Below, in pieces: positions 1-64,000 of a DNA stretch of 64,000 nucleotides. Within the stretch, counting starts at the first letter, position 1, and each line of letters begins with the position of its first letter. The DNA is from Stegostoma tigrinum. Its lineage: Eukaryota. The notes beneath the pieces are model-generated. The model did not search any database, was not told the DNA's origin, and was given only the letters and a program-made list of their open reading frames with translations. The stretch lies in the NCBI RefSeq assembly GCF_030684315.1, contig NC_081382.1, forward strand, positions 16,846,592 through 16,910,591. Reading direction: 5' to 3'. The position numbers and the translations under genes are program-made.

Positions 1-217
1 CATCAATTTGAGTCAATACGAGATTGACATTCATATTAAATATTGATCTGATTAGTATGGACCTAAGCTGATTTATTTCTAGCAAGTTCCTTTCCTTAAT
101 TCATGATGCCACATGGAAGAAATGAGAACAGAATTAGGGCTCCACAGCTCTTTAATCTTGATCTGCCATCCAATTAGGTGATGGCTAACCTTCTATCACA
201 ATTTCAATTTTACACCC

Positions 218-2090
218 TGAAGTAACTCTACAGAGGCTGGTATCCTGTCACCAAGTCACCCTTTAATTAGACATGGGAAGTCTTTAACTCTGGCACAATT
301 CATCAGCGTCAGCACGCAGAGTGTCACAATCTCATTTGTGAGTTTGCAGCTTTCTAATGCGAGCTTGTTCAGAACCGTGGCACCCACCCAAAATTTATAT
401 GTCAATGGACCTGACCTCACATTGACCGTGCCTCGCCCGTGCAGGGTTATTTCCATGGTTTCTACACCAAACTTTGCCACTTAAGTAAACTGTCTCTCTT
501 GCTTATTGGAATCTTGTGACCGACATTGATGCTCCTGATGCCATTTCACTCGGCACCCTCCACAATTAACCTGGTGCACAGCCTTCTCCTCATTAGCAAC
601 TCTGCTGGAGCTAGCCTTGTCACTGCATGTCATATAATCAAATAAGAACTGGGATAGCTTGGTATTTAGCAAGGCTGCAGGCTGTTTCTCCAAGCCTGCC
701 TTCTATGTTTGAACTGCTCTTTCTGCCAGACCATTGGATCACAGATGGGATAGACCTGTCCTTATATGTCGCTTCTCATTAAACTTTAGGAAATACTCAG
801 GGTCCCTGCTGATAAATGATCGCCTGTTATCTGTGACCAATACTTCCCAGGAGTCTGTATATTGAAAAAGCTGCGCACAGCTTTCAGTTTTGTGGTCCCT
901 GTACTTGACGAGTGGACTCTATGAACATCCGGTGACTTAGAGGGGGTATCCATAATATCTAAGAAAATTGAGTCCATGAAAGGACTTGGATGGTTGATAT
1001 GTAACTCAGTCCAAGTTTTCCGTAGCTATTCCCACGAATGCAGGAGAGCTGTAGGCAGTAATTTTTATCCTTTTGTCCTTTTTGGCACTAATCCACCAAC
1101 ACAGCCAACATATCATCTCACCAGCATCTTCATTTTGGATACCCTTGGTGGAGATCAGCCAGTGTCTAGAGTTGACCTTTGCTTAGGACAATCACTCTTA
1201 CTTATAATATTCCTTCCTGTACTATGATTTTCTCTCTTTGGGTCCAAAAGAATTTCAGTTCTCATTGTGATGGCCGTTTGGTTTCCTCCATCACCACTAG
1301 CTGTTTCTGTTTTTCCAGGACCAGATCTTTCTATGTTCAAAGCCTGATATTGTCAGCTGTGACTGGAAGTCTGTTCAGAAAATTTAAAACCACTACAGGC
1401 CCTTCCATTGGTGGTAATATTGGTGGTGTTCCTGCTATTCAGAGCCTGCTCAATGCATTCACATTCGCTACTTGGCCTCACGGATGGTGTTCAAACTTCA
1501 GTTATAAGCACTCAGTATCAGAGCCCAAAACTGAATGGCTATGGACATCACTATCTTGCCCTCTTTAAGCAGACCTAGATCTTCCTGGAAGACTTCTGTG
1601 TATTTCATTAGGACTTCACTCAGGCAGCCATTTTCTAACTGAGCAACATTGAGCTGATCTAGGGTAATCTCTCTCAAACAATGTCACCCAAATCAAGCTT
1701 GTGCCTGAGCCTTTTACTGTAATCAGTGATAACTGAACCAGCTGCTTTTCATAAGAGACTGGAATTGAAGTTGTACCCCTAATCTGTAAAGGATCCCTGG
1801 TATTGGTTCTCAGCCTAACGTCTCAGGCAAACTTAGAGATTGGTGTCCAAAGTGAATTTTATTAAAAACTGCTTCTGCAATCACTGACATGGCTGTGCTG
1901 GTACTGAACTTCATTAGAACTAGACGGCCATTTATTCAGATATTTATGTTAATTGGTTCATACTTGGATGTTGCTAAGCAATTGAACTGTTCCAAACCAG
2001 ATGTAAGTGGACTTATGAGGGTATGTGCACTCCTGAATACTGGCGTATGAGTTCTTTTACTCAGTTTAGGAATGGTAGGACTCTTTTGCT
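218..2090 (-). mobile_element. Decayed Gypsy/Ty3 LTR retrotransposon (protease, RNase H end, integrase, partial 3' LTR)
   Basis: Minus-strand remnants with stops and frameshifts: protease-like INGRLVLMKFSTSTAMSVI (~1870-1950), RNase H end WALILSAY...ANVNALSRL (~1440-1535), integrase LHQG..KMKML, SNGLAERAVQT (~710-740), LSQFLFDY and SGPLTYK. The LTR end ...TTCA is at 218. Confidence 0.8.
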
Positions 2091-3605
2091 GACTTGAATC
2101 CACATCCTGGTAGCTCTACACTTATCGGATTCTCCAGTATCTGCAGTTCCCATTATATCTCATATTCTATGATGTCAAGCTGGTTGACCTCATTACAGTC
2201 ACTACACACCCTATCCCTATCTCCTACATCCCCTTTAAGGTCCAAAAATATCTATCCGTTTCAAGCTTCAAAATACTCAAAGAACCAAGCATCTGCAACT
2301 CGCTGAAGCAAAGAATTCCAAACACTCAAGTATGTACCTAAAAGTTTTAGGCTATTTTGCCTCACGTGATTTTTAACATTTTTTCAATTCTCTACAACAA
2401 ATCTTTCTTAAACCTAATATCATTAAAGAAAAAGGGTTTTGACCACTCGCAGAATCCATTATTACTTTTATAAATAACCCAGGCAACCCTGCCTTAGATA
2501 GAGGTGTGGCTCTCAGGTGAGAAGCTGCTTTGTGTAATTCTGAACCTCCACTTTGAGCCGTTCGATCTGGAATATCATAAATCTGGGAGATAACATAAGA
2601 CTCTATTTGAAATCAAGTGGATTGAAACGAGGAATGCTGTTCCAACCACAGAAGAAATGAAAAGCCTACATTAGCGATTACAAATCATCTGCCTCCATTT
2701 TCTAGATATAGATATCATAACCCGCCCCCTTCATCAATTTCCTCCACCTAACTGCCCTATGTTTCAACTTTTCTCCTGGCTTTCATGGTACTCTTCTTAG
2801 CTGGTTTCCGCTCCTCAGGCATTATCCCAATCATTAAACTGAGTTACTCTACAAAGTGATGAAGCAGGTTTACACATTTGTTCCTGTCTGGTAGAAACAA
2901 TCTATGAACAATTTATAAACAATCTTTTCAAGTGCATTATGGATGAACATTTACACTGATGAACCACAGTTATCACTCACTCCCAGGAAAATCTGGATCA
3001 CCATGCCCCTACTGCTGGCCTGGGGAATTGGTCAGGCAAAGCTTGTTACAAGGGACAAAAGGCTATATCAAGTCACCAGTTCCAAATAAAGCTCCACAAT
3101 AAATTGGAAAAGGATGCACTTTCAATTTAATGCATAGAAGTATTTGTCCTTAGCTCAGTGTTGCCAGTCCCTAGCACAAATTGTTGATTAGATTGAGATT
3201 GAAGGAGATTTTACCATAAGCAAAAATATATCCAGAAATTAGTTTGGGGTAGAGGAAGCTGTTTAGTCAGCATTGGGCACGACACAGGAGCATTTGGGCC
3301 ACAAATGGCTGTGACATGTGCAGGGTTTAAAAAAAATGAAAACATCTAACTAATCAGCCAGCACTCACAGGGAGTCAGGGATGAGGGGAAAAAGGGAGGG
3401 AAATGTTAGTACTATTCAAATGTCATTGTTATGGAATAAGTTCTTCTATTTTTCCTCAATCAAACAAAACTCTTTCCATGCGATTGATCCCATTGCAAAC
3501 AATCCAGAGATGTGAAGCTTTACACAGATCCCAAAAACTGTTCAACCTGCAAATATTTCCAAACCTTAAAGGGGAAGGCAAATTTTCTAGGTGGTGCTTG
3601 TGTAT

Positions 3606-3832
3606 TGTAATGAGCTGTAGTGATTGGAACCGAGTGGATCTTGTTGGCTATGAGATGCTTGATTGGAGTTGTTAATCAGGAAAGCCCTGTCTGACCAATA
3701 TAATCAGGGGATTTAGAATCTCCTCAAACCCCAGGTACTGACTCCGAGCTGGTTGATCACAGCCAATGTAATGTGCACTAGTAAATAAAGCATGACTTGG
3801 TGATGGGATACCAGCCTCTATGCAGTTATTTT
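3606..3832 (+). mobile_element. Solo LTR (same family as 13228-13462)
   Basis: Starts TGTAATGA and ends AATAAAGCATGACTTGGTGATGGGATACCAGCCTCTATGCAGTTATTT, shared with the Gypsy LTR end. No clear TSD. Confidence 0.65.
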
Positions 3833-6719
3833 ATCCGCATAATCAAAATTGTTTGCTTGCTTTGCCACCGCTCCATTTCTGTGAAAATCAGCAGAGCCCG
3901 GGACAGAAGCCTCATATCATCACACGCAGGATCAGTTCCATTTCTTTCAATAGCTACCTTCAATGTGACCCAATCCTGGCAGTGAAAATCCGACTCCAGC
4001 TATCGTTGTCAAATGATGATTGTAAATCGTGATATTTTCTCCATCATTACAACAGTGATATACAAACAAGACCCTGGGTACCAAATGTTACCATATCTGT
4101 TCATAAATGAAAGCCTGAACCATAAAGTAATGCTCGCTAAATAGAAGAGCAAGCACCCGTTTCATCATTGTAAATTAATAATTTCATATCTCATAAACCT
4201 ATGACCATTTAACAGCAGCCTCTGATAATTGAAGTAATCTGTTAACATTATTTATTTTATTTGCTGTGTGAATTGAACAACTGGCACAGCTGACAGAGAG
4301 ATATGGGAATTATCCTATCATTAATTTTTAATTCCGTTCTGGGAACGGAACAATATTTGAGGGAAAATTCTGCTTGAACTGGAACTGTTTCTCAACGTGG
4401 CTGCTTTCACAGGGCCTTTTGGAACAAGATCATTTTACATGATCATAAATCACACACCCATGCACAAAAACACCAGATGAATCTTCCCAGTATTGGATAG
4501 TAAAATTGCCAGACTGATAGATTTAATTAGGAAAGCATGAGCTAATGGCCACCTGTCAGTTGTAATAAAGTGTCAATGTGGAAGAATGCAGAAGCATTCA
4601 AAATCTGCACAGTTTGTGTCTGGCTTTGTTCTATACTCAGGGATTGTACCTGGCCATATAATATTCAGCAATATGCTATAGAGACATTACACTAGAGGTT
4701 ACCTCAAGTGCACACTACCAGATTTTTTTGCTTTAATATAATAAATTCAAGGTACATCTAACTTTACAGCAGCCGTAAAACACTGTTGCCACCCATTTTC
4801 ATACATTCAATGCTAGATTTGATCACCATAATCACGACGAGTTTCAACAGTTGTTAGTTTATATATCGGCCTACACATGTTGCATTTTTGGCAAATCATT
4901 GTAATGCTTTAATCTCAATTAATTTCCAATTATTACTATAAATCATGCAACACCTTTCAGAATGCAAGCAGCTGTACTTGAAAGGAAATTGCTGGCTTAA
5001 ATTATAGTTGGTAATTCTTCACAAAAGCAAAAGTTGTGGATTTTAGTAAAAATTTAACGTACAAACGGTATGAACATGGAAAAACAAAACAGAAAATGCT
5101 GGAGAAGCTCATCAGGAAAGAAAACAGAGTTAATGTTTCGAGTCTAGGGATCCTTCCTCAGAAACATTAACACTGTTTTTTTCTCCACAGATTCAACCAG
5201 CCAACCTGAATTTCTCCAGCAATCTCTGATCTTGTTAATTCAGATCTGTAGCATCTACAGTTCTTTATTTTATTAATTAAATTCTGGCGGATAGGCTTGT
5301 AGCTATCTTTGTCAAATGTATGTTGTTTCTCAAATGCTCAAAGAGATTGAAGTCAGTTTGGCAAGACATAGACTCTTCCGTAAAGGAAGTGGTATCTAGT
5401 AAGGGATAGCTGAGAGAATTAGGAGAAAGAAATTTGCTTTTCATTTGTATGAAGACAAAGGAATGGAAGTCACAGTAAAAGATAAACATAGGATTCTGAC
5501 AATCCTACTTCACGCAAAGTGATCAATTTGTGGAAGTGATTTCCAAAGTGAGTGGGGCCTAAAACCTAGGAATGATTGAAGACAATTGAATGTTGCAAAG
5601 GGATTACTCTAGTTTCACTCTTAATAGATGAATTAACCTGGACTGAATAGCTTTCCTCATCATAATTACACAATGATCTTGTAAATTGAAATGATTTGGT
5701 ACGAAGCTAGCAATCTATGTCTGGCAATTAAAGTTGAAATTCAGATCCATTCAGGATTTTCAACATTTGGATTTCTGCTCAGAAAACATCTTTTATGGAT
5801 TGGGATGCTTGCCAAGTGGAAATTAACCTAAAGCAGTCCCTCTAGATATTTAGAGGTACTTTGCTTTCTCTTTCATTGTTTTTTTGTTTATGATGTACAA
5901 AATTCCAAAAAGGTAATTTAAATGTGACAAGTTTTTCATTAAATTCAATAATGATAAACTGCAGATGGCTTTGGGCTTTACATAAATACTAACTCACATA
6001 AGCACATACACAGGCACAAGTACAGGCAAGCAAGCACTTTGAAGTTTGGAAAATTTGGCATGCACTTATTTGTATGATACTGGAAATTTTATTTGCAAGA
6101 TATATGTGGAGGGAAGAATTGGGAATGCTATTAAAAAGGCATTGTGACATTTTGGACCAGAATTTATTGGAGTGTGAAAACTCCCAATAAATACCATTAG
6201 TTAGATTTGATCATGCACACATTAGCAAAACAAATATTTTGTGCCCTAACTTGTTAGAAATGCTTCTTGACAAATGCAGAGGCAATGAGGCTTCTAGGTG
6301 AATGGCAGGATCAACGTAATAACTTTTTTACATATAAGATTAAAGGATTGAGATAAACAGGACTGACAAGCAAAGTGAATCAGAGTGCTTGAATTCAATT
6401 TCAAATGAAATACAAAAGAAAAATAAAGAGAGCAGCCCATGTTTAAATTAAGAGAGAGACAAAAAAAAAGAGACAGAATGGAAGAGTGTGAAAATTCAGC
6501 ATTTTTAAAGTCTGAGCAACAATTCACTACTTTATTGAATATGATTCAACATTCCTGATTGTTCACTTTCTGGGGGCTGATTACATATCATTAACAACTA
6601 ATTATACAGAATTTTGAAAATATGGTATTTTCTACTAGATTAGGGTTAATCCTGATCAATAAATAAAAAGAAATCTACAATTTCTTCTTGTTTTGAATTC
6701 CTACATTGCAGAATGCTCT

Positions 6720-7013
6720 GAAGAGCATCCCACCCACACCTAACCACCGTCACCCCACCCACCACCCTGCCCCATAACCCCACATTTCCCATGGCTAACC
6801 CACTTAGGCTGCCCCTCCCTCAATATTACAGACAAGTTACCATGGCTAATCCAGCTAACCTGCACATCTTTGGACTCTGCGAGGAAATCAAAGCACCTGG
6901 AAAAAACCCATGCAGATACGGGGAGAATGTGCAAACTCTACACAGACAGTCACCAAAGGCTGGCATCAAACCAGCTCTGAGGCAGCAGTGCTATCCACTG
7001 AACCACAGTGCCT
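6720..7013 (-). mobile_element. tRNA-derived SINE (HE1/V-SINE-like)
   Basis: Reverse strand reads GGCACTGTGGTTCAGTGGATAGCACTGCTGCCTCAG...GTGTAGAGTTTGCACATTCTCCCCGTATCTGCATGGGTTT, i.e. a tRNA head plus V-domain-like core. Confidence 0.8.
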
Positions 7014-7264
7014 TTTAGCTTAATACGTCCAGGTGAAATACATTTGCTCATTATTTTGTGCTATCATGAGCCCAGCTCATGGTATTAATGGATGAATCTA
7101 ATCTAATCTAAAATCAGATCCCAGGCTTGATAGATAATATTTGATGGTTTTTGTTTTGCAAAGCTGCTTATCACTGAAACACAAGGACACTGCTGCAGAT
7201 TTGGTTTCAAGAATGAAACAGTTGTTTATTACAGAAAAGAAAAGATAATAAGGTAGAATAGCTG

Positions 7265-8130
7265 TCAGGCTAATGGGTTGGTAATTGGCTGGTTTGATTT
7301 GTCCTGCTTTTGGTGTGCAGGATATACTTGGACAACTTTCTACATTGTCGTATAGATACCAGTGTTGTAACTGTACCAGAAAAGCCTGGCCACAAGTTCT
7401 GGAGTACAAGTCTTCAGTACTTTTGCCAGAATGTTGTCAGGGCCCGTAGCCTTTGCAGTCTTCAATGTCTTCAACCATGTCCTGATATCATGTGGAATGT
7501 ATCAAATTGGCTGAAGACTGATATCTGTGATGCTGCATTATATTGGAGGAGGCCGAGATGGATCATCCACTTGGCACTTCTGGCTGAAGATTGTTATGAA
7601 TACTTCAGCCTTATGTTTTGTACTGGTGTGTTGAACTCTACCATCATTGAGGACGGGGATATTTATGGGGCCTCCCACTTCAGTAAGCAGTTTAATTGAC
7701 CACCACCATTCACTACTGGATATGTCAGAGCCACAGACCTTAGATCTGCTCTGTTGGTTTAGAGCTCACTTAGTTCTGTCTATCACTTAATGTCTCTACT
7801 GTTTTGTATGCAGGTAGTTTGTTTGGTAGCTTCACCAAGTTGACCGTTACTGGCTTGATGATAATGGTTGAATGGAGAATATGCCGGGCCATGAGGTTAT
7901 AGATTGTGCTGGAGTGCAATTTTGCTCCTGTGATGGGCTCACTGTTGAATGCTAGATCTGTTTGAAGTCGATCCCCTTTAGCACAGTGATAGTGCCACAG
8001 AACATGAGGAGTATTCTTAATGTGAAGGTAGGACTTTGTCACCACAAAGACTATACAGTGGTTGCTCTTGCTGATACTATCATGGACAGATGCATCTGCA
8101 GCAAGCAAATTAGTAAGGATGAGGCCAAAG
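7265..8130 (-). mobile_element. Degenerate non-LTR retrotransposon fragment (CR1/L2 group; endonuclease end to RT start)
   Basis: Minus strand reads HDSISKSNHCIV...LWHYH..., then TCTPELVARLFWYSYNTGIY...KQDKSNPANYQPISL, with stops and frameshifts. Confidence 0.75.
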
Positions 8131-9356
8131 CCAAACAGTTCTTTGTTAACATGTACGTTTTCCAGGAGAGCTGTTTCATACATTCAACTTCAAACAGGAT
8201 GTCCCTGAACTGAAACCAAAATGTTTCCCAAGCTATAAGTATTTCCCCTAACCAAAACAAAAGAACAGTTGACATAATTCTAATTTAAAGCAAGCTAACA
8301 GTCTTCAATGTTTTTCTTTGTCTGTATTAATGCCTATCACAAAGAAAACCCCATTATGTTCCAAAACAAGTCTCTTGTATGGACTCAACTTAAAGAAAAC
8401 AACACTCGAGAAATTCTGATAAATTAACCATTCAACTCCCCCGGGCCAAAATACAAATGCCACTAGTCCAAAATCCAATCTCAAAAAATATTCTATTAAA
8501 ACATTGAGTGAAGATGATAACCAGATAGAAGTGATAGGACTGAAGATGTCCAAGCATGTATAATACTAAAATAAGCAAAATTATTTTCCTGGAGAAAATA
8601 AATCTGTAACTTATGGTAATTCGGAGTAAGTGGGCAAAAATTCCATCGCAAACTATCCACACTGGACGGTAGAGACAAGGAAATGGAAGTAACTTTGCCC
8701 TTAGATGGCATCAGAATAAACTAGAAGGTAACGGGTAGCAATTAAACCCCTTGACACAACACACCAGTTAGAAATTTAGGCATTTTAGTACATGCCATAC
8801 CTCAGGGTAAGTCCGGGATAGTAAAGGCAGTCAAGAGTGAAATGAATGGAAGGCTCATAACTGCCTACTATTATTTTGTGAAGCAAAGATGAGCACTCTC
8901 TGCTCATAAAATGCTGTTATGTTTTCATATTAATGATTATCCAGCAATGCCTTTATTGGGTGCTGGTTATGATGTTCAAAATCCGTAATGGCCACCAGAT
9001 CTTAAGCATTCCAAGGTCTATGTAGGCCAAGCAAGTTTTCAAATCAGCATTTCAAATAGTCCATGAGACTTATTCCAAAATTTCCACCTGAAATAAAAGT
9101 CCCCAGCCAATTTTGTGGTAACCTGAACTCCCGTACAGATGGAACAGCAGCCTCTGCACTAAGTTGCTGTAATTGCAACATGTCGATCCATTAAATGGGA
9201 ACAGAAATGTTAAATTTAGAATCCAATGAGAAATGAAAGACCAGTTTCAGAAAGAGATTTATTATCTTGATGATTTGGTTGACTAATTCAGAAATGCACT
9301 GAAGACTGCATTACTTTAAAGTGATGAATGATATAATTTGCTTCTTAATCCCACAG

Positions 9357-9620
9357 TGATTGATGCACCAAGCCATGTAGAAGTAAACAAAGTCACAGAC
9401 TCCACTGCTCACATTACCTGGTTCAAGCCAGCTGCCCAAATTGAAGGAATTAGCCTGTCCTATGGGATTCCAAATAGCGAGAAGACAACAATTGACCTTC
9501 CTGACACAGAGACAGCCTATTCCATCGCCAAACTTCACCCGGATACCGAATATGAAGTCTCTCTGATTTCCAAACGAGGGGACATGAGAAGCATTCCGGC
9601 TGTTAATACATTCACAACAG
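9357..9620 (+). CDS. TNC: TNC exon, FNIII-3 (264 nt), contains RGD
   Basis: ccacag|TGATT...ACAG|gtaatc. Encodes [37 protein letters not shown]...[27 protein letters not shown], close to human FNIII-3 (LDAPSQIEV...ISRRGDMSSNP). Confidence 0.95.
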
Positions 9621-9934
9621 GTAATCAGTATTTTTAAATTACTGAAATCATTTGTAACAACTGGTCTTCAGCCAACCTTTTCTCCTTTCTCTAGCAGTCC
9701 CATTTCCATCACTCATGTCACCCAGTTTCTTCCCTCTCTCTTTCTGCTGCAAAGAACCACCCATTTCATACTGTTCTCTATCACTCTCCTGTACAAGGCT
9801 CACTGAGCCACTGATATGCTAGCTCCTGTCCTCATTCTACCTCATCATTCTGCACACTCATCTCTGCATCTGTGTCTCATTCATGCCAACTCGCCATTGT
9901 TCGCTTAATGTCTACATTTTTTTTCTTTTAATCA

Positions 9935-11020
9935 TGATCTTATTTAAGAAAAGTTGTATGGAAAAGCCTGGTAACTATAGACTGATGAATCTGACATCGG
10001 TGGTGGGTAAGTTGTCAGAGGTAATTCTAGATGACAGGATTTACATGCATTTAGAAAGACAAGGACTTATTAAGGATAGCCAGCATGACTTTGTGCATGA
10101 GAAATCATGTCTCACAAAATTGATTGAGTTTTTGAAGGTATAACCAAAAACATTGATGAGGGTAGAGTGTTAGGCATGGTCAATATGGATTTTAGTAAAG
10201 CCTTCAATAAGGTTCCGCATGTTAGACTGGTTAGTAAAGTTAGATCATGAGGGACTCAGGGAAAGCTCATCAATTGGATACAAAATTGGCTTGATGGTGA
10301 GAGACAGAAGATGGTGGTGAAGGGTTGATTTTCAGACTGGAGGCCTGTGACCAGGGATGTTCTTTCTCATTTTCTAAATGTTTTGGATGAGCATTTAGGA
10401 GGCATAGTTTGTGAATTTGTGGATGACAATAAAATTGGTGATACAGTGGACAGTGATGAAGGTTATCTAATATTAAAAAGAGGTCTTGATCAATTGGGCC
10501 AATGGGATAAGGAGTGGCAGATTGAGTTTAATTTGGACAAATGCATGTTGTTGCATGTTGGTAAGACAAGCAAAGACAGGAATTACACAGTTAATGATAG
10601 GGCCCTGAGAAATGTTGTCAAACAGAGAGACCTAGGAGTTCAGGTACACAGTTCCTTCAAAGCTGCATCACAGGTAGACAGGGTGGTGGAGAAGGCATTT
10701 AGCATGCTTGCCTTCATTGCTTGGACCACTGAGTATAGAATTTGGGGTGTCATGTTGCTGTTCTTGGATGTTGGCGGAGGCCACTTTTGGAATACTGTGT
10801 ACAGTTCTGATCACCCTGTTGGAGGAAGGATATTATTAAATTGGTAAGTGCAGGTACAGTTAAAACATTTAAAGACTTTTGGACAAGGACATGAGTAGAA
10901 AGGTTTAGAGGGATTTGGTCCAAATGTCAACAAATGAGAGTAGATTAATTTAGGAAACTTGGTCAGCATGGATAATTTGGACCAAAGCGTTAGTTTCCAT
11001 GCTATATGATTCAATGACTA
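9935..11020 (+). mobile_element. 5'-truncated degenerate CR1 LINE
   Basis: KPGNYRLMNLTSVVGKL, KSCLTKLIEF, EFVDDNKIG, WQIEFNLDKC and RDLGVQVHSS, with stops and internal deletions; CR1-type 3' end. Confidence 0.9.
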
Positions 11021-12123
11021 CTTTATACTGGTTTGGCACTATTGCACAGAACAGCTGTATACAATATCATCTTATGTGGTTATGTCAAATGTTAATTTAT
11101 TATATGAAGGATGGTACGTAAATGAAAATGGCTGTCGTACTATCATAGCATATTTCCTTTGGTAGCGAGAACTGATATCTTGTATATCACAATCCATTCA
11201 TGATTCAGTGTCTTTGCAAGGAAAATCTAATTATTTGAATTAATTGATTGAAATGCAGGAGTGTGAGAATTCAGTAAAAAAAATTTAATCGAATTATTTT
11301 CATTTTTTGCCTTTTTCTGTCCAATACCAGAATACCAGTACTGTGCCCCGGAATCTTTGTGTCCCTCATCACCTTTGTTCTTATGTGCACAGGCTTTTTT
11401 TTAAGCCTCTTGTTTGGGGCTACTCTTTGCTGTTGCTGTTCGCAACTGACCTGTAACATTATTTTCCCTCAGATCACGTCCATGCATTTCCATGGTAATC
11501 GCAAGTAAGGAAAGTATAATCACTGAACTATTCATCCTTCCTGAACCGTACACGTGTTCAAAAATGTTTTACAGATGTTCCTATTTCAGGCTTGGAACTT
11601 AGTGCATATTCCTGCTGCAACTCTGAAACAATTGCCATGCCTTTTACTGCTGATACCTTTGCACAGTGAATTTACAGAAGTAACACCAGCATATAATCAT
11701 GTCAAATTGCTAGACCTTCACTCAAATCTTAAAACTGATAAACAACCAACTTGCACAATAAGACCAACTTGGTCAATTTGGCATTATTATACAATTTTTT
11801 TTGATAATTAATAAATGTCTGAATGTTGCTGTTATCAGTTTATTACAGTTTTCAATACCCCATAATAAACACCATTCAATCATGACAATGTTAATAAATT
11901 TTCTCCACCATTTCTCAGGGAAGTCATTTTTATTTTAGAATAAGTCAAAGCTTGAAACTATGATCCTTATTCTTCAAACTGCTTGTAATAAGTGTCCATT
12001 ACACTGTAATATACAAAACCCTGTTTTGTGATTAAAGACTGTACTCTTTTAATTCACTACTCTTGGTATAATTCAAAATCCTTTTGCTTCCTCTTTCATT
12101 TATGCTCTTTTTTTAATGTCTAG

Positions 12124-12309
12124 ACCTTGATGCTCCCAAAAACCTCAGAAATGAGTCTCAAACAGATGAAAGCATTACCTTGGAGTGGGAGAACACCAGA
12201 GCTGCTGCCGATAATTACAAGGTTAAATATTCACCACTGGCAGGAGGAGAACATAGGGAACTCACCGTCAAAAGGAGCAATCAATCAACTACTAAAATTA
12301 AGATTTCTG
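12124..12309 (+). CDS. TNC: TNC exon, FNIII-4 N-half (186 nt)
   Basis: Polypyrimidine tract, tag|ACCTTGAT...TCTG|gtaata. Encodes DLDAPKNLRNESQTDESITLEWENTRAAADNYKVKYSPLAGGEHRELTVKRSNQSTTKIKIS. Confidence 0.95.
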
Positions 12310-13227
12310 GTAATATTTACTACTCACTCAGGGCAATTTTCATAATGTGCAAAACTGAAATGAAATCCAACACATTCATGAGCTTGCATGAAACTAAAAA
12401 TAGCTGGTTAGAATGTGATATTTGAATGGAAAACATTTGAATTTTTAATGAGATTTTATAAACTGGGAGAGTGAAAGTGGTGCTGTGTTCACTCAGAATT
12501 CTGGCAATCCAGCCAATGAAGGCAATAGAATTCTAATCTGTGCATGGATTTCGTATTTGCCCATCTATTTGATTCCTAATACAGTTTGAAGTATTGTTCC
12601 CAGTGTTACCGAAGGTGAAATTTGTTTTTGTTTGTAATGCAAAATGGACTCATAGTAATACAGAGTCACAACTATACACTAATTCTAACTTTCTTTACCA
12701 TTATGGAAGACAACCTGATCTGATTTGGTGGATAAACCCTTAGTTAGAATGCCAAAAATCTATTAGCAGTGATCATTTGAAATGTATGCAAGCAAATGAG
12801 AAGCTTCAGAAGCTGTCCTCAAGAATCCATAAATTTGGACCAATAAACCTCTTTATTGCACATCAAAGTGTCTCAAATTACAGATTTTTGGGGTATTCCT
12901 GTTATTAGAAGCAAATGGCTAGAGTTCAGATATTCTTTGGAAGATTAGTGCTCTTGTAGTTTGTTTATCAGGACCACAGCATAGAGAGCATCTTACCTCA
13001 ATTTTAGTCTCCTATCATCATGAGCCATTGAGACTCATGCTTAATATTCCTTATGACCACAGGCTCTTTCTGTCAGGACTGTAGGTTTGTATGGCATGAT
13101 CTACCACAAATATTTCTTGTTTTAATTTTCTTTTCAAAAAACTGTTAAATTTCTTTCATTTCCTAGTTGTTGTGATAGACATCTTCATCCACCTTATTTC
13201 ACTGACATGGAGCGGACTCATTGAATA

Positions 13228-13462
13228 TGTAGTGAATGTACAAAGTTAGCCAGGGGACCTCACAGAATTTGAATTCCCTAATTTGGGGCTGTTACTCTGG
13301 TCCAATCAGGGACCCCTGGCTGACAGATAAGAACAGGAGTGTCCGGCATCCTGCTCACTCTGAGAGCTGGCTGTAAGGGAGATGGATCGGTGTCAAGGAC
13401 TCTCCACTAGTAAATTAAGAGTGATTTGGTGACGGGATACCAGCATCTCTGCAGTTATTTCA
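13228..13462 (+). mobile_element. Solo LTR of Gypsy family
   Basis: TG...CA termini and a perfect 5-bp TSD GAATA (13223-13227, 13463-13467). Its 3' part matches the reverse complement of 218-290. Confidence 0.85.
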
Positions 13463-13600
13463 GAATAGTTTCAATTTTATGTCTAACTACATAGCAGCAG
13501 ATCATCAAACAAGACATATATATTTTAATTGGCCCTTTTTGACAAGTTCATAAGAAGTTTTAGAGTTGTAAAACACTAAAATAACAAAGTGTGTTATATG

Positions 13601-13795
13601 AGATAACAAGGGGTAGAGCTGATGAACACAGCAGGCCAAGCAGCATCAGAGGAGCAGGAAAGCTTTCTGAAGAAGGGTCTAGGCCCAGAACGTCAGCTTT
13701 CCTGCCCCTCTGATGCTGCTTGGCCTGCTGTGTTCATCCAACTCTACACCTGGTTATCTCAGATTCTCCAGCATCTGCAGTTCCTACTATCTCTG
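13601..13795 (+). repeat. Palindromic Penelope-terminus-derived element (family 1)
   Basis: Inverted arms GATGAACACAGCAGGCCAAGCAGCATC / GATGCTGCTTGGCCTGCTGTGTTCATC around CTGAAGAAGGGTCTAGGCCCAGAACGTC. TSD AAGTGTGTT(A/G)TAT. Confidence 0.85.
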
Positions 13796-14323
13796 AAGTG
13801 TGTTGTATTATGTGATAGGGCCTTTTAATTCCTCTTGTACATCCACTTAGGATAATCGATTATCCTGGATCTCAGGAGCTGCTCAGGAGTGTCTCAGGCA
13901 GCAAATGTATATAAATCCCTGATTCATGCTGCACCCCAAGAAAGAACCTGCTCAAGCTTCTTTCCACTTAAATTAATGAAAAAATAATTGGCAGTTTATA
14001 TTCCAAATATGTGCTTCAACCTGCCTGAATCCCAATACTGAGCCAGCGTGATCAAGCAGACATCCAGACATTCCTTCTTAATTATTTCAGAAGTATTACA
14101 AACTTATTGTGGATATTTTGCATTATAAACAGCTTACGACCATAAATATTTAAGTAAACGTCTCTTGAATGTGATGTATCTGTAAATCTCAGGATGTGTT
14201 CTTAAGGCATAGATTATGTTTAGTGTTCCATAAAAAGAATAGTATCTTAAAGAGCAATATTTGGCTACTTTGTTGTTAAAATAAATACCTTGAATTAAAT
14301 ATGAACTGTTTTGCATTATTCAG

Positions 14324-14413
14324 ATCTGCAGCCAGGTACTGAATATGGTTTTGGAGTTAGTGCCATTAAAGACCACCAGGAGAGTGCCCCTGCTACCATT
14401 AATGTAGCCACAG
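14324..14413 (+). CDS. TNC: TNC exon, FNIII-4 C-half (90 nt)
   Basis: ttcag|ATCTG...ACAG|gtaaga. Encodes [30 protein letters not shown]. Confidence 0.95.
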
Positions 14414-15059
14414 GTAAGAATAAGGTGTCTGATAAGAGGCTGAATTCATTGAATTCTGCAAAAACAAAACAGAACTTAAAGGCACAGCAATGATTCTGTC
14501 TCTGCTTCTAAAGTACCAACATTTACTTTAATCACTCGCTTCCTTTTATGTATTTGTAAGTACTCTTACAATCTGTTTTTATATTGCTGGCTAAGAATAC
14601 TCTAATTTTATTTCCCCTTTTTTTAAATCAAGTTAAACAACTCTTTGCTGTTTTCTAAGACACTTCCAATCTTCAGATTTGCTACTATTCTTTGCAAAAT
14701 ATTAAACTTCTTCTTTTTAACATAAGCCATCCTTATATTGTTGAGTAAGCTATAGATGGATCATGCTTGCTTGTTTTCAATTTGTAAATCATTTTGAATC
14801 ATCTCTTTAAATGTTTTGTGCTATTGTATGTTGTCAAGCTTAACGTGGAATTCAATCTATTTTGAACAACTGATTTCACAGCAGATATTTTGTTATAATA
14901 GTATCAATTAGCTCTGTTTCAGTACACAATATTGGGTGTAAAGTATCTTCATCATTGGTTGGTTCCACATTTGTTGCTCCAGGAAATTGCTACAAAAACA
15001 TCATCAGACTCATTCTCTAAGCCATCCTTGATAATTTGATTGGCTCAGTTTCATGTTAA

Positions 15060-15470
15060 AGGAAAATAAAGGGAGGTAGGAGATCAGCGAGCTTGAGGCC
15101 TCTGCAATTGAAGGCAAGGCCACCAGTGGTATAGGGATTAAACTTGCAATGCAGAACAGGCCAAAACTGGAAGAGAGCTGATATCTTGGAGTATTGTAGA
15201 GCTAGAGGAGATTGTAAATACAGAATGAGGCAGGGCCTTGTAGAGAACTGGAAACAAGGATGAGAACTTTAAAAGCATGCCTTTGCATGATGAAGAGCCA
15301 ACGTAGGCCATTGAGCACAGAGACGAGAGGAGAATGGTAGCAGAGTTTTGGATGATTTCAAGTTTACAGAGAGTCGAGTGTGGAACAGCAATCAACCATG
15401 TATTGACGTAATTGAAGGCATGAGTGAAGATTTCAGCATCAGATGAACTGAGACCAGAGCAGTAGTAAGT
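15060..15470 (-). mobile_element. L2-type LINE 3' fragment
   Basis: Minus-strand ORF TLCKLEIIQNSATIL resembles the L2 C-terminal KLQLIQNSAARIL. Confidence 0.6.
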
Positions 15471-15711
15471 GAGACCAGGCTAGTAAGTGAGACAAAGACC
15501 TTGACTGATTTGTTTCCCCTTATACTACTCAGAGGTGCAGTAGCCAGTTGCTACCATCATGCCAAAGTGAGATCAGCAAACTCAATACAGACACTGGGCT
15601 AAACTTGAAGAGTGTCTGGCATGGTGAAGTTCCATATTGAGTCATATACTCCCAAGCCCAGGAATCAAAAACAATGCAATCACTTATACATTTTAATCAT
15701 TGTTTCTGCAG

Positions 15712-15975
15712 ACTTGGACAGTCCAAAAGACTTGAAAGTGATTGAGACAACAGAGAACTCAATTACTCTGACGTGGAAACGACCACTAGCAACAGTAGAC
15801 CGTTACTACATCATCTATATCTCATCCACCGAAGAGAAGAATGAGGACATTGTGGCAGCTGATGCAGTCTCCTACATCCTGACTGGGCTTGCCCCTGCAG
15901 CTGAGTACAACATTATCCTTATAGCACAGCGAGGTAAACAGAAGAGCAGGGCTTCCACCATCACTGCTTCTACAG
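15712..15975 (+). CDS. TNC: TNC exon, FNIII-5 (264 nt)
   Basis: tgcag|ACTTG...ACAG|gtaagg. Encodes DLDSPKDLKVIETTENSITLTWKRPLATVDRY...EYNIILIAQRGKQKSRASTITAST. Confidence 0.95.
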
Positions 15976-18462
15976 GTAAGGAAAACTTTTGAATGCCATC
16001 TCGATCTCCTCACTTTTTAGTTAAATTATGAATGTTTCATCTGTGTTGTTCTTATAGAGGCAAGCATTTCAAAAAACGTTTTATCTTCACAGAGACTCTT
16101 CCAACAGTGTTTCTTTCTTTCAAAACACAAATGTGGGATTGTCGAGGGCAATATTAACTTTATCTGTCCACTGCAAAACCGAGCATGATTAGGTGCAGTG
16201 TTCATTTTCCAGACAACTTGGTTTCAAACTCTATAGAAGGCAATGGGGCACAATATTTATTCTCGTGGCCTTCAATCTGATCCTGTCAGCTTCCTATTGT
16301 GCAGCAGAGGTTGTAAGAGCCCTCTCCCTGTTTGATTTGCTACTAGAAATAATCAAAGTAATGGTACATTAGTCCATTTGTTTTTGCGCAATGGATATTC
16401 CTTTTCCAAACAAATTCATGGTTGATTGATTTACAAGACCTGTCCCTATAATCTAACATAAACTAGTAATAGATGAGCCATTTCATATGTTAATATGCGG
16501 ATATAGTAGTGGGCCTTGCACAGTAATGCAGAGTGTTAATAATCAGTAGCACATGTTCAATGATCATAGACTTTCCAACACGGTTGTCCTGTAAACAAGC
16601 CCAGCTTGCTGTTGGCAAACCCTTTGCAGAGTCAATCCCATGATGTAAATGCATTTACAGATGGAATAGATTGTCGGACTCATTCATTTTTATATTTAGT
16701 AATGAAATATTTGGGCAATGCTAGATGGAACTCAGGCTATAATTTGATTATATAAAATGTACTTAATATCCCACGTTGGAATAGAGGGTTGCTTTATGGC
16801 CCTTATGTCTCTGAGCCTATGGAACAAGAGCTACCAATACAAACACAATTCAGATATTATTCATCATTATAGTGTATACAAACTAGCTAGTCATTAACAC
16901 ACAGGTGCTTTTAATATTTAATTAAAATGGTGAAAAGAAAGATCCCTGGGTAGGTCAACATTATGTTTAAATAAAAGAAACTAAAATAAACCGGATCAAC
17001 TATACTACTATCTTGTGACTGTGTAAAACAGCACAATGCAGAAGATTTATTAATTACATGTGCCAAGTGCACCACATGGTGTTGGAGTCAAACTTACAGC
17101 CAAACAAAACAGAATTTTATGTGTTTTTTCTCTTCTGGATGGTATTAACCAAATGTAATGCTTTATAAGCATAAAAACAGCTCCCTTATTCCACTAAACT
17201 TTAACTTTTACAGCATGTCAAATGTTGCAGAAAGTGGAAGATGGAAATTATTTAAAGTAGTAATAAATTATTATCCTAGTTCAGAGTGCCAGACTTAAAG
17301 TCTGCAAAGCGTTTCCCTTTACGCACACTCCAGAGAAAGGTTACTCTGGTGTAGGATTAAAACACTCTTGTTTTTCTCATTCAGGGCTACGTAATCTTGA
17401 CCTTTGAGTATATTTAGATACATTATTAGGAGACCCAGTTAATGGAAATGTTCCCCTAAAGCTCAGAGGTTTATACAGTTGTCGTTAATGTGCCTGGAAT
17501 TTTCTAAAATGTATTAAAGTGAAGAGGATTCCACATCACCAATTTGTATTCTACAAATTGTCACCCTCAACCATCAGCACCACTGACAGTCCTTGAATCC
17601 CACCCCCACATTGAATACTAGAGCCGATGCATGCTGGAAGACAGAGATCAGGTAGGATCTCCAATTTGTGCGGAACAGTGAGAGATGCAGAAATTGCATC
17701 TTCTCAGCGCATTAGGGAGAAATTGTCCAGGGAACTTTTGATCAGGGTAGATCCAGCTCATGTCTGATCGTCTGGTGAGACCATTATTGGCCTCAAAATA
17801 CACATAGGTTGCCTACTCTGGGAACCAAAGTTCACATGGAGATGGGGGCTACTTTGATAATATACCATAGATCGTTCACCCATGTTGGACAAACTGCAAG
17901 AACTAGTCCATGAGGGAACATAATTAAAAGAAAATTTGGAGGGAAAAAAGAATCAGAAATGTATAACAAATGTAATGGATTCCCTTTTAGCCTGAAAACC
18001 TGAACTATTCCATCATTTGAATGCATCAAATTTCTCATTTGAAAGCAATGCTGATGCATATATGAATTTGCTCCCTCAATGTAAATATTAAATTTATAAT
18101 TCTAATAGGGAAACATCTGCTGTGTGTTAATGAAATTGGCTGCCAAAGCTCACTAATTAAACTTTCTGGAGAATTCAAATGGGTAAACTTTCAACTGGCT
18201 AAATGAATAAATTTAAACATTGATTTTTGTTCATTTTCTCCTTTTTTGCAATTTCAAAGCAATATGAAATTTACTTATTGTATGTTCTGTTTCCTATAAG
18301 GATTTTTATGATGACAATAATCATGAAGAAAAACTCTCTGAGGACTTACTTACACGTTATGTTTTACACAAGTTCCTAACTCTTTACATATTGCATCCTC
18401 CACCTGTTCCCTTCAAGTTATGAAAGCCATGTTAAATTCTCAATTTTAACAATACCATTGAG

Positions 18463-21400
18463 TTAGAACACGGAACTGTACAGGACAGGAACGGGCCTTT
18501 CAACCCAAATTGTTGTGCCAAACATGGTGCCAAATGCAACTAACCCCATCTGTCTGCCATTGGCCCATATCCTTCCACTCCATGCATATTGATATGCTTA
18601 TCCAAAAGTCCCTTAAATGCACCTATTTTGTCTACCTTCATCTCCACCTTTGGCAGTTCCAGACTCCTACCATGCTCTGTGTAAAAAATGTGGTCCTCAC
18701 TTCTTCTTTGAACTTTCCCCTCTAACCTTAAATGCATACCCCCGAGTACGAGACCCTTGAACTTTCAGAAAATGATTCAGACCTTCAACCCTGTCTATGC
18801 ATCTCATAAATTTCCAGACTTCTATCAAGCCTCCTCTCAGCTTGCGCCACTCGAGAGAAAACAACCCGAGATTTTAGAACATAGAACATAGAACAGTACA
18901 GCACAGAACAGGCCCTTCAGCCCACAATGTTGTGCCGACCATTGATCCTCATGTATGCACCCTCAAATTTCTGTGACCATATACATGTCCAGCAGTCTCT
19001 TAAATGACCCCAATGACCTTGCTTCCACAACTGCTGCTGGCAACGCATTCCATGCTCTCACAACTCTCTGCGTAAAGAACCTGCCTCTGACATCCCCTCT
19101 ATACTTTCCACCAACCAGCTTAAAACTATGACCCCTCGTGCTAGCCATTTCTGCCCTGGGAAATAGTCTCTGGCTATCAACTCTATCTATGCCTCTCATT
19201 ATCTTGTATACCTCAATTAGGTCCCCTCTCCTCCTCCTCTTCTCCAATGAAAAGAGACCGAGCTCAGTCAACCTCTCTTCATAAGATAAGCCCTCCAGTC
19301 CAGGCAGCATCCTGGTAAACCTCCTCTGAACCCTCTCCAAAGCATCCACATCTTTCCTATAATAGGGCGCCCAGAACTGGACACAGTATTCCAAGTGCGG
19401 TCTAACCAAAGTTTTATAGAGCTGCAACAAGATCTCACGACTCTTAAACTCAATCCCCCTGTTAATGAAAGCCAAAACACCATATGCTTTCTTAACAACC
19501 CTGTCCACTTGGGTGGCCATTTTAAGGGATCTATGTATCAGCACACCAAGATCCCTCTGTTCCTCCACGCTGCCAAGAATCCTATCCTTAATCCTGTACT
19601 CAGCTTTCAAATTCGACCTTCCAAAATGCATCACCTCGCATTTATCCAGGTTGAACTCCATCTGCCACCTCTCAGCCCATCTCTGCATCCTGTCAATGTC
19701 CCGCTGCAGCCTACAACAGCCCTCTACACTGTCAACGACACCTCCAACCTTTGTGTCGTCTGCAAACTTGCTGACCCATCCTTCAATCCCCTCATCCAAG
19801 TCATTAATAAAAATTACAAACAGTAGAGGCCCAAGGACAGAGCCCTGTGGAACCCCACTCACCACTGACTTCCAGGCAGAATATTTTCCTTCTACTACCA
19901 CTCGCTGTCTTCTGTTGGCCAGCCAATTCTGTATCCAAGCAGCTAAGTTCCCCTGTATCCCATTCCTCCTGACCTTCTGAATGAGCCTACCATGGGGAAC
20001 CTTATCAAATGCCTTACTGAAGTCCATATACACCACATCCACAGCTCGACCCTCATCAACTTTTCTAGTCACATCCTCAAAAAACTCAATAAGGTTTGTA
20101 AGGCATGACCTACCCCTCACAAAGCCGTGTTGACTGTATTTGATCAAGCCATGCTCTTCCAGATGGTCATAAATCTTATCCCTCAGAATCCTTTCTAACA
20201 CCTTGCAGACGACAGACGTGAGACTTACTGGTCTATAATTGCCGGGGATTTCCCTATTTCCTTTCTTGAAGAGAGGAATTACATTTGCCTCTCTCCAGTC
20301 CTCAGGTATGACTCCAGTGGAGAGCGAGGATGCAAAGATCTTCGCAAGTGGCGAAGCAATTGCATTTCTCGCTTCCCAAAGCAGCCGAGGACAAATCTGT
20401 CGGGCCTGGCGACTTGTCAATCTTAATGTTTGACAAAATTTTCAGCACATCAGCTTCCTCTATCTCTATCCATTCCAGCATGCACACCTGCTCTTCAAAG
20501 TTTTCATTCACTAAGGTTTCATTTTCTAGCCTTCCTTCTTAGCTCATGACCTCTAATCCAAGCAGTGGCTTGGTAAACCTCTTCTGCACCCTCTCCAAAC
20601 CTCCAAATCTTTCCTGTAATGTGGCAACCAGGATTGAACCCAAAACTTTAAATATGGTCTAACAAAAGTCTTATAAATGCTGCAACATGACATCCTGACT
20701 CTTGAAATCCATTCCCCAACCCAAGCATGTTTATATGCCTTCTTTACCACCGTATCTCCTTGCGTGATTACTTTCAGGGAGCTATGGACTTGAACCCCAA
20801 GATCCTTCTGTACACCAGTACTGTTCAGGGTCCTGCCATTAACCACACACTTTTTCCGAACATTTGATCTCCCAAAGTGCAACATACCTCACATCTGGAT
20901 TAAACTCCTTCTGTCATTTCTCTGCCCATATCTGCAACTGATCTATATCCTGCAATCTCCTTCAACAACTTTCTACACTATCCAAGACACCAGCGATCTT
21001 CATTTCATCCACAAACTTACTAACCAACCAACTACATTTTACATATACTCCGAACAGCAGAGGTCCCAGTATGGATGTCTGCGGGACACCACTAGACACA
21101 AAAAGTGTCAGCCTGAAAAACACCCTTCTATCACAACCCTGCATCTTCTATGTGTAAGTTAATTCTGAATCCAGGCAGCCAAGTCACTGTGGATCCCATG
21201 CATCTTAATCTTCTGGATGAGTCTACCATGATGGGCTTTGTTGAAATCCATACTAAACTCTATGTAAATAACATCCGCTTCTCTACCCCCATTGATAATC
21301 TTCATCACCTCCTCGAAAAATTCAATCAAGTTGTTAAGAGATGACCTGCCCTGCACAACGCTACGTTGGCTATCCCCAATTAGGCCATGCTTTTCTAAAT

Positions 21401-21537
21401 GTACATAAGTTCTACCCTTAAGAATTCTCTCCAATAGCTTCCCAACCACCAATGTGAGACTCGCGGTCTGTGGTTTCCTGGATTCTACCTATTTCCCTTC
21501 TTGAACAGAGGAACAACATTAGTTGCACGCCAGTTTT
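18463..21537 (-). mobile_element. Older degenerate CR1 LINE split by a nested young CR1 (parts 20526-21537 and 18463-18870)
   Basis: Fragmented RT ORFs (VVGKLLERIL, SGVPQTSILGPLLF, KDLGVQVHSS). The sequence reads continuously across the inner insertion. Confidence 0.88.
18876..20520 (-). mobile_element. Young 5'-truncated CR1 LINE with open RT ORF (18963-~20400)
   Basis: About 480 aa without stops, including NYRPVSLTS, DFSKAFDKV, GVPQGSVLGPLLF and KFADD. Has a (TTCTATG)n tail and TSD ATTTT (18871-18875, 20521-20525). Confidence 0.95.
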
Positions 21538-22009
21538 GAGCCTGTTTTTAAGTTCCTTAGAAAGCAAATATGAGAAACAATCTAACGGGCTAAACGGTGA
21601 GACATCTCATTACTTAAATTATTTTGATAAAGTTTAAGGGGTTGATTTGGATTTGTGAGGCTTGGCTATCGACCCTCTCCAACTGTCTCCAACATTACCA
21701 TGCAGACAAGGCACTCAACTAAACCAGACAGGAAGCTGCTGATTTTATGTCCTACATCAGTTATAGAACTCCCAAATAACAGCAGGAATGGGGAAGGAAG
21801 TATATTGCTCTGAGATTGATGTTTGCTGACAGATGGTGGGAAAGTTAAGAGGGCTGCTGGGGTGTTAACTTAATCACTTTATCAGTTTATGAAGAATAAA
21901 ACAAGACACCAATGCTTTTCAAAATATGGTATTAGATATGCCCACCTCCTGCTCACTACCTGAATCCCAGCCTTCTATCTTAGTAAGTGCACTAGGAACT
22001 CTTACTTTG

Positions 22010-22340
22010 GAATGTGAGCATTGCTATTTGCTCATCCCTTTACCTTAATGGCTTGCTAGACCATTTCAGAGAGTAAGCAAATGTCAAGCACATTGCTGTG
22101 GATTTGAAGTTACGTGAAGGGCAGATGAGGTATGACAAATTTCTACTATTAGTAACCTGGTAGATATTTTAAAACAGCCAGTTAGAATTTGATGGTCAGC
22201 ATTAGTGAGACTTGCTTTGAATTCCAGATTGTATTCATTCCATAAGACATGGTGGGATTTCAACCTATAAACCCCAGGACATTAGTCTGCTCCTCTTGAT
22301 TGCTAGGTTACTGACATTATCACTGTGTCATCATCTTCCC
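22010..22340 (-). mobile_element. Degenerate SINE with tRNA-like head (second family)
   Basis: Reverse strand begins GGGAAGATGATGACACAGTGATAATGTC...GGTTGAAATCCCACCATG (A/B-box-like). Confidence 0.5.
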
Positions 22341-23690
22341 ATACAGTTAAATAAAGCCCTTCACCTGTGTATCTTGATAAGATACCATTAACACAGATAA
22401 AGGCAAGCACTTGTTTTGTGGAGGCTCAATAAAAGGATTATTTCTTGGCCCTGATGAATTAATTTGTGCTCCCAATTGTCGCCTATGCCACCTCTCACTA
22501 TTACCCTCTCTCTAAAAATCCCCTTTCTATTGTTTCTGTAACTAGCAGGCAGCTCTTGACCACCATATCATTCACTGTCAGGAAGGACTCCGTATGAACT
22601 TCCACACACCCATGTCAAATATGTTTGCTGGTTAACCCATATCACTCACAGCATTCCACCGAGAGGAAACTTAACTCATTAGAACAGGATCCCAATGGAA
22701 ACCAGTTCCCTGTTTGAATCTACATCTCATTCACTTCCATACGGAATCGGGCAATGAAAACTGAAAATGCGTTACTGAATATCTTTAAGACATTAGCCAA
22801 GTTTTGAAAGAAAAATTCTGAATCTCTGAAACTCAAAAGTGAGAGAGAAAATGCTGAAAATACATAAGCCCAGGGAAAGTATAGGGAAAAGTTTAAGCTG
22901 GATTGATGTTTTCAATGTTTGTTCTTTATTACATGAAGCTATGTTGAAAGACTTTCACAGGATGTGGATCAATTTGTGGTTAATATCCAGCAGTTGCTGT
23001 TGTATATCTATATTATTGTAGGGATTTTGTGAGGAGTAACTACACATAAAGCTTTGTAAAGGCAAAACACTTCTCCAATCGGGCACGATACTCTTCCCAA
23101 TAGATATTTTAACAGCTTGGCTTTTTTTTTCACCTGCTCAATTCTTCATAAATTACCTCAAGCAATTATGTGAGAATTTCAAAATAGTTATGTACTGCAA
23201 TTACTGGGCTAGGATAATTTCAATATCGTTTCAACATCCCAAATGTAGTCTCATCATTTTGAGAGTTATTCACTGCTGTCCTGCCAGGCATGACTGACAT
23301 TTTTTGGTTAAAAGTTCCATTGCTTGATCAATCAAATGTTTTTTCCATCATTATTCTGATGGCAATGTAAACTGACACATAAAATTTATCCTTCTATTTA
23401 GCTACCAGCTGCACAAAATTGCAGTCCTAAAATAATTATTGACGTGTCCGGCTGTAATTATTGAGATCTCCAGGTATTTCAGTGTCTGTTTCAAAGAACT
23501 GTACATTTACAATAAGTATTACAGAAATGAAAAAAATGGACAGTTTTTAAGAGCAGTGGGGGATAAGTTGAAAAATGTACAGATTGTACATTTTTTATTT
23601 CATATTGTCACGTTCAAAGGAATACATATCATGAACATATTACCGCATGGATTTATACGCAATTCTCTACTCTTTAAAAAAATTCCACAG

Positions 23691-23957
23691 GCCTTGAAGC
23701 ACTGCGAGGTCTTAAATTTTCTGAGATAACTCCCACAACTACCTCAGTGGCTTGGGAAGCTCCTTTAGCTCCCGTTGACATGTTTGTTGTGAACTATAAT
23801 CCTAAAAGCCACGGAGAAACGCAACAGGTTATTGTGAAGGGAGACCAGACCACAGTTGCTCTCACTGATCTGAAGCCTGCCACTGAGTATGTGGTGACAC
23901 TTATGGCTCTTCGAGGCACAGCAAGAACAGAGCCCTTGGTCGGATCTGTCACTACAG
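23691..23957 (+). CDS. TNC: Variable-region exon V1: FNIII repeat resembling the tenascin-R alternatively spliced repeat (267 nt)
   Basis: ccacag|GCCTT...ACAG|gtactt. Encodes GLEALRGLKFSEITPTTTSVAWEAPLAPVDMFVVNYNPKSHGETQQVIVKGDQTTVALTDLKPATEYVVTLMALRGTARTEPLVGSVTT; open and frame-preserving. Confidence 0.9.
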
Positions 23958-26195
23958 GTACTTCACCAAATACTGTAGCTCCATCTTAGTAATGTTTACT
24001 AACTGTTCAAATCATGTGATTGCTGCTGCACGTGAAACATCTTTTTGAAGGGCAAGCTATGAGCTGCAACATATTTTGTGAATCCTATATAAGAATAGGA
24101 TTTACTGGAAATATGTGAGCTTTCCCAAGGTTGACTCCATGTGATCCCTGCTGGATGTAGTCAGTAGAATGCCAATCTTTCCCACTCATCCTTCAGACAT
24201 CTATGGTATTGGCATCAACGAAGCATTTCAACTGGAACCTGCCTGACTAAACATAAACTTTTAACAAAATGACATCTATGTTAGTCTTGGTACAAGTCTG
24301 CAAACAATTTGTTGATTTTACTTAACATGGCCCCATGTTAAGCTTAAAGCTCTGCGTAAGCTGTTTACAATGTAATATATGTTAGAAAAAACTAACATAT
24401 GGTGAGGTATCTCACCATGAGATTTACAGCTTGTTTGAAACTTTATAAAATAAATGGATTGTTGCTTTTTCCAGCATGAAGGCCAAGTAATAATATTGAA
24501 ATATAAAGAACTCTATTGTGGAGAGTTACTTTAAAATCATTTATTTCAATAGCTACCACTAACTCATAACACTTACCCACGTCTCTGTGTGTGCGTACAT
24601 GCATGTAAGCAATAGCAAACAAAACTATGTATCGAAAAATGTTGGTGAAATTAACAACTTATTTGATATCAGGAAAACAATTCTTCAATGCTACTCTCCT
24701 GCAATTTTGACAAGAGAAAGCATAAAAGTCTGTGATTTTGCGGGTTATACCAAACCGGATGCCAAAAGTTTTCAGGTAAAAATACTATTCCGTGCAAAAA
24801 TAGAATTAACACCATTTTGAGCTGGCATGGTAACAAGCAATCAGATTGGAAATATACTCATGAGGCAATTTTAATGTTTAAACCTCAGCAATAAATGCTA
24901 CCATGCATTAAACAAGTTCTGCAGGCAACCCTCCCTGCTGTGCCTACTGCAATAGGAAAATATTTTCACTCAAAGATAAATTACAAAATTACATTCTCTT
25001 GTACTATTAATTAAATTATCTTGCAGTTATTTCTATTCCAATCCCTTGCTGAGGGTATCTTACATCACAATGTTTCACTCCTAACAGTGAGCTGTTTCTC
25101 AATGCTGAAAGAAGTGTTGCTAAGAGATCCATAGAGTGGAGAGGTAGAAGCTCAGAAGTATGTAATTTAAGGCAGAATTCCAAGTCTCTCAATTTTGAAA
25201 TATGTGTAACCTGTGAATGCTATGAACAATGTGTTCAGAATCCTCAGTTTTCAAGCAATTATTGAGAAAGTAGTGTACCCCCCTTGATCCCTGGTTTTGC
25301 TATTCACGGGGTTGTCCACATTCCAGCCCTCAGTTTATACAGAAGAGTGGTATCAGAGGACTCAAAATATCAGAAAGATTGACCTGAACTGCCTCCTCTG
25401 CCAAAATCCTGGACGTAATATTTGCATCCGATATTTGTTCCAAATGCATTGGATCTGTCCAAATTTTACAGCATTGGAATTTTTTATCCAAGATTTAGCT
25501 TAATGGTATCCATGACATTATTTTCCTACCTGACAATCCTGGCCATGATAGGATCTAACATTGATAAAAAGGAAGGGAGATGAGGCATGGATAGGATCTA
25601 CCAGGAGGTCGCTTATCAGCCTAAACATCTGGAGGTAGTGATGGATTTCTTAAAGGAATTCCCATTTATGACCTTCAGCCCCACCATGACACCCTTCCTG
25701 ACCCTTACACAAAAACACTTCGGTCTGGCCAAAACACATTAGCATCTGTTTGGGGAAGCCCAACATTGGAGTGCCGCATGAGCAGACAAACTGGAAAATG
25801 GGACACACTATGTTCTTATGAAGACGGTTCCAGTCCACTCACACTAACTTTGGGCCTGAGCACGGACCTGTACCCTATTTCCAACTCCTACCAATTTTCA
25901 GGGAACAATTTTGCACTGTTTTAATCGAAAAGCTGGCTGATTGTTTCTAACACTGTGTTTTTATTTGCATATAATTAGGTCACTTGCAGGAACCAAGAAG
26001 AAAGCTAATTCATTCAATTGCATCTTTTTCAGGCTATTAACTTTATTTTTAAGAGCTTAAGTATAATCACTGTAATTCCAGATACAGCAGCTGACAACTA
26101 CTTGTGATTAAACAATGCAAACAATTGTAACAATTTTCCCTTCTTCAATACTACTGAACAGATTTGAACTAAAATATTTGAACTACCTTTTGTAG

Positions 26196-26591
26196 CAATA
26201 TTGGAGCCAGCATTCACAGATACTCTGGAGGAGACTGCCACTCCTCCTCCTTACGGAAGAATAACATCCACAGTTGTTTCCTTGATATTAGAAGCTTCGG
26301 TGCCTGAGTTTTCTGGGACTGGTGATGGTGAACTCAGTAACCTAACTGTTTCCAATGTAACCTCGGATGGTATCAAACTTTCCTGGATGGCAGAAGTAGG
26401 ATTCTATGACTATTTTATCATAAAGTATAGAAGTGAGCTTGGAAACGATGGTGAGACAGAGATCTCCGTGACTGGTGATGATTTAGCTGCTGAAATAAGA
26501 GGCCTAATGCCCTCCACTCCTTATAAGATATCTCTTTATGGAATTGCTGGCAATCAACATTCAGAGCCGCTGAACATTATAGCTACCACAG
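26196..26591 (+). CDS. TNC: Variable-region exon V2: linker + FNIII (396 nt; alternative phase-1 acceptor giving 26292-26591)
   Basis: ttttgtag|CAATA...ACAG|gtattt. About 43-aa T/P/E-rich linker, then ELSNLTVSNVTSDGIKLSW...GLMPSTPYKISLYGIAGNQHSEPLNIIATT. The 5' boundary is less certain than the 3'. Confidence 0.85.
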
Positions 26592-27619
26592 GTATTTAGC
26601 TTTACAATTCTGTCTGCAGACTGCCTTTCAGTTTATAATGATGTTACGGTCTTCTAAAACTGGTGTTGCATTGAGGATCGCAGCTATTAGAAACAGCTAG
26701 TTGTGTTGTTACCTGCATGATCTAGCATTAATGTTCTCATCAGCACGTTGCCGCAGGCTCAACAAAAGAAATAGGCTCCAGCTTGAGAATGAAAACAGCA
26801 TGCGCAATATGAATAGAAGTGATGCCAGGCCGCATGGCTTGATAATTGTTTCAAGAGTTGTCAATGGGGTTTGTTGTTTGTCCCAGTCCTTTGTTATTTG
26901 TGGAATGGTACAAGCTTTGATGAGCAGAGGAGGACAAAGTGTGTGAAATGGAGTTAAAGGCAACGTGAATAGAGGGGCAATTGTCCTCAGCTACTTGCTT
27001 GTCGTAGGATTTAGTGACTGCTTTCTGTCTGTGTGACTTGCGTTGTTTAGATTAAAAGAAAACAGAGGTTAGAATGCTACAATGACTTAGACATAAGCAT
27101 GATGTTTGAAATCTTATCTGTGTTTATTAATACTCTATTAGTCTTTTAAACCAACCTACTCTCCACTTCTGAATATTTGAACTTGCTTAATTCCTCATTT
27201 CCTTCAATACTAATTTCTCCCAATACCATTTTGTCCTTCATAAATAGCTGGGTGCTGGAATTTATAGTGGATGCCTGTCTGAGAAACCAAATGCTGCTGC
27301 TTGGAACTGATGTCGTGCAATGGCCAGTTTTATCTTTCAGTGGATTCCAGATTGCTTCCAGTTACTGCTAAAATGATAGTCATTTAAAGTTGCAATATTT
27401 ACCACATTCACAAAATTTGCCATGAACATGAAGCTCAGCTCCTACAGTAAATTTGTGAGACAACTTTTCTTGTAACATAGCACTTAGAGAATAAAATGCA
27501 AGTCAACCAATACACGTTATTGTGTAACTGGAAGCATGACCCATTGTCAATGTTGTTTTATTATTGTTCTGTTGATGGCCTGACATTTTGAAACATTATT
27601 CCTTCAAAATTATTTTTAG

Positions 27620-28006
27620 CTGTCTTAAACAACCCACTTGGCGAGCTGATAGATCATACAACATCCCTCACTGCTCGACTGCACAAAGACGGAAGTTTTA
27701 ACCATGGCCCCACATTTGATTCAGAGAAAGGGGTGTTGCATAGTAAACTGGGAAGCCTTGCTGTGGTAAATGCAACTTCCAAAAGTATTAAGCTCTCTTG
27801 GACTTTGCAAAATGGATCTTTTGACAGCTTTCTTATAGTGGTCACAGATTCCACTGGGCTATATGGACCACTGGAAATGGCCCTAAATGGTGACTTACGT
27901 AGCACGGAGGTAACGGGTCTCTTGGATAGTACACATTATAAGGTATATTTATACGGATTTGTGGGAGAGTGGCGTTCAGATCCCTTGAATGCAGAAGTCA
28001 CAACAG
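27620..28006 (+). CDS. TNC: Variable-region exon V3: linker + FNIII (387 nt; alternative acceptor giving 27725-28006)
   Basis: tttttag|CTGTC...ACAG|gtattt. Linker AVLNNPLGELIDHTTSLTARLHKDGSFNHGPTFDSEKG, then KLGSLAVVNATSKSIKLSW...GLLDSTHYKVYLYGFVGEWRSDPLNAEVTT. Confidence 0.85.
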
Positions 28007-29605
28007 GTATTTTCTTTTATTCACAACCTTTCCCTATATACCTCTCTTTCTATCCTCAGTTTGCAAATGTACAGAATCTTCCCCCTTTCACAATAATGTT
28101 GATCACAACATGCCTTCACATAGTTCTAAGTACAAAAGCAGTAATTACTGAGTGAAGATGGCAAATACAAACACAGCAGTGTCATAAAATATAATCATTG
28201 ACACTTTGTTCCATAAAATACTTATAATGGACTGATGTGTGAAATTCACAGGAATTATGGCTTGATAGGGATCCAGTGTTTGCAAAGTTTAGGATTCGAG
28301 ATATTCCAAAACTGCACATTTGGATTTGGATACCCCTGACTATTAAACCAGTTTGTTAAAAGTCTGTTGGTAAGACAGCTTTAAATATTGCTGGAAAGAA
28401 AAAGACATGTTGCTCTAGCTTTTTGTATTTGTACTCGTCAGGACAGAGGCCAGAATGCAAAATTTCAAATGATCACAATAATTTTTACTACAGCAAGACA
28501 AGGAGTTCCTTGATTAGCAACTCAACTCTGATTAAGCATTGTTTTGCCATGTAGAAAGCAAAAGATGTCTGTAGGGTCCCCATTCCTCCTGGGTACTTGA
28601 AAACAAAACCGAGGGTTAATCATATTCATTTGTTTGCAGCAAATAGGCCCGGTGTGTGTTTGTATAGGTCTTCTAGTAAGCAAATTAATTGCATTACCTT
28701 ATCTTAAATTGGTTACTAATGTAACTATAAGCATACTCGGATTATTCATGACAGCCTAATCGCAGAATCACATTTGAAAACAGACATTATATTTTGGGCT
28801 TTGTAAGCACAGACTCATTGAGTACAGTCTGCATTCTGTTTATAACTAACAACCAGTATCATGTCGCTCGATTTGACCAGTCAATCACTAGTATGTATGC
28901 CCTATACATGCTGGCCTCATACCAGCACAGAAATTCGCACATGATACTGCTCAATTGGTAGGCAGAATGTCTTTTCGGACTGATATTCCAGTGATAGATT
29001 GATGGAATGCACAGCATGGTATCATGTAAAACCAACAGAATATAATTAGAACAACTGAAACATGATGTTAGTGAAGACTAGCTGACGGACTTCTTCGTCA
29101 ATAGTGGAAGTGAAATGGCGAAGGGTTTTGCGCTGTCATAAAATATTGTACGAAACATATTAGGATTCTTACTGAAAACAACAAAAACTAGAAATCTCAG
29201 TGGGTCAAACAGCTTTCATGGAGAGAGAGCAAGGTTAACATTTTGAGTCTAGATAACTCTCATCAGAGCTGAAGAGAAGTGTGGAGGGGACAGCATTTCA
29301 TTACATGAAGGTGAATATGTACTGATACATTTGCAATAATGGCTAGAAATGACATTGCTCATTTACCTTTGGCCAAACTGTAGTGGTTTGAATTTGATAA
29401 TTAGGGACTGTAAAGGTATAGATTTAATTCACCTTTTATGCTGGCTGGTCAGATTTGTTAAGCCTCAGACATTCACTCCTAATGTTATTAATCCTATTAA
29501 TTCCTATTAATCTTCCTTCATGAGTTCAGATATAAAGTGGATTTTTAATATATTTCAATCACCAATGGAAAGTCAAGTAAAGAATAAATTTTGATTTCCT
29601 TGCTT

Positions 29606-29796
29606 CAGAGATAATGGGAACTGCAGATGCTGGAAAATCTGAGATAACAAGGTGTGGAGCTGAATGAACACAGCAGGCCAAGAAGAGTAGGAAGGCTGAT
29701 GTTTCGGGTCTAGACCCTTGCCCGAAATGTCAGCCTTCCTGCTCCTCTGATGCTGCTTGGCCTGCTGTGTTCATCCAGCTCTACACCTTGTTATCC
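29606..29796 (-). repeat. Palindromic Penelope-terminus-derived element (family 1)
   Basis: Same arms; 15-bp TSD TTGATTTC(C/A)TTGCTT (29591-29605, 29797-29811). Confidence 0.85.
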
Positions 29797-31013
29797 TTGA
29801 TTTCATTGCTTTCCATTTTACTGCTGCCTCTCCAGTACTGAAGAGTCGTGGCCTTGATTCTCCAGGCACTAGCCCCAGGGTGATCGTATGAATTCTGTTC
29901 TGTGAATTATTCTCTTACTGCTTGATGAAAAAGGTTTGACTTCTTTTGAACATCTCCCAAGCATGAGATTAAAGCTGGCTTAGAGAATCACAAGTCAAAC
30001 CTATACCTGTACCACACTATGTACAATCCATTCAAATTTCTGCAAACCACAATGCAACCATATGACCGCGATCCTTTTGTAAATCAAATTCTGTTCCAAA
30101 ATGCTTCTGTATAGATGCTAGAGGCATGTCATTTGCAGTCATCTCTTTTTAGCAAGACAGCAAGTGTAGAATATTTTACCATTGTCAGGATCTGATAAAT
30201 GGTATGGGGCCCAAGGCAATTGGAAGTTAACATGAAAATGGTATTGCTTCTCATTGCTAATATAAAAACATTTTATGCAGAATATGTGGATATCTTTCAT
30301 ACCAGCCTGGACCTTCACGGGTTGCTAAACAATTTTCAAATTGTTCGACTTCTGTAATTTAAAATATCAACAAACAAATCACTACAGTTGTGGAGAGCTA
30401 GCATTAACCTTAGAAAATCGGCACTTTCATAAAGAAATTGTGGGATTTATCAGGGTGAGTTAAAGTGTAAGAGTTTTGTCATGTATCTATGATTAGAGAA
30501 ACAGTCATACCATTAATATTATTGAACTGTTGCAAAGTCATAAAGATGAAAAGAAAACACACACAGGGAACCAAATTTTATTAAATACTTTTCTTCTCCC
30601 CTACTTGATTTTTTTTGGCCATTTTGGCCAGACACATTAAAGCAATTTATTTTAGTTTCTTTGAAATTAATGTATAAATGTTTAAACCAACATTCCTTTA
30701 GATCAATGGCAAACTTGTACGCCCAGTCATTCCTTCTGGTGCTGCAGAGGGCATGATTTATATTGTATACATCATAGAATTGTAGACCGGTGGCAGTGGA
30801 ACATTAGGCTATTTGACCCATTGGTTTTCTGCTGTCTCTCTGTATGAACGGTTCAGCTAGTGGCACTCCACACCTTTTCCCCGCACTAATACAAACATTT
30901 TCTTTTTGGTTTATGACTGAATTCCCTGTTGAATACTTTAGATGAAGCTGCCTTGACCAGACGTTCAGACATTGCATTCAATGTACTGCAGTCACCCCAG
31001 TGCCCAGTTGAAA

Positions 31014-31147
31014 GTTCAGTTCTAAGGAAGGGTCACCGGACCCGAAACATTTTCTCCTCCACAGATGCTGCCAGACCAGCTGTGCTTTTCCAGCAACTTT
31101 GTTTTTGTTTCTGATTTACAGCATCCGCAGTTCTTTTGGTTTTTATT
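31014..31147 (+). repeat. Short Penelope-terminus-derived element, family 2 (other copies ~5080-5275, ~29170-29300, ~35715-35850, ~50341-50490, ~60955-61037)
   Basis: CTAAGGAAGGGTCACCGGACCCGAAACATT...TCCACAGATGCTGCCAGACC...CAGCATCCGCAGTTCTTT; perfect 13-bp TSD TGCCCAGTTGAAA (31001-31013, 31148-31160). Confidence 0.8.
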
Positions 31148-31379
31148 TGCCCAGTTGAAAATGCTTTTGATAATATTGGCTTGGGTTCTCCAGACTCAAT
31201 ATTAACTGAAATACTGATGATACCATTGATGAAGCTATTGAAACATTAAGTGTTAATTTTCCTTTATTCAAATACAAAGATTTTATGCTTTTACACTCGG
31301 CATAATCCCACATTCACTTTAGCACCAATGAATCTAACTATGAAAGGAGCATAACATGGAAGTAGCAGCAAAAGTAGCT

Positions 31380-32920
31380 CTGAAGTAATAATTCAGAATC
31401 TGGCTTTTGTTCAAAAAGTTGCAAAGAAAATCTTAATAAATACAGACCAGTCAGTTGAATGTCGGTCATGTGGAAACTTCCAGATATAATAATTTGTGAT
31501 AGAAGTCAGTCACATGGATAAATATGAGTAAATTAGGGAGAGAATTCTCAAGAGAAAACCATATTAAGGTAACTTCAATGAATTTCTTTGAAGTGATAAC
31601 AGAGTGGGTTGATGAGAGTAATGCTGTTAATGCGTTTTTTTTCCAAAAGATATTCGATACAATTCCATACAATGGATTTATGAGAAAAGTTATAATTCAT
31701 GGAATAGAGAACATATAGAACATTACTGGGGATAGGAGCCATTTGGATCCAAAATTAGCTGAGCAATAGGAAACTAAGCGTAATGGATATTTGTCAGTCC
31801 AGAGAAATGTTGGTTGTTTGAGTCCCAACCTCAGATGAGCCATGATCCTATTGAATGGCAGACCAGGTTAGAGGAGTGAAATGGCCTATTCCTGTTGCTA
31901 TTGCTTATGGTCTTACATGCTCAATACTTGAATCCTTGGCTTTTCCTGATTGAGTATAATAGACAGTTTCAAAGACTGCAGATGACACAAAATTTGGGAG
32001 AATGTTAAACTGTGAAGGCACTGCAGAAGTTCAAAAGGACATTGACAGTTTGGTGGAGTGGGTGGATGAAGTTCAAAGTGGAGAAGTAAGAGCTGATACA
32101 CTTTGCAGCAAAGAGGCAGTTTAAAATAAAGTGTACTATTGTGGAATGTGTGCAGGAGTGGAAAGGCCAGGGTGCATTGCTTCTGAATGAGTCTGTAAAG
32201 GTGGCCGGACAGGTGAGGAGAACGTTCATAAAGCACGGCATTCTAAGATCTGTGAATAGTGGCAAAGAGTACAGGAGCAGGGAGGTTATACTGAAACTAG
32301 CTGATACTAGCTACACCACTCTTGGAGTATAGGGAACAAATTGGAGATGGTGGGGTTGGGAGGTGCAGGGACACATTTTAGCAAAGAATTAAAATATCTC
32401 ATAAGTTTGCAAGAATAATTTCACAGATGGAAAAGCTTGTTTGTGAAGATGGACTGGAGAAATTGGGAGTATTTTCCTTGAAGTGGAGAAAGCTACAAAG
32501 GAATTTGACTGAAGTTTGCAAAACAATCCCAGCCCCTACAACACTGATCAATCAATGACTCCCAGGGTTTGTCTTCCTCCCAGCCTTTGGACAGATTAGG
32601 TAGGGAGAAGTTGTTCCAGTCATAAGCTGATCAAGAACAAGGGGACTTGAATCTAAAGTGATTTGCAAAAAAAGTAAATATGAAAGAAGTAACTCCTTCT
32701 CGCAGCCAATGTCTTGATTTGGGGATGCACTGCCTGGAAGTGTGCTGGTGGCATGTTCAATTGAAGCAGTTCAGAGGGTGTTAGATGCTCACTTAAATAT
32801 TGTACAAGGTTGCATGAAAGTTTGTAAGGATGGAACTAAGTCATGACGCCCATTCAAACCACCAGTGCAAACATAATGGGCTAAATGGTCTTTTTCTTCA
32901 CTTTAGCTATTCTGTGATTG
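31380..32920 (+). mobile_element. Degenerate CR1 LINE fragments
   Basis: NFFEVITEWVDESNAVNAFFFQKIFDTIP, ADDTKFG-like and EYRSREVILKL motifs, plus a CR1 3' UTR. Confidence 0.75.
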
Positions 32921-34249
32921 GTTTCAAACAATATTTACCAGATAGCAAAAATACAGTGACAGTGTTTTATGATCCCAGTTATGATGATACCAGGCAAGCC
33001 AGATCTTTGTTATGATCTAGATAGTAGACTGCAATTTTTTCACAGACAGAATGTACAGAAGAACAAAGGGTAAGATAATAAGTGGCAAGACTTCCAGATA
33101 AGCAAAAAATAGCTCAAAAATAATACGTAGTGTACAAATTTGACCAAAATAAACATTAGTTATAATGATTAAAGAGGTACACTGAACAGGTACAAAAATA
33201 ATATTAAACAATATTTCATATACACAATGTAGAGTTTACCAATGAGGATTAACATGAGAAAATATGAGTCAGGAGACATTTGTTCTCAGACTTCATTTTA
33301 AGTGGTTAATGTGATCAAGACAGATCCCAGCCAGATGTTCGTGAGACTCTGGGTCACTAACTCTTATTGCAACTTCAAGGAATTGCAATTCTTCACTTTT
33401 AAAGATCTAGCTTTGAAATGCTGTTGAAGTCTCTCCATCTTGAACTGCCACAACAACTTCTCATAGCTTGGTAGTTAACTTCTTTTCCCAAGACTTGCCT
33501 TCAAAATTCCTAACACTGCTGTCAAACATCTAATTAGCAGTACTGTTTCAACTTTTACCAAACATGTAACTTAATCAAGTTGCTGCTGAATTTCTCTAAG
33601 CTCCAGCACTTCTTGGTTGAAGCAAACAAATACTGCTTGTGGTAGCAATCCCTCACATTTTTTCCGCAGTATGTGTCAAAGAACCTGTCCCAGTAAACAG
33701 ACTCTCAGGTAAATTAAAACCAGAGAACCTTTTAAGCTCCAGTCATCTCCACAATTACATCACCTGCTTTAGACTGCCCCTAAATCAATCTTGAGGATTG
33801 ATTGAATGGTTTTAATCTAATTTAGTTCTGACTGCCCTGTACTGTTGTTACTGTAAGCATCCACAGTTAAGTTAGCTCACCTACTGTTTTTAGAATTTCA
33901 TCACTTCTATTCTGATTCAATTAACAACCTTCTGAAATACCTTTTTGTAAGTGTTCTGGCAGTGATTGAAGCCCAGCATTATCATTACCTTACCATCCTA
34001 GCTGTTAACCTTTAAAGCAACATGCCCCTGACCTTACAAATGTACTAGGCTTCAAAGTTCTTTAATTGCATTTATCCCTTTGACTACTGTTAAACTTTTA
34101 TTCCTAAAACCAAAAAAAATTACAAAAGTACACCAATTATGAACTAAATATTCAGAACAAGTAAATTTCAAGCAGAAACTGACCCTAGGATTTTGGTTGT
34201 CAGTGCTAATAATTTGATTTTTATTCTTACACTTCAGGTTGTGGCTGAG

Positions 34250-35200
34250 TTATTTTAAAATTGAATTTCATAAACTCCTGAAAAAGGAATGCACGTAATT
34301 GGAGATGACGTTGTGAATTGGGTTAGTAATTAGTGAGGAGGTAAAAGGCAAAGGCTAGGCATTAAGATGGAGTTCTATGATTGTGTGATGTTACAAATGG
34401 TGTTCCTCAGGGATATGTATTTGAGTCTCAGCTTTCACCATATGCACAAATAAGTTGAATGAAGGAGTAGAAAGTTGTATATTTGAAGCCAGAGTATATT
34501 GTATAAACAAGAGAAAACAATTCCAAAGACAAATAGTCAGACTAAAGGAGTGCAACTTTGGCAGAAGAAATTCAATGTGGGAAGTGTGGGAACATGTACA
34601 TTACTTCAGTGAGAAAGACAAACCTGAATATTTTCTCCACACTAAGAGACCAGGGACTTCAAGAAGCCAAGGAGGTTTAAGTGTCCATATAAATGAATCA
34701 CTAAAACTGGTATACAGGCTTTTAAGAAAGTCATTTAAAAGGGAAATGGAATGACAATCCTTATTGCTGGAGCAGTTTCTTGATATGAAGAGGCTTGCTA
34801 CAAGTATGCTGCAGACCTTCGGTCGATCCCATCATGAGTCATATGACACAAGATACTTCAGAGGAGAACATAAACAAACTAAACAAACCAAGGCAAATGA
34901 TTAATTCTGCAGGTGACCGTTAGCTTAAGCAGCTTGGTTTTAAGCAACATTTGAAAAGATATAAAGAAAGTGAGAATGCCAGAGCTTAGAACATAGGCAG
35001 CTGACAGCATGACTGTCTCCCCAAAGGCTGTGGATGCTGGGTCAATTGAAAATATCTAGACTCAGATAGACAGATTTTTGTTGAGATTATCAGGGGACAT
35101 GGAGAATTGGCTGCTGAAACTGAGATACAGATTAGCCATGATCTGGCGGAATATCTTAGCAAGCTTGAGGGACTGAATGGCCTACTTGTGTCCCAATTTA
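34250..35200 (+). mobile_element. Highly degenerate CR1 LINE fragments
   Basis: GGTGTTCCTCAGGGA (GVPQG), TTCAATGTGGGAAGTGTG (FNVGKC-like) and the CR1 3' tail GAGGGACTGAATGGCCTACT. Confidence 0.6.
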
Positions 35201-35299
35201 ATCCAGACATACATCTCCATTGTAGGCGCATTTGCTAACAATTGATCAATATTAATAATTCATATATTAAATTGCGACTCCACAGTAGACTGTTAAATA

Positions 35300-35640
35300 T
35301 CAAGGCTTACAGCTCAGAAAAGAAATCTAGTTCAGTTCCCAGTATGGGTTCAGCTTGCTGATCTCATTCTGGGCATGAGCCAGATGCTCCAGTTGGCCTC
35401 AGTAATAGTGGCCTCAGGAGGAAATCTCAGCCAGGCTTCCCGCTTCTAATTGCTTTCCACTGAATTTAGCTGCAAGCCATGTGTGGGTGAATGCCAGGTG
35501 ATGGCAGGAACAAGTTGTGATGCTGCCTTGCACTTTCTTTGTGCTCAAACTGCTTGCCAACATTCACTGTCTCAGCTCACATAGTGTGATCACACAGGTC
35601 AGCTTCCGGAGGAGCTTTGATACTCAACAAGCCACACATC
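35300..35640 (+). repeat. Old SINE-like repeat (AmnSINE2-like from memory); related copies at ~54690-54950 (-) and ~15500-15650 (-)
   Basis: Shared motif GCTGATCTCA...TTGGCCTCAG...TCAGCCAGGCTTCCCGCT, seen as a reverse complement at 54830-54940. Confidence 0.45.
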
Positions 35641-36279
35641 AGAAAAGGTGAGTGTCACTGGTTAGGCCAGTGTTTATTACTTTTGAGAAATGACTGAACA
35701 AATCAAAACCAAAATATATAAAGAACTGCACATGCTGGAGGACTAAAACAAAGAGAAACAGAAATTGCTAGAGAAACTTAGCAAATCTGGCTGCATCTGT
35801 GGAGAAAAAACTGCTAACATTTGGGGTCCAAAGACCCTTTTCGGAACAAGATAAAATTCAATTGCAGATACAAAGAAGCAAATAGTAGAAACAGACTTCT
35901 TGATGAAAGGAATGCCTCTAAAATTGATTGCTCCAAAAATGTGGATTAGATTAGTATTTTAAGTTTTAATTTGACTATTGTAAAATGTCAACATTAAGCT
36001 GGCATACGGCAAAAATATAAACTTCAGGGGAACACTTTTTTCCTGAAACAACTACAATGCATTTTTATTTTATTTTTCACAGCTCACTAAGGGATCACAT
36101 AATATAACAAAGCTTTCTGTTGTGGGAATGGGGAAGTGAATGTGACTTCTGATGTATCATTTCACACTTGTGGTAACCTCAGGTGGAGACAGTCATTGAG
36201 CAAGGGTCTCTCCCAATCAGCCAGTTTGTAAGCAAAAAAGATGAGCCATCTAATTCTAATCCACGAACATCTATTACAG

Positions 36280-36588
36280 AATCCTTTGACAGTACCACCA
36301 CACATTCTCCAACCTCAGGAGCTGCCAAACCAGAGAACCTTCTGGTAAAAAATGTAACTTCCACCAGCCTCAAGGTATCATGGACAGCACCGAGTGGACA
36401 CTTTGATAGTTTTCTTTTAATAATAAAGGATATTAATGCATTGAGTGTCCCTTTGAAGATTTCCCTACCAGGTGATCAGCATACAACTAATGTAACAGGG
36501 CTGGTAGCTGGCACTCAGTACGAAATTGATCTTTATGGAATATTCCAAGGCCGGCTCTCGCAACCACTGAAAGATTTTGCAAGAACAG
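36280..36588 (+). CDS. TNC: Variable-region exon V4: FNIII with possible S/T-rich linker (acceptor uncertain: 36193, 36280 or 36319)
   Basis: Encodes AAKPENLLVKNVTSTSLKVSWTAPSGHFDSF...GLVAGTQYEIDLYGIFQGRLSQPLKDFART; donor ACAG|gtattt. Three in-frame phase-1 AGs lie upstream. Confidence 0.85.
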
Positions 36589-37055
36589 GTATTTCTTAAT
36601 GTCAAACAGTTCTTCTGTCATCAATGCACCACCTTTCACCTCTTCCTTTTCATTGCTTTGGAGAGGATCAGTGTCAAATATTTTATTCTCATTCCATACG
36701 CTTGTCATTCATTGGTACAATTTTCTCTTCACCTCCATCCACGCTGAGCTGCAACTGGTTCTGTTTAGGAAACAGGAGAATTTGTTGCCTTTCTGCATGC
36801 AATAGTGATTCATTTCTAACTCTCTCATTGCTTCCAGCCAATGCATGCTTTCTGTCCCATTTGTCCAAATGTTGCATAACGGACATGGCATGGCATTTTA
36901 TGGTATGTTTTGGAATGTAATTATTCTTGATTTAGTTATGTGAGACTATTCATTGCTTTGGACTACATCATAGAATCTTGTTCCAACTGAGATTAAAATG
37001 TACTCATTTTACTGCATTTCTGGGGTACACTTTTGAACTAAGGTTTGTACAATGA

Positions 37056-37359
37056 GGGCAGCACAATGACAGAGCAGTTAGCACTGGTGCTTCACTGGGT
37101 TCAATCCCACTCTCGGGTGACTGTTTGGAATTTACACATTCTCTCTGTGTCTGTGTGGAATTAACTTGAGTGATCTGGTTTTCTCCCATAATCCAAAAAC
37201 GTGCAGGTTATGTAGATGGGTCATGTGAAGTTACCCATAGAGTTCATGGAAATGTAGGTTAGGTGTGTTAGCGGGAAATGCAGGATGACAGGGATAGGGT
37301 ACAGATAAGGTATGGACTTGTTGGCCAAATGGCCTATTTCCACATTGTATGGATTCTAT
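37056..37359 (+). mobile_element. tRNA-derived SINE (HE1/V-SINE-like)
   Basis: GGGCAGCACAATG...GGTTCAATCCC B-box, core TTTACACATTCTCTCTGTGTCTGTGTGG, and a CR1-like tail ending GATTCTAT. Confidence 0.75.
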
Positions 37360-38843
37360 ACTTTTTTTATGTTAACACCTCAGCAACTGAAGGGTTTTTT
37401 CAGAACTTATAGGAGCATTTATTCAAAGTGAATACTTACAATGTGAATTTGGAAAGGTCCTCTCCAAGCATACAGATTCATTAAATGGGAATTCGGGTTA
37501 GTGACATGTCATAAATAAAGTTGATTCTATGATTCTTGCAAATGAGATTGCTTTCAGGCCAAGGCTTTTGCTCTATGTCCCCTTTCACATCTTAATCTTG
37601 GGTACAGAAAGTATTCCAGGCATCTCATGTAAATCAGCTGAAAATGACAGGCATTGCATGCAAAAAAAAATCCATTTGATGGCTTTTAGAATTTCCTCAG
37701 CAACTTATTTTCTCTTCCAGAAGGTGCTGAGTCACAGTGCACAGACAGCAATGTCCTCTAGCAACAGATCTTGATGTGTGAACCCCAGACAGTAAGGGCA
37801 CTGAATGGGATATCATTGCGGTTATGCCTCCTTCCCAAAAGCACACAGCTAAAACTTCCATTAAGGAAAATTTGACAGGGACTTAAGCAAAAATTCCTAG
37901 GCCAATTTCCCTCCTGCCCCAACTCATGAGTGTGGAAGCCAGTTTTCGAGATGAGCCAACTCACCAGAAGCTTAACATCCACATGTATAGACGATCCATC
38001 AAAGAGACTAAACAACAATATGATCACTTCTCCCCCTCATCCATTTGTGTTATAAATATTTACAATCCAAGTCTTTATTGCTCAGTTCCACAATGTATAG
38101 TGACATTAGAAATTGAGGTATCATGAGGACCTTTTCTTCCCATTTGTTAATAGCTTAGACTTCCATCACCATCAGTAATACTATTTATTGGCTAAAATGC
38201 TTTTCAGTACTATTAAGGAATTTCCAGGGTATGATACAACACAATCTATTTAATATCTTGCAAGTGCAATATAATGTATATATACTTAAGGCAGGGCAAT
38301 AATTAAAGCCAATTGCTGTGAATGCAATGTAGTTTAGTGAATGGAAAATAGCATCTGAACAATAACTCTTTGCTTTGGGCATTTTTACAAAATAACAGGC
38401 CGTTAATGATTAATGTTCCCTTTCCATGATAAAAGATAAGCTCATTTGAATGTTCATAAGTAGCTTTACAATAGTATTAAGCACGCACTATCACTTAATA
38501 TATTCTTTTACAGGTAACTGTGTCTCTTTGATTTTTTTCAAACACAGTGGTACTGAATGGAATTATGCGGCCTTTTCACCATCATTTTCATTCCACACTA
38601 ATGCTCCCTCATTTTTTTGGATCACTTTTAGATTCTCATTTACCATTCATTGCATACGTGTTTCCTGCGCTTTATCTGTGTTAATTTCGTGATCTGCTTC
38701 AGGCCTGTTCTTGTCACCTCTGAACAGTTAATGATTCATTATCTTTCAGACTGTGCGATGGCATGTTAGTGGTTGTAGACTTTTATCTCATACAGCTTCG
38801 CAGTTCATAATTTAATATTTCACAATATTTATTACCTCGCCAG

Positions 38844-39107
38844 AATCTGAACTTGAAAACTTAATGGTCTCGGAAGTTACCTCCGGCAGCTTCAAACTCT
38901 CTTGGACAGCTGATGAGTCCTTTGAAAGCTTTGTTATAGATGTTAAAGACTCAGATGGGTTGTTCGAACCATTAACATACACAGTACCAGGTGATCAGTA
39001 TTCCATAGACATCCCACATCTGCGTGCTGCTACTGACTATGAAATCTCCATCTATGGTATAAGTCACGGTCAGCAAACACGACCACTATACACTGAAGCT
39101 CAAACAG
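38844..39107 (+). CDS. TNC: Variable-region exon V5: FNIII, A-type-like (264 nt)
   Basis: gccag|AATCT...ACAG|gtattt. ESELENLMVSEVTSGSFKLSW...SIDIPHLRAATDYEISIYGISHGQQTRPLYTEAQT resembles human A1 (VDIPGLKAATPYTVSIYGV). Confidence 0.92.
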
Positions 39108-41820
39108 GTATTTTGATTTATATATTTTCTGCTTTCCTATTTTTCTCACAGAAATGAACAGCTCATCCTTTGGTGGCTTTGTATTTTTTAATTGAATAAT
39201 ATACCTCCAGTTTTTAAACTGATTTCTTTTACAGGTTATGTGTTGAAAAGAAGAATGACATAACATCTCACTCAAATCGCTCACTGATTCTATCATTTGT
39301 ATTTATAGGAAATGGTCTCATCGGTTGTGGCAATCTTCAAATATTTTTAGATAGTGAAATGCATGAATTGTTTTCTTCACTCGTTTGCAACAATTAAATA
39401 TCTAAGCACAATAATGGAGAAAACATCTAATTCTGCATCAGCAGAGAATCACTTTACTACTGACTTTGAATTTTTTTTGAAGGCTTGTTGCCTGAAGAGA
39501 TCGTGAGCACATGTGTCTGCCAAAATAGCAAACCATCTTGTGTTGATGCACCTGGTTTGGCATGGTCCCGGTCTATTTTCTCATGGGCTTTGATAACCTT
39601 TTCCCATTGTAGGGCTGCCATCTTTTACCAAAAGCAAGAAGATGGGGTAATGGTTAGCTTTTCAATCCCTTTGTTGCATTAGAAAGGTGTTAAAACTTTG
39701 AATCAATATAGCCTCAGTGAAACACAAAAGTGGAATATGGGCTTTAATTTAAAATACGCAAATTTGGCTTTTTTTCAGGTCAAATTTTCTAGACATCACT
39801 TAAATTCTGATAGATGCCCCCCACCCAATTTAAGAGGACAAAGTAACTATTTAACTATTAAGCTTGTATTTATAACATCTAACAGACCTACTGACCAAAG
39901 TGCCATAATTGTGATGTACAATGTTTCAAATACCAACTAACTGTTCATTATTGGCATTTCCATAATCTTATTTCCTCTTTCTAGCTTTCCATATCATGGA
40001 GCAACATAAATATTAATATCAAGATAATTAAGTCTAGTTATTTCTATGTCTGTCATTGCAAACTGTAGAAATGTGTACCTGTGTGAAACATATAATTTGT
40101 AAAACATTGTTCTTGCTGTGACAGCAGACTGAAGTATCTGATTGCAATGGTTTGTGATATAAATGACATAGAATGTCCTTCCTTAAGCCAAATCCAAATC
40201 TATTTTCAATCCTCCTTCATGTGAATAAAAATATAACTAATATGAGTTACCTTGGTTAAGAAATATTGATAGGTCTGTAGTTCAAAGAAGGATCCATGAA
40301 ATAAAATGCATCTGTTTGCTAATATGCTTTAATTGAACTTTAATTATGTAGACCTATATTGCCTTACTACAAAAGCTGTTACTTTCATAACAGATCCACA
40401 TAGTTTGAATAAATGACAGGGCCTGTAATGATAGATATGCACCATACAAAGCCTAACTCCTGTTGATTTCCTACATAAATAAAACATATTGCTAGCTTTA
40501 TACATTGCACTGAACCAATGTGCAATTTAATTATTCGTTTACCTTTTCCAATTCTCTAACAAATATTTCAGTGATTAACAACCTGCCCCTAGATAATAAC
40601 TACTACTTTTCCTCCCTCCACACTACCTTCCTTTGCCAAGGTTTTTGAAAATCAATGGTCATTGATATATATTTTAACTGATGCCAGTCGCACTGGGATA
40701 TCCAACCTAGTGGCAAGCTAAAATGATCAGGAAATTATTTAACCACAAAAATATCACAATGAAACAGATTCTACACTTCCCCAATGTTAAAACAATTCCA
40801 AATATGTGGAAATTAAATCCCGTAAAATACCCACGTTCTCCCGTAGCTCCACAAAATGCTAAATAATCACTGCACTCTTACAGTTGAATAATTACTTAAG
40901 CTACCAGCTCATGTTGAGTGCTAACTTCTTAAGTCAACTTACAACTCAAGAAATACACTTCATTCCTTTATATTCTGCAGCTCTACTTTTTTGGAAAGAC
41001 ATTGACTTTTGATGACTGAATTTCACACCCAACACAGACATCCATCCAATTCACATTCATTAGAGAAGGTAGACTAGATGTTTCTGTTGGAGAAAGCAGA
41101 TAAATCCTTAACAAGTTCAAATGACAGCCTTTTGGCTGTTGTTTCAAAATAACCATTAATATGTGAGCTCTGCTAAAACAGATAATCTATATGAATGTAT
41201 TAAATGTTTATTCAGTAATATTGCCACACTATTTTCTCAATTAATATATATCTGGTCTTAACGGTAAAACAATGACATGGCATATTTATGTTATATATTT
41301 ACCTTTAAATGAGGGAAATAGTTTGTCCATATTTTAAGGTTCTCACACATTAAAACTTTGATGTTTGCGTTTTGCATTTTGATTATGATTCAATAATAAT
41401 TTGTCTGCAAAAAACATAGTTTTCATCTTAATGCTAAGAAAATATATGTCTGAATGAATTGCTTCTGGTTTTGAAGCTCGTTATACTTCTGTTATCATGT
41501 GATGCATTTTCACAAAATCAAAAAACAGCATTTGATCTTATTCATTAGTTGCAATGTTACAACTTTCAAAGAGCTCAGGTCACTTCTATTTATATTTAAC
41601 AATCGAGTTTTATTGAGTTCAGAAAATTGTATCATTTTAAGAATCTTTCTTCTGAGCACACCGATTTCATCAGCAGCACCAAATATCAATGTTTTAACAT
41701 CAGATGTGTTGAGCTGTAAGATCCAGTTAATGCTGAAATGTGTAGATTGCAATTTGGAAGGCATTGTTGATTTCAGATGTACTGAATGTTTTCTTTCATC
41801 CAATTATTTCCTTTCCTCAG

Positions 41821-42090
41821 CGACTGAACTCAAACTTAGCAACCTAATGATTTCCAATATTACTTCAGATGGTTTCATTGTCTCTTGGACAGCCAATGGC
41901 ACCTTTGAAAGCTTTGTAGTAGATGTAACAGATCCTAACAGGATCTTCGAAACCTCGGAGCTCATTGTCCCAGGCAACCATCGTTCTATTGGCATCTCAA
42001 AGCTGTTAGCCAGCACTGATTATGTCATTTACCTCTCTGGCCTTTATCAAGGACAGCAAACTCAAACGCTTAGTGCATTTGCTACAACAG
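41821..42090 (+). CDS. TNC: Variable-region exon V6: FNIII, B/AD2-like (270 nt)
   Basis: tttcctcag|CGACT...ACAG|gtattt. Encodes ATELKLSNLMISNITSDGFIVSW...STDYVIYLSGLYQGQQTQTLSAFATT. Confidence 0.92.
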
Positions 42091-43142
42091 GTATTTGTGT
42101 TGCAGTTGGAGTTTTTTAGCTGTCAATTGAAATACATGATTCTTTTCGAAACTTGTTTTTATAATGCAATTGCTTGTTGATCTTAATGAAACATAAAATG
42201 TACTTTAATTATAATTTGGATTTTCTCTTATTAATTTTAATCTTATTAAGCTTAATGATGGTTTAGTTACCAATAGTTCTTACATGTGCTCCTAAAATTT
42301 GGATAGCAAAACTATTCACTAGTTTCAATAATATGTTTCTTTCCAGATTAAAAAAAATCAGGAATAAGGCTTTATCATTCAGATTTAACACAAAAAGAGC
42401 AGTGTGCTATATATAGCTACTGCAAAAACCTACTCCAAATAGTAGCTACCATGTGAAGATTTGTTGTTTCTTTGTTACATGTCAAAAGATCATGCATGTA
42501 TCTTTGAATACAATTTATCATTTTTGATGTTCTTTATAATTAGAGAAAATAGTATGCCACCACAGTTCAAACTTCCAGCTCACAACCAAAACTATGTTAA
42601 CATACATTCTTGCATGCAGTAAAATTGTCGGTGAAACAATAAGATTGTATATTCCTTACAAAGGAGTAACCACAGGAATTTTGTGTAGTTTTTTAATTTG
42701 CAGAAGTTAAACAAAATATCATATAATTCAGCTGAGCAATGCAGGCACATCATTCATTTAATTGTGCAGTGTTGATTGAAGCTAGAAATAGCCTTCAAAG
42801 TTAACATTAAAAGCATATTTTAAAGATCTTTGCAGAATCATGAAGTTAATCCTTAATGATCTTAAACAATACGGCAATGGGGTTATTGTCAAGGAGTTTG
42901 AGAGATGATATGGATTTCTCAAGTAGTGTAGTTATTTCTTAAATTGAAATTTCATATCACAGTACAAATTACCTGGTCTCAGTAGACAAGAGCAGGACAA
43001 TCTAAAGACATGTGACTTATTGGATATGTGGCAAGCATCTTCTGAATTTTAGGCTATGTCACTTGATTCTGAGCTAATCTGTACTCTTTTGTTGTGTTGC
43101 TTTAAAAGTGCTGAAGTTTTATTTCCAAAACAATCCTTATAG

Positions 43143-43415
43143 AGGCAGAACCTGAAGTGGGCAACCTAGTGGTTTCAGACATTACCTCAAACAGCTTCAG
43201 CCTCTCTTGGACGGGAATGGACGAGGCATTTGAAAGCTTTGTCATTGAACTTATAGATTCTGACAGGTTCACAGAGCCACTGGAGTACACAATACCGGGC
43301 AACGTGCAAACCACCCAACTCTCCAACCTCATAGCTGGCACTAATTATGTGATTTATTTCTATGGTCTTGTCAATGGCCGACGTACAATTCCTGCAACTA
43401 CTGTTGTATTGACAG
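43143..43415 (+). CDS. TNC: Variable-region exon V7: FNIII, B/AD2-like (273 nt)
   Basis: ccttatag|AGGCA...ACAG|gtactt. Encodes EAEPEVGNLVVSDITSNSFSLSWTGMDEAFESFVIELIDSDRFTEPLEY... Confidence 0.92.
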
Positions 43416-43849
43416 GTACTTGTTATTTTTATAAAATCCTTTCTGCTCTCAAATTTCATATAACAATGCCATACAAAGGCTTGGCAAAATTAGGCACTTT
43501 TTTTGACTTGTTTTGATTTTGGCATTTATTTTCCATTTGCTAACAGGTTCTTTCAATGATATTTTTCATTGTAATAACAAAAGGAAAACTCTCTGATTGC
43601 TCTAATCTTAACAAAGTCCTCACATCGTTTATAGTTTGCCAGTTGGGACTTTTGCAATGATTTGTGGCTTGCTATAAAACGCTATAATTTGCTGGACCAT
43701 GGCTTTTCACAGCATGCCCCATTAGCTAGGACTTTTCCCTCCCTCTTCAGCACAAATAAATAGTTTTTATTCACTTGTAGGATGTCGACTTGCTGGCTAG
43801 CAGAAGGTGGTGGTGAGCTGCCCTTTTAAACTATGCACCATATAATATT

Positions 43850-44040
43850 AGTGATAACACAGTGAGGAGCTGAAGGAACACAGCCGGCCAGGCAGCGTCA
43901 GAGGAGCAGGAAAGCGGACGTTTCAGGTCGGGACCCTTCTTCAGAAATCTCTGAAAATTTCTGAAGAGGGGTCCTGACCCAAATTGTCAGCTTTCCTGCT
44001 CATCACTGTTATCACTGAGTCCAGCATTGGCAGTTCTTAC
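43850..44040 (+). repeat. Palindromic Penelope-terminus-derived element with two head-to-head hammerhead-like motifs
   Basis: 14-bp TSD CACCATATA(A/T)TATT (43836-43849, 44041-44054). The minus strand reads CTGAAGA-A-GGGTC-CC-GACCT-GAAA-CG-TC. Confidence 0.8.
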
Positions 44041-44769
44041 CACCATATATTATTACCAGCTTATACTGTCAGTATAGTATTAAGGTCACTGGAGCATCTA
44101 TGAATATCAGAACTGACCATCTACATCATGAAGCAAGAAGACTGAGAAGGGAATGGCAGAGAAGAAATTGGGTGAATTTGACTAAAAGTTGGCACAGGAA
44201 GAGAAATGAAGACAGGGATTGGGTTAAAAGAGGACTGAAAGGAAAAGTAAAAATAAATGAAACAGCACAGATTCATTACACTTTCTGGGCTAGATACTTG
44301 GACTTAAGAGTTACAAGAAGAAGCAGAACAATGAGATTGAGAAACCTATCAACCATGATCAAATGGCAGAGCAGATCAGATGGGCAGCATGGCCTAATTC
44401 TGCTCTTGCACATTATGGCCTTATAGACTGGTTTTACAGGAACATAAGTCTGGTCCAAATATTCTGATATTCACTGGCACCCTATCCACCTGTCACCTTG
44501 GCCCCCACCCCACAACAGAGAGCCTAACCCCTTAATTTTCAGCTGGTGACGTGGAGCTCAGTTCTAATGTCACACAGTATGAACATAGTGGCAATTCCGT
44601 GGAATATCATGACCATTAGTAACAGGATCCTTGCATAGTTACGTAACAGAACTGACATCCAGAAGTAAGCTTATTTCACCACAATGCACAAATAAATACA
44701 TTTCTAAAATTTTTAATGGAAATTTTCAGCATAAGGTGCCATTTTCACAGAGGAAATGGCAGACCACTC

Positions 44770-45030
44770 AAGTCATAAAGTCCCTACAGAGTGGAAGCAG
44801 GTCATTCAGCCCATACCAACCCTCTGAATTGCGTCCCACCCAGATTAACCCTGGTAACGCTGCATTTTCCAACAGCTAATCCACCTACATTGCACATCTT
44901 TGGACTGTGGGAGAAAACCTGTATAGACACAAGGAGAATGTGCAAATTCCACACAGACAGTGGCCCAAGGGTAAAATTGAACCTGGGTTCCTGCTGCTGT
45001 GAGGCAGCAGTGCTCGCCCCTGTGCCACCC
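44770..45030 (-). mobile_element. tRNA-derived SINE (HE1/V-SINE-like)
   Basis: Same head and core as 6720-7013 on the reverse strand. Confidence 0.75.
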
Positions 45031-45307
45031 TAAGTTGTAAATCAATTTGTGTGATTCACAACTTAAGGTAGTGCTTCCTCACCACAAACTGATCAACAAC
45101 TTCCACATGAATAACAACAGCACATTAACTTATCATTTTCCCAGCAAATTCTGGCACATAATCTTCAGCTTTGAATAAAATTTCCAAAATGCTTTTATAT
45201 CTGAAGATTTCTTACGATAAGCATGCAGTAGCATGTTCTGCATATTGGGCTGAATTAGCACCAGAGGTTGTAGCTCCTTTGTGTGGGGCACTCATCAATA
45301 ATACTGT

Positions 45308-45506
45308 CAATACAGTGTGGAGCTGGGGGAATGCAGCAGGTCAGGCAGTATCACAAGATCAGGAAAGTTAATGCTTCTATTCAGGGCTCTTCATCAGGAT
45401 CCCAATCCGAAATGTCAACTTTCCTGTTCCTCTGACCTGCTGTGTTCCTCCAGCTCCACACTCTACTGATTCTGACTTTCAGCATCTGCAGTTCATGCTG
45501 TCTCCT
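45308..45506 (+). repeat. Palindromic Penelope-terminus-derived element (older copy)
   Basis: AGTGTGGAGCTGG...CCAGCTCCACACT arms and tail CAGCATCTGCAGTT; AATACTGT direct repeat on both sides. Confidence 0.7.
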
Positions 45507-45576
45507 ATCAATACTGTGTCTGTGTAATTGTTTCAAGGCATGCTTTATCTAAATAAAAACATGATTGCATGTATAG

Positions 45577-47258
45577 GCCCTCCGCTTCTTCCCGCACCGC
45601 AGACCCGACCAGATCCCCTTCACCGACACCCTCATCTGCCTAGCCGAACTTGTCCTCACCCTCAACAACTTCTCTTTTGATTCCTCCCACTTCCTACAGA
45701 CAAAGCGGGTGGCCATGGGTACCCGCATGGGCCCAAGCTATGCCTGCCTCTTTGTAGGTTATGCGCTAACAGTCCCTCTTTCGCACCTACACCGGCACTA
45801 AACCCCACCTCTTCCTCCACTACATTGATGACTGTATCGGCACCGCCTCTTGCTCCCCAGAGGAGCTCGAACAGTTCATCCACTTCACCAACATCTTCCA
45901 CCCCAACCTTAAGTTCACCTGGGCCATCTCCAACACATCCCTCACCTTCTTGAACCCTTCTGTCTCCATCTCAGGCTACCACCTATAAACCGATATCCAT
46001 TTCAAGCCCACCAACTCCAACAGCTACCTAGAATACACCTCCTCCCACCCACCTTCCTGCAAAAATTCCATCCCCTATTCCCAATTCCTTCACCTCCACC
46101 GCATCTGCTCCCAGGATAAGGCATTCCACTCCCATACATCCCAGATGTCCTCGTTCTTCAAGGACCGCAACTTGCCCCCGCAGTGGTCGAGAATGCCCTT
46201 GACCATGTCTCCAGCATTTCCCACACCTCATCCCTCACACCCTGCCCCCGCAATAACCGCCAAAAGAGAATCCCCCGAGTCCTCACATACCACCCTACCA
46301 ACCTCCAGATACAACGCATCATCCTCCGACACTTCCGCCATCTACAATCTGACCCCACCACTAAAGACATTTTTCCAACCCCAGCCTTGTCTGCCTTCCA
46401 GAAAGACCACTCTCTCCGCAACTCCCTTGTCTGCTCCACACTCCCCTCCAACCCCACCACACCCAGCTCTTTCCCCTGCAACTGCAGGAAGTTCTACACT
46501 TACCCCCGCACCACCTCCCTCACCCCCATCCCAAGCCCCAAGATGACTTTCCACATCAAGCAGATGTTCACCTGCACACCTTCCAATGTGGAATACTGTA
46601 TCCACTGTACCCATTATGGCTTCCTCTACATTGGGGAAACAAAGCGGAAGCTTTGGGACCTCTTTGCAGAAGACCTCCGCTCGGTTCGCAATAAACAACT
46701 GCACCTCCCAGTCGCAAACCATTTCAACTACCCCTCCCATTCCTCTGACAACATGTCCATCCTGGGCCTCCTGCAGTGCCATAATGATGTCACCCGTAGG
46801 TTGCAGGAACAGCAACTCATATTCCGCTTGGGAATCCTGCAGCCCAATGATATCAATGTGGACTTCACAAGCTTCAAAATCTCCCCTCCCCTCACTGCAT
46901 TCTAAAACCAGACCAGCTCGACCTCACCTCCCTAACCTGTTTTTCGTCTCACCTATCCCCTCCTTCCACCTCAAGCCGCACCTCCATTTCCTACCTACTA
47001 ACCTCATCCTACTTCCTTGACCTGTCCGTCCTCCCCGGACTGACCTATCCCCGCCCTGCCTCCCCACCCATACTCTCCTCTCCATCTGTCTTCTCCTCTA
47101 TCCATCTTTGGTCTGCCTCCTCCTCTGTCCCTATTTATTTCAGAATCCTCTCCCCTTCCCCATTTTCTAATGAAGGGTCTAGGCCCAAAATGTCAGCTTT
47201 TGAGCTCCTAAGTTGCTGCTTGGCCTGCTGTGTTCATCCAGCTCCACCCTTTGTTGTC
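45577..47258 (+). mobile_element. 5'-truncated Penelope-like element (RT + GIY-YIG endonuclease + terminal repeat)
   Basis: FLQTKRVAMGTRMGPSYACLF, YIDD (45821-45832), FTCTPSNVEYCIHC...LYIGET and LIFRLGILQP. Pyrimidine-rich 3' UTR, a few frameshifts, and TSD TTGCATGTA(T/C)AG (45565-45576, 47259-47270). Confidence 0.9.
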
Positions 47259-48149
47259 TTGCATGTACAGTATTGTAGCATTCATATTTACTAAGGACTA
47301 ATTCTAAATACCCTTTCATATTACTTTGCTGATGGAAGCTATTACATGTCTGTCTCATGTGAAATGGCTACTGTACTTAACATGGAAACCATTTTTGCTT
47401 CAATTCTACACTTGTCTTCCGAAAGGTCCGTATGAAACTGTAGGCTATCGCTGTGTTTTGGTAGCTGCTGACTTAAGTTCTGCTGAGCAAAGGATTTTTT
47501 TTTAATGTTGGTTTTCATTTCCAGCTTGGATTAATAACTGTGAGCAGATAACATGCCAGGGTATTTCACATATATGATGAACTCTGCTCAGCTGTTCTGA
47601 TGTGTGCCAAGGTTATGAGTATGAGTCTCACAAAATGGTAACACAAGTGTGGAAATAAGTTATTACAGACAAGGGCTAAAAGTAACAGTATTTGGCCTTT
47701 TTTGAGGAAAATCTAGAATGCATTCCTTGGACTTATTAAGAATTTCAATAGTGATTACGGGCTACTTATTATCTGGCATTAGAAATAGTTACAGTTGAAC
47801 ATTTACCATTGTAAATATATTTTATCCAAAAATATTTACATAGAATTAGCAGCATCAGTAGGCCAATCAGCTCCTCAAGCTTTCTCCGTCATCTTTCAGG
47901 ATCACTACTGGTATGATTCTGACCTCAACTTTCCTCGTTATCCCTTTCAACTCCCTTGTCAATCAAGGATCTACTTAACTCTGTCTTTAAAAATATTTAA
48001 TGACGCTGCCTCCAATGCTCTCTGGTGAAGAGAATTCTACAAAGCCACAACCTTCTGAGAAGAAAACAATGATCTCAACTCGGTTTTAGTCGGAAAAGCC
48101 TTCTTTTTAAATTGTGTCACCTAGTTCCAGTTTCTCAGTCAAGGATAAA

Positions 48150-48680
48150 GGTGTGTGGGCCCCAAAGTTATTGAACCGAATATGCATCCTGAAGGCTGCA
48201 GAGTTCCCAAGTTCAGTGCAAGCATCTCATTTTCAACTTGGAGAGTCTACAGCCTTCAGGAGCCAAGATTGAGTTCAATAATTTTAGTGTCTGAGCACCT
48301 TCTCCCACATCCTTTCTCCATCCCCCATTAACCAGGCCTTGCTATCAACATGAGTTGCTGCGACAACGATCCCATGATCAACTACTAGCAGTCCCCATGA
48401 GCAGTTATTCATTCTCCCAGGCTGACTTTTACCTATCCCTTTGTCTGTTTGTTTCTCTCTCTGGGCCCTATCTCCACCTATTGTTTTCTCCTCCCACTTC
48501 CCCTCACTCCATCTTCTGCATAAATACCAACCTTCTTATAGCTACAATCAGTTCTGGGGTTACTGGACCCAAAACATTAACTCTGCTTTCTCTCCATAGA
48601 TGCTGCAAGATCTGCTGAGTTTTCCCAGCAATTTTTGTTTTTGTTTCTGATTTCTCGCATCTGTAGTTTTTAGGTTTTTC
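48150..48680 (+). mobile_element. 3' fragment of a second Penelope-like family, nested within minus-strand CR1 remnants (~47820-49260)
   Basis: HLIFNLESLQPSGAKIEFNNF resembles the GIY-YIG C-terminus. It is preceded by a short inverted piece (CCTGAAGGCTGCAGAGTTCCCAAG versus CTTGGAGAGTCTACAGCCTTCAGG) and ends in the family-2 terminal repeat. Confidence 0.65.
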
Positions 48681-48937
48681 TGCACTCACAGGTATTACTT
48701 TGAGGAGCTGCAACAATGTCAAGCCTGGAAATGGGGTTACGGTGAGAAATTTGCCTTGTGTCTTCTCCATAATTTGTCAGACCTACCTTTTGTATCATCG
48801 GCAAAATTTAGCATCTCTGGTTCCTTCATTCAAGTCATTGAAATGGATTTTAAATTGTTAAGACCCTAGACTTGGCTCCCAGGGGACTCCACTAATTTCA
48901 TACTGCTAAATCAACAATGGACCCTTTATAATGACTC

Positions 48938-49094
48938 AGAGATAGTAAGAACTGCCGATGCTGGAGTCAGAGAAAACAGTTGTGGAGCTGGAAGAGTACA
49001 GCAGGCCAGGCAGAATCAGAGGAGCAGGAAAGTTGACATCTCAGGTCTGACGCAAAACGTCAACTTTCCTGCTCCTTTGACACTGCCTGGCCTA
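48938..49094 (-). repeat. Palindromic Penelope-terminus-derived element
   Basis: GGAGCAGGAAAGTTGAC...GTCAACTTTCCTGCTCC arms; 13-bp TSD TTTATAA(T/C)GACTC. Confidence 0.75.
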
Positions 49095-51234
49095 TTTATA
49101 ACGACTCCCTGCTCCTTGCTAGCCTTCCAACCCTCTATCACATACTAATACATTACCCTCTATTCCACAAGAATAGTCCACAGCACATAGTCAAATATCT
49201 TCTGGAAATTCAAGTATAGCACACCTAAAGATTTCCTTCCTTGAACTTGTTTGGTAATTTTCTCAAAAGAACCTGATTTCAAAGCATGATTGTTCAGTAG
49301 AATTGACTAATTAAATGACAGTTGGAAAATCAGAACTCCAGATTTGTTCAACAGATGCACTAATTTGCTAGCTATCTAGAAAATAGTGATGATCACAAAT
49401 TTGTGAAGTGATAAGGCCAGTACAATGCATGAATGATGTCTTCTCACAGTTATTTGCATTATTAATAATCTTGTTTCATCGATTTTGAGCTTTGCCTGTA
49501 GAAATGCAGCTTTATTTTGCTTTAATTGCATCCCAGTTTATAGCTGCAGAAACATGTTTCTCTTTGTTTCGTGTAGCGGTAGTGATTTGTAGCGTGCTGA
49601 AGTCTTTTTAGTGTGTTGCAGATTGCTGAGGGCAATAAAAGATAATTAGCTTAACATGAATTTCTGTCTTGGAAAATGCTGAGAGAGGTCTCTGCATTTT
49701 TTTACTTACATATTTTTGAGGTGAGTTTTACGATCCTTTCTTGATGCAGCAAATCCGAATCTACTGTGTGCATAACGGGGAAGGAGAAAACTGTAAAGGC
49801 TGGAAATCAGAAAAGTGTAGACAAATGGGTCAGCATCTGAAAATGAAAGATGGTTTAACATTCTGAAAGTAATTCCTTGTCAGAATGTGCTACTGCCTCT
49901 GACATTAAGGTCAAGCAGCATGTTAAAAACGGAAAACATTGCTTTGTTTGCAGAGATAGCAATAGATTCTAGCTCAGATTGTGACATTTATTCAACCCAG
50001 TTACTGGTAAAGCTAAGTAGAGTAAGTCTGGTGCTTAGTGAACTCCACATGTTGTCAAATCCCACGTCATAACAAATGTCCATTCTTTTGCTTTGAAATA
50101 TTTATTCTGTAATGGTAAGGTTAATGCAAAGATAATTCACAATTCCTTTTAGGAGTGGATTCAAATTCTGAATGATGGGGATATTTGTCTATACGGTTTG
50201 AATAATGGTGAGTTTGTAGTTTATGTTTATATATTATAAAGCATCAAACAAGATACCCCCCAAAAAAATTAAAACATTTTAAAAATCAGTTGCTAAACAT
50301 TTAATAAAGATTTTGAGCTCTGGAAATTATGAATTAGTATAAAATAAAGAACTGCAGATGCTGGAAATCTGAAACAAAAGCAGAAATTGCTGGAGAAATG
50401 CAACAGGTCTGGTAGCACCTGTGGAGAGAAAGCAGAGTTAACATTTCAAGTCCAGTTCTGTAGAAGGGTCACTGGCCTCAAAACATTAATTTTGAATTAA
50501 TATTTCACCCCAAGATTTCAAAGTGGATTTGGGAATCTCACAAAAACTGTGAAAACCTGCTGAAACAAAAAGAAAGCCCAGGGCAAATGAGTTCTAGAGT
50601 CAGAACCTTCTGGCCTGTTATACTCACTGAATAGTATTTTGTGGTTGCTTAGCTACTAAACCCATGTTAATTAGAAACACAGAATACCCTTCACCAAAAA
50701 TAACTGAGGAATCGTTTTTAAACAGGTTTTGAGCTTTTGTAAAGCAGCTAATTCAGTTTTATTGCCTTAGCAATCCAGGCAGCTTTCATTTTACTACATT
50801 GCTCAGGAAACTGGCAAATAAATGAACAATTCCATTCACCAGCACATACTTTATAGTTTTCTTTCCAGTTTAATCATTTCCTTCTGTTTATTGCAGAAGA
50901 GATGATATGTATTGCCTTTCTGACAAACATTCTGTTGCGTATCTATTAAGATTAGAACTTGTCTCCATGACTGGTTATCAAATACCATAACAAAGTGATT
51001 TATTTTGTACACTTGCTCAGCGAATGGCAATTTTCCAACAGGGGATAATATCTTCACTAAGGTGCATTGCTGTTACTGAATGGTTTGGCTGCCTGTATTT
51101 GTGTAAAATATAATAAGCACCACCTTGAAGCTATAATTCTGAATTTACCAAGCAATCATATTTGCTCTGAAGTGAGCTTTTGACCCAATAAGTATGACTG
51201 AAATAAATATTTCCATGAATCTTCCTTCCTTTAG

Positions 51235-51507
51235 AAGAAGAAGCTGAACTTGGCAACCTAGTTGTTTCAGATATTACCTCAGAAGGCTTCACGCTCTCTT
51301 GGACAGCAGAAGATGAGGCATTTGATTATTTTATCATAGATGTTAGAGACTTTGACAGCTCGCTTGATCCAATACAGCAAGTTCTATCAGGGAAAACACG
51401 AACTACTGACATCTCAGGTCTAGTAGAAGGCACTGGATACCAAATTAATGTCACTGGCGTAATTCGAGGCTGGCACTCACAACCTCTCACTGCTCTCACC
51501 ACTACAG
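51235..51507 (+). CDS. TNC: Variable-region exon V8: FNIII, AD1-like (273 nt); missed by the ORF track
   Basis: cttccttcctttag|AAGAA...ACAG|gtactg. Encodes EEEAELGNLVVSDITSEGFTLSWTAEDEAFDYFIIDVRDFDSSLDPIQQVLSGKTRTTDISGLVEGTGYQINVTGVIRGWHSQPLTALTTT. Confidence 0.92.
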
Positions 51508-54500
51508 GTACTGCCACTTGCAGAAAGCAAAATAAGGCACTAGTTTTCATGATTTATTTATACCATTGCTTAATTAAGTTTCATTTATAAAATAAAATGA
51601 CACTCTGTCTATTAGCTGGCCATCATACTAATATCTCCTTTTGTTGTAGCATGTTTTTTGTCATTAATATTAATAGTCATAACTCCCTTTCTTTCTCTCA
51701 AGTCTGCCTTGAACCTTCTTCAATCCAGAGGCATAGGATAGGCGGAGTTAGAGATTTAATTACTTTGTAATCAGCAATAGGATGCAGAGAGCAGAAATGA
51801 ACATAGGCGGAATATAAAGAGGAGCATCACAGGTCAGCCAAACTTGGTAGGGTCAGTTGCACTCCAAGTAGTGCATGCCATCCAATATGAATAACTGCAA
51901 GGCCACCTGCCATCTCCAGGTCTCTCTCTATAAACTGACTAACAAGACCTGCATCATGCCCTCCAAATATTAGTCAGGTTTTTTTACAATAAAAGTAACA
52001 CAATTCAAATTTAGTCATTTGGTGGAATGGAGCTTGACTAATGCTGAAAATTGACACACTTTATCAAAGTTTTTCATCTTACAGTCATCAAGACAGTTCA
52101 CTAGAATATCAAGAAAGGGAACACCAACATTTATACTGTATGAAAGGAAAGTGGTGATTGGTTGGCAACCCTGATTGTACTGGATTGTAATGGTGAATGC
52201 ACCCATTAATGCTGGTTAACAGTTTGCCGCCTAGCTTTGAGGGTTTTTCCCTTTGAATTGGTATTCCTATGAATTGCCCTAACGAGTGCAAGACAACAAA
52301 ATATGATCTTTCACAGCAATATATAAATATTTGTTTGTTTTTAAAATCCCAGCGACCCTAGTTTTAAACATGGTTTCGGATCACGCTGCAATTTGAAACG
52401 CAAGTGATAAGACTCCTTTCTAACTTTAATATGCCCTACTGTCAGAATGAGCTGACACTCAAGTTACAAGGGGACATTTTCAAAGATTTGCATAAGTGCA
52501 CTGGATGCTTCATCACCATCCAGATTATAAAATTAGATGGAAAGAATAATATGCTTTTCATATGGATTCAAAGGGAAATGCAGGAAATATTGCCTACTAC
52601 TAAATCAAAGATCTAATGGGTCAATTAGTGAATAATTGTACTTTGTAGAACAATAACTGTAGTCTTCAATTTTATCTAATGAATCACTGCAGTGCCATTG
52701 TCTTTCCGCAATTGAATGAATAACTTCCACATTAATGTAACACACTCGACCAATTGCTGAAAGTCTGCAGTTATGAACATATTATTCCCTTATTCTGAAC
52801 TTCTTATTTCTTTATTTTTCCATTTTTCCCCTAAGAATTGCTTGACAATCTGTACCTAGGTACCTTGTGCCTAAGATGACACCATAACTGGCAATTTCTA
52901 ATTTTTTCCCTGCAGTCATTTGAATATATGTGCCAATAAAGCTAATTCTAATTCTAATTCAAGACCAATTAGTCACCGATCAGTCAACTCCAAATAAATC
53001 ATCTTCCGCTCCAATGCAAATGCTTTGCCTTGATGAAAATTGGATAGGCCTAAAGTTCTGCATGGTTTTCACAATCTCCTACTGAAATTTTATTTGCAGA
53101 TCAAGACACCACTAGAGAAGCAGTATAAGTATTCACTTTTAGCTATTTCAGTGGTAATTCTACAGATCTCAAAAGAACCTCTGAGGCTATTTCAGGCTAT
53201 AAAGCAAAGATGCCCAGAGGTGAGCTAAATTTTGTAGCTCCAAGCCCCCAAAGCCAAAATCTTGGTTGAGAGATGTAATAGAAAGAACAACGTTGTGACA
53301 CAAGTGGTTTTATTATATAGTGCAGTTAATTTAAATGACCTAAAAAGTTGACGTAATTAAAATTGCACTTACGTTAAGAAGCAAATGAACCTATTAAAGG
53401 CAAGGGAAGAGGAGAAAGATCTACATAAATTGTGAAAAATCCTGTACTAAATCAACAGGATGGCGTAAACCAACTTCTATTTTCCATTGTCTTGGAAAAT
53501 ATTGCAGAGATTTTTAATTTCAAGCCATCTATAAAAAGCAATAAAATAAGAAATGAATTATCAAAAACTGCATAAACTATCATTCTCTGAACATCAGTAG
53601 AAAGAACATCAACAAACAAATCCACTGCCATTTGCAACAAGCGTGTGTCGTGCAGCTGGTTTAGTCCAGTTTTATCCAATATAAAAATTAAAATCAGATC
53701 ATAAAGGAATCTGGAATGGTTTTACAATGGTCAAATAATGGGGTCGATTTTGAACTTGTGTGAATGTATGAAGCAGGAGATCGTACTGTGACTTTTGTGG
53801 AAAGCAGTAACGTTATCACTTGCTTTTTTTAAAATCTGAGAACACAGGTTGCTAAAAGAATGAAACCATAAAATTCTTGACTAAAAGCAAAGCATTTTAC
53901 CGTACAAAAATCAAGGAACAGGTTACTAAATAGTCAAGCCTATCAAAGATTTTTGAGGTACAGTGAAAACAAGGCATGCAACTCCAGGGAGATAACAAAG
54001 ATAAAATTCATAGAATCTCATTGCATAGAAGAAGCCATTTGTCGCAAAATATTTGTATCCTCTGTGGAAGAACTGTTGGAAAGCCTTAATGAGAAGTGAA
54101 AATGACAGACTAATTAAAATGACTTTTCTTCAGACTTCTTGTTAGACACTCATGAGCGATGAAAAGGAATAGCATGCAATATCTACTGTCCTGTAATATC
54201 ATACTTTTGCATGTGGTATGGAAATACAAGCTGCATGATTTGCTGTATATCCCTTATTTTCTATGAAAGTGCCAATAATTTAATATTCTCTTTCTGCATG
54301 CAGCATTCAATGGTTACTGCCTGTGGCAGTTATAATAGATTGGAATTGCTTAGGGTGTGGCAAACTTCCAGTTGTTAGTTTGTGACTAAGCAGTAGAACA
54401 GAATTGCATGTTCACCTCTCAGAATAGCCGCCCAGTCCGCAGATGAAATCAGTTTGAGAGTTTTAAATTTTGGTTCGACTTGCTGCATTTCTAAACCAGG

Positions 54501-55305
54501 ATCATGTTGACGGAATTATCCTGACACAAAGCTCAAATTTCCTCTGTTAACCCGAGGTTGAGCACCTTTCTTTATCACTGCAATATTTTTATATTTGCAT
54601 ATATAGGTCTAGTGCAATCATGAACCATTTGAGTTATTTTTGTTTCTCCACCTGATTTCCTAAATAAGGTGACCCATATTGATGCACAATTCCCTGAATC
54701 CTTGCAGTGCCTTACCATGGCCATTTGTCATGTGTACACTGAAGTATTGTTAGCTGGCTGACTTTGGGAGATACTGAATACAAGTCCAATCACTATGTTC
54801 ACACAAGTCCACTTCCACCAGAGGGAAATACAGTGGGAGCTCTGGCTGATTATTTTGTTTATCTCTTCCTAGTCTCGGAACACTAAGACCAATTGTACTA
54901 CCCATTTGCGGGCCTGGCTGAAATCAGCTAACTCAGGGCATCAAGGGTATGTATGACACAGCATCCATTCAGAGCCCCGATATCTTACTCAAAATGTTCC
55001 CTTCTCATTGAGCCAAATGAGAGTTGCTTCAGTAATGGTCTCCCTCATATTATGAAACTTATTTTTTTTTTGGAAACCATTGTCCTTACGTCTAATGTTA
55101 ACTTGTTTCTTTGTTTTAGGCACTTAGCACGTGGCCTTGTCTGTGAATCTATAACGTGTGAGTGCTGAATAAGTTCATAAATTTAAGTCAATAGTTGTGC
55201 AATCATGGTTCAATAGTATTTGATAAGATCTGTAGAAAAAGCATGAATGTGAAGGATGTCTTTCATTTATAATGTTCTTCCTAAAATAATTCCCTGTTTC
55301 TCCAG

Positions 55306-55578
55306 AGCAAAAACTCAAAATGGAAAACTTAGTGGTTTCACACATAAACTCTTATGGATTCAAAATCTCTTGGAACGCAACGGATGGGGCCTATGAAAAT
55401 TTTGTTATAGTGGTTAGAGATTCTGGCAGGTTGTTGGAGCCAATGGAGCACAGAGTGCCAGGCGATCATCACTCCATTAACATCACTGGTCTGATCACTG
55501 GGATTGGTTATGATATTAATATCTATGGTGTAACCAATGACCAGCAATCTAAGCCCCTATTTACTAAGACGGCAACAG
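55306..55578 (+). CDS. TNC: Variable-region exon V9: FNIII-C-like (273 nt)
   Basis: tctccag|AGCAA...ACAG|gtattt. Motifs INSYGF, DSGRLLEP and GLITGIGY match human repeat C (INPYGF, DSGKLLDP, GLITGIGY). Confidence 0.93.
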
Positions 55579-57776
55579 GTATTTTTATTCAGTTGAGGTC
55601 TCTGTTACATGTTTGTGTACTCTTTTATTGACAATTTTATTTCTCTTTCACTATAACACATTAACTCTCTGCAAACTTTATCCAGACTGAGAATATCCAC
55701 CAATATCTACACATTAGTATTTGTGTCTTTTTCAGCATTAACCAGTTTAATAAGCCATAAGGAAAAGGGCCAAGGACAAAGCAATCATTTTGGATTATAC
55801 CAATTACAAAGTTATAGGACATTGAAATATCATTTTTTTAAATGTTAACATTGAGAAATTTCTTCAAACTTGACAGGGATGAGATATCATTCTACATCAA
55901 CGGCAGGAAATGAATTAGTTGCAAATTGCAAGATGATTTTTCACTGCTGTAGCTTCTAATTTCAATTCACTTGGAAATTATTACCAAAATTTTAAATTTC
56001 AAGCTAAGTTGAAGAAGCAGTTACACTAGAAAGCAATTCCACAGAAAGGGTGTGAACTAGCATTCTCTGAATGCCAGTGGAAAAAAGACTCAGAACGGGA
56101 CTCAGGGCATGAAAACATAGCAATCTACTACCAGTCTGTTCTAAGATGCTGCTGGGAGATTAGTTTCAAAATATTTTTTTTCTTAAACTTCTGTTCCAAA
56201 CTGCGCTTGATGTGGAATGATTTCAGTTTTCATTGCTATGATCAATTTCTATACAGACATTGGAATAACACCATTAACAAGTTTTTCTTTACTGAAAAAA
56301 ATTAACACCAAAATAAAGCAAGTTTTTTTTTTAAAAGCATTAATGTGTGAATTGACTTTTGGAAATCTCAATCTAGTTGTTAATAGACATGAGATCACAC
56401 CATCCATCCTTTATTTAACACATAAGATTAAGCATGAATATATTCAATGTGACATATTGGCATATTGATGCTGTATAAATATTCTGAGGCTGGGGCTGAT
56501 GGCCGTATATGGCAAGGTTTGCTCTGAACTTGAGTGTCATATTGGCTTGAATGTGGTTGATGTTGACACAGACTTAAAGTGGGAAAATGTTCAACTACTT
56601 ATGACATCTCATCTTGATGAGAACAACATCAATATCAAAAGGCCTCCTGTTATCAATGAAACAAACAATATTTACAGATGACTTTGTAGTAATTACTTTT
56701 TGAGCGGTATGGGGCATTAAGTTGAAGGCCTGCTGAAAATGCAACCTTTGTTTGTGCATGACCATTTTGAATTGCTTGGCCATTGTTACAATCTCCTCCT
56801 GAAATATGGCTTTAAACTAGAATGATAGTGTTTGATTCTTGTCAGATATGTCTAACCATTACCAGGCTCCTTGGAATGTATTGGATGTCATCCCTGTAAC
56901 ATGGAATTCACATGGAAGATGCTGACTCATAGAGTTTTCAATGTGCTGTGTTCAGTTTCTTGTGATTACTGAAATCTTATTATCTAGTTGTGGACATACT
57001 AATCACTATGTTCTTCCATCATTCTTGTTTTTTTTGTATGGAGCAAAATAACAGCTTATAATTGTACTTAAATATCTTTTGTAATTCTTCTTGATCCCAA
57101 TAACCAAATTATTTCTTGTGTATGTCTAAAACGCTACTCGATTATCTCTTTAGGTTTGATATTGCCTGCATACAACAACCCTATGATGTTGTTCAGTCAG
57201 TGCGTGTACAAGGTCTAATGAATATCTTTGCCTTTTGTCATTGTTAATTCTCTGTTGCTCTGTAAGTGTCTCATCTCCCCTTTAATCTGTTGCTTGGGTC
57301 GATTACCATTTTCAAAAGGTTACCGCATAAGCCCCAGGGTCTTTATAAAGCTAAGTAGACTGAGTTCTTATGTGCTATGCAAAATCAGGTTTTGGATGGT
57401 ACCAGGAAAGAGCTGGAATCAACCCAGATTCATCCACTCCAGAAAAGTGTCATGAACAGTCAATATTTTCCAAATTCCTTGAGGCACGCAATACACTCCC
57501 ACTGCATGAACAATTAATAAGTGACTTACCTTTTAGGTTTCTGATTGATTCCAGATTGTTAACAGTATTCTGGCCAAATTATTTTACTATTTACTAATAT
57601 GTCTGTGATTAAATTGTTCAAGTTGGAAAAGAGTTTGCTTTAATTATCTGTAGTCCTTTTTGTCCTGCCAAAGCAAACTTCTTTATCGAGTAATTGATGT
57701 TAACAAGAATAGTAATTATTTATAATTGAAAGGTGAGAAGAAAAGCAGGAACTTATATAACTTGTTTCTCCCTCAG

Positions 57777-58049
57777 AAGCTGAACCTGAAGTGGACAACT
57801 TAGCAGTTTCTGATGTTACCTCAAATGGCTTCACACTCTCTTGGACAACAGATGAGAATGTCTTTGATTACTTTAACATTAGAATTAGGGATTCCAGAAA
57901 AGAAACTTCACCGTGGGACTTCACAGTGTCAGGGGAACTCCGAACAACTAACATCACAGACTTACCTGATGGCACTGAGTATGAGATTTCCTTGGTTGGC
58001 ATTTCAGAGGGACGATATTCGCAGCCAGTAAATACCATTGCAACCACAG
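57777..58049 (+). CDS. TNC: Variable-region exon V10: FNIII-D-like (273 nt)
   Basis: ccctcag|AAGCT...ACAG|gtatta. EAEPEVDNLAVSDVTSNGFTLSWTTDENVFDYFNIRIRD...TEYEISLVGISEGRYSQPVNTIATT matches human repeat D. Confidence 0.93.
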
Positions 58050-59986
58050 GTATTATTGTATTTTTTGACAGACTCTGTCTTTATTTCTCTCCCAGATCTA
58101 ATTTACCTTGTTTCCCCAGGTTCAACTCTTTTTTTAGTTTTTGGACTATTGACAAGCAAAGATACTGTCTCTCGCTTTCAATGAATTGTTTACTAAACAT
58201 CATTGATTAATGTTTCTACTTCTACTTTTGTATCTTTTAGAACTTGCTTCTGCCACCTTTCTTCCTTCAAACAATAGACTTCTCTAATGTGCCATTAACC
58301 ATCAGTAGGCAATTTTCTGCAGAGCAGCAGAAGGGTGGGCTGCTTGAGTCAAGCCAAAGAGGCTGAACAGAATGGGGAGCCTTTCTGTTGAGCGTAAAAG
58401 CCCCACTTTCATGTACTGATACTGCAACAAAGTGGATTGAGTTCGGCAGTGTTCGTGATGTAGACTTATCCAAAATGTATAGCTCCACAGTTTAACCACA
58501 ATCTTGGCTTGTGGCCTGCACCAGGATGAATTCTGCCATTGGAAAAGACTTTACCCCAATCAAGAGTTGCTTCAGTTTGAACGGTGACGGTAGAGTTTAG
58601 AAACATTGGTTGCAAATATCCTGCTTTCATATCTAACTCTTTACCGTTAATTAAAGATAGAATTCATAGGGCTGTCTCGAACCTATGCTCTTGTTTGTTG
58701 GGGCATGGAAGACAATTTGTTGTTGGTGGTGGGATGGCAAATTTGGATTGAATAGATATTGAGGACAAACAAACACTCTGGAGTTTCATTCTCTGGCTAG
58801 TTTTAATAATCCCGGGAATTATATCTCAAGAAGTTTCCAACTAATGGATGCATGTGTGAAGTTATACCATTTATGGATTTTAAAGCACACAGCCAGTTTT
58901 TCCATTTAATGTTCTCTGATGCAACATTGATGCTAATCCATTAATTCTTAAATTTTGCAGGATGCTTTGAACAAATTTGATCTATGTTTCAGTTGATTTG
59001 CCATAATTTTGGCCATTCTTTGACTTTGTCACAATGTCTTGTTTTTCAGTGTATGTGCATAGCTGTAAAGGACATATGAGAGAACCACCTCTGCTATGCA
59101 CCTCCAGTCTTCTCCACATAGCCTGAGCAAAACTGTCGCTGCTTTTCTTTCATAATCATAAATACATTTTCCCTCTTGTTTCATTTACAAGAAGTGTTTA
59201 TGCAGTACTGGGAATGCAGCTTTCATTTTGTGTCTACTTACTGTTCTTTGTACTGTAAAACACAGCAAATGAAAATTAGGTAAATGGATGCATTAATTTG
59301 TACTTCATTGTGAAACAAAGGATCCGAAAGCCATAAATGAGCAAAAAAAAGGATAACCAATAATGGGACTTCTACTGTCTTTGTGAAACATGCTCAACAA
59401 GCATATTTACTTGGTGACAGTATCTATAGTTTTCTACAATGTTTTGCCATAGTGTTGATATCATAATTAGAGTAAAATGTTTATGTTTCATCTTTGTAAA
59501 CAATTGGACAAAGATGCCAATCTTATTTCCAATGAGATGATTTGTCTCTTTACGGATTGACAAAATGGCCCACTTGCAAGGCTTTCAGCCTAGGTTATAA
59601 ATGCAAGTTTTATTTGCTATATTTTATGGGCAGCCAGCAATACATTAGTGTGCAGCTTCATTAAAATTGCATCTCCATGCAGGGTATTATTTTCATTCAC
59701 CATTCTAGGATTTGCTTCATTTTATTCTTGTGTTCTATTTTTATGATTGATCTCCTTTATTTCAATTTGTAATCTTAACATAGTGCTATATACACTTTCA
59801 GATCAAATCCAATATTTTTTACAGGTTTTGGAAGACATTAAATGTATAACTTGAGAAATCAGTTCTGCCATTAAACTTTTTGTTCCAACTTGCTCGTGGT
59901 TTTCCACATTGTCTAAATCTGTTGAGATGTCCAGTTTAACTATACATTAAATATGTTTGACTCTTGTTATCAACTCTCTTTGACAG

Positions 59987-60109
59987 CATTAGGAGCTCCT
60001 AGATTTCTGCAGTTCACAGATGTCACCGACACTACAGTGACAGTCTGGTGGGACATTGAGAGTAGCTACATCACCAACTTCAAGATTATTTATGTGCCAA
60101 CTGATGGAG
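59987..60109 (+). CDS. TNC: TNC exon, FNIII-6 N-half (123 nt); missed by the ORF track
   Basis: ctctttgacag|CATTA...GGAG|gtaaga. Encodes ALGAPRFLQFTDVTDTTVTVWWDIESSYITNFKIIYVPTDG. Confidence 0.92.
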
Positions 60110-60587
60110 GTAAGATGCCACATTGATTTATCAGAATGTCTATTTTATCTGGTGTCAAATATAAAGCAAGAAGTCCATATTCAATCATTGACTTTCCAAT
60201 CTAATCTGGAGGACTACTCTATATAGTTTGCTGAAAAGTATCCCAACAGTTTAAAGGGCCCAAATTAGTTGAACTCATTGAAGCATGGCATTTCTACGAG
60301 GTGCTAACTGATTCTGGAATTTCCCATTAACATTACAATAAGTGCAGCATTTACTTATATTTAATACTGCCTGAAATGACGGTAGAAGCACATTCAACAT
60401 TAACAATCATTAGAGAATTGAATGCATTTTTGAAGGTGAGAAAATTGCAGGACTGTGAGGAGAGAGCATGTGGGTTGTGAATTGTGCATGTGGAAGGAGC
60501 TCATTCAAAATGCCAGCACAGGCATGAGTGACTGAATGGCCTGCTTTGGTACAGTAAGGTTCTAAGATTCTATATTAATTTTCTCAG

Positions 60588-60731
60588 GTCCAAGTAACAC
60601 CGTGACAGTCGATGGCAGAAAGACTCAAACTATACTGAGGAGGCTCACCCCAGCTACTGAATACAAAATCAAAGTCATCGCTGTTAGAGGGTTTGAGGAA
60701 AGTGAACCAGTTTCAGGCACAGTGCACACAG
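60588..60731 (+). CDS. TNC: TNC exon, FNIII-6 C-half (144 nt); missed by the ORF track
   Basis: ttttctcag|GTCCA...ACAG|gtaaag. Encodes GPSNTVTVDGRKTQTILRRLTPATEYKIKVIAVRGFEESEPVSGTVHT. Confidence 0.94.
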
Positions 60732-61037
60732 GTAAAGGAAGGAGGAAAAGGCAATAACTGAACGCAAAATCTGCACTGCCAAAGTACCATGCTCGTCATA
60801 GGTTTGTGACAGATCGCTGAAAATTTAAAATGTTTATTGTGCAGAGGAAGCACATTCTATCCACGCTCCCTGTCATTTCTCCTGTCACTGCATACATCTC
60901 TGAGGTCTGTGCACGGCAGTGTGTGGAGAAACCAGAAGGGTATGCATCAGAAAACCAAAAATGCTGGAATTAAGCTAATGTTTTGAGTCTACGCGACACT
61001 CAGTTTTTGTGGAGAGAGAGGAAGCTAATGTTTCGAG

Positions 61038-61245
61038 ATAATAAAGTGTGAAGCTGGATGAACACAGCAGGCCAAGCAGCATAGCAGGAGCACAAAAGCT
61101 GATGTTTGAGGCCTAGACCCTTCATCAGAGCTAGGCCTGAAACGTCAGCTTTTGTGCTCCTGAGATGCTGCTTGGCCTGCTGTGTTCATCCAGCTTCACA
61201 CTTTATTATCTTGGATTCTCCAGCATCTGCAGTTCCCATTATCAC
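61038..61245 (+). repeat. Young palindromic Penelope-terminus-derived element
   Basis: Near-perfect arms of about 75 bp (61038-~61115 versus ~61131-61209) and a perfect 16-bp TSD AAGCTAATGTTTCGAG (61022-61037, 61246-61261). Confidence 0.9.
61097..61132 (-). ncRNA. Minimal type-I hammerhead ribozyme-like motif (degenerate copy)
   Basis: Reverse strand AGCT-CTGATGA-A-GGGTCTAGGCCT-CAAA-CA-TC-AGCT. The opposite arm keeps GAAACGTCAGCT, so the consensus is AGCU CUGAUGA A [stem II] GAAA CG UC AGCU. This copy has GAAA changed to CAAA. Confidence 0.6.
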
Positions 61246-62383
61246 AAGCTAATGTTTCGAGTCTAGATGAAAGCTGTGCTGCTCAGAAGGAATGTCGCTT
61301 TCTGTATGTTTATGCACCCTCATGGACACGACAGAAATAAAACCTTCAGTAAATGTTTTCTGTTGACACGTTTGAACAATGTAATTTAATTCATCTGAAT
61401 TGGCCTAAAAAGTGGGAGCAGTCTTTGGTCTCGGAATCTCTGATAAAGCATACTGATCCAAGTGAGTTCCAGGATTCACTTCCATGTTTGTTTTCAGATT
61501 GAGTTATGCCAAGAATTGCTGACACATGGCCTCACTCTCTTGGTTATATTCCAATATGTAAATCAGGCCAGCTTCCAAGGCCAACCCAACGCAGACTCTC
61601 AAAAATAATCTCTCAGACTTTTTACCAAAATAAAGAAAACATATATAGCCCTCTAAATCCAGGGAACCTGGACGTTTTATTCCTGAGGGCCTCTGCAAAA
61701 TAACAGGCTGTGGACTGTTGACTGCAACCGAGCATAATAATAGTGAGGGCAATATGCAGGGGTCTCCCTGCATGGAAGAGAATTTAGTCTTAACTCAAGT
61801 CATTGCTGAAATGACTTCACTGCAGTCACACTGGCTTCATCATAATTCAACACCAGCTAGTGGGTGAGACTCTCATCTAGTTATGAGTGTACATTATATG
61901 TTTTACATAATGAATTATGGAATTAGAAAGCAGGGATCTAACACTTGAAACTCCATCAGGAACCTAAGCACAAGGAACTGTTTGACACAGGTATTGTTCA
62001 TTTTTCCCTCTGGGGAAAGATAATCTGTCATTGTTCTGTTAGGTCACACCTCAGGCACAAAGCATTGACTGAGGTTCTGCCTGGGAATAAAATATAATTG
62101 CTTTCCTCTGAGGTGATAAAATGTTGAAATACACTTTAGGATTCTCCTTCTGACCAAAGAAAGTTAAATTTGTAGTGTCACAACTGAAGGAACAAGGAGG
62201 CAAGTTCTGACCTGCTGTGCTTTTCCAGCCTCACACCTATAGACTCTGAAACCACCCCAGCCAGTAGGGGGATTCACCCTGCAGATGTCGGCACTAGTCT
62301 GACCTACACTGCAGACCCAGCCAACTGAGCGCACTCACCTGCCCTCAAACTTGAGCTGCTGTGGCAACGTGCTCTTTTACATG

Positions 62384-62975
62384 TATTATGGACCAGACAA
62401 AACCCTCTTAAAACTTTCAGAAGAGAATCTATACTAGAACTGTTGTTATTTTAAGGTAAATTCAGATGCAATTCAATTGGTCAAACTATTGGATTTGGAA
62501 CAAAATACATCCACTGTAATTAAAACACAATAAAAAAATGAATTGAAATAGCTTAACTCCACTGGAAACTTAACAGAATAATGGACACAGTAATGATTAC
62601 TAATTAACTGTTCTAATGTAGTAATCTCCCATTAACACAACCTTGGCAAAAAGTAAATTCAGCACACAGATTGTCTCACATGCAACTCTTGTAGCAGGGA
62701 GAGAGCCCTCAGCTTTTGGCTATAACAGAGAGAGGGAAAATAATAGCTTTGACTTCTTCAAGACCCCAATAGTAACTGCTGAAAGCTAAACTGGTTCTGT
62801 GGGTCGGAGCTTGACCAGACCCACTCAGGCTGCTTCTATTGTTCCAATTTTTAAAAAAAACGCCCAAAGCTTCGCATGTTGTTTATCTTTTCATAGACCA
62901 CTCGACGCCTGCTCCCTAATCTTTCAAAAGGAAACCAGGACAAAACACACCTCTTAAAGTTACTGTATCATTACA
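62384..62975. mobile_element. Probable solo LTR (592 bp), different family
   Basis: Ends TATTATG...CATTACA (near-inverted; TG degenerate), flanked by the 4-bp direct repeat CATG (62380-62383, 62976-62979). Confidence 0.55.
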
Positions 62976-63241
62976 CATGCATGTTGTAGTTTGGAGGTAT
63001 GGTTACTGATTGTGGAAACTCCAATTACTTTTCTTCCCATTCTGAGCAGGAACCTTGCTCACTTTTGCTGGATACCATTGACATATGTCGGAAGGAATTA
63101 CAAGTTGATCCCCGAGCTTTTTTCCCAGCGGTATGAATGCACATTCCTGGTCTGTCTACTCCTGGAGTGGGCCTTGTATTGTAGACTGCACTTGTATGAA
63201 AGTAATGTCTTGTGTTTATCTTTTTCCTCCTTGATTGACAG

Positions 63242-63361
63242 CATTGGACAGTCCATCAGAATTGAGAGTTGTGAAGGTCACGGATTCTGAAGCCCTACTG
63301 ACATGGAAACCCACAATTGCTACAGTAGATGAATATGTGCTCAGCTTTCATGCTGAGGGTG
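63242..63361 (+). CDS. TNC: TNC exon, FNIII-7 N-half (120 nt)
   Basis: gacag|CATTG...GGTG|gtaagg. Encodes [40 protein letters not shown]. Confidence 0.93.
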
Positions 63362-64000
63362 GTAAGGACAATCACTCAATCATAAAAGTGAATCTGTTTA
63401 AAATTAAGCGTAATTTATGTGTTAAAAAGATGTACAAGAACAAGATGGAAAATTGGTTTATGATTTTTCATAAAAATATCCAATGTTTATTTTACAATCA
63501 ATGCTACTGATACATAGCCTAAAATTGGATGATCAATTGTGAAAGAAAGACAGACCTCCCCCTCCTAATTTACAATGGCTCATAAAATAGACTGTGCACC
63601 ATGTGACAGTGTCATAAATGCCTTACTCTATAATTTTTCCGACTTCAACAGAAATGCCAACTGAAGCAGATCTTAAGAAGACAGTGACAATGTTGGTACA
63701 CATAGCCCCTTTCAGGTTTTCCAGCCTATTCATGTTTCTGGTCAATTAATAAACATGTGGACAGTTTAGTAAAATATGTTTGCTTTAGAGTAATTGTGCA
63801 TTTAAAAATATAAATATTATATGCATTAACATAAAAAATTGGTGTGAAGATGGAATCAGACTTACGTTTTCACGCATAAACAGCACTAGAAATGCTCAAC
63901 AGGTCCATCAGCCTCTGAGAAAAGAAAGGATGAGTTGCAATTTTGTAAGGAAGTGTTCTTTTTCTTTGTAAGAAAGATTGAATTTCAGAAGTAACTCAAT

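Follow-up and report, generated by a model that had tools for sequence, protein, structure and literature searches.

Penelope-like element termini in shark introns form inverted pairs whose junctions lie on or beside a hammerhead motif

Head-to-head inverted terminal repeats (pLTRs) are known from EN+ Penelope-like elements (PLEs), in which the inverted arm is the shorter one (37 bp in Pen2a_Av), according to passages of Arkhipova 2013 (PMC3846280) and Craig 2021 (PMC8557442); the latter, where it deals with these arrangements, considers it undefined how PLE structures, whether tandem or inverted, arise. In the sections of Cervera and de la Pena 2014 (PMC4209133) that concern minimal hammerheads (min-HHRs), dual motifs occupy opposite strands at a spacing of 100-700 bp, and most motifs are solo copies from truncated PLEs; shark names are absent from the two text-searchable supplements of that study. 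In vitro work on Poseidon_Ac, a PLE of Anolis, revealed two reverse transcriptase (RT) start sites that bracket the tail, with both target strands cut and extended (Frangieh 2024, PMC11167929). The parts of a recent preprint that describe non-LTR retrozymes report them also from one chondrichthyan (Li, Clavereau and Pollet 2026, bioRxiv 10.64898/2026.07.22.740005).

The window analysed here, a 64-kb stretch of shark DNA, contains six inverted-repeat inserts (A to F; 157-208 nt, hairpin MFE -76 to -152 kcal/mol) at the places where a first-pass annotation had marked palindromic insertions, all within tenascin-like introns. These hairpins are pLTRs of Neptune/Nematis-type PLEs, in agreement with the Penelope origin proposed earlier. 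Arm positions are numbered from C3 of the hammerhead (position 0, which is 47167 in the coding element at 45577-47258), so that the predicted cut falls after +27. Hairpin A (13600-13795, +) comprises a tail-less arm at 13600-13664 (-), with its inner end at +28, the predicted cut site, and a tailed arm at 13664-13795 (+) that starts at -3; its target site duplication (TSD; 13587-13599/13796-13808) is of 13 bp with one mismatch. Hairpin B (29606-29796, -) has a tailed arm at 29719-29606 (-) starting at +6 and a tail-less arm at 29720-29796 (+) starting at +16/17 (TSD 29591-29605/29797-29811, 15 bp, one mismatch). Both arms of hairpin C (43851-44040, +) begin at about -4, the tailed arm is internally deleted and the 8-nt spacer resembles a duplicated arm start (TSD 43836-43850/44041-44055, 15 bp, one mismatch). 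Hairpin D (45308 to ~45509, +) is decayed, with a tail-less arm from 0 (by eye), a tailed arm from +7/8 and a weak TSD (45300-45307/45510-45517) that measures 8 bp in an ungapped comparison (null 2.2%) and lengthens to ~11-14 bp when an indel of 3 nt is tolerated. The junction of hairpin E (48938-49094, -) is the stem II apex, both arms starting at about +13 to +15, and its tail-less arm stops early, at an outer end of +59 (TSD 48925-48937/49095-49107, 13 bp, one mismatch). Hairpin F (61038-61245, +) is the least diverged, with arms that are 97% alike, a tail-less arm from ~-2 (by eye), a tailed arm from +12 and an exact 16-bp TSD (61022-61037/61246-61261); it is inserted within a hammerhead remnant that belongs to a different PLE family. 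The five TSDs of 13-16 bp listed in the first-pass annotation hold up, since for each of A, B, C, E and F no more than two of 3000 randomly drawn flank pairs reached an equal or higher score.

The anatomy of these hairpins, namely an inverted pLTR, a 30-40 nt tail on one arm, a TSD and hammerheads on opposite strands, is already described for PLEs. They share with EN+ PLEs, as characterised in passages of Arkhipova 2013 and Craig 2021 (PMC3846280, PMC8557442), an inverted pLTR with an optional tail of 30-40 nt at one end, TSDs of variable length around the unit and heavy 5' truncation. They differ in having no ORF between the repeats and in TSDs of 12-16 bp as against 8-10 bp; moreover, the mapping of junctions onto the hammerhead, carried out here, does not feature in those passages. 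Like the non-LTR retrozymes, the hairpins are non-coding, hammerhead-bearing short repeats derived from PLE pLTRs, but retrozymes, in the portion of the preprint that defines them (bioRxiv 10.64898/2026.07.22.740005), are tandem arrays in head-to-tail order, every unit of which has a whole ribozyme, whereas the hairpins are head-to-head and mostly contain partial cores. We therefore rejected a tandem non-LTR retrozyme, as all six inserts are head-to-head. As objects the hairpins are thus known by-products of PLEs; what is unusual is that their breakpoints cluster on the ribozyme and not at the bond that it would cut.

The coding element at 45577-47258 (+) is a broken, 5'-truncated Neptune/Nematis-type PLE that retains the C-terminal part and thumb of RT, a linker and GIY-YIG, and is disrupted by stops and frameshifts. 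Its earlier description as an RT/GIY-YIG element is borne out by its translations, in which RT motifs and YIGET are recognisable. Pfam gave no match for its two decayed ORFs, and domains were assigned via close relatives: P0001, which is 81% identical, matches GIY-YIG above and RVT_1 below the cutoff. P0001 also possesses a CX4CxxC linker, two cysteines of which have decayed in the window copy; a CX2-5CxxC linker preceding GIY-YIG is a feature of the Neptune and Nematis clades, of which Neptune is the likelier label from its vertebrate distribution. A 3' region of 267 nt (77% pyrimidine) is followed by a tail-less pLTR ending at +91, and there is no inverted arm. Since the element ends at +91 within its own TSD (45565-45576/47259-47270; 12 bp, 11/12 matching) and lacks an inversion, +91 appears to be a primary start point. 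No tandem pLTR-ORF-pLTR unit is present within the 64-kb window.

The arms had been taken to equal the 3' terminus of this element, which had also been cast as their coding partner. We find only 66-89% identity over the shared stretch (11 arms, leaving out the deleted tailed arm of hairpin C), and the element, which lacks the ~35-nt tail found on one arm of every hairpin, is a truncated relative that is close only to hairpin F (86-89%). Arms of one copy are on average 90% identical (5 pairs) and arms of different copies 79% (61 pairs), and private changes are common to both arms of hairpin F. The six copies sort into approximately three subfamilies and no two junctions match, which argues against a family spreading as a unit; each hairpin does not appear to have been copied onward. 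MITEs and other DNA transposons have symmetric conserved TIRs, a fixed TSD length and uniform copies. It is extremely unlikely that a non-autonomous hairpin master, whether a MITE-like retroelement or a DNA transposon, has multiplied as a unit here, as might be suggested by the similar size, inverted-repeat appearance and six copies in 64 kb: no junction pair matches, the two ends differ in extent by ~35 nt, the arms consist of retroelement termini, TSDs vary in length (12-16 bp across insertions) and sequence, and the core would be hidden within a long hairpin once a transcript of the unit had folded. A self-propagating hairpin family was rejected on the differing junctions and subfamilies, and a MITE or DNA transposon on the asymmetric ends, the TSDs of 13-16 bp and the differing junctions. 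The reading of the inserts as a family of mini-elements is thus not supported, and the reading of them as independent retro-insertions with TSDs stands. Targets are mildly AT-rich (28% GC in TSDs, 39% in the window).

A minimal hammerhead is located at 47167-47198 (+) in the coding element, with two core mismatches and a predicted cut after 47194. The sole zero-mismatch descriptor match in the window is in the minus arm of hairpin C, with its core at 43944 (-), where CUGANGA, the extra nucleotide, G10.1-C11.1, GAAA, palindromic 15.2-16.2 and UH are all present. The motif noted previously (CUGANGA-A-stem II-GAAA-CG-UC) is therefore real, and its assignment as a minimal type-I hammerhead, of the published minimal kind, is right. 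To call the inserts centred on it is an overstatement: the CUGANGA box is retained in 5 of 12 arms and is absent from both arms of hairpins B and E, and the whole core is matched in one arm. Nor is the self-complementary AGCU stem I ancestral. AGCU lies immediately 5' of the core in hairpin F alone, where it spans the junction, and the corresponding stretch is CAUUUU in the coding element and AUUU in both arms of hairpin C. The Ala codon that AGCU requires occurs in 0 of 5 read-through proteins of other genomes (gene models from a protein search that served as a stand-in for other shark DNA and used a frame reading across hairpin A, too few for statistics; P0154 and P0157 are possibly spliced or junctional there, and P0155 was excluded from the codon comparison because its match spans a junction). 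P0155 itself resembles the same kind of head-to-head junction in another genome, its inner ends falling at about -6 and +1. Helix I has 2 contiguous pairs in the hairpin family (the best copies from other families have 4 bp), and thus falls short of the 4-5 bp expected of PLE min-HHRs in the description of Cervera and de la Pena 2014 (PMC4209133), although the Drosophila virilis variant is alike; helix II is of 5 bp compared with 7-8 in the metazoan PLE motifs covered there. Helix II is 91% paired, with a covariation score equalled in 202 of 500 shuffles (11 decayed cores, one misaligned). Covariance models, which had been proposed as a check, gave no hammerhead in Rfam at gathering level across the window or at E<=10 in 43700-49300, and MFE folds of six cores yielded neither an active monomer nor an active dimer.

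A second PLE family is represented in the window by an insert of like anatomy at 50341-50487 (-), whose tailed arm starts in the stem II loop and whose short inverted arm extends from about -5 to H17, with an outer end at the predicted cut site within 2 nt (TSD 16 bp, 2 mismatches). A solo tailed pLTR at 31014-31147 (+) starts 8 nt before the core and has an exact 13-bp TSD but no inverted arm. An older hairpin at 5075-5272 (+; designated 5100) has a tail-less arm on the minus strand with the whole core and a tailed arm on the plus strand from the GAAA box.

All 12 inner arm ends of hairpins A to F fall between -12 and +28, spanning ~40 nt over the hammerhead, and so the earlier placement of the fold-back point in or next to the motif was correct. 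This reading draws on a single window with 6-8 hairpins, of which several have decayed; the ends of C, D and F were read partly by eye (the reference being circular for C and its columns ambiguous for F, and D being decayed), the automated scores being -12/-11 for C, +21 for D with its decayed stem II and -9 for F. The primary 5' end lies between -8 and +15 in 8 of 9 TSD-bounded insertions of both families, D included (p ~1e-7 under the most favourable shifted-exponential truncation model, the interval having been chosen post hoc); this count omits 5100, 48300, 35690, 29266 and the 2107 fragment, none of which has a convincing TSD.

Sequence 5' of the scissile bond is kept in 11 of 12 arms, including all six tailed arms, which reach 13-32 nt to the 5' side of +28. 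Only one inner end, that of the tail-less arm of hairpin A, falls at the predicted cut (p=0.26 by chance). As every tailed arm passes the cut site and a single end coincides with it, the template appears to have been uncut RNA. The first-pass annotation had hammerhead cleavage set the RNA 5' end, followed by RT run-off and fold-back, and the exact +28 start in hairpin A and the short arm ending at H17 at 50487 are what it would predict; these two may represent a minority of cleaved templates. Given the tailed arms and a contiguous stem I of only 2 bp, this account is nevertheless very unlikely, and in Anolis ribozyme mutants insert normally and RNA ends at the cut site were not seen (Frangieh 2024, PMC11167929). 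It is also unlikely that the ends mark a transcript boundary and not a fold, short pLTR RNAs being started or spliced just upstream of the core and copied by run-off. Several primary ends do lie at -3, -4 and -8, a pyrimidine tract with the single AG of the last 190 nt resembles a 3' splice site 24 nt before the core, and an intron of D. virilis ends at hammerhead helix I; however, most ends are inside the core (+6 to +17), exon-like upstream sequence is not seen in the inserts, and 46850-47166 contains no donor-like match to GTAAG, GTGAG or GTAA.

The arms of D, F, 5100 and 50341 are non-nested, each containing sequence absent from the other. The tail-less arm of D and of F extends past the 5' end of the tailed arm and so was not copied from it, barring a subsequent loss of the apex; fold-back of one cDNA, advanced earlier as the general route, is therefore not supported. 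Inserted palindromes can, however, lose their apices, and this could mimic non-nested arms. In the published scheme of fold-back, a hairpin arises when a single cDNA or antisense template snaps back at a palindrome close to the 5' end of the pLTR and is then extended; here the palindrome would be stem II or ACGU, an endonuclease would trim one tail and later apex deletions would scatter the junctions. Such self-priming was proposed from palindromic junctions of rotifer PLEs, with endonuclease resolution for the tail, in the relevant passage of Arkhipova 2013 (PMC3846280). It is possible, if somewhat unlikely, that it produced the hairpins. Variants are common to both arms of a copy, A and B are nested, E is joined at the stem II apex and C is symmetric; yet F is both non-nested and young (97% arms, exact TSD), +91 serves as an end without inversion in the coding element, and the tail is accounted for by two RT start sites (Frangieh 2024, PMC11167929).

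The outer ends fall into two classes, a tail end at +120 to +128 and an inner site at ~+91 to +93, both of which coincide with a repeated TATCTCWG-like motif. Each of the six hairpins pairs one tailed with one tail-less arm (p=0.016 for independent 50:50 choice; 8 of 8, p=0.004, when the two of the second family are included). By analogy with Frangieh 2024 the two classes may correspond to RT start sites. We favour, at a probability of about 55%, the interpretation that the hairpins are separate dead-on-arrival insertions of Neptune/Nematis-type PLEs, in which two target-primed cDNAs stopped at the hammerhead and were joined there. The RT/GIY-YIG protein would nick both target strands ~12-16 bp apart, giving rise to the TSDs; TSDs are observed in the window, and nicking of both strands, with their extension, is known from the Anolis PLE in vitro. 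Each nick would prime a cDNA on uncleaved element RNA, one from the tail end and one from the inner site. We infer that the clustering of inner ends reflects a stop at about -12 to +28, caused by a folded or protein-bound hammerhead or by an RNA 5' boundary just upstream. The two 3' ends would then be end-joined head-to-head with little or no microhomology, sometimes via the palindromic stem II, and gaps filled, such that the hammerhead would act here as a stop and joining site and not as scissors. Against this two-cDNA route, self-priming accounts just as well for the two symmetric hairpins, E (about stem II) and C (about -4), and two ends, the inner end of A and the short-arm outer end of 50341, are at the cut site.

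Poseidon_Ac (PMC11167929) is alike in that its hammerhead lies ~120-130 nt upstream of the outer end, its two end classes bracket a tail with a small stem-loop and its targets are mildly AT-rich. It belongs to a different clade from the hairpin family, which has a Zn-finger-like linker, and inverted copies are not addressed in the main text of that study; the biochemical evidence thus derives from another clade.

In L1 twin priming, two target nicks prime two cDNAs and generate a 5' inversion inside one TSD. Twin priming inverts upstream sequence, whereas the hairpins contain the same 3' end twice, once inverted. In the short shark copies bounded by TSDs, the start and the stop of each of the two cDNAs are preserved, so that breakpoints mapped genome-wide could discriminate between twin priming, self-priming and cutting by the ribozyme with no need for bench assays; extrapolation from 8 hairpins in 64 kb suggests that shark genomes may hold ~10^5 such natural products. 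Tentatively, the Penelope hammerhead might have a non-catalytic role, in which a dimeric RT/endonuclease primes two cDNAs at start sites bracketing the tail, a folded, perhaps RNA-dimerised, hammerhead arrests both and palindromic stems join them. If so, this would explain the origin of inverted pLTRs, the one-sided tails and the conservation of nearly inactive hammerheads.

The practical point is one of annotation, as the hairpins resemble MITEs. Any copy that is transcribed as part of the host intron would pair into a near-perfect duplex of 35-90 bp. The Rfam matches were confined to sub-threshold ones to miRNA hairpins and snoRNAs, the hairpins themselves giving weak miRNA hairpin scores.

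The window contains six palindromic insertions, designated A (13600-13795), B (29606-29796), C (43851-44040), D (45308 to about 45509), E (48938-49094) and F (61038-61245). Of eight inverted repeats of at least 30 nt with arms within 500 nt, six correspond to five of these loci and a second match in B, and seven inverted-repeat matches taken together span hairpins A-F. Target site duplications (TSDs) of 13-16 bp bound five inserts, with scores that no more than 2 in 3000 randomly drawn flank pairs reach, and hairpin D has an ungapped TSD of 8 bp (2.2% of the null). The inverted-repeat search and the flank-pair null therefore bear out the six insertions, five with their own TSD, reported in the first-pass annotation. 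Hairpin F (within 60940-61290) is inserted into a hammerhead remnant of another Penelope-like element (PLE) family, and its 16-bp TSD takes in the older element's stem II end, GAAA, cleavage triplet and stem I; another decayed arm of that element lies at 60972-60995. A fragment of ~55 nt at 2105-2160, belonging to the family of hairpins A-F and for which a TSD was looked for and not found, is essentially tail only.

Numbered from hammerhead C3 = 0, the motif comprises CUGANGA (0-6), an extra A, a 5-bp stem II (8-19), GAAA, CG and UC, with a predicted cut after +27. It agrees with the minimal hammerhead as outlined by Cervera and de la Pena (2014, PMC4209133) in the extra nucleotide, G10.1-C11.1 and the palindromic 15.2-16.2. 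A hammerhead descriptor run over the whole window gives a single exact match, at 43944(-) in hairpin C, and seven matches with up to one mismatch, four of which are PLE repeats. The proposed hammerhead core stands as regards layout, but CUGANGA is kept in just 5 of the 12 arms (none in B or E) and an Rfam search gave no hammerhead match. Contiguous helix I is 2 bp, and the covariation score for 11 cores of three families is not significant, being reached by 202 of 500 shuffles. The self-complementary AGCU stem I described previously is not ancestral, since the long coding element and C have U-rich sequence at this position and none of five read-through proteins fits AGCU. Judged from sequence, the minimal hammerhead of these hairpins is a predicted ribozyme. 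The public gene models P0002 and P0153-P0157 read through the terminal repeat (pLTR) and hammerhead of this family as spurious coding sequence.

Each hairpin pairs one arm bearing a ~35-nt tail with one tail-less arm (6/6, and 2/2 in a second PLE family). The inner ends of the tailed and tail-less arms, respectively, lie at -3/+28 in A, +6/+16 in B, -4/-4 in C, +8/0 in D, +13..15/+13 in E and +12/-2 in F, those of C, D and F being placed partly by eye. All 12 fall within -12..+28, so the clustering of inversion points at the hammerhead, as originally claimed, is real. The primary 5' end is in -8..+15 in eight of nine TSD-bounded insertions, the exception being the long element; for this clustering the most favourable exponential model gives a p of about 1e-7, with an interval picked after seeing the data and a count that omits five repeats without a clear TSD, one of which reaches ~250 nt upstream. 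Replication of the hairpins as units, and with it the notion of a mini-element family, is very unlikely because no two junctions are alike, and the core would be buried in a long duplex in the predicted fold of hairpin RNA.

Ribozyme-cut RNA ends had been suggested as the source of the inversions. Cut RNA would lack anything 5' of +28, yet all six tailed arms contain such sequence, which speaks against a cut template for these arms; a single end of 12 lies at +28 (chance expectation, p=0.26). Self-priming, in which one cDNA folds back, demands that the second arm nest in the first, and part of the set is compatible with this: A and B are nested and C and E are symmetric, whereas D and F are non-nested, as are the second-family copies at 5100 (hairpin 5075-5272) and 50341 (50341-50487).

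Outer ends fall at about +120 to +128 in tailed arms and about +85 to +93 in tail-less arms (except E, +59), and at +91 in the long element. A TATCTCWG-like motif occurs at both classes of end, with a small stem-loop in between. Tails and a shorter inverted pLTR are among the PLE features described in PMC3846280 and PMC8557442. Frangieh 2024 (PMC11167929) showed that the tail runs from one RT start site to the other, that cutting and extension take place on both target strands, and that insertion is normal in ribozyme mutants. We favour, with a probability of roughly 0.55, twin priming on uncut RNA: both nicks would prime cDNA, presumably simultaneously and one from each start site, both cDNAs would stop at the hammerhead, perhaps by stalling at its fold, and they would then be joined head-to-head. 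The window itself provides the TSDs, the two classes of outer end, the pairing of one arm of each kind, the clustering and the non-nesting; the two start sites, two-strand activity and dispensable cleavage come from published work. Against twin priming, the inner end of A sits at the predicted cut site, as does the outer end of the short arm of 50341, self-priming would account for E and C, and non-nested arms could have arisen through loss of the apex once the copy was inserted. This short inverted arm (50451-50487), a single case, ends at the predicted scissile bond with an ambiguity within 2 nt, as if RT had started on the 3' end of cleaved RNA. Target DNA adjoining the tail end starts with AAG in A, B and F (13795, 29606 and 61245) and GAG in E (48938), a pattern suggestive of microhomology (1-3 nt) or preferential nicking; taken together, the tail end and these bases also look like the start of the hammerhead core.

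Pairs of minimal hammerheads on opposite strands, separated by 100-700 bp, and solo motifs left by truncated PLEs are among the arrangements reported in 2014 (PMC4209133), and the type of object is already known; the value of the hairpins lies in their testable breakpoint geometry. The literature, mostly at title and abstract level, yielded no map of PLE inversion breakpoints onto the hammerhead and no account of this shark family. A search of three supplements of PMC11167929 gave no matches, and published supplements may contain shark examples.

The long element (45577-47258, + strand) is flanked by a TSD of 12 bp, mismatched at one position, and its translation contains PLE RT motifs, thumb, cysteine linker and GIY-YIG domain, interrupted by stops and frameshifts. 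The retroelement protein marks the window as shark DNA: it is 81% identical to P0001 (a related protein from Rhincodon) and 78% to P0002 (Stegostoma), and a profile-free library search found 3183 relatives (E<=0.001). P0001 is above the Pfam cutoff for GIY-YIG and below it for RVT_1, and carries a CX4CxxC linker, a type described as a mark of Neptune and Nematis PLEs. BLAST of the element against the window matched the six hairpin loci only, each via its last ~95 nt, and a profile search adds weaker matches only (the second-family copies and four marginal fragments). The arms had been equated with the 3' terminus of this element; they match it, but with just 66-89% identity over +28..+92. Because of this identity and the shared-variant groups (A/B; F and the long element; C/D/E, with C loosely placed), the long copy is a relative rather than the donor, and not the coding partner once proposed. 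A tract of 77% pyrimidines at 46900-47166 contains a single AG (47142-47143) over its final 190 nt, placed 24 nt ahead of the hammerhead core, and looks like the 3' end of an intron, as known from Penelope of D. virilis; no sequence resembling a donor turned up for this putative intron. Terminal repeats of two other PLE families, with decayed minimal hammerheads and no clear TSDs found, occur at 48300-48690, 35690-35850 and 29175-29295, the first retaining ~250 nt of pyrimidine-rich upstream sequence.

All of these PLE features are situated between exons encoding FN3 repeats, for which tenascin is the best solved relative. At least eight FN3-type exon-like ORFs lie on the + strand at 15609-58210 (tenascin being the best PDB match of the single ORF tested), and this repetition of similar exons suggests an expanded FN3 array. 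LINE RT copies at 18963-21520 and 9943-10847 are, judging by their motifs, probably CR1/L2-like; one, at 18963-20441(-), retains a 492-aa open frame (RVT_1, E 6e-35). An unrelated imperfect inverted repeat (48148-48301; 34-nt arms, 71%) lies immediately upstream of the 48300 PLE remnant.

Follow-up and report, generated by a model that had tools for sequence, protein, structure and literature searches.

The sixth FNIII repeat of tenascin-R (TNR), named R, is alternatively spliced (PMC7820773; PMC5660115). Human tenascin-C (TNC) consists of eight constant FNIII repeats and the variable repeats A1–A4, B, AD2, AD1, C and D, which are optional single-exon modules between repeats 5 and 6; in these sources R is attributed to TNR only (PMC5660115; PMC4422809). 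For chimaera TNC, 18 FNIII repeats have been reported (Adams and Tucker; PMC4422808; PMC11401434), and the count obtained here is also 18 (eight constant repeats, one R-type repeat and nine V-type repeats). These two studies provide domain counts and FReD trees, and their main-text passages contain neither a homology assignment for single repeats nor an R-type repeat in TNC. The history of the tenascin family has so far been built on FReD comparisons and synteny (PMC11401434). In the passages searched, the literature describes no R-type repeat for TNC; sequences displayed in figures and tables of PMC4422808 and PMC11401434 may bear on this point. The exon described below is already contained in public gene models, where it stands without comment.

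The window (the whole stretch of DNA analysed, 64 000 nucleotides of contig NC_081382.1 of the shark Stegostoma tigrinum) comes from one of three tenascin loci in this genome, located on contigs C37 (the window gene), C10 and C44. The window gene has the domain plan of tenascin-C, with many EGF repeats, eight constant FNIII repeats, a variable cassette between repeats 5 and 6 and a FReD, and two database proteins that carry NCBI labels of shark tenascin isoforms (P0005, P0010) match window exons exactly. In a FReD tree the gene falls into the TNC clade (95/93) together with chimaera, ray, gar, bass, reptile and bird sequences, while the TNR and TNX branches take in the C10 gene and the C44-type protein, respectively. 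On C37 an astrotactin gene (ASTN1 or ASTN2, 14.1–14.7 Mb) and PAPPA1 (15.75 Mb) lie 2.1–2.8 Mb and 1.1 Mb upstream of the TNC gene (16.83 Mb); on C10, TNR is accompanied by PAPPA2 and a second astrotactin gene. Pappalysin exons were located with a LamG profile and a PDB search; the PF05572 profile found none. Both arrangements agree with PMC11401434, which places PAPPA and astrotactin genes beside TNC and TNR. The preliminary description of this DNA had named TNC as the host gene and had asked for synteny as a check, and the FReD tree and the PAPPA1 and astrotactin neighbours bear it out. Several nine-repeat TNC models (P0009, P0101, P0102 and P0115) carry an automatic name, tenascin-R or tenascin-R-like, whether the R-type repeat is present or absent in them. 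At the TNR locus itself, the EGF exon recurs downstream of FNIII-1 as a second copy interrupted by stops (L030, G000:C10:7772171-7772491), and the NCBI TNR model P0017 is without FNIII-1.

The R-type exon occupies 23691..23957 of the window on the plus strand, between an acceptor AG that ends at 23690 and a donor GT that starts at 23958. It is intact, 267 nt long and of phase 1-1. The coding frame is offset by two bases from the first letter of the exon, so that full codons begin at 23693 and give 88 stop-free residues; frame 1 from 23691 contains many stops. The translation includes VVNYNPK and the C-terminal end LKPATEYVVTLMALRGTARTEPLVGSVTT, the two motifs quoted in the preliminary description. 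The product scores 51.8 bits against Pfam fn3 (PF00041), above the cut-off, and the AlphaFold2 model of the domain is all-beta with seven strands (mean pLDDT 90.4). A PDB sequence search returned generic FNIII matches only (fibronectin, tenascin constant repeats, monobodies) and an ESM Atlas search generic fn3 clusters. Mapping of isoform models places the exons for constant FNIII-3 (9357..9620), the first part of FNIII-4 (12124..12309) and FNIII-5 (15712..15975) upstream, all on the plus strand like the other exons of the gene given here. No FNIII exon was mapped between repeat 5 and the R-type exon, downstream of which come nine V-type exons and then repeat 6, split over two exons (59987..60109 and 60588..60731); the first exon of FNIII-7 (63242..63361) was placed by the same mapping. 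The exon is thus, as first described, the first after FNIII-5, and it is without the signature of the variable repeats, to the nine of which in its own gene it is 20–32% identical. Its splice sites, isoform mapping and spliced joins (see below) confirm 23691..23957 as a real FNIII-coding cassette exon of shark TNC.

Within the shark genome, this exon has its best paralogue in the sixth FNIII exon of TNR on C10 (89 bits); the other 27 matches reach at most 40 bits. The two repeats are 47% identical and share their position between repeats 5 and 6, the size of 267 nt and the phase 1-1. Identity of the R-type repeat to the 17 further repeats of its own gene is 20–38%, repeat 6 being the most similar of these (38%). 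The eight pairs of constant repeats in TNC and TNR are 30–51% identical, a range that contains the value for the R pair, as expected if R diverged together with the two genes. A profile built solely from the R repeats of five bony-vertebrate TNR proteins was scored on 163 tenascin repeats. Among the 22 best of these 163, the two shark TNR R repeats score 94 and 90 bits, three chondrichthyan TNC R-type repeats 83–86 bits and all others at most 69 bits, so that R is set apart from repeat 6 by at least 13 bits. R-like scores of FNIII proteins other than tenascins, at most 54 bits, were set aside as generic. All R repeats form one clade in four maximum-likelihood trees, with 96.4 SH-aLRT, 94.6/91, 97/97 (LG+G4) and 91/96 (mixture model), and in a FastTree run without the lamprey row (0.973). 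These trees cover 87–89 columns and chosen subsets of 117, 92 and 44 repeats, which leave out near-identical TNX repeats and most isoforms, and in the 44-row set also hagfish; TNR is represented by shark, sturgeon, frog and teleost sequences. Together, these comparisons support the reading of the exon as the counterpart of the alternatively spliced sixth repeat of TNR, as the preliminary description had supposed. The TNC copy differs from the TNR repeat in its setting on the PAPPA1 paralogon and in the nine V-type exons that follow it and are absent from TNR.

Like its counterpart, the exon is optional. It is included in 41 of 99 chondrichthyan TNC models, always (41/41) directly after repeat 5, and skipped in the remaining 58; among the models that match the window gene it is present in six of 12. 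Joins were read from contigs of related species, assembled from runs for which RNA as the source is a guess; the contigs cover the R-type exon and not the introns. The join between repeat 5 and R is seen in X3 and X5, whose upstream part reaches the end of repeat 5, and in X12, which runs from repeat 5 into the start of R. On the other side, X3 passes via GT..AG to the second acceptor of the first variable exon and X5 continues into the start of that exon, whereas X2 leads directly to repeat 6, into which it extends by just nine letters. In X3, X5 and X8 the repeat-5 contig halts exactly at the donor, as is expected at a branch. Two Logan proteins (P0085, P0097) skip R. These models and joins accord with the initial expectation that the exon is spliced in. 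X1 was dropped as splicing evidence, since it covers introns and behaves as DNA, and contig depths were not taken as an estimate of inclusion. R is an in-frame cassette that can be freely combined with the V exons, and an isoform with repeats 1–5, R and 6–8 has exactly the nine-repeat layout of TNR. A sturgeon TNR model (P0280) lacks R.

Of the 21 other chondrichthyan species whose TNC models were scored, 17 have the R-type repeat, among them sharks, skates, rays and a chimaera; the four species without it were represented by two cluster representatives each. Among the 16 elasmobranchs with the repeat, R ranks first in conservation of all FNIII repeats, alone or jointly, in 15 (84–99%), and its median conservation over the 17 species is 89%, compared with 61–85% for the other repeats. 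Chimaera R (67%) is not the highest among the chimaera repeats. Across elasmobranchs, strands C, F and G hardly vary. Bony vertebrates were represented by 27 TNC models, taken from gar, several teleosts, tortoises, anole and birds and including a sturgeon fragment. An R-type repeat was found in none of them, not even in long isoforms with multiple V repeats; these models are protein predictions, some of them partial, in which an unannotated exon would be missed, and mammals, amphibians and the coelacanth, lungfish and bichir lineages are outside the sample. Where the bony TNC model is complete, the best R score belongs to repeat 6. The best 120 of 4992 entries in the homologue search were mostly chondrichthyan isoforms, with few bony TNC sequences and none from mammals; for the representative search, the best 150 of 15 920 were considered. 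The preliminary description had proposed that the exon was kept in this lineage and lost in mammals. Retention is borne out by the chondrichthyan models, but a loss specific to mammals is improbable given the absence of R from the 27 bony models, none of which is mammalian; judged from these predictions, R probably disappeared from TNC long before mammals arose.

The variable exons of the shark gene belong to a different family. They comprise V1 (26196..26591, a linker of ∼ 44 residues followed by a V-type FNIII repeat, with a second acceptor at 26292) and V2 (27620..28006, linker and FNIII), both placed by mapping and contigs, as well as V3 (36280..36588), V4 (38844..39107), V5 (41821..42090), V6 (43143..43415), V7 (51235..51507), V8 (55306..55578) and V9 (57777..58049). 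In the tree, V9 joins the variable repeat that stands last in the TNC of tortoise and gar. One clade (100/97, and 99/98 under the mixture model) unites the V repeats of TNC (shark, chimaera, gar, tortoise and bird), the internal repeats of TNX and repeats from lamprey. In all best trees R lies outside this clade, which distinguishes it, in this comparison with non-human V repeats, from the variable repeats of TNC that it resembles in being optional. The original suggestion that the exon links the variable regions of TNR and TNC holds for their position and for this exon; it does not extend to the classical V repeats, which go with TNX and lamprey. TNR has no member in the V clade (window 26196-58049; TNX, G000:C44:22300154-22367596; P0174 and P0295). 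A scan of the shark TNX locus on C44 found no R-type repeat. This locus contains about six near-identical 2.7-kb units with two FNIII exons each (G000:C44:22314456-22328565), and two FNIII-5-like repeats precede its V array. In lamprey, one tenascin (entries P0295, P0242 and P0147) has an R-like repeat after repeat 5, followed by a V-type repeat in two of the three entries. The resulting 5-R-V-6 layout of P0295 is weakly supported: its R-like repeat lies inside the R clade in the best trees, but three alternative placements are not rejected (p-AU 0.18–0.33) and the repeat is outside the best 22 of the bony-TNR profile. The TNR-like lamprey isoform P0298 shows a partial V-like repeat (26 bits) between repeats 5 and 6.

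We consider it quite probable that the cassette exon R of TNC is the duplicate of the sixth repeat of TNR, both going back to the split of one ancestral gene, and that bony-vertebrate TNC lost it early. R could instead have been born within shark TNC, when repeat 6 or repeat 5 was duplicated in tandem, or be an early offshoot of the V repeats, its likeness to TNR then reflecting slow evolution or convergence. Repeat 6 is indeed the next most similar repeat, and the sister group of R varies with the method, being repeat 6 in two maximum-likelihood trees and V in FastTree; a grouping of TNC-R with the V repeats has p 0.26 in the AU test and is not rejected. However, TNC-R does not cluster with the constant repeats of its own gene, the fate that the preliminary description had considered fatal to its proposal: the AU test rejects its grouping with TNC repeat 6 (p 0.0017, and 0.0016 under the mixture model) and with TNC repeat 5 (p 8e-5). 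Repeat 6 is also encoded by two exons and R by one, and a profile made from TNR alone parts the two. We regard such an independent birth as highly improbable. An exon copied from TNR into TNC in the ancestor of cartilaginous fishes, by gene conversion or exon transfer, would account for the restriction to chondrichthyans without any loss, bony TNC never having had R. In the alignment a stretch in the C–C′ region is nearly identical in shark TNC-R and shark TNR-R and differs in bony TNR-R, a pattern that an old conversion would also yield, and the grouping of TNC-R with shark TNR-R alone is not rejected under LG+G4 (p 0.10). The mixture model does reject it (p 0.034), and in the best trees shark and bony TNR-R join inside the R clade (96/85, 96/82). 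TNC-R is no closer to shark TNR-R (47%) than to sturgeon TNR-R (48%), the two genes are on different contigs, and third-codon-position identity between the two shark exons is 35%, which excludes a recent conversion. A transfer from TNR thus appears unlikely, if somewhat less so than an independent birth.

Of the alternatives, the one to be taken most seriously accepts the same homology and differs in the timing of the loss. The TNC of some bony vertebrates, such as coelacanth, lungfish or bichir, may have retained R, which would then have been lost several times, or may contain it as an unannotated exon. The sample of bony models is without these three lineages, and the 58 chondrichthyan models that skip R, even where the exon exists, illustrate that models can miss it. 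Against this stand the 27 bony models, long multi-V isoforms among them, and a word-based search with the R-type exon that retrieved 13 proteins, all from elasmobranchs; the latter search is weak and limited to 2000 residues. We give a late persistence roughly the weight of a minority view. In the favoured reading, the ancestral tenascin would likely have had the layout 1–5, R, V, 6–8. TNR would then have kept R and lost V, TNX would have kept and expanded V, and the TNC of cartilaginous fishes would have retained both, whereas that of bony vertebrates would likely have dropped R early. More tentatively, and with somewhat less than even confidence, we suggest that the first vertebrate tenascin already had an optional region with R followed by V, still seen in shark TNC and in one lamprey tenascin, from which, after genome duplication, TNR took R, and TNX and bony TNC took V. 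R splicing would have been optional in two paralogues throughout jawed-vertebrate history, and a TNR-shaped shark TNC would present a conserved R surface to a putative partner shared with TNR. The age of R, the order of the losses and the function of R are what we infer here from the comparisons.

The optional R repeat of TNC is better conserved among elasmobranchs than any constant repeat, and because of this we lean slightly towards the view that inclusion of R may add a conserved protein-binding surface; the alternative is that it serves as a mere spacer. The high conservation points to residues of interest in the R domain of TNR, which is poorly understood and for which no function turned up in the literature passages searched. 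An optional domain thought peculiar to TNR has a counterpart in TNC, which adds a character for tenascin history and a concrete ancestral layout for the vertebrate tenascins. The proposal that TNX arose from TNR has to be qualified, since TNX has V-type repeats in common with TNC and is without R. The result is a modest one in domain evolution, of specialist interest, and involves no new mechanism.

Two further features of the window were observed. The linker before V1 (26196-26330) ends in an acidic Ser-Gly motif, which gar and teleost TNC also show ahead of their first variable repeat; this motif might be a glycosaminoglycan attachment site. Use of the second V1 acceptor removes most of the linker and retains its end. 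Intronic clusters of open reading frames at 9823-10847, 18963-21488 and 44779-47294 resemble, by eye, putative fragments of retroelements.
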